A program made the translations under genes and the position numbers. A stretch of 64,000 nucleotides of DNA from NCBI RefSeq assembly GCF_001194135.2, contig NC_068982.1, positions 112,687,623 to 112,751,622 on the forward strand, in the 5' to 3' direction. The notes beneath the pieces were generated by a model, which was not told where the DNA came from, did not search any database, and was given only the letters and a program-made list of their open reading frames with translations. The stretch's first letter is position 1. Each line of letters begins with the position of its first letter. Shown here in pieces: positions 1 to 64,000 of this stretch. The stretch comes from Octopus bimaculoides. Lineage: Eukaryota.

Positions 1-2760
1 TTATTTTGCTTTAGGTTCATATGTTTGGTAAGTTGCTTATTGGGGGAGGGGGCAGTGGATCTATGTGAATGATAATTAGGTGTGGTGCCAATAGATTGGG
101 AAGTAGTTGTATAGGGTACGAAATAAAGGATGATAAGAGGTAAGTATGTGTTTGTACTATGTAATTTGAAAGATAGTTATGCCGAGTACATTTACTTTGG
201 TTTGTGGATGAATTTTATTATTGCTGAGAATTCAGTCGATTACATATAAATATGCCAAATTTAAGCTACATTTCTTTGCATAAAAGGTTGGTTTTGTTGT
301 GTTTTACAAACACAAAAGAATATTTGTAGAGAAATCTGTTGGTCAAACAGAACACATTGGACTAACCGAGACTATATTTCTATAAAGGAAACTATATTTC
401 CATAAAATATTGTTAGGTCATTTTAGTCTGTTTGTAGAATAGCAACGTATATTTATTCTATATTATTGTAGACAAATTCATACGCATAACTCCTTGGATT
501 AACAACATATCATGTAGAACGCATAAAGATGATAAAGTTTTCTATACGTATAGCCATCCATAACGCGTTGTATATGTATAAGCAATATAGAAGTATATAT
601 CCATATTCACGCTTAGATTTACATATGATTTTGCATCCACATATACGCCTACATTCATACACACTCACATACACACACGCACGCACCGACTCACACACAC
701 ATACATACAGACTCATATGTATACATATACGGGTTTTATATGCTGTTTGTAAACTAACATTTGATGCGTAGTTTGGATGTCGCTGTTGTTTTTGCTTTCA
801 GGTATTAATACTGTTTTCTCCTCCAGTAGCCATTCAGACGTTTATTCTGAGGTATTTTTAATACTTTTGTCACTGATTTGGCATTCGGCCAGAAAGTAGG
901 GACATTGTCAATCTTAAGGACTTTCTGTTGAACTGGTGACGTGTTATAGCCAACCGTGTTAACTATTTTTTTAAACAGTTCTCTTGTCTGATACATTCTT
1001 CAATTTTATTGTACTAAGTGTCTTTGGTCATTGCTCTCCACGACAGTCCTACTAATATACAAGAATTTCTCTTTGTAGTGGTTAGCCCTTCAGTGTTATG
1101 TATTATTTTCTGTTTCTTGTCTTTAAGATTTTTTGTTATTTGATTCAGGTATTTTGCTCTTCTGGAGATAGCTCTCACGTTTTCAAAGCGTTGTATTATA
1201 TATGTCACTGCTGCTATCATTTACGTAATTATACTACCACCGTGCATTGTTTTATTTATTGATATCATATATTTTTATTATTTGTGTGTAAGATGTTCCC
1301 TTTTATCATATTAAGCATATCTTCTGTTTCATTTCGTTAAGTAATGATAGATATTTATGTTCTTTTCAATCTTATTCGAAATATATTCTGATTTGATTTT
1401 GGGAGGTTTGAGTCTTTTAGTATCAAACATGATTACCTACGATATAACCATTGCTCCTGAATAGATTAAATCACTCATTCTCTTAATTTTCAAATATTCT
1501 GAATTGGATAACGGAATTTTATTCAGGGATGCCCTATGACTATTATTTCGTGTTGACCTTAACCAGTACGTGTCACTTGTTCCTTGTGCATTGATATTAG
1601 AATTCTCTCTTTTTCATCTATTCTTTTAATTGTCTCTGCTATATTCCCCTCGATACTAACTCTGGTATATTTGTTCTATGTAATGCTTGGTTGAAGGAAC
1701 TTTTTCTCGTTAGAAATTTGATGGATGTTTCCATTAGTACTGTATGAGCAAGATCATTATTTTTACGTTTTGGTCTCTATTTTCTATTAATTATTATAAT
1801 TCCATTTTCAGTAGTTCTACTTCTAACGATTGTTTTCACGAAGATATTGAGTGCATCTTTGCGTGTCTTAACCAATGCCAAGTTTTATATTCATTTTGCT
1901 TTCTAGCGACATCACTCTTAGGCAAAGTTTTGGCAGAGTTGATAGAGCATTGGCATGTAGGCCTCATGATATTTGCTCCGACTCTTTGCACTCTGAATTC
2001 AAATCACGCTGAGGTCAAGTTTGCTGTTCATGATTTTGGAATCGATACAAAAAAAAAAAAACAATCCAGAGTGGTCGAGTTTTCTCTGATACATTTTGGA
2101 ATATCCTCTCGATTTTGTCTTTAACATTTCGTTTTAACATTTCTTTTGTTTCTAAATCTTTACTCTCAGGGTAGTTAGTTTCTAGTTTGCGCGTTCTTCT
2201 ATTATATATGAAGCAAATATGTTTACTTAATATTCCTTTATCACACTAATCAACCACTCATTGGTTGTTGCTTCTAAGTGTATAGCTTGTCTCATTGTTA
2301 TCACTCTGTAGTATTCTTCTATCTGCATAAAACCGCATGTACCATGTATGGGAGATTGGTATACTCTATCCGCATTTGTCTTGAAGTGCCTGCTTTGCAA
2401 CACTTAATTGCTTTGTATGTGTTAAGGTGATGATTTTCTCTCTGGCTCTTCAGTTTACCTAAACAGCAGTGCATTTTATTAAAGTGGTAGTTTATAACTA
2501 AAGTGGAGAGTATATTTGCTCGTATTAAAATATTTCTAGCACTTTCTTCAGTTTTTAATATTAGTCCGACACTTTTTTGAGTATACTTAATTTTCTCTTT
2601 CGTTTATGGGTGCTGTTTCAATTGTTTCATCTAATACTGATTATATTTTTGAATGGATTTAATCTACATCTATTTAAGTGTAACTTAATACTATTACTTT
2701 TAGTTAGTTAGTTTTTCTCTTCATATAGTAGTTAATCCCACTCATTTTTATATCCAAACT
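1..2760 (-). mobile_element. Highly decayed L1/Tx1-like LINE ORF2 relic
   Basis: Manual minus-strand translation gives stop- and frameshift-riddled fragments resembling LINE ORF2 in the expected order: endonuclease-like 'HFNK..HC' and 'SHTWY...DRRIL' (~2320-2490), linker-like 'IQSAKSRSKYHE' (~1965-2000), and late-RT-like 'KVNVLGITI' (~175-200). The motif resemblance is from memory. Confidence 0.4.
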
Positions 2761-2877
2761 GAGATTATAAATAATTCTTACTAGGTTTCTCAACTGGAAA
2801 TTATCGCTGATGCCTAGTCTCATATCCGCTGAATACGGGAGATATTTTCGCGTAATAGATATTGTCTATACTGTATC

Positions 2878-2878
<1 letters not shown>

Positions 2879-2909
<31 letters not shown>

Positions 2910-2931
2910 CATAATAATAATAATAATAATG

Positions 2932-2989
<58 letters not shown>

Positions 2990-3003
2990 TAATAACGATA
3001 ATT
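2879..3003. repeat. (AAT)n microsatellite with occasional ATC/GAT variants
   Basis: Directly visible. Confidence 0.95.
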
Positions 3004-3862
3004 TATGCAGTTGTTTCCATGTTATCAGTAAATGAATGCATAGAAAATAAAGTAATTATTGTCACCTTGGTTAGTCTCAAATATAAACAAGAATAAAAAG
3101 ACTGAAACAAGTAAAAGAGATACATAGCAAAAAATATTTTCGATAGGAGTACACTTTTCAAAATTCTGAAAAACACACACACACACACACATACACACAC
3201 ACACAAACACACACACACAAACACACACACACACACGCACACAGATCTTTTATGCAATTAGTTATGTCTATATAAATGATACATTCAACTATTATGCAGT
3301 TAATAGTTGATGTATCTACAGACCATTACTTACTCCATCAAATATTTTCACACATTACCTTGCCACACAATAACTTTAAAATGTATTCTTAATTCTTATT
3401 ATATCTCCTTCATCTTTGCAGTTTTGCTTTAACGATTATTGAGTTAATTCCATTTTTCTAAAAGGGAAAGCGGCGATGATATATCACTATATGTTAAAAG
3501 TTAACAAAAAACAATTTACTAACATCTATAGTTATAAAACTGTGGTCAATACAGTAGTTAGTAGAACAATAATAAAAATTCTTAGGAACGAAATCAATCA
3601 AAGCAATCAAAACATCAATGGTTATTGATATTCAATTTGTGATCCAACATGTTTAAAGTAGGATGTTATCACAGATTGTACCTATAGCAGACTATTGATT
3701 TCTGCAAAGCACTTTCTTTTCTCTCAATAAATTCTTTAAAATCTATGAAATGTTTAAATTTTCGGATGCTATTACACCGTAATCAATTTATAAATTTAGG
3801 ATCGTTCTCAGATATGTTTGTTTCTGTATACTCCCACGATATGTTCGTACCATATATATATA

Positions 3863-3907
<45 letters not shown>

Positions 3908-4613
3908 NNNNNNNNNNNNNNNNNNNNNNNNNNNNNNNNNNNNNNNNNNNNNNNNNNNNNNNNNNNNNNNNNNNNNNNNNNNNNNNNNNNNNNNNNNNNN
4001 NNNNNNNNNNNNNNNNNNNNNNNNNNNNNNNNNNNNNNNNNNNNNNNNNNNNNNNNNNNNNNNNNNNNNNNNNNNNNNNNNNNNNNNNNNNNNNNNNNNN
4101 NNNNNNNNNNNNNNNNNNNNNNNNNNNNNNNNNNNNNNNNNNNNNNNNNNNNNNNNNNNNNNNNNNNNNNACATACATACATAAATATAAGATCCAGGGA
4201 TCGAGAAGTAGGAAAAAAATTAACTTCAAGCAATCTGCAGTAAATTTAGAAAACCACCTTCAGGGACCATAGTGGTTTATTGAAACGGAAGGTTGTGGAA
4301 TTTTTGATATCAAAGAACGTTAACCTGAAAAAAAGTTCGTTTTATATTCCACGGTAGGCGACCAGAGTTGCCAGGTGTGCGAATAAGAATGCAAGAATTA
4401 CAGAATCGAGTAGGTAAGATCTGGGCTACATATGTTTCATAGCGGGCAGAACTTTAGCAGTGGTAAAAATCATAGCGAGGTGTATTCCACCGGCTACTCT
4501 TCAGGCCAAGGATATCTTGATTAAGTTAAAGATTACTTTGGCACAAGGATGTAAACACACAGACACACGCGTACACACACAAGCACACACAAAAACATAT
4601 ACACATACATATT

Positions 4614-4726
4614 ACAGGCTTCTATCAGTTTCCGTTAACCAAATCCACGCACAATAGTTTGGTAGGCCCGATACGTTGAACCCGAGACTATGCGGTTGTG
4701 AAATAAGCTTCTTACTATGCAGCCAC

Positions 4727-4729
<3 letters not shown>
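4614..4729 (-). mobile_element. tRNA-derived SINE 5' part (octopus OR1/OR2-like)
   Basis: Reverse complement reads GGCGTGGCTGCATAGTAAGAAGCTT...GGGTTCAA...GGATTTGGTTAACGGAAACTGATAGAAGCCTG. It is homologous to the copies at 22944-23000 and 30945-31090 in this window. Confidence 0.75.
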
Positions 4730-4768
<39 letters not shown>

Positions 4769-4834
4769 CATACATACATACATACATACATACATACATA
4801 CACATATATGTGTGTGTGTATGTATTTATCTTTG

Positions 4835-5021
4835 TATCTGTGTTATTTGTTCCCCATCACCGCTTGACAACCGTTGGTGGTGTGTTTACGTCCATTTAGC
4901 GGTTCTGCAAATGACACCGATACAATAAGTACTGGGGTCGATTCATTCGGCCGGAAATAAAAATTCTTGAAGGTGGTGCCTCCGCATGGCTGTAGTCTGA
5001 TGACTGACACAAGTAAGAGAT
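4835..5021 (+). mobile_element. SINE 3' body and tail (octopus OR-like)
   Basis: CGCTTGACAACCG...GTGTTTACGTCC...ACTGGGGTCGATT...GCATGGCTGTAGTC..ATGACTGACACAAGTAAGAG. It matches the reverse complement of 30625-30830 and the tail at 13015-13066. Confidence 0.8.
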
Positions 5022-5050
5022 GAAACGGAAAAGATATGTGTGTATGTGTA

Positions 5051-5105
<55 letters not shown>

Positions 5106-5240
5106 TTTATTAAAAAGCAGCAAAAATATCACAAAAAAACTGTTACTCAGAGTTTTACGTTCCCGTGAAATATATTATAGAGGAAGTGATGATTAATAGC
5201 GACTGAAGTACGCTGAAAATCAGAAAGTAATCTTGATCTT

Positions 5241-5634
5241 CAACTTAATGTGGAGGTTGTGTGAGAACACGGAATACTGTATAATTTACCCTGAGAGGAT
5301 TTCTCATATGGGATCGTGGTGCATAAAAACTATTAATTATATTTTAATAATGCCATTAACTATTTGCGACACCAGTACGTGAACAGAAACTAATATCCTA
5401 TATATTGTTGACGAGAGAATCGGCTGTTATGACATGACCAGATATCTGCCTCTGAGGAGCTCAAAACAAAGCGACCTCACGTGAACTGATCGCTCTGGCA
5501 CCTGTAGCAGACAGTTCTCCCCTGTCAACGATATAAATAACTGTGCATTTATGTACCACGAGCCCATAGAAGAGGTTCTCTCAAGGTAAATAACATAGTA
5601 CTCTGTGTTGTAATACAACTTCTAGGTTAGGTTG
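5241..5634. repeat. Fold-back (MITE-like) element with ~100-bp imperfect inverted arms
   Basis: 5241-5340 (...GAACACGGAATACTGTATAATTTACCCTGAGAGGATTTCTCATATGGGATCGTGGTGCATAAA) aligns to the reverse complement of 5533-5634 (...CAACACAGAGTACTATGTTATTTACCTTGAGAGAACCTCTTCTATGGGCTCGTGGTACATAAA). Confidence 0.8.
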
Positions 5635-6925
5635 TAGATAAAGTTTAGCTTCTGAAACTTTTATTTCTTGCTTCTGAAAGGCATTTGTTTTCCTTACGTT
5701 TTGGCAATTAAATTAGTTTCGTAACCATACCATATGCAGAAATTATTAAAATACTTAAGTTATTTCAGTAATCTAAAATATTCATATATTCCACCTGTCG
5801 AACTTATTGAGAATGAACGATTAAACTAACAGCGTAGCGCTATTATATTATGAAGAATAAGAAAGTCATATTATTGCAAGCCATTAATTAGCATATATTT
5901 AATTCTCTTTCTTCATGTTCCTTGTCAAAAAAAGTTGGATGTCTTAGTACACTTGGACTTGCTTTGATTCAACAGTTATGTTTCCACATATCAGAATTAA
6001 TCTTAGATCTAAAAAAGAAAAAGAACAACAACCTAAGACATATGACACTCTGCATCTTCATTGTAATTGTGTGAAACTATTGAACATATAATTCATTAGC
6101 GTATTTTGTTCAACTTTATCAGATCACACTTGTGTATTTCAGTTTTAGCACTGACAGATGCGAAGTGTTAAATGACCACCAAATTACATTTCCGATTCAA
6201 GTGAACATCACATTATTTATATGTGTAAAGCTATACAACCCAAAGCTTAGGATGCTGGTTTCAAGGTCATGATGTCATAGTTTCGGTTTCTGGAATAGAA
6301 GACGCAATATGTCCTTGAATAATGTATTTCACGTCACATTGCTTCAGTCTACTCGGCTGAAAGTGAGGACCAGTCAAGTACAATTGCTACGCATTATCTC
6401 CACAGCTGTCACATTTTCGATATTTCGTTGATAAAGGATGAGGAGAACCGAAAAGACGTCTATGTCTGATTGAAACTACAAAAACATCTAAAACAATTAG
6501 TGATCGAATGATGCATGCTACCAGGCCATACTCTCTTGCAAATGACAACTATGACTGATATACATAGAAGTAGTGTGACATGGTCGGATTAGATTTACTA
6601 CAGTGCTTAGTTTTGTCCATCTACCTTCGGATACAAATACTGTTGTAGATGAGTGACTAAATATATCCTCTTCAGTCCTAACATTTTATAGGTTATTGAT
6701 GACATTTCAACGCATATCTTATATAGACACGGCAAAACACATGAAAAGGAATAGAATATTCTGTTAAGGATGGCTGCTATTCTAAAACTTCGCATGTTTC
6801 TTAACATTTTATGATAGTTTCTCTGAAGTAACTGCCTGCCTTGTCAGATGGCAGTTAATTTCAGTGCTTAAAAGCGTCCCGCATCTGCACTAGAAACTCT
6901 CATCTACACATTTTCATTTACTTAC

Positions 6926-6996
6926 TAATGCAAAATATCATTGATATGAATAATATGGCATCACTGAAGAACAGATATTTGAAATCGCATTGATGA
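6926..6996 (-). CDS. Candidate 71-nt internal exon (HQCDFKYLFFSDAILFISMIFCI)
   Basis: Acceptor TATAATTCTACAG, donor GTAAGT, one open frame (phase 2 to phase 1) with a hydrophobic peptide. It is not phase-linked to the other exons found, so it may be chance. Confidence 0.2.
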
Positions 6997-7843
6997 CTGT
7001 AGAATTATATAATTTTGCCTGATTATATCTGAAAACTGGATTGACCCTCCGCTGAAATCTGCATTACATGTGAAAGCCTGCACAAAACATGGTACTGCAT
7101 CGGAGTTGAGGCTCCAGTTCATAAGCTCAGAATTATTGGGTTACCTTTTAGTCACTATTGTTCCGAGGTTCCTTTGTTCAAAGTTGTAGTACGAGACAAA
7201 TGCACCATTAATGGAGTAAACAGCAGAAGATGGTACTGTGACAATGATTTACAGGACTTGGTAGACGGTTGGCCACCTAGACATGTGTCGTACTGGACGT
7301 CTGATGTATGAACAAACCCAAATACAAAGGGCCTACTTACTCTAAGGATTAAACAGAGTAAGTTCGGAAGATCAAGAATGTAGGATAGCAAGCTTCAAAT
7401 AAACTATCATCGGGAAACTGATGCTTCAACTTTTCCGAGAAAAATCAAGCATCTTCAAATATTCGCATGGAGGACCATGCGCACCGATGCCAGTAGACAT
7501 GGAACATAAAGAAAGAGAGAAAAGAAAGTGATTGTAGGTGAAAGAGTACGCCTTATTGAAACTGTAATGAATGTATAAACTAAGAGGTGAACGTCGTACA
7601 TGTAGTCCACAAGGTAGCCTCAACACAGTGAACCTACTTTAAAATTGCTACCTAATATACCTTAACTAACATTGTTTGTCTTGAAACATAATCTTATTTC
7701 AATGACACGTAGGATTACGTAATACTAAATATATTCCGCCTGCAAAAAATGCGATGCTCACGTTAGAAAAGCGTCGGATGAAAAAATCTAATTAATGAAT
7801 GGTAATTAAAACCAACACAGAAAACACATATTTCTATGTGTGT

Positions 7844-7910
<67 letters not shown>

Positions 7911-7972
7911 GGAGAGAGAAAGTCAGATAGGTAGATAAATAGATAGATAAATAAATACAATAAATGAGTGAA

Positions 7973-8095
7973 GGTGTGTAGCGTTTTTGTTAATAGTGTT
8001 CGACTCATTATCATAAGGTCATAGGTTCAATTCCTGAATCTAGTGGAACGCTACGTCCAGGAGCAAAGCACTTCATTTCACATTGATCTAAGCTG
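7973..8095 (+). mobile_element. tRNA-derived SINE head, second family
   Basis: GGTGTGTAGCG...TAGTGTTCGACTC...GGTCATAGGTTCAATTCC (A/B-box-like), then GTCCAGGAGCAAAGCACTTCATTTCACATTG. A more decayed relative lies at ~6260-6365. Confidence 0.6.
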
Positions 8096-9257
8096 TGTGT
8101 GTAATGAGGTGTTATACATAATTGATGCTCATCCATCAATCCTTCCATCCATTCTTCCAACCATCCATCCATTCATCCAACCATCCATCCATTCATCTAT
8201 CCATGTGTGTTTGTATATATTTAAAGGGAAATTTATGACAGTTACTTCACAGTTCCTGTTAAATAGCCATTATCAGACTGCATCATGGCACATAGACGAA
8301 ACTTCGAAGTAATTCTCAGCGTTTTCCTTGTCAAAAATATAACAAATACTCTGTTATCTACCAGTTTAATGTTTTACCGTTATGCAAATATATCAATAAT
8401 TATTGAACATTTTCACCACACCATTGATCTTACTGGAATGCAAATTTCTTAGTCTGTCTGTAAATTCTTAGAGCAATAACTGACCAAATTAGATTTAATA
8501 TTAACCGCTATGTCTCTTCAAATTTCTTTGAATGAAGTTATTAATTTATTTTGAAAGTTACAAATTTAGAACGTATGTAGCTACCTCAAAATAATACAAT
8601 CAAATAAATTACTTCAAGATACTCGTATCTTTGTAAACGAGCCAAAAGTATTTTAGAAAATAAATTTGATTTTCTACCTGGAAATTGTTATTGCCTTGAA
8701 TTTTACCCGATATCAAAGAAGTATTTAAGTTATACCTTTATGTATGTATCCGTGCGTATGCTTGTGGATCTGAGTGTCAATGTATGTGTTTGTATGCGTG
8801 TGTTTTGGAAAAATCTAAATTCAGTCATATAAAACAATTATGTTTAGAAAAAATTTGTTTACAAGTGCACGTAGTCCTTCGGTTGGGACGATACGATTAT
8901 ATTACTTTCATTACAATCTCATAGTCTTAGACATCATTATATGAGTTCATATATTGGACCACACAGGATCAGTTAGTTAGTATACTAACCTCCATTTAGC
9001 AGGTCTTTCGTGTTTCTACTGAGTTTCTTTACTAGTACAAAGTGGGGCAAATTTTTCAAATAAAATGCAGATTTGTTTAAAGCACGCTAACTAAATCAAT
9101 CGCTACATGACCTACGATGGAAGGCATATCAGTCGTGATCTTCTGCATTTTCCAGGGTCTTTTCATATAAGTGAAAGATATTTGGGCGCCTGTTCCCCAA
9201 GATAATCTACAGTGTAGGAGGATCCATCGTTGGTCACAGGAAAGACAAGCTGGGTAA

Positions 9258-9298
<41 letters not shown>

Positions 9299-9446
9299 AG
9301 AATTACCGAAAATTTCAAGGAGTTCCTGCCTTAAAAACAGGAACTAAACCACAGTTATTTTGTGTTCTTTGCTACATTGGTTTCTATTAACCCATTTATT
9401 CTATCAGAAGAATTTTTATTCATTAAGATAGAAGAGATACACATAA

Positions 9447-9524
<78 letters not shown>

Positions 9525-9998
9525 AAACTAGAAGTTTAAAATGTACTGCGTACAGATGAAATATTTAGATAATTAACTGCTTTGACAGTTTACACTGATT
9601 TTCAGAAATTTGAAATTTATGAGAGTATAGTCACTTGTGACTATACTCTTACAAATTTACAAACCCACGATTATGAATGAAACACCCTAACTACAAAGTT
9701 ACGCGCTTCCACACACACATAAACACACACAAATATACATACCTACATGCATACATGCATATATACATATACGTACATGCATATATTTACATTCTCTTCA
9801 CCTAACTTGAAAACTGCACGTCGGAATATCCACTTAGCTGGGTTGCGTTGCCTTCACATACGACAGGAATATTAAGTAGAATCACCCTACACGGAGTCTT
9901 GATATTCAATATTCAAATTTTATTGTTGGGTTGTGTGGATTATATCGAACTGGCAAGGTGCCACAATTTAAGTACCTAATTTTAATTATATTTATTTG

Positions 9999-10064
<66 letters not shown>

Positions 10065-10895
10065 TTAAAATGTGATAGTTTTGGTGAAGCAATGTGACGT
10101 ATGAGATGGAAGGAATTTCTTGGGAAAGCCGCATGTGAAGATGTGTTTGCTTCATAAGACCATCCCCAGAGAAGGACTTAACATACAGTTGGTACACAGC
10201 GGTCCATCCCTGAAGAAAGTTCTGTCGAAGAAGAATTCCACATAAACCACCCTTGGGTGCACACTCACCAAGTATGCCATCAACGACGTCAAAGCATGCT
10301 CGAGGGCTTATGTATAATACGAAGCAGTGTGCAATAAATGTGGAGCATCCTAAACAACGAAAAATATCACGTAAACATTCACTTCGAACAATAAGATGTC
10401 TTAAACTAACGCCAGTGTGCTGCTAAATTAAATATAAAAAGTTCTTCAAATAAGAATAGACTAGATCATGCTCGTTTAACATTTCCATGCTTATGGTAAA
10501 ATTTGAACGTAGCCTTAGACGTTTTGGTATCTGTAGGAATCTATGAACTTATCCCTGTATGACAATAGTTTTCTTTTATTTTTAATAGGTTAACTGGATT
10601 GCAAATATGAGGCAGAGCTGTCTTTGCACTGGATGCTGTTTAGTTTTGGGGAAACCAGCCATCAACATTTCGTTATTTTTTACCGTATCGAACTGATATC
10701 TAGAACACATAAGATGTGTAAGAAAAATCAATATAATCAATATTTTACAATTCCAACCTTATCGATGAATGTGAAAAGAATATCTTTTCCTCCTTAGAAA
10801 GGTAGCATATTTGCCTTTCATTGATATAAATCCGACTTGTCTGTCGCCTGAATCCTTTCCTTTCAGATGTAAAACACGCACGCACACGCACACAC

Positions 10896-10947
<52 letters not shown>

Positions 10948-11121
10948 ATACGGGTACACATATTCACGCATATCTTGTTGATTAGGTTCATTTCTTCTCT
11001 ATTTTGTTATTGCTTTCCTTTATTTAGCTCTTCTTAACTTTCACTGACTGAAAGGAACGCTGCACATCCATGCATTTTAGAGTTATAGATATAATCATAC
11101 GGATCGTACACACTCATGCAC

Positions 11122-11177
<56 letters not shown>

Positions 11178-11301
11178 GTACTTGCAATTATATACGTATA
11201 TGTGTGTATATATATGTGTATATAAATATATATATGTATGAATACTAATATATTGTGTGTGTGTGTGTGTGTGCGTGTGTGTGTGTATGTATATATATCA
11301 C

Positions 11302-11468
11302 CTCGTACGCGGAACTATCGAGAGATCTAAACCTACATATGAGAGGTCTCTCTTTCCGCGCATCCACATTAAATGAATATTGAAAAGCAAACTTGTTTGT
11401 TGCCAGCCAGTGAAGCATATCTCCTTCCACGGACGAACGATCAGATATGTGACAATGAGTAAAGATAA
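11302..11468 (-). CDS. Candidate 167-nt internal exon (IFTHCHISDRSSVEGDMLHWLATNKFAFQYSFNVDARKERPLICRFRSLDSSAYE)
   Basis: Open frame with complex protein-like composition and raised GC. Donor GAG|GTGATA is good and acceptor AAATCAG is modest; phase 1 to phase 0. It overlaps track ORF 11245..11430. Confidence 0.45.
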
Positions 11469-12074
11469 CTGATTTAAGCGGTTAATTATAACAGGTGAAT
11501 ACACAAGGGATATAATATCCGCGAATAAGCACACACATACAGTTATACAGATGCATTCATATTTGCATACCTTATCAGACACCAGCGCTTACATGAAAAA
11601 ATAAACGTATACACACCTAGGTGTAGACTTTCTGCTGCTGATATGGTCATATAGACTAACATATATAACTACAATCTCACATATGCACAAATTCACATAC
11701 AACAGAATCCTACATACAATCGAGCAATTGTACACTTGTAAGAGAAACACCAACCGATATGCATATCCTCATACTCTTTCATATAAATCAAGCAAATATA
11801 TATATATATATATATATANNNNNNNNNNNNNNNNNNNNNNNNNNNNNNNNNNNNNNNNNNNNNNNNNNNNNNNNNNNNNNNNNNNNNNNNNNNNNNNNNN
11901 NNNNNNNNNNNNNNNNNNNNNNNNNNNNNNNNNNNNNNNNNNNNNNNNNNNNNNNNNNNNNNNNNNNNNNNNNNNNNNNNNNNNNNNNNNNNNNNNNNNN
12001 NNNNNNNNNNNNNNNNNNNNNNNNNNNNNNNNNNNNNNNNNNNNNNNNNNNNNNNNNNNNNNNNNNNNNNNNNN

Positions 12075-12127
<53 letters not shown>

Positions 12128-12167
12128 CTATATATATATATATTTCAGGATGGTCATTCTTTCTCAT

Positions 12168-12478
12168 CAAATAATCACACGCACTATATATTCGTTCTTC
12201 ATTGTTTATTTTTATTTATCTTCTATCTATTTATTTATTTATCTTTATGTATCTTATGTCTATTGCCAGGAAATATTTCGTCATACATCTGTGGCCGCTT
12301 CAGTGTCTCTTTCCCTTCTGAATAGACTAAGCGGAGCAGGAGGTTACACGTAAATAGAAAGGGTCGCTGAAGAGATCACATATGTATGAGGAAAGACTTC
12401 CAGGCAATGGATAAAAGATGAAATAAGAACAATAATAAACGTTTGAAGAACGAATATATAGTGCGTGGGTTTATTTTG
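12168..12478. repeat. Fold-back (MITE-like) element, arms 12168-12303 and 12367-12478
   Basis: CACGCACTATATATTCGTTCTTCA...ATTGCCAGGAAATATTTCGTCATACATCTGTGGCCGCTTCAG matches the reverse complement of the right arm: CACGCACTATATATTCGTTCTTCA...ATTGCCTGGAAGTCTTTCCTCATACATATGTGATCTCTTCAG. Confidence 0.85.
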
Positions 12479-12593
12479 TAATAGTGGTGGTGGGGGATGA
12501 AAATCATGAAATATAATAATATGTTTCAACGCACAGTTTCACATCAGGAAACTTGCAACACAAATTCATAAACGTATACACACGCGCGTACAT

Positions 12594-12662
<69 letters not shown>

Positions 12663-12764
12663 CACACACACACTCACGCACACACATACACGCACACACT
12701 TGCACACACACATGTGTATATATGTATGTATTATTTATAAAATGACACAGGTATGAAAACTTAC

Positions 12765-12812
12765 ATGCAAGAATTCCAGTTTCTGTGTGAAATATTCAAT
12801 GATCGATGCATG
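12765..12812 (-). CDS. Candidate 48-nt micro-exon (HASIIEYFTQKLEFLH)
   Basis: Donor CAT|GTAAGT and acceptor TTCATAG; phase 0 to phase 0, compatible with the 47-nt candidate at 16763-16717. Confidence 0.3.
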
Positions 12813-12973
12813 CTATGAACTTCTGCAAGTTTAGTGCACATTAGCAACGTAATTAAAACACAATTATAGTGTTAATGTGCATAACCTGATCTTTCAAACA
12901 TGCATCATTTAATAAATTCAGTCCTATATTCCCAAAGATATTGAGGTCTACAACTTTTGTAATCATACGTGGT

Positions 12974-13013
<40 letters not shown>

Positions 13014-13014
13014 A

Positions 13015-13066
13015 AGACGGTGCTCCAGTATGGCCGCAGTCAAATGACTGAAACAAGTAAAAGAAT
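13015..13066 (+). mobile_element. SINE 3' tail fragment next to a gap
   Basis: GACGGTGCTCCAGTATGGCCGCAGTCAAATGACTGAAACAAGTAAAAGAAT, the same tail as the reverse complement of 30625-30680. Confidence 0.8.
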
Positions 13067-13369
13067 NNNNNNNNNNNNNNNNNNNNNNNNNNNNNNNNNN
13101 NNNNNNNNNNNNNNNNNNNNNNNNNNNNNNNNNNNNNNNNNNNNNNNNNNNNNNNNNNNNNNNNNNNNNNNNNNNNNNNNNNNNNNNNNNNNNNNNNNNN
13201 NNNNNNNNNNNNNNNNNNNNNNNNNNNNNNNNNNNNNNNNNNNNNNNNNNNNNNNNNNNNNNNNNNNNNNNNNNNNNNNNNNNNNNNNNNNNNNNNNNNN
13301 NNNNNNNNNNNNNNNNNTATATATATATATATATATATGCATATGTCTGTGCATGTGTTCATGGTAAGG

Positions 13370-14050
13370 TCGTTGACGATTCAATCATCATCCAAATAAG
13401 GTTCGCCTGATCGCTATCGTCCTCAGAAAAAGATAATCCGGTGAAGTTATCGGATACTCCAACATATCTGTCTATTTTTAGCTTAATGGTATTTGTCTAT
13501 ATCTTGTTCCAAATACAATGATGTTCTACGTCTGAAACACAGTCTTATTACCCTATACAGTTGTGTCCACATCCTGAACAAGTTTTGATGTAGGAAAATT
13601 TCTTCGATGCACAGGGAAACCTGATCATAATTTCAATCTATGTCCGTGTTTAAAATGGAAATAGGAACCTTCCAAAATTAGATCGCCCTCATTCTTAAAT
13701 TTTGGTTCCGTTTTGGGGGTATAATTTCGCACCTCTTTAGTGACTTTAAATCTTTTTAATCTTTTACCTTTGATGAACTTTAGTCTGCGAAGAATTTTAT
13801 TCATATTAGGGTCCAAAGTGAGCATAGGTAAATTTCGAATAACGGTGTTATATGTCTCATTGTTTCTAGGATTTATGGTTGAAATATAGTATTTTTACAT
13901 CGGGTGTATAATATCGTTTTATTTCTATTAGTATCTGGATATCAATTTTCTTTGCACGTTTTATCCCATCATCTTATTGGTGAAGGTGGATAATATCACT
14001 AAACTAGAGTGGTTTTTAAGTTGAGGAAGTCGTAGGTATCAGATACTTTT
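13370..14050 (-). mobile_element. Penelope-like element relic (RT C-terminus/linker plus GIY-YIG endonuclease)
   Basis: Frame-shifted minus translation: 'DDGIKRAKKIDIQIL', 'YISTINPRNNETYNTVIRNLPMLTLDPNMNKIL', 'LILEGSYFHFK', 'FPCASKKFSYIKTCSGCGHNCIG'. The last matches the Penelope GIY-YIG pattern C.S.N.IY...C..C...YIG. Confidence 0.8.
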
Positions 14051-14057
14051 TTCAGAC

Positions 14058-16275
<2,218 letters not shown>

Positions 16276-16716
16276 TTATTCTGCAATTTCTTTTCGCTAA
16301 ATTTAGCAGAATATTTATTGTAATGTGTTACAAAATAACCTTCCTCCTACTAACGTGGAATGAAAGTTTATGATATGAAATTATCACTAAATAATTATCC
16401 ATGATTTGCTTAAGCGAAACCGGTCGAGTATGTAAATATTTCATTTCATAAATATATATATATATATACCTTTTACCCAGCATAAAATTTCTTTGCATTT
16501 TACTTTTTACATTTTTATTATATAAAGAATAGAATATATGTGTGCATTTTCTTTCATGTAGTTATGTATAAAAACAGTTGAATATTAAGTTGGACGACCG
16601 ATCAATACTTTTTAGCAAAGTATCATATTTATTAATTTTTAAAAAATAGTTGACAATGACTTTGAAGTTGTAGCCTAAATGATGTCATTAGACTTGTATG
16701 GTGACTGTTAGTATAC

Positions 16717-16763
16717 CGAAACTTTGAAGTCACTGTCAGCTTTTCCTGTGTAGAGTTTCATAT
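16717..16763 (-). CDS. Candidate 47-nt micro-exon (D-MKLYTGKADSDFKVS)
   Basis: Strong acceptor TCCTCCTTTCTCTTTGTATAG and donor TCG|GTATAC; phase 1 to phase 0. It joins in frame to the 44-nt candidate. Confidence 0.4.
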
Positions 16764-17326
16764 CTATACAAAGAGAAAGGAGGAATAGACAGACAGAGAG
16801 ATAGATAGATACTGACATTTGCATAGACTTATTGATATGACATATAACAGAAGACTGTATCCTACTTGAATACATTAGCAAATAGAATCATTCATTTCTA
16901 TACATTGTCGTAGGAAGATAGCAACACGTTTGATTTCAGAATTTCTAATTTTTCTCTTTTGTCATGTCAAAATACACATAATCGCGCCTACGCAAGCACG
17001 AGTATAGCCCCAAACCAATATTTCTTTATAGTCTGTTCATTACATATAGATTCTGAAGTACATACTCACTCTTTTCTCTTTCTCTCTTTTTGTGTTTTAA
17101 TATTATCCATGATCATGACCACGCGTTTACAAATTTAAAGAAAATTAAAATGGTCGAGTTTACCAGATCACGTGCATATGCATCGTGACAAAATTTGCAC
17201 AGTTTTCTTTCGTCAGTCTACTCCATCTATTAAAACATCTCTTTTTACTTATAAGCTGACTCTGAGAGAGGTCTAATTATCAAATTAACAACTTTAGTCA
17301 TGCTCAATTGATTATCTGCCGCTTAC

Positions 17327-17370
17327 CTAAACGGTGTCGCCTGAACTTATTAAACATAGATCTTACACAT
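17327..17370 (-). CDS. Candidate 44-nt micro-exon (CVRSMFNKFRRHRL)
   Basis: Strong acceptor TTTTGTTTCTTACTTTTTGTACCAG and donor TAG|GTAAGC. Only the phase 2 to phase 1 frame is open. Confidence 0.5.
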
Positions 17371-17880
17371 CTGGTACAAAAAGTAAGAAACAAAAGCCAA
17401 CGGTGCTCGCCGACATATTAGCAGGAATTCTAACTACTCATCTACGATCAAAGCACCCAAGATTTTGGAAGAAAATAACTATTGCAACAAAAATCTTTTT
17501 CATCCTATGTAACAGTAATTATTCAAAAATATTTTGGCTTCTAATAAAACGTGTATTGTATAGTTCTTTTGTTTGTAAACACGATTTCATTCATTCATAC
17601 ACATGGGCGCATGCACCCGTACACACATACACACACACACACCCAAATGGATAGTTGTTTGGGTGTATGGATGAACTGCCATGGTTTCAACGACGAGTAT
17701 TCAGTTGCTCGATTAATTGAATCACCTGCCCATTGAACGTGCGTGAAATTGGCTGAACATTCCACAGACACGTGTACCCTCAAAATAATGTTCAGGCAGA
17801 ATAAGCGTTAATACTGTTTGATAATACTGTCCATTTGAATAACAGGTGAAACTGTGGGGCTTCTGTTTAGTTTCACTTAC

Positions 17881-17944
17881 ACGGTATGGATCACAAGGTA
17901 TGCAATTGCTATCCTTAAAACGTGTATCAAGTCAACAGTAAATA
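17881..17944 (-). CDS. Candidate 64-nt micro-exon (V-FTVDLIHVLRIAIAYLVIHT-V)
   Basis: Acceptor TTTTTTTTATAAG and donor CGT|GTAAGTG; phase 1 to phase 2. It exactly bridges the 62-nt exon (ends phase 1) and the 44-nt candidate (starts phase 2). Confidence 0.35.
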
Positions 17945-19001
17945 CTTATAAAAAAAAGTAATTATGCAAACAGTGCCAGATCTAAATTGAACCAAATAGC
18001 TTTGATTATATAGAAACGATCACTAAAGAATTTAGCATCAGACTCTAGCAACATAATTGCGTATTTAGAAAATTGCATTTAAAATTGGAAACACTACTAG
18101 CAACACATATCAGGTTTTTGAAAAATAGCAATATACACATGCTCAACTTCTTAGCGTAGTCTTTGTTCACTAGACAGGCTAGGAAATCTAGCAAATCTGG
18201 AAAGTAAAGTCTCACATAATTAATATCTTCATGCTCTCACAAGTGCGCTTACATCTATATGTATCATAACTGATAACAATAACATGAGATCTCACTTAGC
18301 ACAAAATATTTTCTTTCCCATTCTCCTCTTTCCTCTACAAATATTTCACAACCAAACTAGTAATAACGCCAGTTTGACCCACATAAATAAAGCTATAATC
18401 ATTCATTAAATAGATAATGTTTTCACCTACAATAGTTAATTCTCAAGAAAGTATGATTTGTAAGAAAATATAATTGTAGGTTTGAATTACTCTTTATATA
18501 AGTGCGTCGTGTGATTTAATATGTAGTTGGAATTCTTTGTTACTAATGTCAATCTTGGTCTTCAGAGTCAACAATTTTCAGATTTCTTTCTACTGAAATT
18601 GTAAAGTTCAGTCATTGAACACTGTAGGCAAGTTGTACTTGAAATTCTCTGATGCTGTGCCCGGAATATTTTCGGAATTAACAGAATTTGCCAGCCCTTA
18701 GTCTGCCATTTCTCAAGAACAACGATATACAAATATTAGCAAATCAGGATTTCCTGTTTCCCATATCAGAAGTGAAGTGCAGTGAGTAAGGTATGATAGA
18801 ATAAATTCTGTTCCTACAGCAATGCCTACTAGTGCACACTTTTCTATTTATTGCAAAACTTCGTTCGTTCAGAGATGTTTTCTCACAATATATTTGGACT
18901 GTGTGTCCTTTGCTTTTTATTAAGCGTATTGAAAGAATAACGAAAGCAACCGTTTTACACAGTCATATCACAAACCAATTAAAATGTTATATATATATAT
19001 G

Positions 19002-19075
<74 letters not shown>

Positions 19076-20373
19076 CATATAGACTGCAGCTTCAGGTCAG
19101 CTCACGAATTAGGTGTATTTTGGAACAGCTCTTCGTTATATATTTCATGTTCTCATTAAAAGTATGAGATATTTAATGTATGTGGTTTTCAAAATATTCT
19201 ATTTTCTTGAAACACGAATTTTGGACAAACCAAAACATTTCACTCTCCCTCGTGGTAATTGAATCTTTAGTTGTACAACCTTGTTTAGCTTAGATTATGT
19301 TTTCTGTATATGGTGAGGTTGTAGGAGATTCCTGAACGTAAAGTGGAGAAATGTTTGAATAGGATGGAAACTTTGGGCGTTATATAAATGCCAATCTATG
19401 AGTTAAACTATGATTAATTTTCTGGCTCAGATGCGAAATGTATATTTATCGCGTTTAAAACCACAAATTTTCATATAGTACAAAGTATTCAACAGTGGGG
19501 CAATATATTCATAAAATATACATAAAATATGAACATTCAGCGAAATTTGATTAATTGACAAAAAAAAAATTACTCTAGAAAATACATAGGAATACATCAA
19601 ATAGAAATTTCGTATGATGAACACGTGGTGTATTCCCCTATCCCTATAGATAAATATTTCATATATTTTGTATGTGAATATTTTCACATACAAAATATAT
19701 GGAAATATGCGTACAACAATTGAGTTGGCGTATGTATTACAAATTTCTGAGAACATATTTTCTCACCATTCAAATGGTTGTTGCTAATCGTATTTTCATG
19801 TGCTTTTGAATAAATTGAACAACTTTGCTTATATATTGTTTCGCATCTACTCTACTTTAATTGTTTGTATGAATGGTAACAGCTCATATACATATACATA
19901 CATACATACATAAATACATACATATATATATATGTGCGTGTGTGTGTGTATATATATATATATAAATTTATGTATGTATATATATATAAGCAAAATAAGC
20001 AACAAGGATATCCAGAGGTAATGCAGTACGATCGTTTCATGCAACTCCATTTAATTGAACAATGTAATCATTACATCAATTTAAAATGCAGAGCAATCAC
20101 ATTTACTTTAATCACCTTACTTTGAAATTGCATGGACAATACCGTACTAAATTCTGGTGCCTAAACTTAAGTACAATATTCACCTGAATCTATTTTTTGC
20201 TTATATATATACATACATACATATATACATACATGCATACATACATACATATATATGTCACAATATATGGATTCAAGTATTCCGGTAGTATTCATAAAAA
20301 TGGTCCTTAGTTTGCCATAGCATAAAAAAGTTAGAGTATATGGAAATATACATGTGAAAAGTATAAGAACATT

Positions 20374-21374
20374 AAGATAAAAATAATGGAAGCATATGAT
20401 GAACTTTATTCAACAAATAAGCATCAAACTATCACGACAAATGTGTTTCAGTGATCCCAAAACATGTAAATAGCTCATATTACTGTATTTAATAAAAAAT
20501 ATGCTATTCACATCATGCCTGCATTAATTTGAATTACGAAACGTTCACTGAAGATAATGCAGAATTTGGGATACATCATCAGGTGAAAATGGTTAATTGT
20601 TAAATACATCACAATTTTAATATACCTTGTAAATTTTATGATATACGAACGTTGTGTTATATTAAAAAAAAAAACTACGTAAGATGATAATGACTGAACA
20701 ACTATAAATATATATAAGGATTTTCTTATAAATTAATAGGGACTTGAATAATATAATTAAAAATCAATAATTGTAAAAACATTACTAGTATTTCGAAAAT
20801 TTACAAATATAGATCAAAATTATAATATAAATGGTGTATTGAACAATATAGAAAGATACGTATACAAATACACATATTACATATATGTCAATGTGTTTTG
20901 TTGCTGACCATCCTTGCTGCCAGGGGTCCTTCAGCGACAACTCAGCTTGATAAACTCGATGGCTACTACACATTTCAGGTCACGACAGACAGAGTAGATA
21001 CTCTTGAAGTCGAGAATTTGAACTTATGGAGAAAATATATACATATCGCATGAGGAAACACAACTAGATCTCGTTATACAAACAAACAGTTGCATAATCA
21101 AGTACCTGCACGACTGGAGAACTACGTTGCGTAGAAACAATTGTAGTAATTGAAAATATATGTCCAATCCTACTCTTTCTTGTTTGCTTCATATCTTTTC
21201 GATTATCTACTCACAGTCGACAGAAACACAAACGCTAACCTTGTAGTACTTATAATACAAAGATTGGATAGCACAGTGTGAAACCTGAAGGCGGACGAAC
21301 ATTATACTGTTCTCTACCACGTTCTTAACAGAATACATCATAACTATATGCATACATATATGCATGCACATATA

Positions 21375-21417
<43 letters not shown>

Positions 21418-22030
21418 TTGTAATATAATATGTGATAATTATACGGTTGCCATACTAAAACTCCGAGTTTCGAATGTGGGGGGCGGAAACCCGCACCGGC
21501 ATCTCTTCAGTTAACGAGGCAAGTAAAATATGCTATGAAAATGACCGTTGAACAAAGGGAAATTACTATGTAAATGACCGTTATTAAAACAAAAGAGCTA
21601 TTAGAATGACCGTTAAACAAGGAAAGAAACCGAAGGGGACGACGTAAAAAAATAAAGGAGTAAGAACGCTCATAGGAATCGCGTGTGTGCGCATGTACAT
21701 ACATACACATGCGCGCACGCACGCACACCCACGTACATGTGCCTATATGCATATGTTGACTCAGACTCACATGAAAAACACATATGCGCACCCACATATA
21801 CGTCAAATAGATGCATATATATATGCAACCATGCATGTACACGTATACAAATCCACACTTGACAGGCATCTTCAACTTCCTAGGGTTAAATAGCAGTAGT
21901 ATGATTCCCTTATTGGGACTGTCACGTTAAGTTGACAGTATACAACTACTTTATCGTAACACCGCTGCTTAAGTCTCTCTGTGAGATTTAGAAATGTATC
22001 ATTTCTAATTACACGCACATNNNNNNNNNN

Positions 22031-22087
<57 letters not shown>

Positions 22088-22668
22088 ATACATATGTGCT
22101 TGCATATGTATATGTATGTGTTTATGTGAATATATATATATATATGTATATATATATACATACACGTGTTTGTGTGTGTTTGCATACGTATTTCTCTGTA
22201 CTGTTAAATACACCATTTTTATTATAATATTAATTCATATTTAGTAGTTATTTAAATTCTAATAATGTTTCTACAATTATTAATTTTTCAAATTATATTA
22301 CTCAAATCCCCTTTAATTTATCAGAAAATAATTTTATTTATTGTCGTTCTGTTATTATCGTCTTCTGTATTAAAAAAAAAAAATTATAACACAGCGTTCG
22401 TATATTATAAAATCGAGAAGGTATATTAAAATCGTGATGCATTTAACAATTAACCATTTTCACCTGATGAGTTAGCTCAAATTCTGCATTATTTTCAGTG
22501 AACTTTTCGTATTTCGAATGAATGCAGGCATGTGAGTAGCTTATTTATTATTAAATACGATAAAATGATTTATTTATATGCTTTGGGACTACTGAAACAA
22601 ATTTGTCATGATAGTTTGATGCTTATTGTTGAATAAAGTTCATCTTATTTCTCCATTATTTATATCTT
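20374..22668. repeat. Long inverted repeat pair, arms ~20374-20874 and ~22173-22668, spacer ~1.3 kb
   Basis: GATGAACTTTATTCAACAAATAAGCATCAAACTATCACGACAAAT (20398) pairs with ATTTGTCATGATAGTTTGATGCTTATTGTTGAATAAAGTTCATC (22600). CATCAGGTGAAAATGGTTAATTGTTAAAT (20577) pairs with ATTTAACAATTAACCATTTTCACCTGATG (22441). Colinearity holds over ~500 bp, with identity roughly 75-80% by eye. Confidence 0.9.
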
Positions 22669-22943
22669 TCTATATGTGTGTGTGTGTATGCGCGCGCGTG
22701 TGTATTTATACATATATATGTATAATGTTCTGTTATACGTAGGATCTACAAAAAAGCATTCCTTCATTATTTAACATGAAATACTAATAGTATAATGCTG
22801 CGGAATCAAACTAATTCGGCAGATTTATATACTCTGCTCTGTATCTTCAAGCAATTTTTCAGATTCGAATACACGTGACTAGTATTATTTGAAAAGCAAG
22901 ACGCTGCAGTATGAGAAAACACGAGTAAGTAAGAATGGAAAAT

Positions 22944-23085
22944 CGGGCTGACCAAAGCCTTGTGAGTGGAATTGGTAGACGGAAACTGAAAGAAGCCCGT
23001 CGTATATATATATGTATATATACATGTGTGTTTGTGTGTCTGTGTTTGTTCCCCCCCCCCACCGTCGCTTGACAACCGATGCGGG
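22944..23085 (+). mobile_element. Internal SINE fragment (octopus OR-like)
   Basis: GACCAAAGCCTTGTGAGTGGAATTGGTAGACGGAAACTGAAAGAAGCCCGTCG-(TA/TG)n-GTCTGTGTTTGTTCCCCC...CGCTTGACAACCGATGC. Confidence 0.85.
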
Positions 23086-23184
23086 TGCGACACTCTGGCA
23101 TTGAGGTCACCCAGGAGAACAAGTTGTTCGCTAACGGGGATGCTCTTGATAGTGGATGAAAAGTTCTCATAAAACTCGTCCTAT

Positions 23185-23350
23185 AAATTTACCGCCCGTT
23201 AAGTTTTCGTCTAGTTTCCCGTCTGCCCTACTTTCGTCTAACTTTTCCTTCTTGTTGTGTTCTTTCTGTTGAACCCTTGATACATTCATGTAGCACAATG
23301 CACACCCTCTTTGTTTGCTTTATTGTAAAAATTATTCCNNNNNNNNNNNN

Positions 23351-23410
<60 letters not shown>

Positions 23411-23894
23411 ACTCTTACCCTACCTCTTTCCACCTCAACTCTTACTCTATCTCTTTTTCCACTTTCACTCTCTCCTTTCGCCCTTGTTTTCCACCCTTGT
23501 ACTCTTCTCTTCTCTCTCTCTCTGTCTGTCTTCATCTCTTTCCCTCTTACCCTATCTGTTTCTACCTCTACTCTTACTCTCTTTGTTTCTCCACTCTTAC
23601 CATCTCTTTTAACCCTAGCTTACTTCCTTTGTACCTTTCTCTTCTCTCTCCTTTTCCCAGTAGCTTAATAACACTACTGGAGCCTCCAAAATTGAGTGGT
23701 TTCAATGGCAATGGCACGAAACCACTATGATATTTTGGGTCACTGACTGACGAGGAAAACTCAGCTGCGATTATTCCGTGTATCGTGTCTTAGTCTAAAT
23801 TTCCCGTTCGTTAAGTTTTCGTCAAGTTTCCCGTTAGCTCTGCTTTCGTCTAGCCTTTTCTCCTTGTTCTGTTCTTTCTGTTCAACCCTTGATA
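23185..23894 (+). repeat. Two ~98-bp direct repeats (23185-23282 and 23797-23894) flanking a (CT)-rich tract
   Basis: AAATTT.CCG..CGTTAAGTTTTCGTC.AGTTTCCCGT.....CTTTCGTCTA...GTTCTTTCTGTT.AACCCTTGATA appears in both copies. Confidence 0.85.
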
Positions 23895-24250
23895 TATACG
23901 TGTGTGTGTGTGTGTGTATGTGTGTGTGTGTGTATGTGTGTGTGTGTGTGTGTTTGTGCGTGTATGTGTGTGTGGGTGCTTGTGTGCGTATATGTGTGCT
24001 GCTGTGCGTGTACGCCTTTGTATGTAGTAAATACATTTGCATTAATAGATATATTTACGTTTCTTCAAAATATACTTCATTTCATTGCATAAATGATATG
24101 GCTTCTACATTGGCCTCCCTCTCCAGAACAACATAACGGAGCTTTTTGTTCTGAGTATGTCAATTTGTAGGCGATACGGATATCTCATTTAGAAAGAAGT
24201 TATAACTACTTGTAAAAAATGCTAATAGTAATGACCCATATTCTACCCAC

Positions 24251-24312
24251 CTCGTTTGTCTATCTGTGTATCCCTTTTGACGAAACGCATCAGCTTGTTC
24301 TTTTGTTTCGAT
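24251..24312 (-). CDS. Exon 5 of the minus-strand gene (62 nt; I-SKQKNKLMRFVKRDTQIDKR if entered in phase 2)
   Basis: Acceptor CTCTCTCTGCAG and donor GAG|GTGGGT. Phase 2 entry matches exon 4. A second frame (IETKEQADAFRQKGYTDRQT) is also open. Confidence 0.6.
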
Positions 24313-26147
24313 CTGCAGAGAGAGCCTTAAATCTGAACTGCAGATCTGATTTACACAGTGAAGATAAGTGCATGCTTAATATAAGTAAAAACGTAAATTA
24401 ATTTACAGTTTGTATATACATACCCACACACACATACACAGTCATATACACACGTAGTCACATACACACGCTTTGTTTAGCCACACGCATAAAACATATA
24501 AAATGTAAATATAAACAAATATATAATACAGATTGCAAATATTTAGGGTAGATAAACGATTTTTTAATATACATCGAATTCTTTCTTGGTACAAAGAATC
24601 ATGTGATATAACTGACTGATGCAATGTAATAAATGTATTTCCTTGAACTGAAGTCTTAAATAGTTCTCTTTTAATTTTAAATATTACCTATTACCGAAAT
24701 TCACATTAATATGCTGTTTCTTTTCACAATCAACACAACATATGAAAACAGTAAAAGGGATCAAAGTGTGTTCATAATACAGGCAGAATAAAGTCTCTTT
24801 CTCTCTCTCTCTCTACCATTAGGATAATAATTTCTTTCCTTCTGGACATGGAAGCCCTGTATAATCCAAAACTAAAACTCAAACGCGCAACAACTTCCTG
24901 AATTTCTAGAATGTCCTATTTCCCAGAGTCGTGACTACAATTCACTCTTAATCCTTCTTTTGTTGGCATAGACAAACCCCTCGATCCTATTCTTCCTTTT
25001 TTCCCCAACAACCAAACTACAAAAGTTCGAGATGAATCTCAACTTCTTGCTATTACCGGTTCCACAGTTCCACATGCAGCCCTTTATGAAACCAAACTTT
25101 TAAAATGTTAATCTAAGTTAATATTTACAATGATCAATGCTTTACTTTCAATGTTTATTCCAATCAATGTTACAAAACTGATGATCAGCGCACAAATAAC
25201 TGTGGAACCTAAGATTCATCAATTCTGAGTAAGCAGTATATTGTGCTTCTAACAATGAACAATGTTATGTAAAACGGATGGTTCGTACTTTTGGTCTACT
25301 TTAATCTATATTGCTATTTACGTTGTAACAATTTCAAAACAGTATGTATGATTTATATGAAAAATATAGATTTGTTTTGTTCATTCTGATAGTTAGGTTT
25401 CTATGTCATCAATACAAAACAAATGATTCACCACGCTTATAACATTGGATATAAGAGAGATACGGGCAATTTACTGCTGGTTTAACACTTAAATTATGAC
25501 TTTTGATTTTACACAGACACATGTCAACTTTTTCAAGCAATACATTCCATTTTAAAAATAACATTGTTTTAGAAATATATATATATATATTTCAGATTAA
25601 ATCATAGAACATGAATTATTGGAACTACAATTGCTCGATGGAAATTTGATGCTATACAAGTAAATGGGGAATAGTATTTCATGTTCAGAAATAAACAGCA
25701 AAACTAAATCTATAATTCACTCGATACTAGTTTAAAACATTGATCAGAAGTGAAGTAAGACTGTAGCAAATATTCGTAGAAATTACTACTATTAAATATA
25801 AAGTTATGGCTATGCAGAAATGTGTTCACAGAGAAACGGTACGAGAAAACAAGAGAGAAAATAAATAGGAAAGGAAAGCAAAGCGAGGTTGATAGAATAT
25901 TATAATATAATAAAAAAAAAACCTGAGATGCAGAAAGTGAATTCAGTGAAAGTGAGAGATGGATATAAAAGAGGCATATTTTAAAAATAAAGAAATAGTT
26001 TAAACATCAATGTTGTTTAGAATGTGATATAAAAAGTGTAATATGTTCTCGATTTGGTTCTAATTAAACATGTAAGTTGACAGATATGTTCAATTTATGT
26101 GAGCAGGTTTACATCTTATGCTCTCTAGTTATCAAGGGAATATTTAC

Positions 26148-26246
26148 ATGGTATAAATCTCATTGCTTGGATCAGTGACATAGATAATGTTGCCCCGTGC
26201 GTGCTGTTGCTCATTTATCTGTAAACCAGCCTTTTCATTCTGAATA
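26148..26246 (-). CDS. Exon 4 of the minus-strand gene (99 nt; R-IQNEKAGLQINEQQHARGNIIYVTDPSNEIYT)
   Basis: Acceptor CATTCCTGTTACAG and donor AT|GTAAAT. Only the phase-2 frame is open, matching the exon 3 donor. Confidence 0.7.
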
Positions 26247-26342
26247 CTGTAACAGGAATGTGATAGATTATCATGGCTCATATACAATGTGACGTGATAA
26301 ATGTTATATTCTTCTCAAACATATTCTAACAAAGAATAACCT

Positions 26343-26344
<2 letters not shown>

Positions 26345-26403
<59 letters not shown>
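26345..26403. repeat. (TTTC)n microsatellite
   Basis: Directly visible. Confidence 0.95.
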
Positions 26404-26405
<2 letters not shown>

Positions 26406-28140
26406 GTCTGTCTGTCTTCATTCTTTTCTTGTTCAAATACGTTTCAATTCAGAAGGAAGAATAGACATTTTCGATACGAGTGGAATCTTCATTTGGAGCA
26501 GATGGTGGTAGGTTATCAAAGTTATTGAATAAAGAACAAATTCAACTTCTCGAATTGGAATTGTTCAAATATATGTTATATTTGTTTTCAAAATATCTAA
26601 GTTTGTACAAAAAATAGATTGACATGAAACGAAGCAGAAAAAATATATTGGAAATTCCTAAAGATTCTATATGCACGTTTCATATACTATCGAGAGATAA
26701 CAGATATCAAGTGTTACTCCTTTTTGCAAATATGTAAATATCTGGAATAAAGTAGATATAGCCATGTATCTGCTAATTTGGAAATTATTTATCATTTACA
26801 TAAGAGAGAAGTGTTGTAAAGCAGGAATGAACTGCAATTAATGCGATGATATACCGACATGGTACACCCCCCCCCCACACACACACACAAACACACACAT
26901 GTATACATTGGATGTTCAAACAATGTATGTTATGAAAAAGCGCATTTAGTTCATTATCTTGTTACATAACAACTTATAGAGGAATCAAAATTCAATTAAT
27001 GGTATAAACAATCTTAATAACATCAGAAAGGCAACATTTTAGGCGAAGCTCGATTGTACAACATGATTATCCAAGTAAATATCTTGAGGACATATTAATT
27101 TGTTTTGTGTACAGACACACTTTAATTAAATTTCCTATCCTCTGTTGTTTTCTTTTTATCAGTGTTGTTTTATAATACATCATGATGGACATAAGGTTTT
27201 ATTCTTAACAAAAATTCCTCAAAACTATCAGGTGCATGGGAATGGATAACAACGTCCAAATTAAGATTTGTTGTTTTCTTATTACAGTCGGTGTCATGGT
27301 GATTGAATGGATCACTGCTTAAAAGTAACATTGTTTATTAGAGCTATTGTATATTTTGTTGTTGATACATCAACATCAATTTCATTATGGCCAACTGTCC
27401 CGTTGTATCATCGTTTGAAGTAGTTTACTATATTTCTTAACTTCCCTTCGAGAATCATCGAGGGATCGTTTAATTGGCACTTTGACATCCCTAAACTCGC
27501 AGCCTAGTATCTCAAATATGCCAAGAGCACGTTAGCAATATCATCATTGAGACCACTAAAATAATAGCATGATCAAGTTTCTTCTACATAAGATCTCAAA
27601 TGACGCTAAACAACTAAATAACTATCCTCCCTATCCAATTAGGATATAGCAACGTGGTCGTCGGCTTGCAAGAAATATCACCAAGACTTCACTCAAATTC
27701 TCATCTTGGACAATGCACCCTTAACAATACTACGTCTAGATAAAAGTTGGTAGTAATCATTGCTAGAACCACTTTTAACCTATGGCTGCTTAGCCATGAC
27801 TTGCAACGAAACTGCAACAACAATTTTTGCTCACTGTAAACATTTTCTTTTACAACATATTAGACTAAATGCAAGCCTTACAAGTCAAATCTTTGAGATT
27901 TTTTAAGTATCCAAAGGGATCATATTTGTATGCACAAACAATGATCTCTGTCACTCGGAGTTCGATTGTTCAGTACCTCCTCCACCCAGGTACTTTTGAT
28001 TCCCTAATCTTGACTTTTCTTATCACTCAATTATGTCCAACACTCAGTCCACACTAACCACTGCGTAATGGTGGCTGCCAACTAATAATTGTTATAATCA
28101 TTGGTTCGTGAAGAGAATTCGTTGAGGAGAAATTGCAAAC

Positions 28141-28212
28141 ATCAGCATGCATCAGCACGGCAGGCAGATATCAACACGCATCAGTACGGCTGGCAGCATC
28201 AGCACGCACCAT
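28141..28212. repeat. Short degenerate tandem, ~2.5 copies of ~28 bp (ATCAGCACGCATCAGYACGGCWGGCAG)
   Basis: Directly visible. Confidence 0.6.
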
Positions 28213-28782
28213 CACAGTTTCTTAGCAGAATCCTATAAATAAGATCCAAAATCTCTTGTTAGATTTAATAACCTTAGATAGCGTTGGCTGAGGAGACACA
28301 CAACAAAGTCGACACAGCCGGTCCCAAATCTCCTACCTCAATGAATCGAGTGTGTTATGAAACTAAATACAATGATTAGCATATTCATGTTTGGATCTAT
28401 AAGAAAGTATTAAGAATGAAGGTATATATCATCATTTGTTTCTTGCTATTCACTGTCCACATATTGATTTATTAAGGATATTAAAATCACTAGATTCGGC
28501 GGGGAACTGCGAGTCTACGGTCATTATTCCTTCCTCTAGACCTACTAATTATAAACAAATTATCCATGTCTTTTTAAACATTGTTTAGCTCACTTACAGT
28601 GTTTAGTTTAAAATATTGTATTTTCATCAAATTTAAACAAACTTGTGTAAACTAGCAGTTGGATGACTACTGAGAGCTAATAGCAGTTCATGATTACTAT
28701 TTTTATAGGGTCATATATAAAACATTTAATTTATTAGTCATCTGACTCTCCCATTCAGTTTTATTCATTGATTTGACATTAC

Positions 28783-28913
28783 CGCATTACATTATCAAAC
28801 ATTGATTCAAGAATGTTAAACGATTGTCTCTCGTGAGAACGTTCATGCAGCAGGCTTCGGGAACGCGAAGCTGCTTTCAGGAAAACGCCAGCCGGTTGAA
28901 AGGTCTTGTTCAA
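28783..28913 (-). CDS. Exon 3 of the minus-strand gene (131 nt; LNKTFQPAGVFLKAASRSRSLLHERSHERQSFNILESMFDNVM-R)
   Basis: GC-raised open frame (track ORF 28779..28964), acceptor TTCTTATATCAG, donor CG|GTAATG; phase 0 to phase 2. Confidence 0.7.
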
Positions 28914-30120
28914 CTGATATAAGAATTTGCTAGTTGACGAACAAGAATGCCTTCTAGCTGGCAATTCAATTTGGTATGTAGTTTATTGAACTTTAATGAT
29001 CACCTGCTGTTTTAGTTACGTTTAGAAACGCTGTATGACGAACTGACGTCATTCCACTAGCGTAATTAGTAGAGCGTTAGAAGAGTTCATACAGCTAAAA
29101 CAGTGTGAAATGTGTTACAGACGCATTCAGCAGAGATTTTTTTTATTATTTTGACGAAGTTAAGTATAATCCTGTTCAGAGAGCTGTTACTTCATTCGTT
29201 CCCTTGGCTGCAATTAGTAAAGACAATACTTTAAAAAAAAAATGAGATTTACTAATTCAATTTAATTTACATTTTATTCCTTTATCTGTATTTAGTTCGT
29301 TGAACTGCACGCAGAAATAATTCCTCACATGAATGACTTTATAATCAATGAACTGAATGTTAAGAACAAGCCATAAGATAATTTAGGAGGTGCGATCTAA
29401 ATTTAACATTTCTTTGCGTGCAGCTTTCAGGCAATAGAAAAAAAATTATATTTTAGAAACACATTAACGTTTTAATAGGAAACTTCGTATTAACTGCTCG
29501 TAGCTGTGTCTACTCGAAGATAGAATTAATATTAATACCAAATTTACAAACAATTTTTAAAAAACTTCTAGTCTCACATGAAAGCGGAAATGAAACAGCA
29601 GAAGAGTCCACAGTTAATTCAGACCTTACCTCAACAAATAATACGAAGTATACAGGGAAATAATGCAGTTAGAGTCAATTATACATAGAAACAGTTTAGT
29701 GGCTGGACAGAAAACATGAAGTAACACCTTTACTTGGATAGAGTCTCGGAGCAGAACGATTGGTTTATGGTAATCTAGAGCTGCCAGCGTGTAAATGACA
29801 GAACGAGGAGATGAGGTGTACTGCTTTGATTGGTGTGTAATCGCTGAGCCCAAATATTTTCACGAGAATGTCAGTTTCCATTGCTTATAGTCTTTATTTC
29901 TGGAATTCAATTAACAAACCTGACTAATGCTTGAATTAGCTTCTTGAAAGTATTTGTAGTTACAAAACAATGAAGCAATAAAGGGGATGTTGTCTATGCG
30001 AGCATTTGAACTGTGATAAATGACAGCAAAATCGCTCTCAAATCACAGCTTAGAAATCGAATATTGTAGGCCTAGGTAGATTTTGATTGAAAAACAGAAG
30101 AGAAACCCCTGATGCGAACA

Positions 30121-30190
30121 CCTAACCCTAACCCTAACCCTAGCCCTAACCCTAACCCTAACCCTAACCTTAACCCTAACCCTAATCTAA
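30121..30190. repeat. Interstitial telomere-type (CCCTAA)n/(TTAGGG)n tract, ~11 units
   Basis: CCTAACCCTAACCCTAACCCTAGCCCTAACCCTAACCCTAACCCTAACCTTAACCCTAACCCTAATCTAA. Confidence 0.9.
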
Positions 30191-30624
30191 CAAGGGAGAA
30201 CTAGCTAGCTCAACTAGAACAACTTAACCACAAAGTGAGGACGAGGACAAATATGCAAGTCCTTATGAGTTTCGAAATAAGGTTATTGAGTTTTATAACA
30301 ACGATCATATATTGGATTTACGTTCACAAATAAGCAACTGAGGGCTAATACTCCCAGCTGAATGCTGAATAATACCTTGTGGCATCATCGGAGTCTCGAA
30401 TATGAAGCGCAATTTATTTGGGAAAAAATTATAGTTGTTCATATGTGCGAAAAGGCATTATCGTAAATTCATGATAATTTCATAACATGATCATTTATTC
30501 CTTTGTCATCTCTGTGTCTTATTACCGCTCTATACTCGTCTGACACTTCGTTATGAAGAATGCATGTACTGAGTTTTATACCAGGTTATTAGTCTCGCAA
30601 TGCCTAAGCTTAATAGATTTACAT

Positions 30625-30855
30625 TCTTTTACTTGTTTATTCTTTTACTTGTTTCAGTCATTTGACTGCGGCCATTCTGCAGCAACACCTTTGGTTGAAC
30701 AAATCTATCCCAAAGCTTATTCTTTGTAAGCCAAGTTCGTATTCTATCGGAATCTTTTACCGAACTGCTAAGTTACGTGGACGTAAACACACCAACATCG
30801 GTTGACAAACGATAGTGGGGGGACAAACACAGACATAATATAATACATACATACA

Positions 30856-30939
<84 letters not shown>

Positions 30940-31090
30940 CATTTACGACGGGCTTCTTTCAGTTTCCGTCTACCAAATCCACTCAAAAGGTAGCCCTGAG
31001 GCTATAGTAGAAAACATTTGCCTAAGGTGCCACACAGTGAGACTGAACCTGGAACTATGAGGTTGAGATGCAAGCTTCTTACCATACAGC
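30625..31090 (-). mobile_element. Near full-length tRNA-derived SINE (octopus OR1/OR2-like) with internal (TA)n
   Basis: On the minus strand: head GCTGTATGGTAAGAAGCTTG...GGTTCAGTCTCAC, core GGATTTGGTAGACGGAAACTGAAAGAAGCCCGTCG, (TA)n, body, and tail GGCCGCAGTCAAATGACTGAAACAAGTAAAAGAAT with a duplicated tail unit. Confidence 0.85.
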
Positions 31091-31156
31091 TTACGTAATT
31101 AAATGCAGATACTAATTCAAGACAAGGTTACTTATTTGATGATTATAGGAAACGTC

Positions 31157-31162
31157 ATGATA

Positions 31163-31215
<53 letters not shown>

Positions 31216-31266
31216 GACGACGACGATAATGATCACGGTATTGTTGTTGTTGGTGGTGGTAATGAT
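31157..31266. repeat. (GAT)n microsatellite grading into GAC/GTT/GGT triplets
   Basis: Directly visible. Confidence 0.9.
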
Positions 31267-32624
31267 GACGGATATCAAATTCATATTCGTGTGTGTGCCT
31301 GTAGGTGTGTGCGTTTCTATTTGTTCCAACTCTTCGAAGTATTAGTAAGAATCATAACTTGAAGCAGAATTACTTATATGATACCTAATATTGTCACACA
31401 TAGCTCTCATACAACTGTATACTATCTTACATCTTGTGAGAAAATTGCCAAAGTATCAATTTATTTATCAACGCAGGAATTATTTCTAGCTTATAAGTGG
31501 TTCCGTCAGTTGGTCTAGTATGTTTTTTTGTTCGTCTTTTTTTTTTTTACATTTCAGTTATAAATCCACTTCTTCAGTATAAAGGACGTATGATATGTTA
31601 TTAATATAAAACCTTTTACAGAGAATTCCGTCATTCCGATCTCAACAGAAATTCTGACCTCATAAGAAATATTGTTATTTTCATCGGTATTTCATTCCTA
31701 GCATCGGATGAAATTTGATCAACTGTTAATAGTTGTTAACTACGTCCGAAGGTATTGTTACGAAATATATCCATACAGGTATTTTAACATTCGTGACCAG
31801 AGTATAGAACCAAATATAGTTTTCCAATTTAGCCAGATTTTATCACTTATGGTGACGTGGCTTTGCAAATGAAAATAACATTGACGCAGCAGAAAGCCGC
31901 TTTCTAGCAAGTTCTTGTTAGCGTTTTTAACTTTCTGATTCTTCAGTACATATGTTAAAGGCCTGCACTTATCAAAAGTTGTATATGAGATTGCGAAATG
32001 TTTATTTTTTGCCAGTCTTTATGTACAACGGTGTTCATTTACGTAGGTTCTATTGTTATATATATATATATATATATACGTAAATGAGATTATTTCTATA
32101 GAACGGACACGTTTGTAACAGTTCACTGTGGTCAACAAATATTTATATAGAGAGTATAAGCACATGCTTCGGATCTTTATATTTCTGTATATCTCTGCAT
32201 AGTTTAGATATATCTTAGCGTATTTATGTGTATGTATATATGTATGTAAGTATGTATGTATGTCATTAGCTCCTTAAATTCTATGCCCCCAATAGATGAG
32301 GTAATGAAAGCAATAAGTAAATTGAATCTTGGTAAGGCACCTGCTAAGAATGGTGTTTGTGCATAATTTTCATATATATATAAACACACACACACTCACA
32401 CAAGTTTAAAGGTTTCAACAGACACCCTGTTTGTTTACTGTATATATATGCTTATATACATTAATCTATATATGCAGGTATGTGTGTGTATATATATATA
32501 TATTTATATTGATGTATATGTTTATAAACATATACGCATATATGTATATATGTATATATATATTTATATATATATATATGTATATATATATGGGAGAATG
32601 TACGAAAAAAAAAACAACAGACGA

Positions 32625-32780
32625 GGACAGGTGGTGTAAACAACAAAAGGATGTATTAGTTTGACGCTCGGGAATACAGAAAGTCTTTAATGTTTCGAGC
32701 TACGCTCTTCAACAGAAAGAATACGGAGAAAACAAGGAGAAAAACACGGAGAAAAAAATTGAATGATGTTTGGTCAGCGA
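32625..32780. mobile_element. Probable Penelope-like terminal-repeat fragment
   Basis: Contains TGTTTCGAGCTACGCTCTTCAACAG, resembling the remembered ACGTTTCG...GCTCTTC.TCAG motif of Penelope terminal repeats. Confidence 0.35.
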
Positions 32781-33618
32781 TTAATCATGGCGTCTGTGTA
32801 TATACATACATATATACACGCATATAGATATATACATATACATACATATATACACGCATATATATACACATATAGGTATGTGTGAAAGAGTTTATATTTG
32901 ACTATTTATATTAATGTTGCTCAATGCAGGGTCAGTTTTACTGGAATCTGCTTTCGTGGTGAATCACTGGTCGTAACAGATATTACACATTGGAAAGCTC
33001 CGCACCCTAATGGAGGTCAAAAACTACTCAGCTACATTGAAGTTTCCAGTTTAAACGCACATCATGAAATTAAGGACCTACTAAAGCAAATGTGAGGTAG
33101 AAATTCCTGGCCTGGTGTGGTGAAATGCATCCCTATTGCGCCCGCTTGAATCGGAGAATGCCTATGTCTGCACCATGAACTAAATTATTATATAATTGGT
33201 TTTGACTGTAATATATAGTTTTGCCCATACATTTCAAGATCAATGTTTCTATTACATTTATCAGAATCTCATTAGGCGGTAGGATGTGTTATGTTAATTT
33301 TGAAATGTACACATCTTTAATCTGTTTTATTATGAAATCAAATATATTTGCGTCATGAAACTACGTTGTCAAAGACGGAGTAGGAATCCTGTTTTTCTTA
33401 AGCCACAACTCGCATCACTTGTTATTTATTAACTTGAAAGAACTATTTAGGCTGAAAGCAACAATTCGAAGATAAACATTTATACTTTACAATAGGTTCA
33501 GTTAAAAAGAAGGGCGGCCAAGGGATATTTATCACCTTCTCATCTCATCTTTATTGATCTCAGCTTTCTAAAGGTTATTCACCAGTTTCTGTTCATGTCT
33601 TAGTGTATCTGTGTATAC

Positions 33619-33659
<41 letters not shown>

Positions 33660-33982
33660 CATATATATATATACATATAGTAATGTATATAAGCCAACAT
33701 AACGTGGATGTCCTATAAAGGACGATGTTACTGTTGTTTTATCACCAGGAAAACATCTTTTCCAGTTGGCAATCGACACAGTTTGTGTCCGTATATAACA
33801 TTTGCAAGGGAGGTCATCACTTCCGTCTCTAGCCTTATGTGATACTCACAGACCTAGGTGTCTAGATGTTATCCGTCCTCAGTGTGAGACTACCACCAAT
33901 TAGTGACGAAAGCTATCTCCACTCGCAAATACTATATATTTTTTAAGCGACACACAATTACTGATCTCGTATCGAGAAAAAC

Positions 33983-34095
33983 AACATGTTTTAAATCTTT
34001 GAGCGAGAGAATACAGTTACAGTACCGAATAGTAATGTTTAGAAAAATTCGGTACTTTTACTGTATTTCTCTCGCTCAGAGATTGAAAACATGTT
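33983..34095. other. Near-perfect 113-nt hairpin (48/49-nt arms, 16-nt loop)
   Basis: Arm 33983-34030 AACATGTTTTAAATCTTTGAGCGAGAGAATACAGTTACAGTACCGAAT matches the reverse complement of 34047-34095 at 44 of 49 positions. Confidence 0.9.
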
Positions 34096-35149
34096 TTTTT
34101 CTCTCTCTCTCCTTATATATATATAGAGAGAGGAAAGCGTGGTAGTGAGAAGGTGGCAGCGGACATGTGTGCGTGATGTGAAAGTGAACACAATAGGAAT
34201 GAAAAAGGTGCTGCTGAAGGTAAATATACATGGCTATTGACTGTGAGATGCTATTGGTGGAGAAATGACAGAGGAAATGAGAAAGAATGCAGAGCATCTT
34301 GAGAGTCGAAAGAGGGTAACAAGGTAATAGCTAAGGTTAAAATCCAGATATGATTTACGTAGGGGAGAAATCGACAGAAAAAGTGGAGTCAGAACGGGTG
34401 GCGTGGTATTTTGCGTGAAGAAAAGAAGAGGAACAGGAAAAAGGAGAACTCTTTAGCAAGAGAGCGAAGCGTGTGTGTATGTATATGTGTGTGTTTGTGT
34501 TAGCTAAAGAGTTAGTTGAATACAATAATCAAACAAACCATGAAGGCGTTAAATACAATTGACAAGCGAGGTGGATGTCGTAGAGTGGGAGTTGATTGTA
34601 TGAGTACATAAGGAAACGCCTGAGTGCTAGTGTATGTACGCTAATGGGCGAGTGTATTTTTAGTGCAGATGTGTGTTTATATGCATGTTTGGGAACAGCG
34701 TATTAGTGGCTATGTATCTGTGAGAGAGACAAGAAAATGTTGATAGGTTTGTACATTTGTAAGCGTAGGGTACACGTGGGCGGAGAGTAGATATCTGTGA
34801 ATATGCATGTGATGGCAAGATGCTGTTTGTGGGTATGAGTGTATGTTTGTCTGTAGACGTGGTGTTGTACGTGGAGGTGTCGGTGAGACAAGGTGTTGAG
34901 AGTGATGAATTTTATGTATGCCTGTGTATAAGTGACAGTTGCAAAGGTGTCTAAGTTGGCGTGGAGTGCATGTGGAAATTGTATGAGTGTTGTAAATATG
35001 TGGTTGGGTGTGAAGGTGGGATATGGATAGTAGAGAAGGATGTGGGTATAAGTGGATGCGTGAGAACTTCGTAGACAAGTGAGGGGAGATAAAGGATAGG
35101 GTGTATAATGAAGGGGCTGGTGATGAGAAAAGGTAGTTCGAAGAAATGA

Positions 35150-35474
35150 GGGGGAGAATTGAAACCCACGAAGCATACACGTTTAAAGTGGAAAATGAGC
35201 CAACGTTCCCTCTGGAGGCGACTGGTAGAAGTTCCAGTGGTGGTAGCCCTGACGGAGAACGTGAGATGGTGGATGGAACAGTTAGCTGAGCACAAATGTC
35301 GAGAGACATGTGACTTGTTGCAAAGTCAGATGACTGTGAGGTGCCCCATAAATCTGTCAGCCGGAAGACGGGCGGTTTGCGCGATTGCAGATACATTAAG
35401 GGCATATGTATATATATATATATATATATNNNNNNNNNNNNNNNNNNNNNNNNNNNNNNNNNNNNNNNNNNNNN

Positions 35475-35514
<40 letters not shown>

Positions 35515-36080
35515 GTTATTAAAAGTGAAGCGAAAGACGTTCTTAGTATGGAAGGTGCAAAGGTTGACTCTGGAAAGGATGATGGTGACGGAAAAGAAAA
35601 AGCAGGCACCACTCTGGGACAGGAAGCAAGGAAGAGGGAAGAGATCTGGAAAGGAGCGGGGTGGTTAAGGTGCTATGAATGAAAAGGCTGTGAAGGATGC
35701 CGATATGCTTGAAGTAAAGAATGGCTGAAAAAGGAAAGAAAGAGGAAGTGAAAAGATTAGATTGGAGGCACTGGGAGAGGCGGAGAATAAAGCGTTAAAA
35801 TGAGAGAGTTGTAGGGTGATTTGCAAGAAGAAAGAGTAGTATTCTGGATATGAAGTTTTAGGGCTGTGGTGTGATCAATGGCCCGGATGCAAGTGAGAGC
35901 GGAATGGATAAAGGGGAGGAGCACGTACTTCGAATGAAGCAACGATCATGGTTACTATTGCAGAGGCACCAGAGGCGAAGGAACTGGTAGTAGGGGATGG
36001 AGTTCTTGATGTGGGTGGAGTGTTAGGAGAAATCAAGGTACGAGTGGGAGCTAGTGTCTTTTAATAAGACGGTGATGTGG
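35150..36080 (-). mobile_element. Second Penelope-like element relic (RT thumb plus GIY-YIG)
   Basis: Minus translation: 'KDTSSHSYLDFS*HSTHIKNSIPYYQFLRLWCLC' (Penelope K.TDSHSYL...S.HP.H.K.SIPYSQFLRL motif), 'SALTCIRAIDHTTAL', then after a (TA)n/gap 'AQTARLPADRFMGHL...VSRHLCS...RLQRERWLIFHF...GFN' (GIY-YIG). The purine-rich 34200-35150 is probably its 3' region. Confidence 0.75.
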
Positions 36081-36630
36081 AAATGAAAGATTTTATCGGT
36101 CATGAAGAACATAAACTGAAATATATTTGTTACTCAGTGTAACCGGCATATAAGCATTCATATTTGCGACCTATCCTCGTTCCCACAAAAAAACACATAT
36201 ATTTATACACATGTATCTATATATGTGTGTGTGTGTCGGTGTGTATGTGAGCATGCATACCGTTCGATGAGGGGCTGGAAAATAGTAAGGAGTCAAAATT
36301 AAACTAGATACAAAAGAAGGAACAAACATATCGCAGGATATATTCCAACAAGAACTCATTAAAATATTCGTGAAATGTTTCCTGCAGTCCAGTTTAAGTG
36401 TGTCTCACTACCGTTTATTATTAATTGTGACTCACTATCGTTAATTATCAACGAAAAAGGAATTTGGTAGACTACTTTATTTCAGGTGAAGTGTTTTTTT
36501 TTTTGCTCTTTTTTCTTTTTTTTTTACCAGTGTTACGTATGCAGATCGAAATGACAGGTCGTAAAAGAAGATAGCTGTCTTTTGAAGATTGCAGTATAAA
36601 ATTCTGTTGCTTACTTGACATTGTACGTAC

Positions 36631-36769
36631 CATGTCAAGCAAGCACCTTACTATTTCATCTACTGTTAGAATGGTAGATGAAAAATTTTCAGCAAGATCT
36701 AATGGCGGCAAATGACAACAGCACTTCTTAGATGGCACACGATGGCGTTTAGATATGCAATATAGTGAG
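36631..36769 (-). CDS. Exon 2 of the minus-strand gene (139 nt; S-SLYCISKRHRVPSKKCCCHLPPLDLAENFSSTILTVDEIVRCLLDM)
   Basis: Acceptor GGTTTTCAG in phase 2 matches the upstream donor; donor ATG|GTACGT is phase 0. An alternative in-phase donor ATA|GTAAGG would end the exon at 36652. Confidence 0.7.
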
Positions 36770-37422
36770 CTGAAAACCGTCTACAGAGATTATTGTGCAG
36801 TGCGTTCTCAAAAATAACCGCTTGTTGTATTTAAAATCTAAAATCATCAAACAAATAAATCTAATAAGATGGGAAACAGAAAGTTTTACAAAATGCACAT
36901 GATTGGAACGGATCTTGTCATTAAAACCAAATGTTGAATCAATTAACATGCTCTGGTTTTATTAGAGCTCATCGATAATGCTCTGTTCAGTTGCCAGTCT
37001 TATGACTAATGTGAATGTAGAGAAATAAAAGGAATTGTAAACATCAACAATGAGGGTGAGTTAAATTAACTTAAGATAAAGTTCTAACGGAAGTGCCTCA
37101 AAATATGATATATAGCGACTAATTAACTAATATTTTTCAAGCATTTAGACGATTAAAAAAAACTCATTCTAGGTGTGGATTAGAATGTAAGAGCAACAAA
37201 CAACGGAAGTAATTACAAGAAGATGGGCCAGTGGAAAATTCTGGAAAATGCAGATGAGAGTTAATCTAGCCTTGAAAGCAAACGGTTGAAAATAACGAAC
37301 GTGTTTCAATCTCATTTAACTCTTCAGTGAATCACGTACATACCCTTATTGTTTTCATAAGGTTTTTTTCACTCAGCCATATTGTTTCTCATAATCTGCG
37401 TTACTATATGTGTGCGAATGTA

Positions 37423-37468
<46 letters not shown>

Positions 37469-37470
37469 GA

Positions 37471-37498
37471 TAGATAGATAGATAGATAGATAGATAGG

Positions 37499-37559
<61 letters not shown>
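37471..37559. repeat. (GATA)n microsatellite
   Basis: Directly visible. Confidence 0.95.
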
Positions 37560-38976
37560 GTACACTATCACTTTTAAGAAGCTGACCAAAAGTCTTCGCT
37601 GAGGAGGTATAATAGGATCAAAATAGAATAATTTCAAGCATTTGTACTCTTTTTAAGGAATGGCTTTTGACTTCAATGCAAATTTTCACTACCAATTGAA
37701 TTACTTTCTCTTCCCCAAATTTTCGGTTAGCTCCTTCGTTTTGCAGTTATTTTCTCTGCTTGTGTATGTGCGTGTTTTTTTTTTCTTTATCGTATAACTT
37801 CCATAGGGGAATTTTTTTCCTTTACTTGCATTGAGACTCTCAGCTACTCGAATCTTTTCGCTTCATTATAATGCCTATGAGTGTGTCTGACTAGAGTATA
37901 TAAAGAATGCTGACTACTTCCATGAGGTACTTTCTCTAAACCATATTCTTGACAGCTCTAAATTGAACCTTCACTACGATTTTTCCAGATGCATGTGTAT
38001 CGAATCCTCTACTATTGACCAAGCTATCGTAGAAAAACACAACCTAACCCAAATATCTATATTGACTTATATTGACTTACATGTTAGTATCATATTCAAT
38101 AAATGTAATACTAACATCCCGTCTGCGTAAAAGATAAAAGTAACACTTCCATACATCCATCAATAAACATTGCAAATATTCTAATTGTGCCTCTAACAAT
38201 TCATACTCTAATAATATTTGGATACCCAACAGGATATAAACAGATGTACTTCATACAATCTTAGGTTTAAGAGAATTTAATACTCTGAAGAGCAGTATAC
38301 TATGTAACTGAAGTAATGAGTTGTTATGAGCCTTATATTCAACTGGATTACTTATTCGAATTCTTACAATTCTTACGCCTAAAATTTATCAAAAGAAAAA
38401 TTTTAAAGAAATTGCAAGGTAATCAAGTGATACAGAAAGGCCGGTTATTTAGAATTTCGCTTTGTAATCACGAGATTCCTGTTGGGTCGACTGAAACCGT
38501 GTCAGTGAAACAGATGATAGGAAACTGAGGAAGCATGGCGAATGGATTGCATCTGTAATTCAAAGGTAGAATCCTGTGACATAGTATCACGCTAAATCTA
38601 CGTACGTGCTTGATCATGGTATACTCGACCACACTACGCGTTCTATTATATAAGAATATATTAAAAGATATTAGTTCTCAGATTTAACATATTATGTCAT
38701 GCGCGTTCAAAGTTTCAGGACCGAATACCTTCACACGGATATTGATACACAAAAAGGTCTCTTATTTATCACTGCGATGTCTTATATACACACGAGAGTA
38801 ATGGATATCAGAATTATCTCGACTGAATAACAATTCAAATTATCGAAGTCTTGCCAAACGAACTCGATAAGTTTCTGTCACTTCACCACTGAAAATGCTA
38901 CAAATATCAGTTTAGATATAATATATGCTACTTAAAAATCATATATGCAGTGTTATCGTTGACTAAGTCCAGATTA

Positions 38977-39107
38977 TTCCACCGAGGTTGACTTTACCTT
39001 TCATCCATTGGGGCCAATAAAATAAGTACTAATCAAGTTCCGGGGTCGATGTAATCGATTACTGCATTCTCTTCAAAAACTGCTGGTCCTGTGCCGAAAT
39101 TTGAAAC
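38977..39107 (+). mobile_element. SINE fragment (octopus OK/Ceph-SINE-like)
   Basis: ATTCCACCGAGGTTGACTTTACCTTTCATCC...AATAAGTAC...GGGGTCGATGTAATCGA...GCTGGTCCTGTGCCGAAATTTGAAAC matches the remembered consensus of this SINE group. Confidence 0.65.
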
Positions 39108-39564
39108 TATTAGTTAAGTTGAGATTAATTCTGGTTCAATAGGTCTCCGATTAAGGAAGGCATTTCAGACATGATCAACCACAAACCTATTGCACCGGAT
39201 GCATGTGTATACACGCAAACTTAATTTTAAGAAAAATTGATATCCAAAATACTAAGTAATTATTCACAGAATATTTGAAATATTCATTTAATCAATAAAC
39301 GGATTGGGCTTTTTATTTTACAACTATGTCTACCATCGTTCGATGCCTCTTTATTGTTTCAAGGGGGTTGAATTGGATTTAAGCGATTTTTACAGGTGGT
39401 TCTATCAGGTCGAGAGGCCGTGCAATACCTAGCAAATTGGTTTTCATTATTTTGTTACTCTTGTGGTATTTGTGGTATTGAACTATATAGATTTAAAATT
39501 ATAATATGTACAAAAAACGGGAGCAATGAATATTTCATGTCCTTCTTTTGTAGGGTTACCAAGC

Positions 39565-39635
<71 letters not shown>

Positions 39636-40664
39636 ACCAGTTATCTGAAACTAGTAATTCGTCATATTTCGGTGAGCAACAGTGCCAAATGTGTAATAAG
39701 TCCCACATGTTCCTTTAAATTACATATTTCGTGGTAGGATGCATCTTTTCTTAACCGTATACAAAGGAGTTATTTTAAGATTGAAATAGACCAACTTACA
39801 GACAGAATACTTAGTTATTGACTTTCTAGATTTTGAAAGCTATTTCAGGTGTTATTTGCAAGAATAAACTTTTGGTTCTCTAAAACGGAGAGAACGGTGT
39901 GACTCTTTCAAGGAGAAGATAAATTAAGACGTCACCCAATGAGTGTGGTAGATTATAACAGAGGTATTTATTTTTTCAAAAGGAAATTAATTAATCTATA
40001 AATGTAGCATATCCACTGATATGTACAATGATTTAAAAAGCAATTTAAGGTGAAATCTTATTTTATTAATAGCTGCATGTCAAAAGTTAGTAATAACTTG
40101 CTGTCGACTAGGATTCAATGAAATTAATTAGAGGAGATAGAAAACTGAATTACTGTCCAATTACTTGGATATATTGATCAGAAGTTTCATTGATTTTACT
40201 TGAGATAACGTTGGAAAGCAACTAATAGAACCATATGGGAAAGTAGGGGATGATGGAAATCCTACAGCTTCAAAGTATGTAGTACTAATGAACATCATGC
40301 AATTTTATTGAGAGGAAAGTGCTTGTATGTTATATAACTTGCGATTCTAACGGAACTATGATGAAAACCTACAGGCTGACAAACACTTCAGGGTATATGT
40401 TGTTACATTGTGGTTTCTCAGAAGAATATCAGACTTTTCTGCTAGTCATTGCACATAAATACTATATCTTATCATGTATAACGGGAGCATCAAAGGTTAA
40501 TCATTAACCCGAGGGAACACTTATCACTAATTGAGTAAATTAGAAACGCCGAGGGTGAATTTTTCACCTAAAGATTTTAAGGAGCAAGCACAATTTAAAA
40601 AATGCAGTCGCTGAATATATTCAAACTTTATCATTCTTTCTGTTATGATCAACATCAACGTGAA

Positions 40665-41606
40665 ACATTTGATGCTTCAAAAAGTATCCGACTTCATACT
40701 TTCATGCCAGAGAACTAATGTCGTGCAGGCACGTCCTTTGGTTTGGGGATGACGCCACCCTTCTCCCCCATGCTCACAAATTACCGCGCCGGTATAAGGC
40801 TTCATTCCCTAGTATGCCGGTATGCCGCTTCAGTTCAGTTACACCTAGAGGGCGAATGTGTAGTGCGCGTTCATTAGACTTTCGCTTTCACTGAATACAT
40901 CCTGCAGAGGCATTGCATCAAGTTTTGTTGAAAGGCTAGTGATACTCAAGCTCAAACCATCCAGAAATTTCAGCAGCCCTTTGGCAATGAGGCCATGGGT
41001 AAAGCTCAGATCAAGGAGTGTTACAACCGCTTTAAACATGGTTGCATTTCGGTGGACAGTGAGACATGCTCAGGCAGGACATCCATAAACTGAAGCGAAG
41101 AAGCTGATTGAGATGGTTCGACAAACAGTCATAGGAGACCGTCGTGTAACAATCCAGGAAATTGCTCACAAAGTGGGAATAAGCACAGGATTAGTGCGTT
41201 CTATTTTAATATAGGATTGTGCACTCGGAGAGTGTCGGCGAAATTCGACCCCAAGTTGCTGGCGGAGCGGCAGAAGTAATTCCTCATAGAAATCGCTCAG
41301 CACATGCTGGACTGTGCAAACCATGACCCAGGCTTCACGAAGACCACCATCACATGTGATAAGACAAGGGTCTATGGTCTCTGCTCGATGCATTCTTTCA
41401 TCTTGCTGGAAAAGGAAAATCGTTCGAGCACGCACCACGCGTCTATACTTGAGGGGTAACAGCAAGTAACTGGCCCTGCCTACCTGTGCGAAAGTTTTAA
41501 TGTGCACGCAGGAAGGGTGAAGCCACTTCCGACTGAAGAGTTTGCCCATATGGCTTAGTTTTGGCGGAAAAAAATGAAACTAAATACTTTTTGAACGCAA
41601 CTTGTA
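40665..41606 (+). mobile_element. Decayed, internally deleted mariner (Tc1/mariner) DNA transposon
   Basis: Remnant inverted termini TTCAAAAAGTA (40676-40686) and TACTTTTTGAA (41585-41595), ending in ...CTTGTA, enclose a transposase pseudogene. Confidence 0.8.
40905..41378 (+). pseudogene. Mariner transposase pseudogene, N-terminal half
   Basis: 'QRHCIKFC*KASDTQAQTIQKFQQPFGNEAM...ECYNRFKHG...GDRRVTIQEIAHKVGISTGLVRSIL / RRVSAKFDPKLL...QK*...DPGFTKTTITCDKTRVYG'. This covers the HTH regions, the RVSAKFVPKLL linker variant and a degenerate ITGDETW first catalytic motif, with stops and a frameshift. Confidence 0.9.
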
Positions 41607-43399
41607 GAGGAGACGACAGTTGTCTACCATATTTCCCAAATGAAAACCAGATGAAACTGCACAGTGTAGAAGTAATTGTTTTGCAGTTCTTAAGAGGTTA
41701 TATACTCGACTGATGTACTTTTAGACGAGAATGCATGCACATACTCACACATTCTTACAAATACACTTACACACATATGTGCATTTATATGAGCATATGC
41801 ATGTAATTTACAGCTGACTTATATCGTTTTATATTATATATACAGTATATAATGTATCAAACTACTGTTTAATTTAATATTCGTACGGGACATCTTGAAA
41901 CACCTCACAATTCTCTAAAATAGTATGATTCATACCTCAATAGAGATGCATGGTATAGTTGTTTCTGAATATGTACTATGCTTTTAAATAAATTTTATCG
42001 CTTCTGTATACATCAAATTTAATAATTCAAATTATGAAATCTACCGCCAATAATGACACACCATAGGCGTAAAAGATAAATGAGTTTTCATATAAGTTAA
42101 GGAATGCCATATAGACCATATAATGCTCTAAGCCTCATTAATATCGTATTGGTGACCTGTGCTGTCCCAGAAAGCAGGGACTTCGAATCAAGAACTCTAA
42201 GCCTAGAGCGTATATCAGCTTCTCATGAAGGCTTAGAATGTCTCATGGAGTGAGCATAAGACCATTAAAGATAGTTATGGACACCTTTCCTCCATCTCTA
42301 AAACTGTTGATTGAGATTCCTAATGGAACGTGGGGAAACACCTTTTAGTTGTGTCCATATTAATATCAGCTAAAATATTTGGAAATGCCGCACCCATCTG
42401 TTTGTTGAATCAATAACACCTATTTTACTTTTAAAATAATAGGAACCAAATTATCCTTTTACCGTAGTCTGTCAAAATAACAAAAACAATTCTAACAGTT
42501 GTCTGGATCTCAAATATATGAGTGTGCAAACACGAATCTAAAAGTCTAACTTGACCAGCCTCTTACTTTATAATGCACTCCATATAAAAAGACTTTTCTA
42601 GTTAGACTTTATTCATGTCCTTTATATAATCTAAGATGATGCCTGTACCATGGAGACAATTTATTTACTCATTAACAAATTTGTGAAGTAACTATGCACA
42701 AAAAATACAAAATTTCTCAGTAAAATAAAGACAATGCAGTTGCAACAAAAGATCGCAATTTCAATCACCCAATCACACTTTCTAACTACAGATATTTGCG
42801 AATATGTCCTTCGGAAATGAAGCCAGTATCGTTGTTACAATATGTCCTTTACATGAGATCATGTTCTATACATGATTTTTGAGGCACTGTAGGATGTCTC
42901 AAATAGTAGTACCGATCAAACAATATTTTTATGCAGCTTCTTAGACATGGTCTAATATTGCCAGCTAAATGATCCCTAGTATTTATCGTTGAGTATGAAA
43001 TTATAAGTATATTAGATGATGCCTTACATAATGGAATATGGTGTCATGATGGCATAATGTGATGACGTGTTATTGCAATGTCCGTTAAATGAGTTATACA
43101 TTGATGTCATGCATGGTGTCACTAAGAGTGATGTGTTATCATCAGGTTTCTTATATTTTCATATAATATATAACTGATATAATGATGTGTATTGTCATTT
43201 AATACCATGGACGGCATCGTGAGGTCGCTGAAGAGAAGAAACGCAATAAAATTTAATGTATTGCACAATCCAATAGAAACAGTGTAAAGGATTGAATGAT
43301 AGACGAAGATAATAAACTAGATTGAAGAATATAAAAATATGACACTCATCACTATATTATGCTTACATGTACTCTTATCTAAAGAATTTGAGGTTGCTT

Positions 43400-43860
43400 A
43401 AGTAAAAAGGTCTAAAATATTTGTGGGAACATTGATTGACTGTGATAACAACAGAGATTATAAATGAAGTAGATTTGCAAAGAAAGTATAATTATGTAGA
43501 TGTCATAAAAATGATGCAAGAGATTACATGACTACACTAAATGTAAAAAGTTAGAGAAATATTATAACCAAATTATATCAGAGAAGTGAATGCATCACAT
43601 CAAATCAAAACAAACAGGTAAAGACTGCCAAAAAGAAAACGAATATGAAAGTAGAAGGTAGGAATTAGTGCAAAACTTTTAGAGAAAAATCTAGCAGAAT
43701 AATTTGCTGAAAGATTCCCTTGGCAACAACGATGCTACTCTACTACAACTATGTAGGATACTCTTAAAAAGAGTGATGGAGAGAGGAAAGTGACTGAATA
43801 GAGTTATTAAGAAGGCAAAAGATCAGTTGCTTGGTGAGGTGTGCTTCACAATTCAAGCCA
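43400..43860 (+). mobile_element. Possible very old R4/Dong-like LINE relic (post-RT region)
   Basis: A-rich, with fragments such as 'KVREILY/YNQI' and 'IKKAKDQLL' loosely resembling R4-clade motifs KEY..R and AAQDQ.L. Confidence 0.25.
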
Positions 43861-44428
43861 ATAGAAATACCAGCTGGTATGAATACAAAACTACATCTAA
43901 ACATGGACGAAGAAGCAAGAAAGCGGTTAACTCGTGAAGCAAAGAAACAGCACGAACAAGGTGAAGCAAAGAAACGAAACGAACAAGGTATTCAAGAAAG
44001 AACAAAACTTTAGCAGAACTTTTTTCTGCGTTTCTTATGTTCTTATATCTATTAATGTTACTGGCATTACTATTCTGACTGATTATTTTTCTTAAGCAAT
44101 ATTGCTATTGTAACGTTTTCTTTTCTAGTAATCATATATCATTTAATTTTCCAGTTTGCTGTTATTTTCTAAGCAATATATTTTGTTTGTATAGAAAAAT
44201 ACATACATGCATATATGGACAATAACATACTTCTATACACACGTACACACAGATATATATGTATATAGATGCACATATATACACATATATGCATACACAT
44301 GTATATATATATAAATACACAACGTATATATTGACATATAGATATGTGATAACAAATACATATGCAAGTTTTATATATACACATACATACATACACATAT
44401 ATAAATGTATGTATGTATACATACACAC

Positions 44429-44470
<42 letters not shown>

Positions 44471-44927
44471 GTATGTATATACATGTATATATTTTTACAT
44501 TTATGCACATAAGCACGTTTATACATATATATTATGTGCATATGTGCATATATGCATATATATATATGCACATATACAAGCATGTGTGTACGTATGCAGG
44601 ACTCATACATATAAATTTCTTACACGATAGGAACCACTAACAAAACAATAAATAATTGATCTATTGCAAAGTAACTGGTAATATATATTCTTTTCCTTAA
44701 GATATGTTCTTTTTTAGTGCCAAGTCTACCTGGAATGAGCAGAATTGTAATTAAATTTATCCCAAACTGTCTTTTTAAGTATATCTAAGATATCATTAAA
44801 TAATGTACCCTTTGCTTAATTCACAATACATTATTGTTTGTTAAGGGAAGTCGGCTACGACGTCTACCATTTCTGTTGGTAGCCAAGGACATAGATGTTC
44901 CGTCTTTGGCTGAATGTTTTGCTGTAT

Positions 44928-44978
44928 GTAGCGCGTGCTTAGTACGTAGCGCGTGCTTAGTACGTAGCGCGTGCTGAG
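44928..44978. repeat. 18-bp tandem repeat x ~2.8 (GTAGCGCGTGCTTAGTAC)
   Basis: Units start at 44928, 44946 and 44964; the first two are identical. Confidence 0.95.
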
Positions 44979-45225
44979 TTTAGTTATTCAGATTCCTTCA
45001 ACTGATAACATCTCTAACATTTCCCCAAAACATTAACAAATGGACAACATTGATTTTAATAGATTTTGATGATACGTGTTTGTGTGCGTGCGCGCGCGCG
45101 TGTTTGTGCGTGTGTATGTGTGTGTTTATATATATATATTTGTATATATATATGCATGTAAGTTTTTTACGCGTATATATCAATATATATATATATACAT
45201 ATATATAAATATGCATATCCATATG

Positions 45226-45284
<59 letters not shown>

Positions 45285-45691
45285 NNNNNNNNNNNNNNNN
45301 NNNNNNNNNNNNNNNNNNNNNNNNNNNNNNNNNNNNNNNNNNNNNNNNNNNNNNNNNNNNNNNNNNNNNNNNNNNNNNNNNNNNNNNNNNNNNNNNNNNN
45401 NNNNNNNNNNNNNNNNNNNNNNNNNNNNNNNNNNNNNNNNNNNNNNNNNNNNNNNNNNNNNNNNNNNNNNNNNNNNNNNNNNNNNNNNNNNNNNNNNNNN
45501 NNNNNNNNNNNNNNNNNNNNNNNNNNNNNNNNNNNNNNNNNNNNNNNNNNNNNNNNNNNNNNNNNNNNNNNNNNNNNNNTATATATATAGGGAGAGGGTG
45601 TGAGGGGAAGAGAATCAGAGTGGCAAAGACAGAGAAATGTTAAATAGACTGATAGATAGAGATAGATAGATAGATAAATAGATAGATAGAT

Positions 45692-45746
<55 letters not shown>

Positions 45747-47767
45747 CAGAGACAGAGAGAGAAAGAGAAATAGCTTGATATACGTATGATATACATAGTA
45801 ATGTATTATATCATATTATATTTATACATACAGATACATGCGTTTACACACAGAAACACAGAAGCGAGCATTTAGCTACTGCTATGTATGTCCATATACA
45901 TATTATCAATGTTAGGATCAACAATGTATTCTTATAAAACACATAGAGACATACTTATATACACATTATAACCAAACTCATATACAACTATTGACGCATT
46001 TTCACAGGTATATGTGTGCATGCGCGTGAGTATGTTTATGTATTTATATTGATCGTCTGACAGTGAAAACTATAGAAATTTATACGCATGTAGATGTATT
46101 AGTAGAGTACAAATCAATAGATATATGGATAGCTATAGTAACAACTAGAACAATGTGTAATATAGATTTCTCTCATTGTTGTATAGACTCAGATTTTTTA
46201 GCGTGGGTGTAGTAAGAGATGTTCTACTGTGTACAGTGTAGCATTTAGTATTAGATCTGTATATGAAGTAAGTAAAATGTCTATATCCAGGAATCGAAAG
46301 AGTGTCGCGATCTTCATTGAAAAGAAACTGTACCACGAGTAAATTTACATTTATCAAATAAATATATATATGCTTTGGGGGCAAATGCCTAAATTTGGGT
46401 AAAATTAACGTCAAAATATGTAGAAACAAAACCTGGCTATATATTATTTATCTAATACATATATGTATGGATATATGCATAAATATATATACATCATATA
46501 TATATATACATCATATATATATATATATATACATCATATATATATATACATCATATATATATNNNNNNNNNNNNNNNNNNNNNNNNNNNNNNNNNNNNNN
46601 NNNNNNNNNNNNNNNNNNNNNNNNNNNNNNNNNNNNNNNNNNNNNNNNNNNNNNNNNNNNNNNNNNNNNNNNNNNNNNNNNNNNNNNNNNNNNNNNNNNN
46701 NNNNNNNNNNNNNNNNNNNNNNNNNNNNNNNNNNNNNNNNNNNNNNNNNNNNNNNNNNNNNNNNNNNNNNNNNNNNNNNNNNNNNNNNNNNNNNNNNNNN
46801 NNNNNNNNNNNNNNNNNNNNNNNNNNNNNNNNNNNNNNNNNNNNNNNNNNNNNNNNNNNNNNNNNNNNNNNNNNNNNNNNNNNNNNNNNNNNNNNNNNNN
46901 NNNNNNNNNNNNNNNNNNNNNNNNNNNNNNNNNNNNNNNNNNNNNNNNNNNNNNNNNNNNNNNNNNNNNNNNNNNNNNNNNNNNNNNNNNNNNNNNNNNN
47001 NNNNNNNNNNNNNNNNNNNNNNNNNNNNNNNNNNNNNNNNNNNNNNNNNNNNNNNNNNNNNNNNNNNNNNNNNNNNNNNNNNNNNNNNNNNNNNNNNNNN
47101 NNNNNNNNNNNNNNNNNNNNNNNNNNNNNNNNNNNNNNNNNNNNNNNNNNNNNNNNNNNNNNNNNNNNNNNNNNNNNNNNNNNNNNNNNNNNNNNNNNNN
47201 NNNNNNNNNNNNNNNNNNNNNNNNNNNNNNNNNNNNNNNNNNNNNNNNNNNNNNNNNNNNNNNNNNNNNNNNNNNNNNNNNNNNNNNNNNNNNNNNNNNN
47301 NNNNNNNNNNNNNNNNNNNNNNNNNNNNNNNNNNNNNNNNNNNNNNNNNNNNNNNNNNNNNNNNNNNNNNNNNNNNNNNNNNNNNNNNNNNNNNNNNNNN
47401 NNNNNNNNNNNNNATGCCCTCAAACACACATACACACATACATACACATACACACATATATAGGCATGTATGTATATTTGTATGTTCTGTAAAGAACCAT
47501 ATAGTGTAGGAATTTACATATACGTATAGCAAAACCTGATCGTTTATAATAACAATGTAGTGCACTATGTTCTAACATATTTCACCAGCTTCGCATAAGT
47601 ATGTATAAAGTTAGGTTATACATAATTATTATCTTTAGTTTACATAGATCGCTGTAGTTAATGATTATATATGTATATCTATATGTCTCACTCAATCTCG
47701 CTTTCTTTCTCTCTATGTGTATATATATACGTACATACTTACATACATACGTACATACACACACACA

Positions 47768-47801
<34 letters not shown>

Positions 47802-47894
47802 CACATATACATACACATACATACATGTATATATGTATATATGTATGTATGTGTTATCTTTTATTATTCATTTGTTTCATAATCGTACAGCGGT

Positions 47895-48030
47895 CATTGA
47901 CCTCATTGCTTTTGTTATTTACAAAGTCTGGTACTTATTCTAACGGTCAATTTCGCGGAACCGCTAGGTTACGGGGATGTAAACACACGAACTCCGATGG
48001 TCAAGCCTTGCTAGGGCAAACACAAGCGCA
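47895..48030 (-). mobile_element. SINE body fragment (octopus OR-like)
   Basis: Reverse complement contains GTGTTTACATCCCCGTAACCTAGCGGTTCCGCGAAA...GAATAAGTACCAGACTTTGTAAA, homologous to 4880-4940 and 30710-30800. Confidence 0.7.
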
Positions 48031-49703
48031 TTTTTGCACACGCGCACGCACGCGCGCACGCACGCGCGCACACACGCACACATACATGCACACACACACA
48101 CACACACACGCACACACACACACACACACATGTACACGCACATGATGGCTTAGCAGGCCGAAACTTCGAAGTTACTGTCAATACTCTTTTTGTTAAAGAG
48201 AAATAAGAAATTTATGCTCAACCAAATGCTTTGAGTAATACTTCAAACATACATACATACATACATGCATGCATACATACATACATACATACATACATAC
48301 ATGCATACATACATACATACATGCATACATACATACATACATACATGCATACATACATACATGCATACGTACATACATGCATGNNNNNNNNNNNNNNNNN
48401 NNNNNNNNNNNNNNNNNNNNNNNNNNNNNNNNNNNNNNNNNNNNNNNNNNNNNNNNNNNNNNNNNNNNNNNNNNNNNNNNNNNNNNNNNNNNNNNNNNNN
48501 NNNNNNNNNNNNNNNNNNNNNNNNNNNNNNNNNNNNNNNNNNNNNNNNNNNNNNNNNNNNNNNNNNNNNNNNNNNNNNNNNNNNNNNNNNNNNNNNNNNN
48601 NNNNNNNNNNNNNNNNNNNNNNNNNNNNNNNNNNNNNNNNNNNNNNNNNNNNNNNNNNNNNNNNNNNNNNNNNNNNNNNNNNNNNNNNNNNNNNNNAGAA
48701 ATAAGAAATTTATGCTCAACCAAATGCTTTGAGTAATACTTCAAACATACATACATACATACATGCATGCATACATACATACATACATACATGCATACAT
48801 ACATACATACATGCATACATACATACATACATACATGCATACATACATACATGCATACGTACATACATGCATGCATGCATACATACATATGTACATAGAT
48901 ACATGTATATAAAAACGATGACAACGTAATATATGTTTTAGAGCTAGTTGTGACTTTTGATGTACTGATGTAAAATACCTTTTACAGTACTCTGTTATTT
49001 AGAACCCTTAAAGTAGCCAGCCCAATTTACAGACTAATGCATACTTCTACTGGTTGTGATTGTCACAGTCATTGACCGGTAGCACGATGACTCATTTCAA
49101 TTACACTGTATAGCACATACTAGTTTCCCTTTTTGTATCATCACCCATTCAAATGTCAAATACGGTAATAATATGAAGAGCATTATTCATTTATTATTGT
49201 TAATAATATTTTATTATGTAAAAATAGTAGTAGTAATGTTATCATTATTTAGAACTTTTTTTTTTCTTTTTTCCTTTTGGCTGGAATCTGAGTCAGCAGC
49301 ATCATTTTCATCAAAGAAAATCCGAAAGTAGAAAAAAACATGATGGTACTCATTTCTCAAAGTGCCCGAAATACGCGCTTAATTGGTAATCCTGTATATA
49401 CATACATGCATATATATATGTATATAGGTACATGTGTGTATAACGTGTAGTACCCAATAACAGTTTCGTCGTTGGGCATTCAAACGGATCAATCTGACCA
49501 CCTATTTGTTAAATAAAAGTGTAAGTGGTTTAGTATCCAAGACACGTGTAGCCGTCTGAAAACCGAAATGAGCATGGCACCATGTGGGACAAGGCTGAAT
49601 CTTTGAGTAAAACTCTTTCAATAAGCTTCCATTCATAAATTTTTTGACGTGTGTGAAGCAAACCCCTTAATCACTCGTTTATAGCTGGATCCACATGTAC
49701 ATT

Positions 49704-49740
<37 letters not shown>

Positions 49741-50429
49741 NNNNNNNNNNNNNNNNNNNNNNNNNNNNNNNNNNNNNNNNNNNNNNNNNNNNNNNNNNNN
49801 NNNNNNNNNNNNNNNNNNNNNNNNNNNNNNNNNNNNNNNNNNNNNNNNNNNNNNNNNNNNNNNNNNNNNNNNNNNNNNNNNNNNNNNNNNNNNNNNNNNN
49901 NNNNNNNNNNNNNNNNNNNNNNNNNNNNNNNNNNNNNNNNNNNNNNNNNNNNNNNNNNNNNNNNNNNNNNNNNNNNNNNNNNNNNNNNNNNNNNNNNNNN
50001 NNNNNNNNNNNNNNNNNNNNNNNNNNNNNNNNNNNNNNNNNNNNNNNNTATATATATATATATGAAATGAAAAAACAACGAAAATGATATTGATGAAATG
50101 CAAAGCCGCCCCTGAGACTTGTTTCACTAATCAAATTTTTATCTCTTCTCACAGGGAATTAACAGCCGTTGACAGATTTCAATTTATTGAAGGACGTCGA
50201 CGTATGAACATCATAACAACATGTTATTCGGTTGTTTCCGTATATAAATGTTATAAAAAATAATTAACTCCAGCTCTCCTATATTTACTTCAGCATCAGG
50301 AAGCTGTTATTTCTAGTCAGTTTCGTTCTGTCATTTATGTCGTGAGGGATCATCCGAATTAACTGAAAGCCAAACACGGTTCCTGTGCATCCTGTAAGAA
50401 TCATGCATTTGATAGCTGATGGTTGATAG

Positions 50430-50632
50430 TGAATGGTGACATGATTATGATGATGGCAGCGACGAAGGCGATGATGACAGCAATGATGGCGATGGTGATG
50501 ATAAGTGGTGGCCGTGGTGATGGTGGTGGTAGTGACGGTGACGAGGTTAGTGCTGATGGTGGAGGTGGTGGTGACGGTGCTGATGTTTGAGGTAGAGGCG
50601 TTGGTGGTGGTGCTGGTGACGTTGATGATTAT
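50430..50632. repeat. Cryptic GAT/GGT trinucleotide low-complexity tract
   Basis: Directly visible. Confidence 0.8.
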
Positions 50633-50737
50633 ATATGGTTACCACAGATACATTCAGACATGCTTATTTGTTTGCATATATGCGTTTGCATGTATACGCA
50701 CTACACACACGCACATATACATATATACATATATATA

Positions 50738-50809
<72 letters not shown>

Positions 50810-51130
50810 TACATGCAGTTATATATATAGTAACACACACACACATACTCACACACACGCACACACACATATATATATTTACACACATTCATACCTTTCT
50901 ATCTATTTATCCATCTAATTATATGCAGACACAAAACCACAGATGCACAAACACGGACATACATACGCTTAAATAAAGTTAGGTATGTTCCCGCCAGTAT
51001 TGGTCCATGCAACCTCTAAATTTTGTTGCTTCTATACACAAACACACACACACACACATACACACACACACACACACATATGTATATATGCATAAATTCA
51101 CACACACACACATATACATATATAATAGCA

Positions 51131-51180
<50 letters not shown>

Positions 51181-51996
51181 TGCTGTTATATATGTGTGAG
51201 CTTAAGATTCCATCAATTCTTTTTCAACTGAAGTAAGCATATGCAATATATTTAGAAACTGAAGTTTTAAGTACTCCATTAAGCTTACAGTATCAAACTT
51301 TATACACCACGTGTTCACACATACTCTGAAATATAGTTTCGCTGAAAAACAGCATTTGTATATGACATGTTGGTGTTTTCGCTAAATTTGATTGATATCT
51401 GCATTTCAGATAACAAGCATGCTACCATGGAGTAGACGATTTTATTGTTGATGTCAACACTCAACCAATGTTGTCTGGCGGGAAATTCGTTCTATGTGTA
51501 AACACGAAAGCCTACATGCTTTCTCTCAAACACACATGAAGAAGGACGTGTATATTTGCACATTTGCATTTCTATACACAATTCTGCATTCATAACTCAA
51601 GCCAGTTACTAAAATCTCATTATTGTAAAATGAATTTTTGATGATAAATATACATGGGGTAGAGACACATTTAATAGTTAAGAAAATCTTGTTCTGTATT
51701 TTGTCCAACCGGAAGCCTTACTTAAGGAACTGTCAACCGGGATAAATTATAGTATTTGAGTGACATATTAACGAGAGGATATAAATAATGACATAAAGAT
51801 AATGACCAATGTATTTCATCGTTATATACACTGATAAAACTTACATTTACATAAACATTTATGAGATCTGCTTCGTTGTGCATTAAACTAAACTGGAACA
51901 TATGCATGTTTACGTTTACTCATTCATAATACATACACATACACGAACATAACATCTATTTCTATCTATTGACATATATGTATATAATATATAAAG

Positions 51997-52031
<35 letters not shown>

Positions 52032-52121
52032 ATATATATTTATATATATACAGGCATACTATGTGCACAAATATTTATGTTTGTGCATACTGAATGCTGA
52101 TACATCAATGTTAAAGCCCAC

Positions 52122-53355
52122 CTTTTATTTGATGTGTCAAACGCCTTTGGGGTTGCAATGGTGACTCTCTTGGCTGATTCGTCCTTACGCGGTAGGGCTA
52201 CCACCGGGATTTCTTCCAGAACCGTAATATCTTCGTCCAAAGATGGTTTTGAGGGTAGTTTTCGGTTCAGAGACCTACTCTTTCCCATGGAACACATATC
52301 ATAACTACCGCTACATATGTGTCCTGTTGTCGTAGATGTCTTTTGAGTTCTCGCGTCCTTGATGGATCCGGAAGTTAAACTTTGAACAGGGGGACCTACT
52401 TTATTTGTTTGTTGTAAATTTAAGTGAGAATGGTTGGGTTGAGGAGGGCGTTGGGGGTGATGATAGATAGGTTGGGGATGTTTTTGGTTTGTTGTTATTG
52501 TTACAGTAGGTGTTGTAGCTGTAACAGAGGTAGATGATCCCGATAATTTTTTGTTATTGTTATTGTTGTTGTTGTTATTGTTATTGTTATTGTTTTTATT
52601 TTTGCTATTCTTGTTGTTGTTATGATTGGGCGGGGAGGTACTGGCGACCCCGGTGGCGGTGCCGTTGGGTGGGAAGTCTCCAGTTGATGAAGTAGCAGAT
52701 GGTAAAGGTGAAGGTTGATGGTGATAGAGTAAATGTGGTGACCCAGTAATGGGTGTTGTGGGGGAAGTGAGGAGGTGTTGTTGGCCCGTAGGGGAAGGTT
52801 GTAGGAGCTGAAAGCTTTCCAGGCCGCTACTACGTGTGGGTGTGTCTGAAATAATGGTGTCAGTGGTACTAGCTGGCGTGTGGTGTCTTTGGACTTGGGA
52901 TGCCGATTGCTGGATGTTATGGTGGTTGTGGTTTTGATGGTTAATATGTTGTGGCTCGGTGGTGGTGGTGGGGATGTGATTAGTCTGGCTGTTGTGATGG
53001 GGATTGGGGTGGGGTCGGGTGTGATTATTTTGAGTTTCGATAATTTTGCTGTTTTTATTGTTATGCAAATCTTGCAGAGGTTGAGGTTTTTGTTTTTGTG
53101 GTTGTTTATGATCTTGATTTTGTTGTTGATACTTCGGTGATGTTTGATTGCTAATTTGTCGTTGTGAGGTGGGTGGTGGCGGAGCCTGGCGGCGTTGTTG
53201 ACGTTTTTGTTGGGATCGGTTATCAGATAATTGGTGTTGCTTATGTTGTTGTGGTGCCAGTTGGTGAAGCGGAGACTTGGGGGGTGCCGGGGCGGTCTGT
53301 GGAGGTGGAATGGGGGTGGTTGGAGAGGGTGCAGAGGAGGGGGTGAGTGTGGAGG
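52122..53355 (-). CDS. Large exon (3' part, after the 10-N gap) of the unidentified minus-strand gene: ~410 aa Q/H/P/T/S/N-rich disordered region ending ...LDEDITVLEEIPVVALPRKDESAKRVTIATPKAFDTSNK
   Basis: 1.23 kb stop-free frame with raised GC, a poly-Asn run and a complex C-terminal segment. Donor AAG|GTGGGC at 52122/52121 (phase 2) is phase-compatible with the exon at 36769. Confidence 0.75.
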
Positions 53356-53365
53356 NNNNNNNNNN

Positions 53366-54457
53366 TGATTTTTTGTCGTTGTAGCAGCAGCAATAACAGC
53401 AGTAATAACACTTGTAGCAATGATAGTTGCAGTGGCAGCAGCAGCAGCAGCGGCGGCGGCGGCAGCAGAAACAACTGTCTAAGCTACTGTAGCTGTTGTA
53501 GTTGCTGCAGCTGTGATAGAAGCAGTGGCAGTGTTGGTAACAGTTGTAGTAGTAGTAGTAGTGGTGGTAATAGTAGTAATAGCAGTTGTGGTCGTTGTGC
53601 TGGCAACGACGACACCAGTCGCCTACGTAGCGAGCAGCGGGTACACTGGTTCCTCTTGCTGCACTGGTCTGTGCGGTGACAAATTCTTCGATGTCTATTG
53701 ACGATACTGGTGACGTTACTAAAGTGGATTCTGAATTTACTATGACTGCAGCTACTTCAGCTTCCACTGCCACTACGATTATTGCAGTGAATGCTTTTCC
53801 TTTTGCTTCCCTTTTTCTCCTTATTATCGTTGCAGTGTTTCTTGTTGAGATCACAGCAGCTGCTGTTATTATAGTTTTTGGTATTTTTGTGTTAGTTGCT
53901 AATAACAACAATATGTTAGAAAATGATGACAAGAAGAATGACACGGAGAAATATTTACTGTTTATGAAAGGGATAATTGCATCAGTAGATTTCGTTAAAT
54001 GGAAATTAAGGAATGTATGTTTACTATATTTGGTGTCGATGTATATAATAACAACAATAATGATAATACACACAAAAGAAGTGATAAAAATTGTAGTTGG
54101 CTTACAAGAAGTAGCAGTTACACTAGTGATATTAGAATGAGCACTAGCCACAGTGGCGGCAGCGGCTTTGCAGTAGTAGCAGTAGTAGTTGTTGTTGTTG
54201 CTGTTGTTGACTGATGATTGTACTAGCAATATGGTGATGTCGGTGGAGGTAATAGTAGTGGCAGTACTGGTGATGGTTTCGTTGTTATTCGTCCGAGTCC
54301 CGTGGACCGTGGCTTGTTGTTTTTTTCCGACCCCTCCCGCCGCCGCCGGCCACTTCGACGTTAGACGACGGGTTACGACTACAACAACATTGAGAGGTAA
54401 TGCTGTTACGATTACTGGTTTATCCGAGAAGAGAAAACGGTGGGAGTCGAAACCCAT
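53366..54457 (-). CDS. Possible upstream part of the same large exon (T/A/I-rich, then a Cys/Tyr-rich tract); could be 5'UTR
   Basis: One frame is open for ~363 codons from ATG 54457 to the gap; the other two frames have stops. Frame continuity across the gap is unknown, and the trinucleotide repeats here (ACT, GCT, AAC) are stop-free in all frames. Confidence 0.4.
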
Positions 54458-55184
54458 TCAAAAGAGCGAAAACGGTGAGACCGACTTGGTGATTATTTGA
54501 ACAGCTATCGTATAGCAAGCAGTAGTAACAGCTTTGCATTGGTGGCAGCGTCGGTAGGAGTTCTTAAGTAAATGGAACGATGACGGGGGCGGCGGCAAGG
54601 TAGTCGTGGTGTCGATGGCGGTGGTGAGATTTCAAGAGGTGGAAGCAAACATGGAAAAAGGAAGGATGAGGAGAAAACAGTTGATAAAAAGACGATGATG
54701 GTTATGCACACTGTGAAATCGGTGCTGCTGTGTTATAGCAAAATGTTTAGGTGTATATACGCTGATAGGTATATGTGGTATATCTAATTCTGTATTATAA
54801 ATATAAATATATACGTATATATTTTTTGATGTTTAATAGTATTTCCATGATAGAATCGAAGTAAAATCACAGTGTTATTTATTCTCTGAGTGGATTACGG
54901 TATGGAACTGTAAAGGATATTGATTGTTGTGGTAGCAGTGGCTGTGATGGTTGAAGTGGTTGTAGTGGTGGATCTCCTAGAGGTACTGTGTCACCAAATG
55001 TAGTCGTAATGGCGCAACAGATATCAGTAGAGGAAAGGTAAAAACAGAAGACTCTCTTCAAACGTTGACTAAAACTACTGCTTCTGTTTCAATTATAACC
55101 TAGGTTACAATGAGTGTATATCTTATATAGGGGGGTGTTCGAATTTACTATCGACATTAGCCAGGTCACTGGTCGAAATGCTAT

Positions 55185-55300
55185 GATTATATTAATAATG
55201 ATGATGACGACAGTTATGATAATGATAATGATGATGATGCTGGTAATGATGATGATGCTGGTAATGATGACGGCGATGACGATGATGATGACGACAAAGT
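55185..55300. repeat. GAT/GAC/GGT trinucleotide low-complexity tract
   Basis: Directly visible. Confidence 0.8.
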
Positions 55301-56954
55301 AGCTGGTGACACTATTGGTTGTAAGGTTGACGTGCGTATATAGTAGAGGTCATGATTACAACTACTGCTAATTATTATTATTACTATTACTATTAATTTT
55401 ACTGGTGTTATAATAATTATTCTTTTTTACTATTACTATTATTATAGAGAATATTATGTTTTTTTTATGCTGATGTTAGTGGTAGTGGGTGTTGTGATGT
55501 TTGATGAGATGTGGGTGTGTTGCTGATAATAGAGATGAAGATGATAATAATAACGATTGAATTAATGGAACTGGTGCTTCCTGGCCAAGGCAGTAATATC
55601 AGAATGTTAGAGCCGCCGCTGTCGTCGTCGACTTCTCTATCACTGGCATACATTCTGCAGTAGTAGTTGTAGTAACATTTTATCAAATGTGCAGCTCAAG
55701 AATAGACGTTGTGTAATTTCTTGACGAAAGTATTTGATCAGAGAATTTTCTCATTATCTACTGATCCTTTCAATGAGAAGCAAGGAAGAAGTAAATGAAG
55801 TTGCTTTCTGTCGTAATAAGATAAAGTCCAGCACAGAATGTCATTGCTTATCATCTTGAGACACCAACTATAAAGCTACTGGATCTTGGCACCTGTTTAT
55901 TGTATTTACAATAGTAGCGTAGCTAGTTGTAATATTAGTATCTATAGGAATACCAAGCAGAAGTAGTTACCGATTGTAGTGTCGCTTACAACGATTAGAG
56001 TCACAGAAGTAGCAGCAAGAGGGGGGTTTCTGTGATGTTGGATTGGTGAAGGTGAGGGTTAAGACAATCTTTCAGTTAGGACACTACACATAGTAATAGA
56101 TTTGATTCATTTCTTTTTTCTCAAATGATATCATACCTTCGATTTAATTTGACTGAAAAGACTTCAGTGTTGCTAGATACACGAATGTTATGGACTATTC
56201 AGCTTTTATGAACAACAAAGCACTAACTACAAAACACTAGAAAGCTAGTTACCTTTCAATAATAGCATTCGATATAAATAGAATAAATAAGTTATTTGTA
56301 CGTTTTAGGATATAATATCAACCTACTCATATTTCAACGCAAACAGTTTATCTCTAAATACTATATTTCTCTGATGTATCGAATCATGCAGAGGAAGTTA
56401 AAATGCAATGGTGGTAAAGGGAAAGATTTACATTTGGGTAATTCATACCAATCCCCTGCCATTCTTACAAATAATTCGAGTAAGGCTGCATATTTCGATT
56501 GATGGAAACAGGACACAAGATTAAGAAAGGCAGAAGGTTAATATATTTCGAAGGGAAAATGAAAGTAATTTGTATATGTAGATTTTATAGATATTAATAT
56601 ATATGGGTTGGTTCAGATGAATGTGAGTTTGAAAATACATTGTAGTTAATCAATGCTATATCATCTGTCCATTATAACGTGACATCACGTATGCTACTGG
56701 AATATATCACGAATCTTTAGCGCAGCAGACAATGTCTCGAAGACACTGCGCTACACCAAATATTCAACACTGTTGCTCAGTTACCAAACACCTGGTAAGA
56801 CCATTCAGTGATCCATGATCGATTCGTTGAGTTATCTGTTGCAGCAGTTCAGTAATTGTCCTGAGGATATATGCGGGTATTTCTTACCCTATAGTGAATG
56901 CAGGTATCTTTGTTGTTTTAGTAAGTTCTGGTAATTAAAAACCGTATACATACA

Positions 56955-56998
<44 letters not shown>

Positions 56999-57473
56999 GA
57001 TATATATATANNNNNNNNNNNNNNNNNNNNNNNNNNNNNNNNNNNNNNNNNNNNNNNNNNNNNNNNNNNNNNNNNNNNNNNNNNNNNNNNNNNNNNNNNN
57101 NNNNNNNNNNNNNNNNNNNNNNNNNNNNNNNNNNNNNNNNNNNNNNNNNNNNNNNNNNNNNNNNNNNNNNNNNNNNNNNNNNNNNNNNNNNNNNNNNNNN
57201 NNNNNNNNNNNNNNNNNNNNNNNNNNNNNNNNNNNNNNNNNNNNNNNNNNNNNNNNNNNNNNNNNNNNNNNNNNNNNNNNNNNNNNNNNNNNNNNNNNNN
57301 NNNNNNNNNNNNNNNNNNNNNNNNNNNNNNNNNNNNNNNNNNNNNNNNNNNNNNNNNNNNNNNNNNNNNNNNNNNNNNNNNNNNNNNNNNNNNNNNNNNN
57401 NNNNNNNNNNNNNNNNNNNNNNNNNNNNNNNNNNNNNNNNNNNNNNNNNNNNNNNNNNNNNNNNNNNNNNNNN

Positions 57474-57512
<39 letters not shown>

Positions 57513-60500
57513 GCACTCAAATACAGATATTGATAGATCGGTAGGTAGATAGACTGGTCAGTACCCGCCTACGCACAAGTATATATTTGCATACATTAAT
57601 GTAGAGGTAGTCGTATGACGCATATGTACACACGTACACATACACATATATATATACATAAACACACACATACATACACACATACAAACATATATATACA
57701 TACACACATACATACATATATGTATACACACATGCAGACACACACACTCACATACAGCCACTGAACTAAATGAACATACTTCACTGATTAGCTGCTACTA
57801 TAAAATATTGCTACTTATAGCACACCTATATCTATTATCCGTAAACATTATTAATAGTAACATTGTCATCTTTGAGTGTGTCGTTAGATATTAACATGTC
57901 TAAAGAAATCAATGAAGTATCAAGAACCAGATATGGCATAGACAGGGATTGGATATTACAAGCTTAAAATATTTTCTCCTCTAAACCATTGCTTCTGAAT
58001 TTTACCAGTCTGCAAAAATCTTCTTAATCATGCCTTTCAAAATGTGAATCGTCGTCTTGCATATACGCAAAGATTTATTGAGATTGAACGATGTTCCAAT
58101 GTAACGAATGGGGTGTATTCCCTGCACTCCTTTCTTATAAGCCATGTCCGAAGTATAGAAGCATTTTATACAAACAAAAACATCGTTCAACTCTATTTGG
58201 TAACAAAATTATTGTAATATAAATGTACTTATCTCTAACTGCATCTACCATTTAAGTTTCCTCGCCGCAATTTCTTTTCTGTACTCTAATATAAATAGAT
58301 ATATTCCCATACAAAATCTTTGCATTAGTATGTTTTTCATCATTTGCAAAATATGTCGGGGCTGTTTTGTTGGTGGCTGCTATTGTTATTTTGTTCGCGA
58401 GATCATGTGTGATCGAGTAGACTAACCAATCATCAAATGTATTCCAAGTTCAGCCATCTATCATTTCTCTTTTCATTTCGGAAATAGTGAAGGTAATAAT
58501 GAGTTATCCTATGTTCTTTCAATTTGTATCAAATAGTAGTGTCTGATATCAGGGCGCGCTGAATACTTTTAGTATGTTCAGAAAGGGCACAGGAGATTTT
58601 TCACAGGCCCATTTGTCTGAATATTGTGGCTGCTAATGTTGTTGGTGTTTATTTCGAGATGATTTTCATCAAGCTACCCTATGATCATGATCAAATGAAT
58701 TCCAATCATGATCAGCTGGTCGTTTCTTTCAAACATTGTGTATCCAGAACTACATGACCAAACAAGCTACTCCCTTTCTTTAAATACTAATTGATTTGAC
58801 ATAAGAAGAGTTTTGCTGTTATTTTTTGTCAAACAAGCGACCGTATTAAGTCTTTCCGATATGGCAGCATCTTACGTTGTCTTTTTCAATAGTTAGCAAA
58901 ATTGTTTCCAACGCAAGCGTAAGGTAAATATTTCTTTTTGTAAGAAGTGTAACGTTAAAAATATCACCTCAAACGATTAGAGTAAAGTCGTTTCTGGAAT
59001 ATTTAAAATTATTAATAACCCGTATGAGAATTTCATTCTTGAATGGTGGATTGGCAGCGTTGGTGGATGAAAACGTAAGCATATACATTGTACTTGTGTT
59101 CAAATTTTATCAGAGTGGATTCTGTGTATGAAGTCCACAAAATACATGTACTTGTCAAATACTGTCGATTATACCTTTTTGCAAAACTGAAATATCGTAG
59201 CTATACGAAATAGGTATTTACTCATATTGTTCTGAATTAACAATCCGTCAGGGACGGATTTTTGCTTTCATTGTTTCTCGGTACATAAAATAATTTCTTG
59301 TGGAGCACTAAAGCAGATACAATTGAATATATATCTCCCAAATTTTAGAACTTTTGTATGTGTTAGTAATGAAATGAAGAAGGAAAAGGGAGTAGAAGAA
59401 GCAATATGTGATTTGACACTATGGCGTCATCTTTTTTATGCGGACATAATAGTGTCACATGCGTAACGATGATCAATCATGTTTATTTGGTTAAGTGTTT
59501 ATTTGGTTAAGACATAAACATGGTGATAGCTGAACTGTAATAATTAAAATAGAAAGGAAAGAAAAAAAGCCAGGTCAATTAAACAAAAATAGGTTTTAAT
59601 TTCAATGAATAAGCAAAATAGTCGGCTCGGCTAACGGTTAAAACTAAGTTGCGGCACGGCAATAGAATAGACACGGCTAATTTCGGTTTGGCTGTATGGT
59701 TTATTAGAATGTGCTGACTTGGAAAGAAAATGAGTGTCGTGTGGTTTAAGCCTAAATATGTATATATTTCTTTGTAGTATCATTGATACAAAGCGTTGAA
59801 GTTGGCAAGTGTCGAAATTATAATGTTCTCCTGTCGACAGCTGATAGAAGGAATGCCCCACAGCATAAGTTATATGTATATTATTGATTACTGCATTAGC
59901 CAGTGACGTGTTGTTTGTTATAGGAAGAACTAGTGTTGTTTTTAATTCCCATTATACGGATTTATACTGTTTACTTTACATTCTGTATTATATTAAACCA
60001 CGCGTTTCTCTACTTCATTCTAACTAATCAAATATATTTGCTTGTACCACAGAAATGTTCACACTAGCTGAATGTATTTGAGCCAACTCTTTTTTTTGTT
60101 TCATTTTTGGATTTATTTCGGTATTTATATCGACTAAATTAATTAGATGATTACATATAAGAATAAATAACTTTTAAACAATATCTATTTTAAAATAACT
60201 CCATTAGACTAATTAAAATATGAAGTATAGTACACTATATTTAGTTTACTTTTCTGTCTTCCAAGTTAAGAGAACTACAAGTGTTTTCATTTACGTTCTC
60301 ACCTTATTAGTACCAAAAAATATACCAAGCTCTAATTAAGGTAATATTTAAAGTATTTTTTTAAACTATTACTGACAAAAATTTCAAACATTTTTGGTTA
60401 ATGAAATCACTGTTGAAAAGTTACATTATAATTTTTTCCTCCAATAAACAGGGTTTCAAAGAAGGTTATTGTTGAGATGGAACATCAATATTCACATTCA

Positions 60501-61718
60501 AGAAATTAGTTATATATGTGAAAGTAACTTTGGTTCCCTAATTATGTACCATCCAGAATGTTCAGGAGTCTTTGAACCGCATGATGTTATAATTACTATG
60601 CATTGAAGAATAGAAGAATATTTCACGCAGTTATTAAGTTAAAAGCTGAACCTTTCTATTATTTTATCATCATTTTAGGTGTGTGTGTGTGTGCGTGCGT
60701 GTAATAAATACCAGTCGTGAGCGGCAGATGGGGCAATATCTCGCTATCTTAGTCAACAGTAGGCCTCCACTGTTTTTGTCCTTATTCTGTCGAAACATTA
60801 ACATAAAGACGCCATTATATAACAATCTTATAATAATATTACGAAAATTCTACTCTGAGGCAATCCTAAGGGTGTATAAAATAAGCTGAGCCTGAACAGC
60901 TATTCTTTTCCAACGCAATGTAGTTAAGTAATGTAGTTAGAAAACTTTAATTGTAATCTCGTTCAAACTACTGGTTCTTTGTTGCTCAAGCATCATCATT
61001 CGTTAAACTTGTAAGATTAATTCTGTAGCGAATCTATTATTATCGATGTGATGTCAGTGTGCCGTACATCAGAGTGTCGAGTGTCATATGATCCAATGAA
61101 AGAATGCAAATGCTCTTCATTTAACATTCAATGACTATAATACGTAAAGGTAAATCAAATGCAATTGCTATTTCGACGCCACATCTGCCAGGTCAGCATG
61201 CAGCATGTCTTAATATGAGTAATGAAAAATCATTTCCACCCACATCTCCCATGATTTAGAAGAATCATGATAGTTCTTAAATAATAATATGCAAATGTCT
61301 TCTGCACATTTCAGGAGACGTGTTTCAATGACACAATTCAGCATTAGAAATGTCAATCTACGCAAGATGTCAAGAAAATAAAATCGCTTCATCGCTCCTG
61401 TATTTCTTCAGAAAGCTTTGTTATGCAATTGTTAAGAATATAGAAAGAGAATGCTGCAGCAGTGTAATCACACACAATGCATAATTCTAATGTCTATGCA
61501 TAATCGTTCTGTCATACCAATGTAATGGACTGGCTAATTCAGACTGTCGAAAACATTCGTTTCTTGTTGAAGTTTCAGCTATTAACTGCCATAGACAAAG
61601 GCTAAGTTCTTAATTGATTATCCATAATCCAATTGATTGACCACGAAACGTCCATCAAATAATTCTCTAATAACGTGTAGTAAAATTAAAAGAGTATTCC
61701 AGTACAAGTATTTTGACA

Positions 61719-61873
61719 TAACGTTAGACATTGAAGTGGCGGTATGATATAACGGCAGACATTGGACTAGCGGTTAGATTTAACGGTAGACATTGGAGTA
61801 GCGGTAAATTTTAACTGTGGACATAGGAGTAGCGGTAAGATTTAACGTTAGACAATGGAACAGCGGTAAGACC
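61719..61873. repeat. 31-bp minisatellite, 5 diverged units (TAACGKTAGACATTGGAGTAGCGGTAAGATT)
   Basis: Units start at 61719, 61750, 61781, 61812 and 61843. Confidence 0.95.
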
Positions 61874-63670
61874 AACTATATTGTACGGAAAAGATTCATT
61901 GTGTTGTGCGATGAGCATAAATATTTTCCACAAATATAGATCCTTGTATTTAATGAATAATGTTCCTTGACCTCCGTTAAAAATATCTATTTACTGCATT
62001 TATATAGCAACTTGTGAACAAATGCTTCATTAGTTACAGGTTTCCAGATGCGCCAATAACGGTTAAGATGACAAGGAAGTGTCTAGCCGCAAGTAAGGAT
62101 TTCGTTCGTCAAGTACCATTTACAATTGAAGAGAGGGGAAGTGATTGTACTTAAACAGAGAGTAAGGGCTGATATTTAAGCTTGATTTTGCATGTGGGAA
62201 TCTTATGTAATTCAGTTAGCCGGTTGTGTAAACGTAACGAAGAATCAATATACATAAACAGGAGCTCCAATCATCCACCAAGCATCATACAGCACATTAC
62301 ATTAACAGATGCATGTACTAAACATCTTGAGCAGAGATGTATTTAACAAACTAGCTCAAAAACTAATAGCAGCAAACTTAAATGCAACCAAACCTTAAAA
62401 TGTATCCACAACTGAACATGAAACCTTCCACAATAAATCTCATAAAACCTCAATTCCGTTCTATTAAGGCCGCAAGGGAAATATAGATTTACATACTACT
62501 AACCGCAAGCAAAAATTTGTAATCGTCAGCAACCGACCCAACTCGAAAGTAATTTCAGTGACATATCTAGATACCCTCTGGAAAAAAAGTGCTTGTTAAA
62601 CAAACCGTATACAGAGTAAACATAGAATCGACAGACTGTACATTAAAAGCATAAACTGGTTTGATCTAAATTTAAAATGTATATCTTTAAGTCTCAAAAT
62701 GTGCACGACATCTCTTGTAAAACATTGAAGTTTGGACAAAGGAGAGAGCAACCTCATGTCGAAGACAAAGTCATTCAATGGTTGGGATGTTTGTTACATC
62801 TATGTGCTATTGAAATGCTCAAGGTCTTGGTTGTACCTGACTGTATATAATAGAGATGAAACATCATCATGCGTATATGTAGAAAAATGTAAACTCCTAC
62901 AGCCTCACGCACATTTCAACACCAATGGATGTCAAACTACAAACTGTTTGAACTCACTACCCACGTCTTTGGGTTCCGAGTTCAAGCAGTCTGATACTAA
63001 GACAAGATATCAACAAGTACAATTACTCCTCCTCTCTTCAGAAAAATATCATGTTATTGAGAGCTGACGAATATTCCACATGGAAAATGATATCAACCTA
63101 ATAAAAAAATTGTAGTTATATTTTTTCAATTATAATAGCTATTATTTTTATTATTTAGGATTGCTTTTTGGCTAAATTTTACCAAGTATTATTTTTGTAA
63201 ATCATATCTGATAATTTTCGCATTAAGTGGTGCTTTTGTCTAAGCTAATTTAAATTCCAAACCAGGCAAAGTTGTGCCGTGTTTAAAAACGTTCCATTTT
63301 GTTGGGAGTTTTATTATTTTTTACGCTTCGCTAAAGTAGTCCCTCTGAATCAATGAAAAACCAAAGCCAAATCTGGTTACAGCAGGTGAACGATGCATTC
63401 ACATAAAGATCCGAATTGCATCTTAAGTAGAGATTCTATAACTTGTTAAAAAGCTTCTGGTTACGATTCGCGATAGAAACTTACTGAAGAATCAACACCT
63501 TACAATAATAGCTACTGAAGTAATCTTCGCATAACAGACAACATCCATACACACACGCACGCGCGCATATATATTTATACAAATACACACGGGTACACTC
63601 ATACACATATATATTTACATAAATGTAAATCTACATTTATATCATATGGACATGTATGTATGCATATATA

Positions 63671-63676
63671 ATAATG

Positions 63677-63730
<54 letters not shown>
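63671..63730. repeat. (AAT)n microsatellite
   Basis: Directly visible. Confidence 0.95.
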
Positions 63731-64000
63731 GCTCCTACTCTGCGAAACTTTTTATCTGTAAGTATGGGATCATGGAGAACCACACTGATGTTGAACAATG
63801 ACAATGAATCTCTAATTGCTGGAGATGTAATAATTTCATGTGGCATTTTCCAGAGTGACTCACTATCACCACTCCTCTTCTGTCTAGCCCTAATACCGCT
63901 CTCAAAATTGCTCAATGATGCACATTATGGTTATAAAATATTTGATAAAAATATAAATCATCTCATTTACATGGATGATTTAAAGCTCTTTGCAAAAAAT
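63731..64000 (+). mobile_element. 5'-truncated non-LTR retrotransposon reverse transcriptase, R4/Dong-like; runs off the window
   Basis: Open frame APTLRNFLSVSMGSWRTTLMLNNDNESLIAGDVIISCGIFQSDSLSPLLFCLALIPLSKLLNDAHYGYKIFDKNINHLIYMDDLKLFAKN. It contains RT motif B (GIFQ[G>S]DSLSPLLF) and the catalytic YMDD, in the style of R4/Dong RTs. Confidence 0.9.

Follow-up and report, generated by a model that had tools for sequence, protein, structure and literature searches.

A large candidate first exon and a phase-matched chain of small exons without statistical weight on the minus strand of an AT-rich locus

Among the five pieces proposed as consecutive exons of one minus-strand gene, only the large exon 1 looks like a genuine part of a gene. 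The phase-matched chain that joins it to four small exons is without statistical weight because pseudo-exons occur in the same DNA at about 100 per strand and can be linked into legal chains of 25 (minus) and 31 (plus) members. What is reasonably supported is a large initial coding exon, covering at least 52122-53355, that encodes a disordered region and ends at a strong GT donor. The window referred to below is the whole 64,000-nucleotide stretch of DNA that was analyzed, and the pieces are the following, the last having been added in this analysis.

52122..53355, minus strand: exon 1, the part after a 10-N gap, a long open frame with a strong donor
36631..36769, minus strand: proposed exon 2, 139 nt, phase 2 in and 0 out, SLYCISKRHRVPSKKCCCHLPPLDLAENFSSTILTVDEIVRCLLDM
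28783..28913, minus strand: proposed exon 3, 131 nt, phase 0 in and 2 out, LNKTFQPAGVFLKAASRSRSLLHERSHERQSFNILESMFDNVMR
26148..26246, minus strand: proposed exon 4, 99 nt, phase 2 in and 2 out, IQNEKAGLQINEQQHARGNIIYVTDPSNEIYT
24251..24312, minus strand: proposed exon 5, 62 nt, phase 2 in and 1 out, SKQKNKLMRFVKRDTQIDKR
23601..23746, minus strand: speculative exon 6, which keeps the proposed frame, SDPKYHSGFVPLPLKPLNFGGSSSVIKLLGKGERRERYKGSKLGLKEM

Exon 1 encodes a low-complexity region rich in P, T, S, Q, N, and H, followed by a tail of more ordinary sequence (...LDEDITVLEEIPVVALPRKDESAKRVTIATPKAFDTSNK); 57% of the residues in the exon are P, T, S, Q, or N. The open frame containing the exon extends over 437 codons (52043-53353), and a single stop falls in this frame versus 10 to 32 in the other five. 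In 300 shuffles of the same composition, the longest open frame averages 112 codons and never exceeds 229. The third codon position is enriched in T (0.26 versus 0.13 and 0.13). The frame closes at a stop at 52040-52042, 27 codons beyond the proposed donor at 52122. The donor, AAG/GTGGGC, scores 10.3 bits, ranks 4th of 1,893 GT sites, and is positioned where the protein-like sequence ends; the final roughly 55 residues of the exon are not of low complexity and have a protein-like score of +14 bits. Since the donor is top-ranked, some downstream exon is expected. The frame contains only two Met codons, both ∼60 codons ahead of the donor, and the first about 375 codons after the 10-N gap are devoid of Met. 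A GC- and CpG-rich stretch just upstream of the exon (54141-54701) is compatible with the 5′ end of a gene. No homologue of the 140-aa exon 1 tail was detected by HMMER among 1.84 billion representative proteins. The original prediction described a disordered N-terminus, a description that the length of the frame relative to the shuffles and the top-ranked donor reasonably support.

The sequence facts claimed for the chain are reproduced. All four small minus-strand exons carry a [CT]AG acceptor and a GT[AG] donor, the phases follow 2-2, 0-0, 2-2, and 2-2, and the coding sequence joined in the proposed frame contains zero stops and translates into the quoted peptide, letter for letter. Exons 2-5 thus have the AG acceptor and GT donor that U2-type GT-AG splicing requires of each internal exon, and the joined exons form a single open reading frame. 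The further claim, that the chain is better than chance, is not borne out by the comparisons described below. As the reading frame is still open at the end of exon 5, which ends in phase 1, the gene would run on below 24251. The introns in this model would be of the GT-AG type with lengths of about 15.4, 7.7, 2.5, and 1.8 kb, in order, and the small exons at 36.7, 28.9, 26.2, and 24.3 kb would supply about 145 residues. The resulting peptide may read as two amphipathic helices followed by a beta-hairpin; by eye, the hydrophobic spacing of an amphipathic helix appears to run across the exon 2/3 and exon 3/4 junctions.

The chance expectation was assessed in the interval 24.2-52.1 kb with pseudo-exon thresholds set at the weakest claimed exon. 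At those thresholds, the minus strand of the interval contains 100 distinct pseudo-exons and the plus strand 125, and the longest phase-compatible chains consist of 25 and 31 exons, respectively. When 749 minus-strand candidates are ordered by a combined score of splice-site strength and amino-acid composition, the claimed exons rank 5, 54, 103, and 212, and the plus strand offers about as many candidates with scores this high. A small gene-finder gives the same picture, with the best plus-strand control chains scoring at least as well as the best minus-strand chains. A pseudo-exon at 29630-29702 has a junk-like translation, yet its splice sites equal those of exon 5 in strength. Stop-free stretches of at least 40 codons number 678 in the window; the open stretches containing exons 2 to 4 span 56 to 102 codons. 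No excess of exon or splice signals over non-coding DNA of the same composition was found for the chain, in which only exon 1 and the splice sites of exon 5 stand out. In AT-rich, intron-rich DNA, stop-free runs of phase-matched GT-AG junctions are expected to arise by chance on either strand, and such a run should be given evidential weight only when transcripts or conservation back it.

The four small exons differ in individual quality. Exon 2 (borders ttttcag/ and ATG/gtacgt) is the weakest member of the chain and is unremarkable: its acceptor scores 3.1 bits (84th percentile) and its donor 7.6 bits (98.6th percentile), its combined rank is 212, a slightly stronger, frame-breaking rival donor is present at 36615, 16 nt further downstream, and the open frame continues for 52 codons beyond the proposed donor. 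Exon 4 (tgttacag/ and CAT/gtaaat) has an acceptor of 6.9 bits (96.5th percentile), a donor of 4.1 bits (90th percentile), a codon-position score in the 96th percentile, and a combined rank of 54.

The best individual candidates among the small exons are exons 5 and 3. Exon 3 (tatatcag/ and GCG/gtaatg) has an acceptor of 1.0 bit (72nd percentile) and a donor of 5.5 bits (94th percentile), and its combined rank is 103. It lies in the 93rd percentile of pseudo-exons for GC and the 98th for CpG, with nine CpG (observed/expected 1.36) versus 2.2 per 100 nt in the flanks, and the first CpG beyond its low-coordinate end is 265 nt away. Exon 3 is a sharp local GC/CpG island confined to the exon. Exon 5 (ctctctgcag/ and GAG/gtgggt) combines an acceptor of 10.1 bits, ranked 12th of 1,531 AG sites, with a donor of 11.1 bits, ranked 2nd of 1,893 GT sites, and it also reaches the 98th percentile for CpG. 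It contains a second open frame, IETKEQADAFRQKGYTDRQT, with a better composition than the proposed one; its combined rank is 5 in the proposed frame and 1 in the other.

Considered as a group, the small exons have GC contents of 0.39-0.45 each versus 0.28-0.35 in the 600-nt flanks. The amino-acid composition of exons 2-5 lies in the 77th, 91st, 88th, and 89th percentile, respectively, among 734 pseudo-exons, although these percentiles are not independent evidence because the exons had been picked for their protein-like look. The codon-position composition of the chain exceeds that of 93% of random sets of four pseudo-exons (p about 0.07), again for exons pre-selected by eye. The speculative exon 6, chosen by the small gene-finder, would join exon 5 through a Val codon (G+TC). 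It has an acceptor of 8.0 bits and alternative donors of 8.2 (23601), 6.9 (23624), and 4.5 bits (23578), and it enters purine-rich simple sequence; chains on the control strand lengthen as readily by the same procedure. Paralogues of the small exons were not found elsewhere in the window, where their flanks gave microsatellite matches only, and none of the four matches the transposon fragments found in the window.

The assembly is interrupted by the following gaps, none of them assigned to a strand.

53356..53365: assembly gap, 10 N, which truncates exon 1 on the 5′ side
45285-45579, 46563-47413, 48384-48696, and 49741-50048 (span 45285..50048): four gaps in proposed intron 1
35430..35474: gap in proposed intron 2, with (TA)n on either side

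Upstream of the 10-N gap, all three minus frames are of low complexity and none is demonstrably linked to the frame that follows it. The '805 aa ORF' in the list of open reading frames is an artefact that was read straight through this gap. The five other gaps are all intronic in the model and clear of the exons, which leaves the reading frames uninterrupted by them. Three gaps are flanked by (TA)n on both sides, and unique sequence is present on one side of 46563-47413 and 48384-48696. Four of the gaps separate exon 1 from exon 2, which counts against placing the two in one gene; the length given for intron 1 is nominal, and further exons may be hidden in the gaps.

Homology and domain searches are silent throughout. 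The peptide has no homologue among 5.8 billion proteins searched by k-mer and HMMER methods at E ≤ 1e-3 and at E ≤ 10, no NCBIfam model matches at E ≤ 10, and the PDB at E ≤ 10 returns one match only, an unrelated coiled-coil effector (E = 0.23). JGI metagenome contigs give no match, and the peptide strings do not occur in the full text of papers. The introns, searched for Rfam matches and tRNAs as indirect evidence of a host transcript, contain none. The downstream minus-strand open stretches, 3,245 aa in all, contain no repeated units or recognizable domain, and the PDB gives nothing for them at E ≤ 1. The silence of the homology searches says little because a control query, an intact transposon reverse transcriptase (RT) fragment, lacks close matches as well: its best match is 67% identical and all of its matches are short metagenome ORFs, indicating that this genome and its close relatives are absent from the databases. 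The ENA contig holding the best RT match shows no DNA similarity to the window, and its source is therefore not a close relative.

Several identities were considered for parts of the locus. The faint likeness to NHL or GAF strands noted in the original prediction finds no profile or solved-structure match in NCBIfam or the PDB at E ≤ 10. An NHL propeller is built from five or six blades in tandem, each about 40 residues long; the peptide contains only one beta-hairpin-like stretch. The helix and hairpin region resembles the start of the PDE8 PAS domain by eye only. An assignment to PDE8 (REC-PAS) was rejected, as blastp and tblastn with human PDE8A/B queries, in which errors are possible, gave noise only, with non-collinear matches at E values of about 0.5 to 3 at best, and no PDE8 catalytic exons were found within the window. 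The 7-mer ENFSSTI occurs both in exon 2 and in an endonuclease-like fragment located at about 23.1 kb, and the DNA encoding it differs between the two copies at three sites, all in third positions. The derivation of exon 2 from a LINE (non-LTR ORF2) endonuclease is nevertheless unsupported, since the alignment falls within the shuffled-peptide null; the best local alignment score of exon 2 in the window is 39, below the shuffled-peptide mean maximum of 42. Candidate PH-domain exons downstream, 'EERGEWERKYFVL' (18.3 kb) and 'IEEYYRVITMRQAIHLEATTNEWLISVIKEY*' (2.3 kb), were matched by eye only, and the PDB gives nothing at E ≤ 1 for the downstream open stretches.

Most likely, the locus would be the 5′ portion of a protein-coding gene that lies on the minus strand and is ordinary, rich in introns, and restricted to its lineage. 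We infer that the exon 1 transcript may be spliced onto small exons 2-5, and we hold tentatively, at somewhat short of even confidence, that exon 1 shares one real gene with most of the small exons. Its product would be a protein with a disordered N-terminus and a small alpha/beta module; a regulatory or scaffolding role is a guess made with low confidence. The folded helical/beta region would be contributed by the four small exons, which generic measures cannot tell from chance pseudo-exons. An unlikely reading is that of a real chain whose product, restricted to cephalopods, has a very long disordered N-terminus fused to a C-terminal module lacking detectable sequence relatives, either a fold or a highly diverged PAS/GAF-like sensor. 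A serious, if somewhat doubtful, alternative is that exon 1 is real and the four small exons are chance pseudo-exons in AT-rich intronic or intergenic DNA, the true continuation lying at other acceptors, inside a gap, or beyond the window, or the frame simply running to its stop at 52040-52042. The abundance of decoys and legal chains on both strands, the unremarkable ranks of exons 2 to 4 (212, 103, and 54 of 749), the weak acceptors of exons 2 and 3, the competing frame-breaking donor of exon 2, and the commonness of open stretches like those around exons 2 to 4 all favor it, as do the lack of a homologue even at E ≤ 10 and of any domain in the downstream 3,245 aa. Against it stand the unusually strong splice sites on both sides of exon 5, a GC/CpG island restricted to exon 3, the placement of all four small exons in the upper quarter for composition, the codon-position test, and the top-ranked donor of exon 1.

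That no gene is present, with the 52.0-53.4 kb frame a by-product of stop-poor low-complexity sequence that is A+C-rich on the minus strand, and the rest due to chance, is quite improbable. The strong compositional bias of exon 1 and its long Met-free run are in keeping with such a by-product, the less biased 140-aa tail is without a homologue, and a GC-richer low-complexity block at 34.7-35.6 kb is likewise open in several frames, for 114 to 300 codons. In contrast, exon 1 is open in one frame of six, at twice the best of 300 same-composition shuffles, displays codon-position periodicity, and becomes protein-like in its last roughly 55 residues up to the top-ranked donor, features that favor a real exon.

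In PAS/GAF sensor modules, the fold is a five-stranded antiparallel sheet with flanking helices. The segment '...FNILESMFDNVMRIQNEKAGLQINEQQHARGNIIYVTDPSNEIYTISK' shares the helix-then-beta-hairpin spacing of the start of such a domain, a likeness judged by eye that serves as a lead, but a whole domain is larger than the about 60 residues available here. Pseudo-exons of long introns resemble the small exons in their short open stretches with acceptable AG/GT edges, in occurring by the hundreds in the window, and in forming in-phase chains on either strand; unlike most pseudo-exons in the window, exon 3 is a CpG/GC island and exon 5 has very strong paired splice sites. Taxonomically restricted (orphan) animal genes in which small exons, set apart by long introns, come after a large low-complexity first coding exon share with this locus a biased long frame, a strong donor, kilobase-scale GT-AG introns, and no detectable relatives, and the proposed introns here are full of microsatellites and transposon debris. 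Membership among orphan genes is shown by transcription or conservation, and this locus is a candidate for it. Orphan genes whose first exon is of low complexity are numerous in cephalopod-type genomes; if true, the preferred reading would add one more unannotated, probably lineage-restricted gene to such a genome, which would be of value for annotation and no surprise.

The original prediction, made from sequence alone, placed a five-exon gene on the minus strand at 24251-53355, and as a description of the sequence it is accurate. Direct inspection bears out GT-AG borders at the four small exons, with a [CT]AG acceptor and a GT[AG] donor in 4/4. The joined frame is free of stops, the resulting peptide is identical to the one quoted, and the phase chain 2-2, 0-0, 2-2, 2-2 is reproduced in the proposed frame. 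With exon 5 ending in phase 1, the frame is predicted to run on below 24251. The window is AT-rich (GC 34%) with 13 N runs, and the proposed exons are as follows.

Proposed exons, with border sequence (slashes mark exon edges)
52122-53355, minus strand, exon 1: low-complexity open frame rich in P, T, S, Q, N and H, then a more ordinary tail; 3' end at 52122, AAG/gtgggc
36769-36631, minus strand, exon 2: ttttcag/...ATG/gtacgt
28913-28783, minus strand, exon 3: tatatcag/...GCG/gtaatg
26246-26148, minus strand, exon 4: tgttacag/...CAT/gtaaat
24312-24251, minus strand, exon 5: ctctctgcag/...GAG/gtgggt

The four phase-matched junctions had been offered as evidence for a gene, a use that fails against a plus-strand control on which equal or better chains arise. 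Pseudo-exons, open stretches whose AG and GT edges meet exon criteria by chance, were defined by thresholds set at the weakest claimed exon: a [CT]AG acceptor with at least 55% upstream pyrimidine, a donor matching at least 5/8 consensus positions, and a length of 60 to 200 nt with at least one open frame. In the 28-kb interval, 100 distinct pseudo-exons pass on the minus strand and 125 on the plus; the longest phase-compatible chains that they allow have 25 exons and 31 exons, respectively. A combined score, consisting of approximate metazoan splice-site matrices and amino-acid-composition log-odds, ranks exon 5 5th, exon 4 54th, exon 3 103rd and exon 2 212th among 749 minus-strand candidates; on the plus strand, about as many candidates equal or exceed the scores of the claimed exons. 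A small dynamic-programming gene-finder was run on these scores at three exon penalties, and on both strands it assembled chains between 7 and 35 exons long. The plus-strand control equalled or exceeded the minus strand at every penalty (190.8-197.3 vs 162.3; 86.2-91.0 vs 75.0; 35.9-37.6 vs 30.2); the proposed chain totals 52.5 bits. Strong splice-site pairs number 36 on the minus and 29 on the plus strand, and the minus strand is not enriched. As a chain, the proposed exons are not more than chance, and the phase-matched junction argument is without evidential value in sequence of this kind.

A real minus-strand gene probably starts at exon 1. Its frame is open for 437 codons after the adjoining gap, with 10 to 32 stops in the other five frames, while shuffled sequence (n=300) gave open frames that averaged 112 codons and never exceeded 229. 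Codon position 3 is enriched in T, and the tail has a composition score of +14 bits. The donor (10.3 bits, rank 4/1,893 GT sites in 33 kb) falls at the exact boundary between this non-repetitive, protein-like tail and microsatellite-like sequence, and a GC/CpG-rich stretch (54141-54701) lies just upstream of the exon. A weak point is methionine, which is absent for ∼375 codons after the gap and occurs only twice in the frame. Low-complexity blocks at 34700-36100 and 50380-50680, GC-richer than their surroundings (up to 0.53-0.57), carry, on both strands and in several frames, open stretches 100 to 300 codons long; biased composition alone can therefore yield long ORFs in the window. The absence of any gene here, a reading to which such blocks lend some weight and which the shuffle control and the donor oppose, is improbable.

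Whether most of the small exons belong to the gene starting at exon 1 is close to evenly balanced, leaning slightly against. The best candidates are exons 5 and 3 and the worst is exon 2. The exon 5 acceptor ranks 12/1,531 and its donor 2/1,893, but two frames are open and the other reads better than the proposed one. Exon 3 is a local island (9 CpG in 131 nt, o/e 1.36, GC 0.45) in flanks with 2.2 CpG per 100 nt and GC 0.33. Among pseudo-exons it lies at the 91st percentile for composition, the 93rd for GC and the 98th for CpG, exons 2, 4 and 5 lie at the 77th, 88th and 89th for composition, and the codon-position composition of the whole chain is above 93% of random four-pseudo-exon sets, the exon percentiles being not independent of the way in which the exons were chosen. 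The exon 2 acceptor scores just 3.1 bits, the peptide of this exon is junk-like over its first half, and a slightly stronger rival donor at 36615, 16 nt downstream, would break the frame if used. A 38-nt near-perfect palindrome (36608-36645, ∼89%), centred on GTACGTAC, overlaps both donors and might fold into a hairpin spanning the exon 2 donor in the pre-mRNA. The main alternative, in which exon 1 is real and the small exons are pseudo-exons, is a serious if doubtful possibility; it accords with the abundance of chance chains and sits less easily with the splice sites of exon 5 and the island at exon 3. A 73-nt pseudo-exon at 29630-29702 (minus strand; 10.1 and 11.5 bits) has splice sites as strong as those of exon 5 and a junk-like translation, TKLFLCIIDSNCIISLYTSYYLL; if used, it would shift the frame between exons 2 and 3. 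A possible sixth exon (23746-23601, minus strand) keeps the proposed frame and adds no weight, since chance chains extend equally.

All five flagged gaps fall within introns of the proposed gene (four within intron 1, the fifth within intron 2), and no reading frame passes through one. Three of them have (TA)n flanks on either side, and the other two border unique sequence on one side only. The intron lengths and the joining of exon 1 to exon 2 are putative, and further exons may be hidden in the gaps. A sixth gap of 10 N (53356-53365) forms the 5' limit of the proposed gene and truncates exon 1. Upstream of it, all three frames read as low-complexity sequence, with no demonstrable link to the frame downstream; an 805-aa ORF from a mechanical ORF list spans this gap and is not meaningful.

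The proposed introns contain microsatellites, transposon debris and low-complexity blocks. Putative mariner/Tc1-like transposase remnants, degenerate and frameshifted, were seen by eye within intron 1 at ∼40660-41700 (plus strand, shifting frames; KECYNRFKHGCISVDSETCSGR, DPGFTKTTITCDKTRVYG), with no PDB match at E <= 1. A LINE endonuclease-like fragment, also identified by eye, lies at 23020-23170 (minus strand; DEFYENFSSTIKSIPVSEQLVLLGDLNARV). It and exon 2 both encode the 7-mer ENFSSTI, and their DNA differs there at third positions only; the match scores within the shuffled null, and the idea that exon 2 derives from a LINE endonuclease was dropped. Two short interspersed element copies (23190-23290 and 23790-23890, minus strand; ∼85% identical over ∼110 nt) lie a short way downstream of exon 5, each beside (CA)n simple sequence. 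Further downstream, a tandem array at 14252-14645 (period 69 nt, 5.8 copies, 77% matches) gives rise on each strand to open frames of repetitive sequence (...LETPFDVLHHAFADV...). Two minus-strand open stretches look by eye like parts of a PH domain, one like its start (EERGEWERKYFVL at 18296-18356, before a GTGAGA donor) and the other like its C-terminal helix (IEEYYRVITMRQAIHLEATTNEWLISVIKEY followed by a stop at 2230-2330, after a ttttatgcag acceptor). With no database support, these PH-domain-like exons were dropped. The open minus-strand stretches downstream, together 3,245 aa between 18.4 and 0.8 kb, have no solved-structure match at E <= 1, and the window contains no Rfam families or tRNAs. 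An intact non-LTR retrotransposon reverse-transcriptase fragment (63761-64000, plus strand; ...GIFQSDSLSPLLF...YMDDLKLF...) runs past the window end; it has 126 matches with the Pfam RVT_1 domain, the best 67% identical, and in PDB it weakly matches R2 retrotransposon proteins (E = 0.004).

The database check named in the original prediction returned no family for the joined peptide in protein, PDB or NCBIfam searches. The spliced 198-aa peptide has no match at E <= 1e-3 among 5.8 billion proteins, the 231-aa version with the possible sixth exon none at E <= 10, and the contiguous 140-aa exon 1 tail none by HMMER among 1.84 billion representatives. The single PDB match is unrelated (E = 0.23), no NCBIfam family matched, JGI metagenome contigs gave no confirmed match, and the peptide strings are absent from the full text of the papers searched. 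The reverse-transcriptase fragment served as a control query: its best matches are just 67% identical, all are short ORFs of ENA, JGI or Logan (lgn) assemblies, and one matching contig has no DNA similarity to the window. Such distant matches show that the source genome and its close relatives are missing from the collections, so the negative searches are nearly silent on conservation within cephalopods. A PDE8-like REC-PAS identity was dropped after comparison with human PDE8A/B query sequences, which may contain errors, gave only noise. At the level of sequence similarity, all that the negatives show is that the peptide cannot be recognised as belonging to a widespread family. The predicted product would combine a disordered N-terminus with a small helix and hairpin module, and the gene, even if real, would be an ordinary unannotated one.
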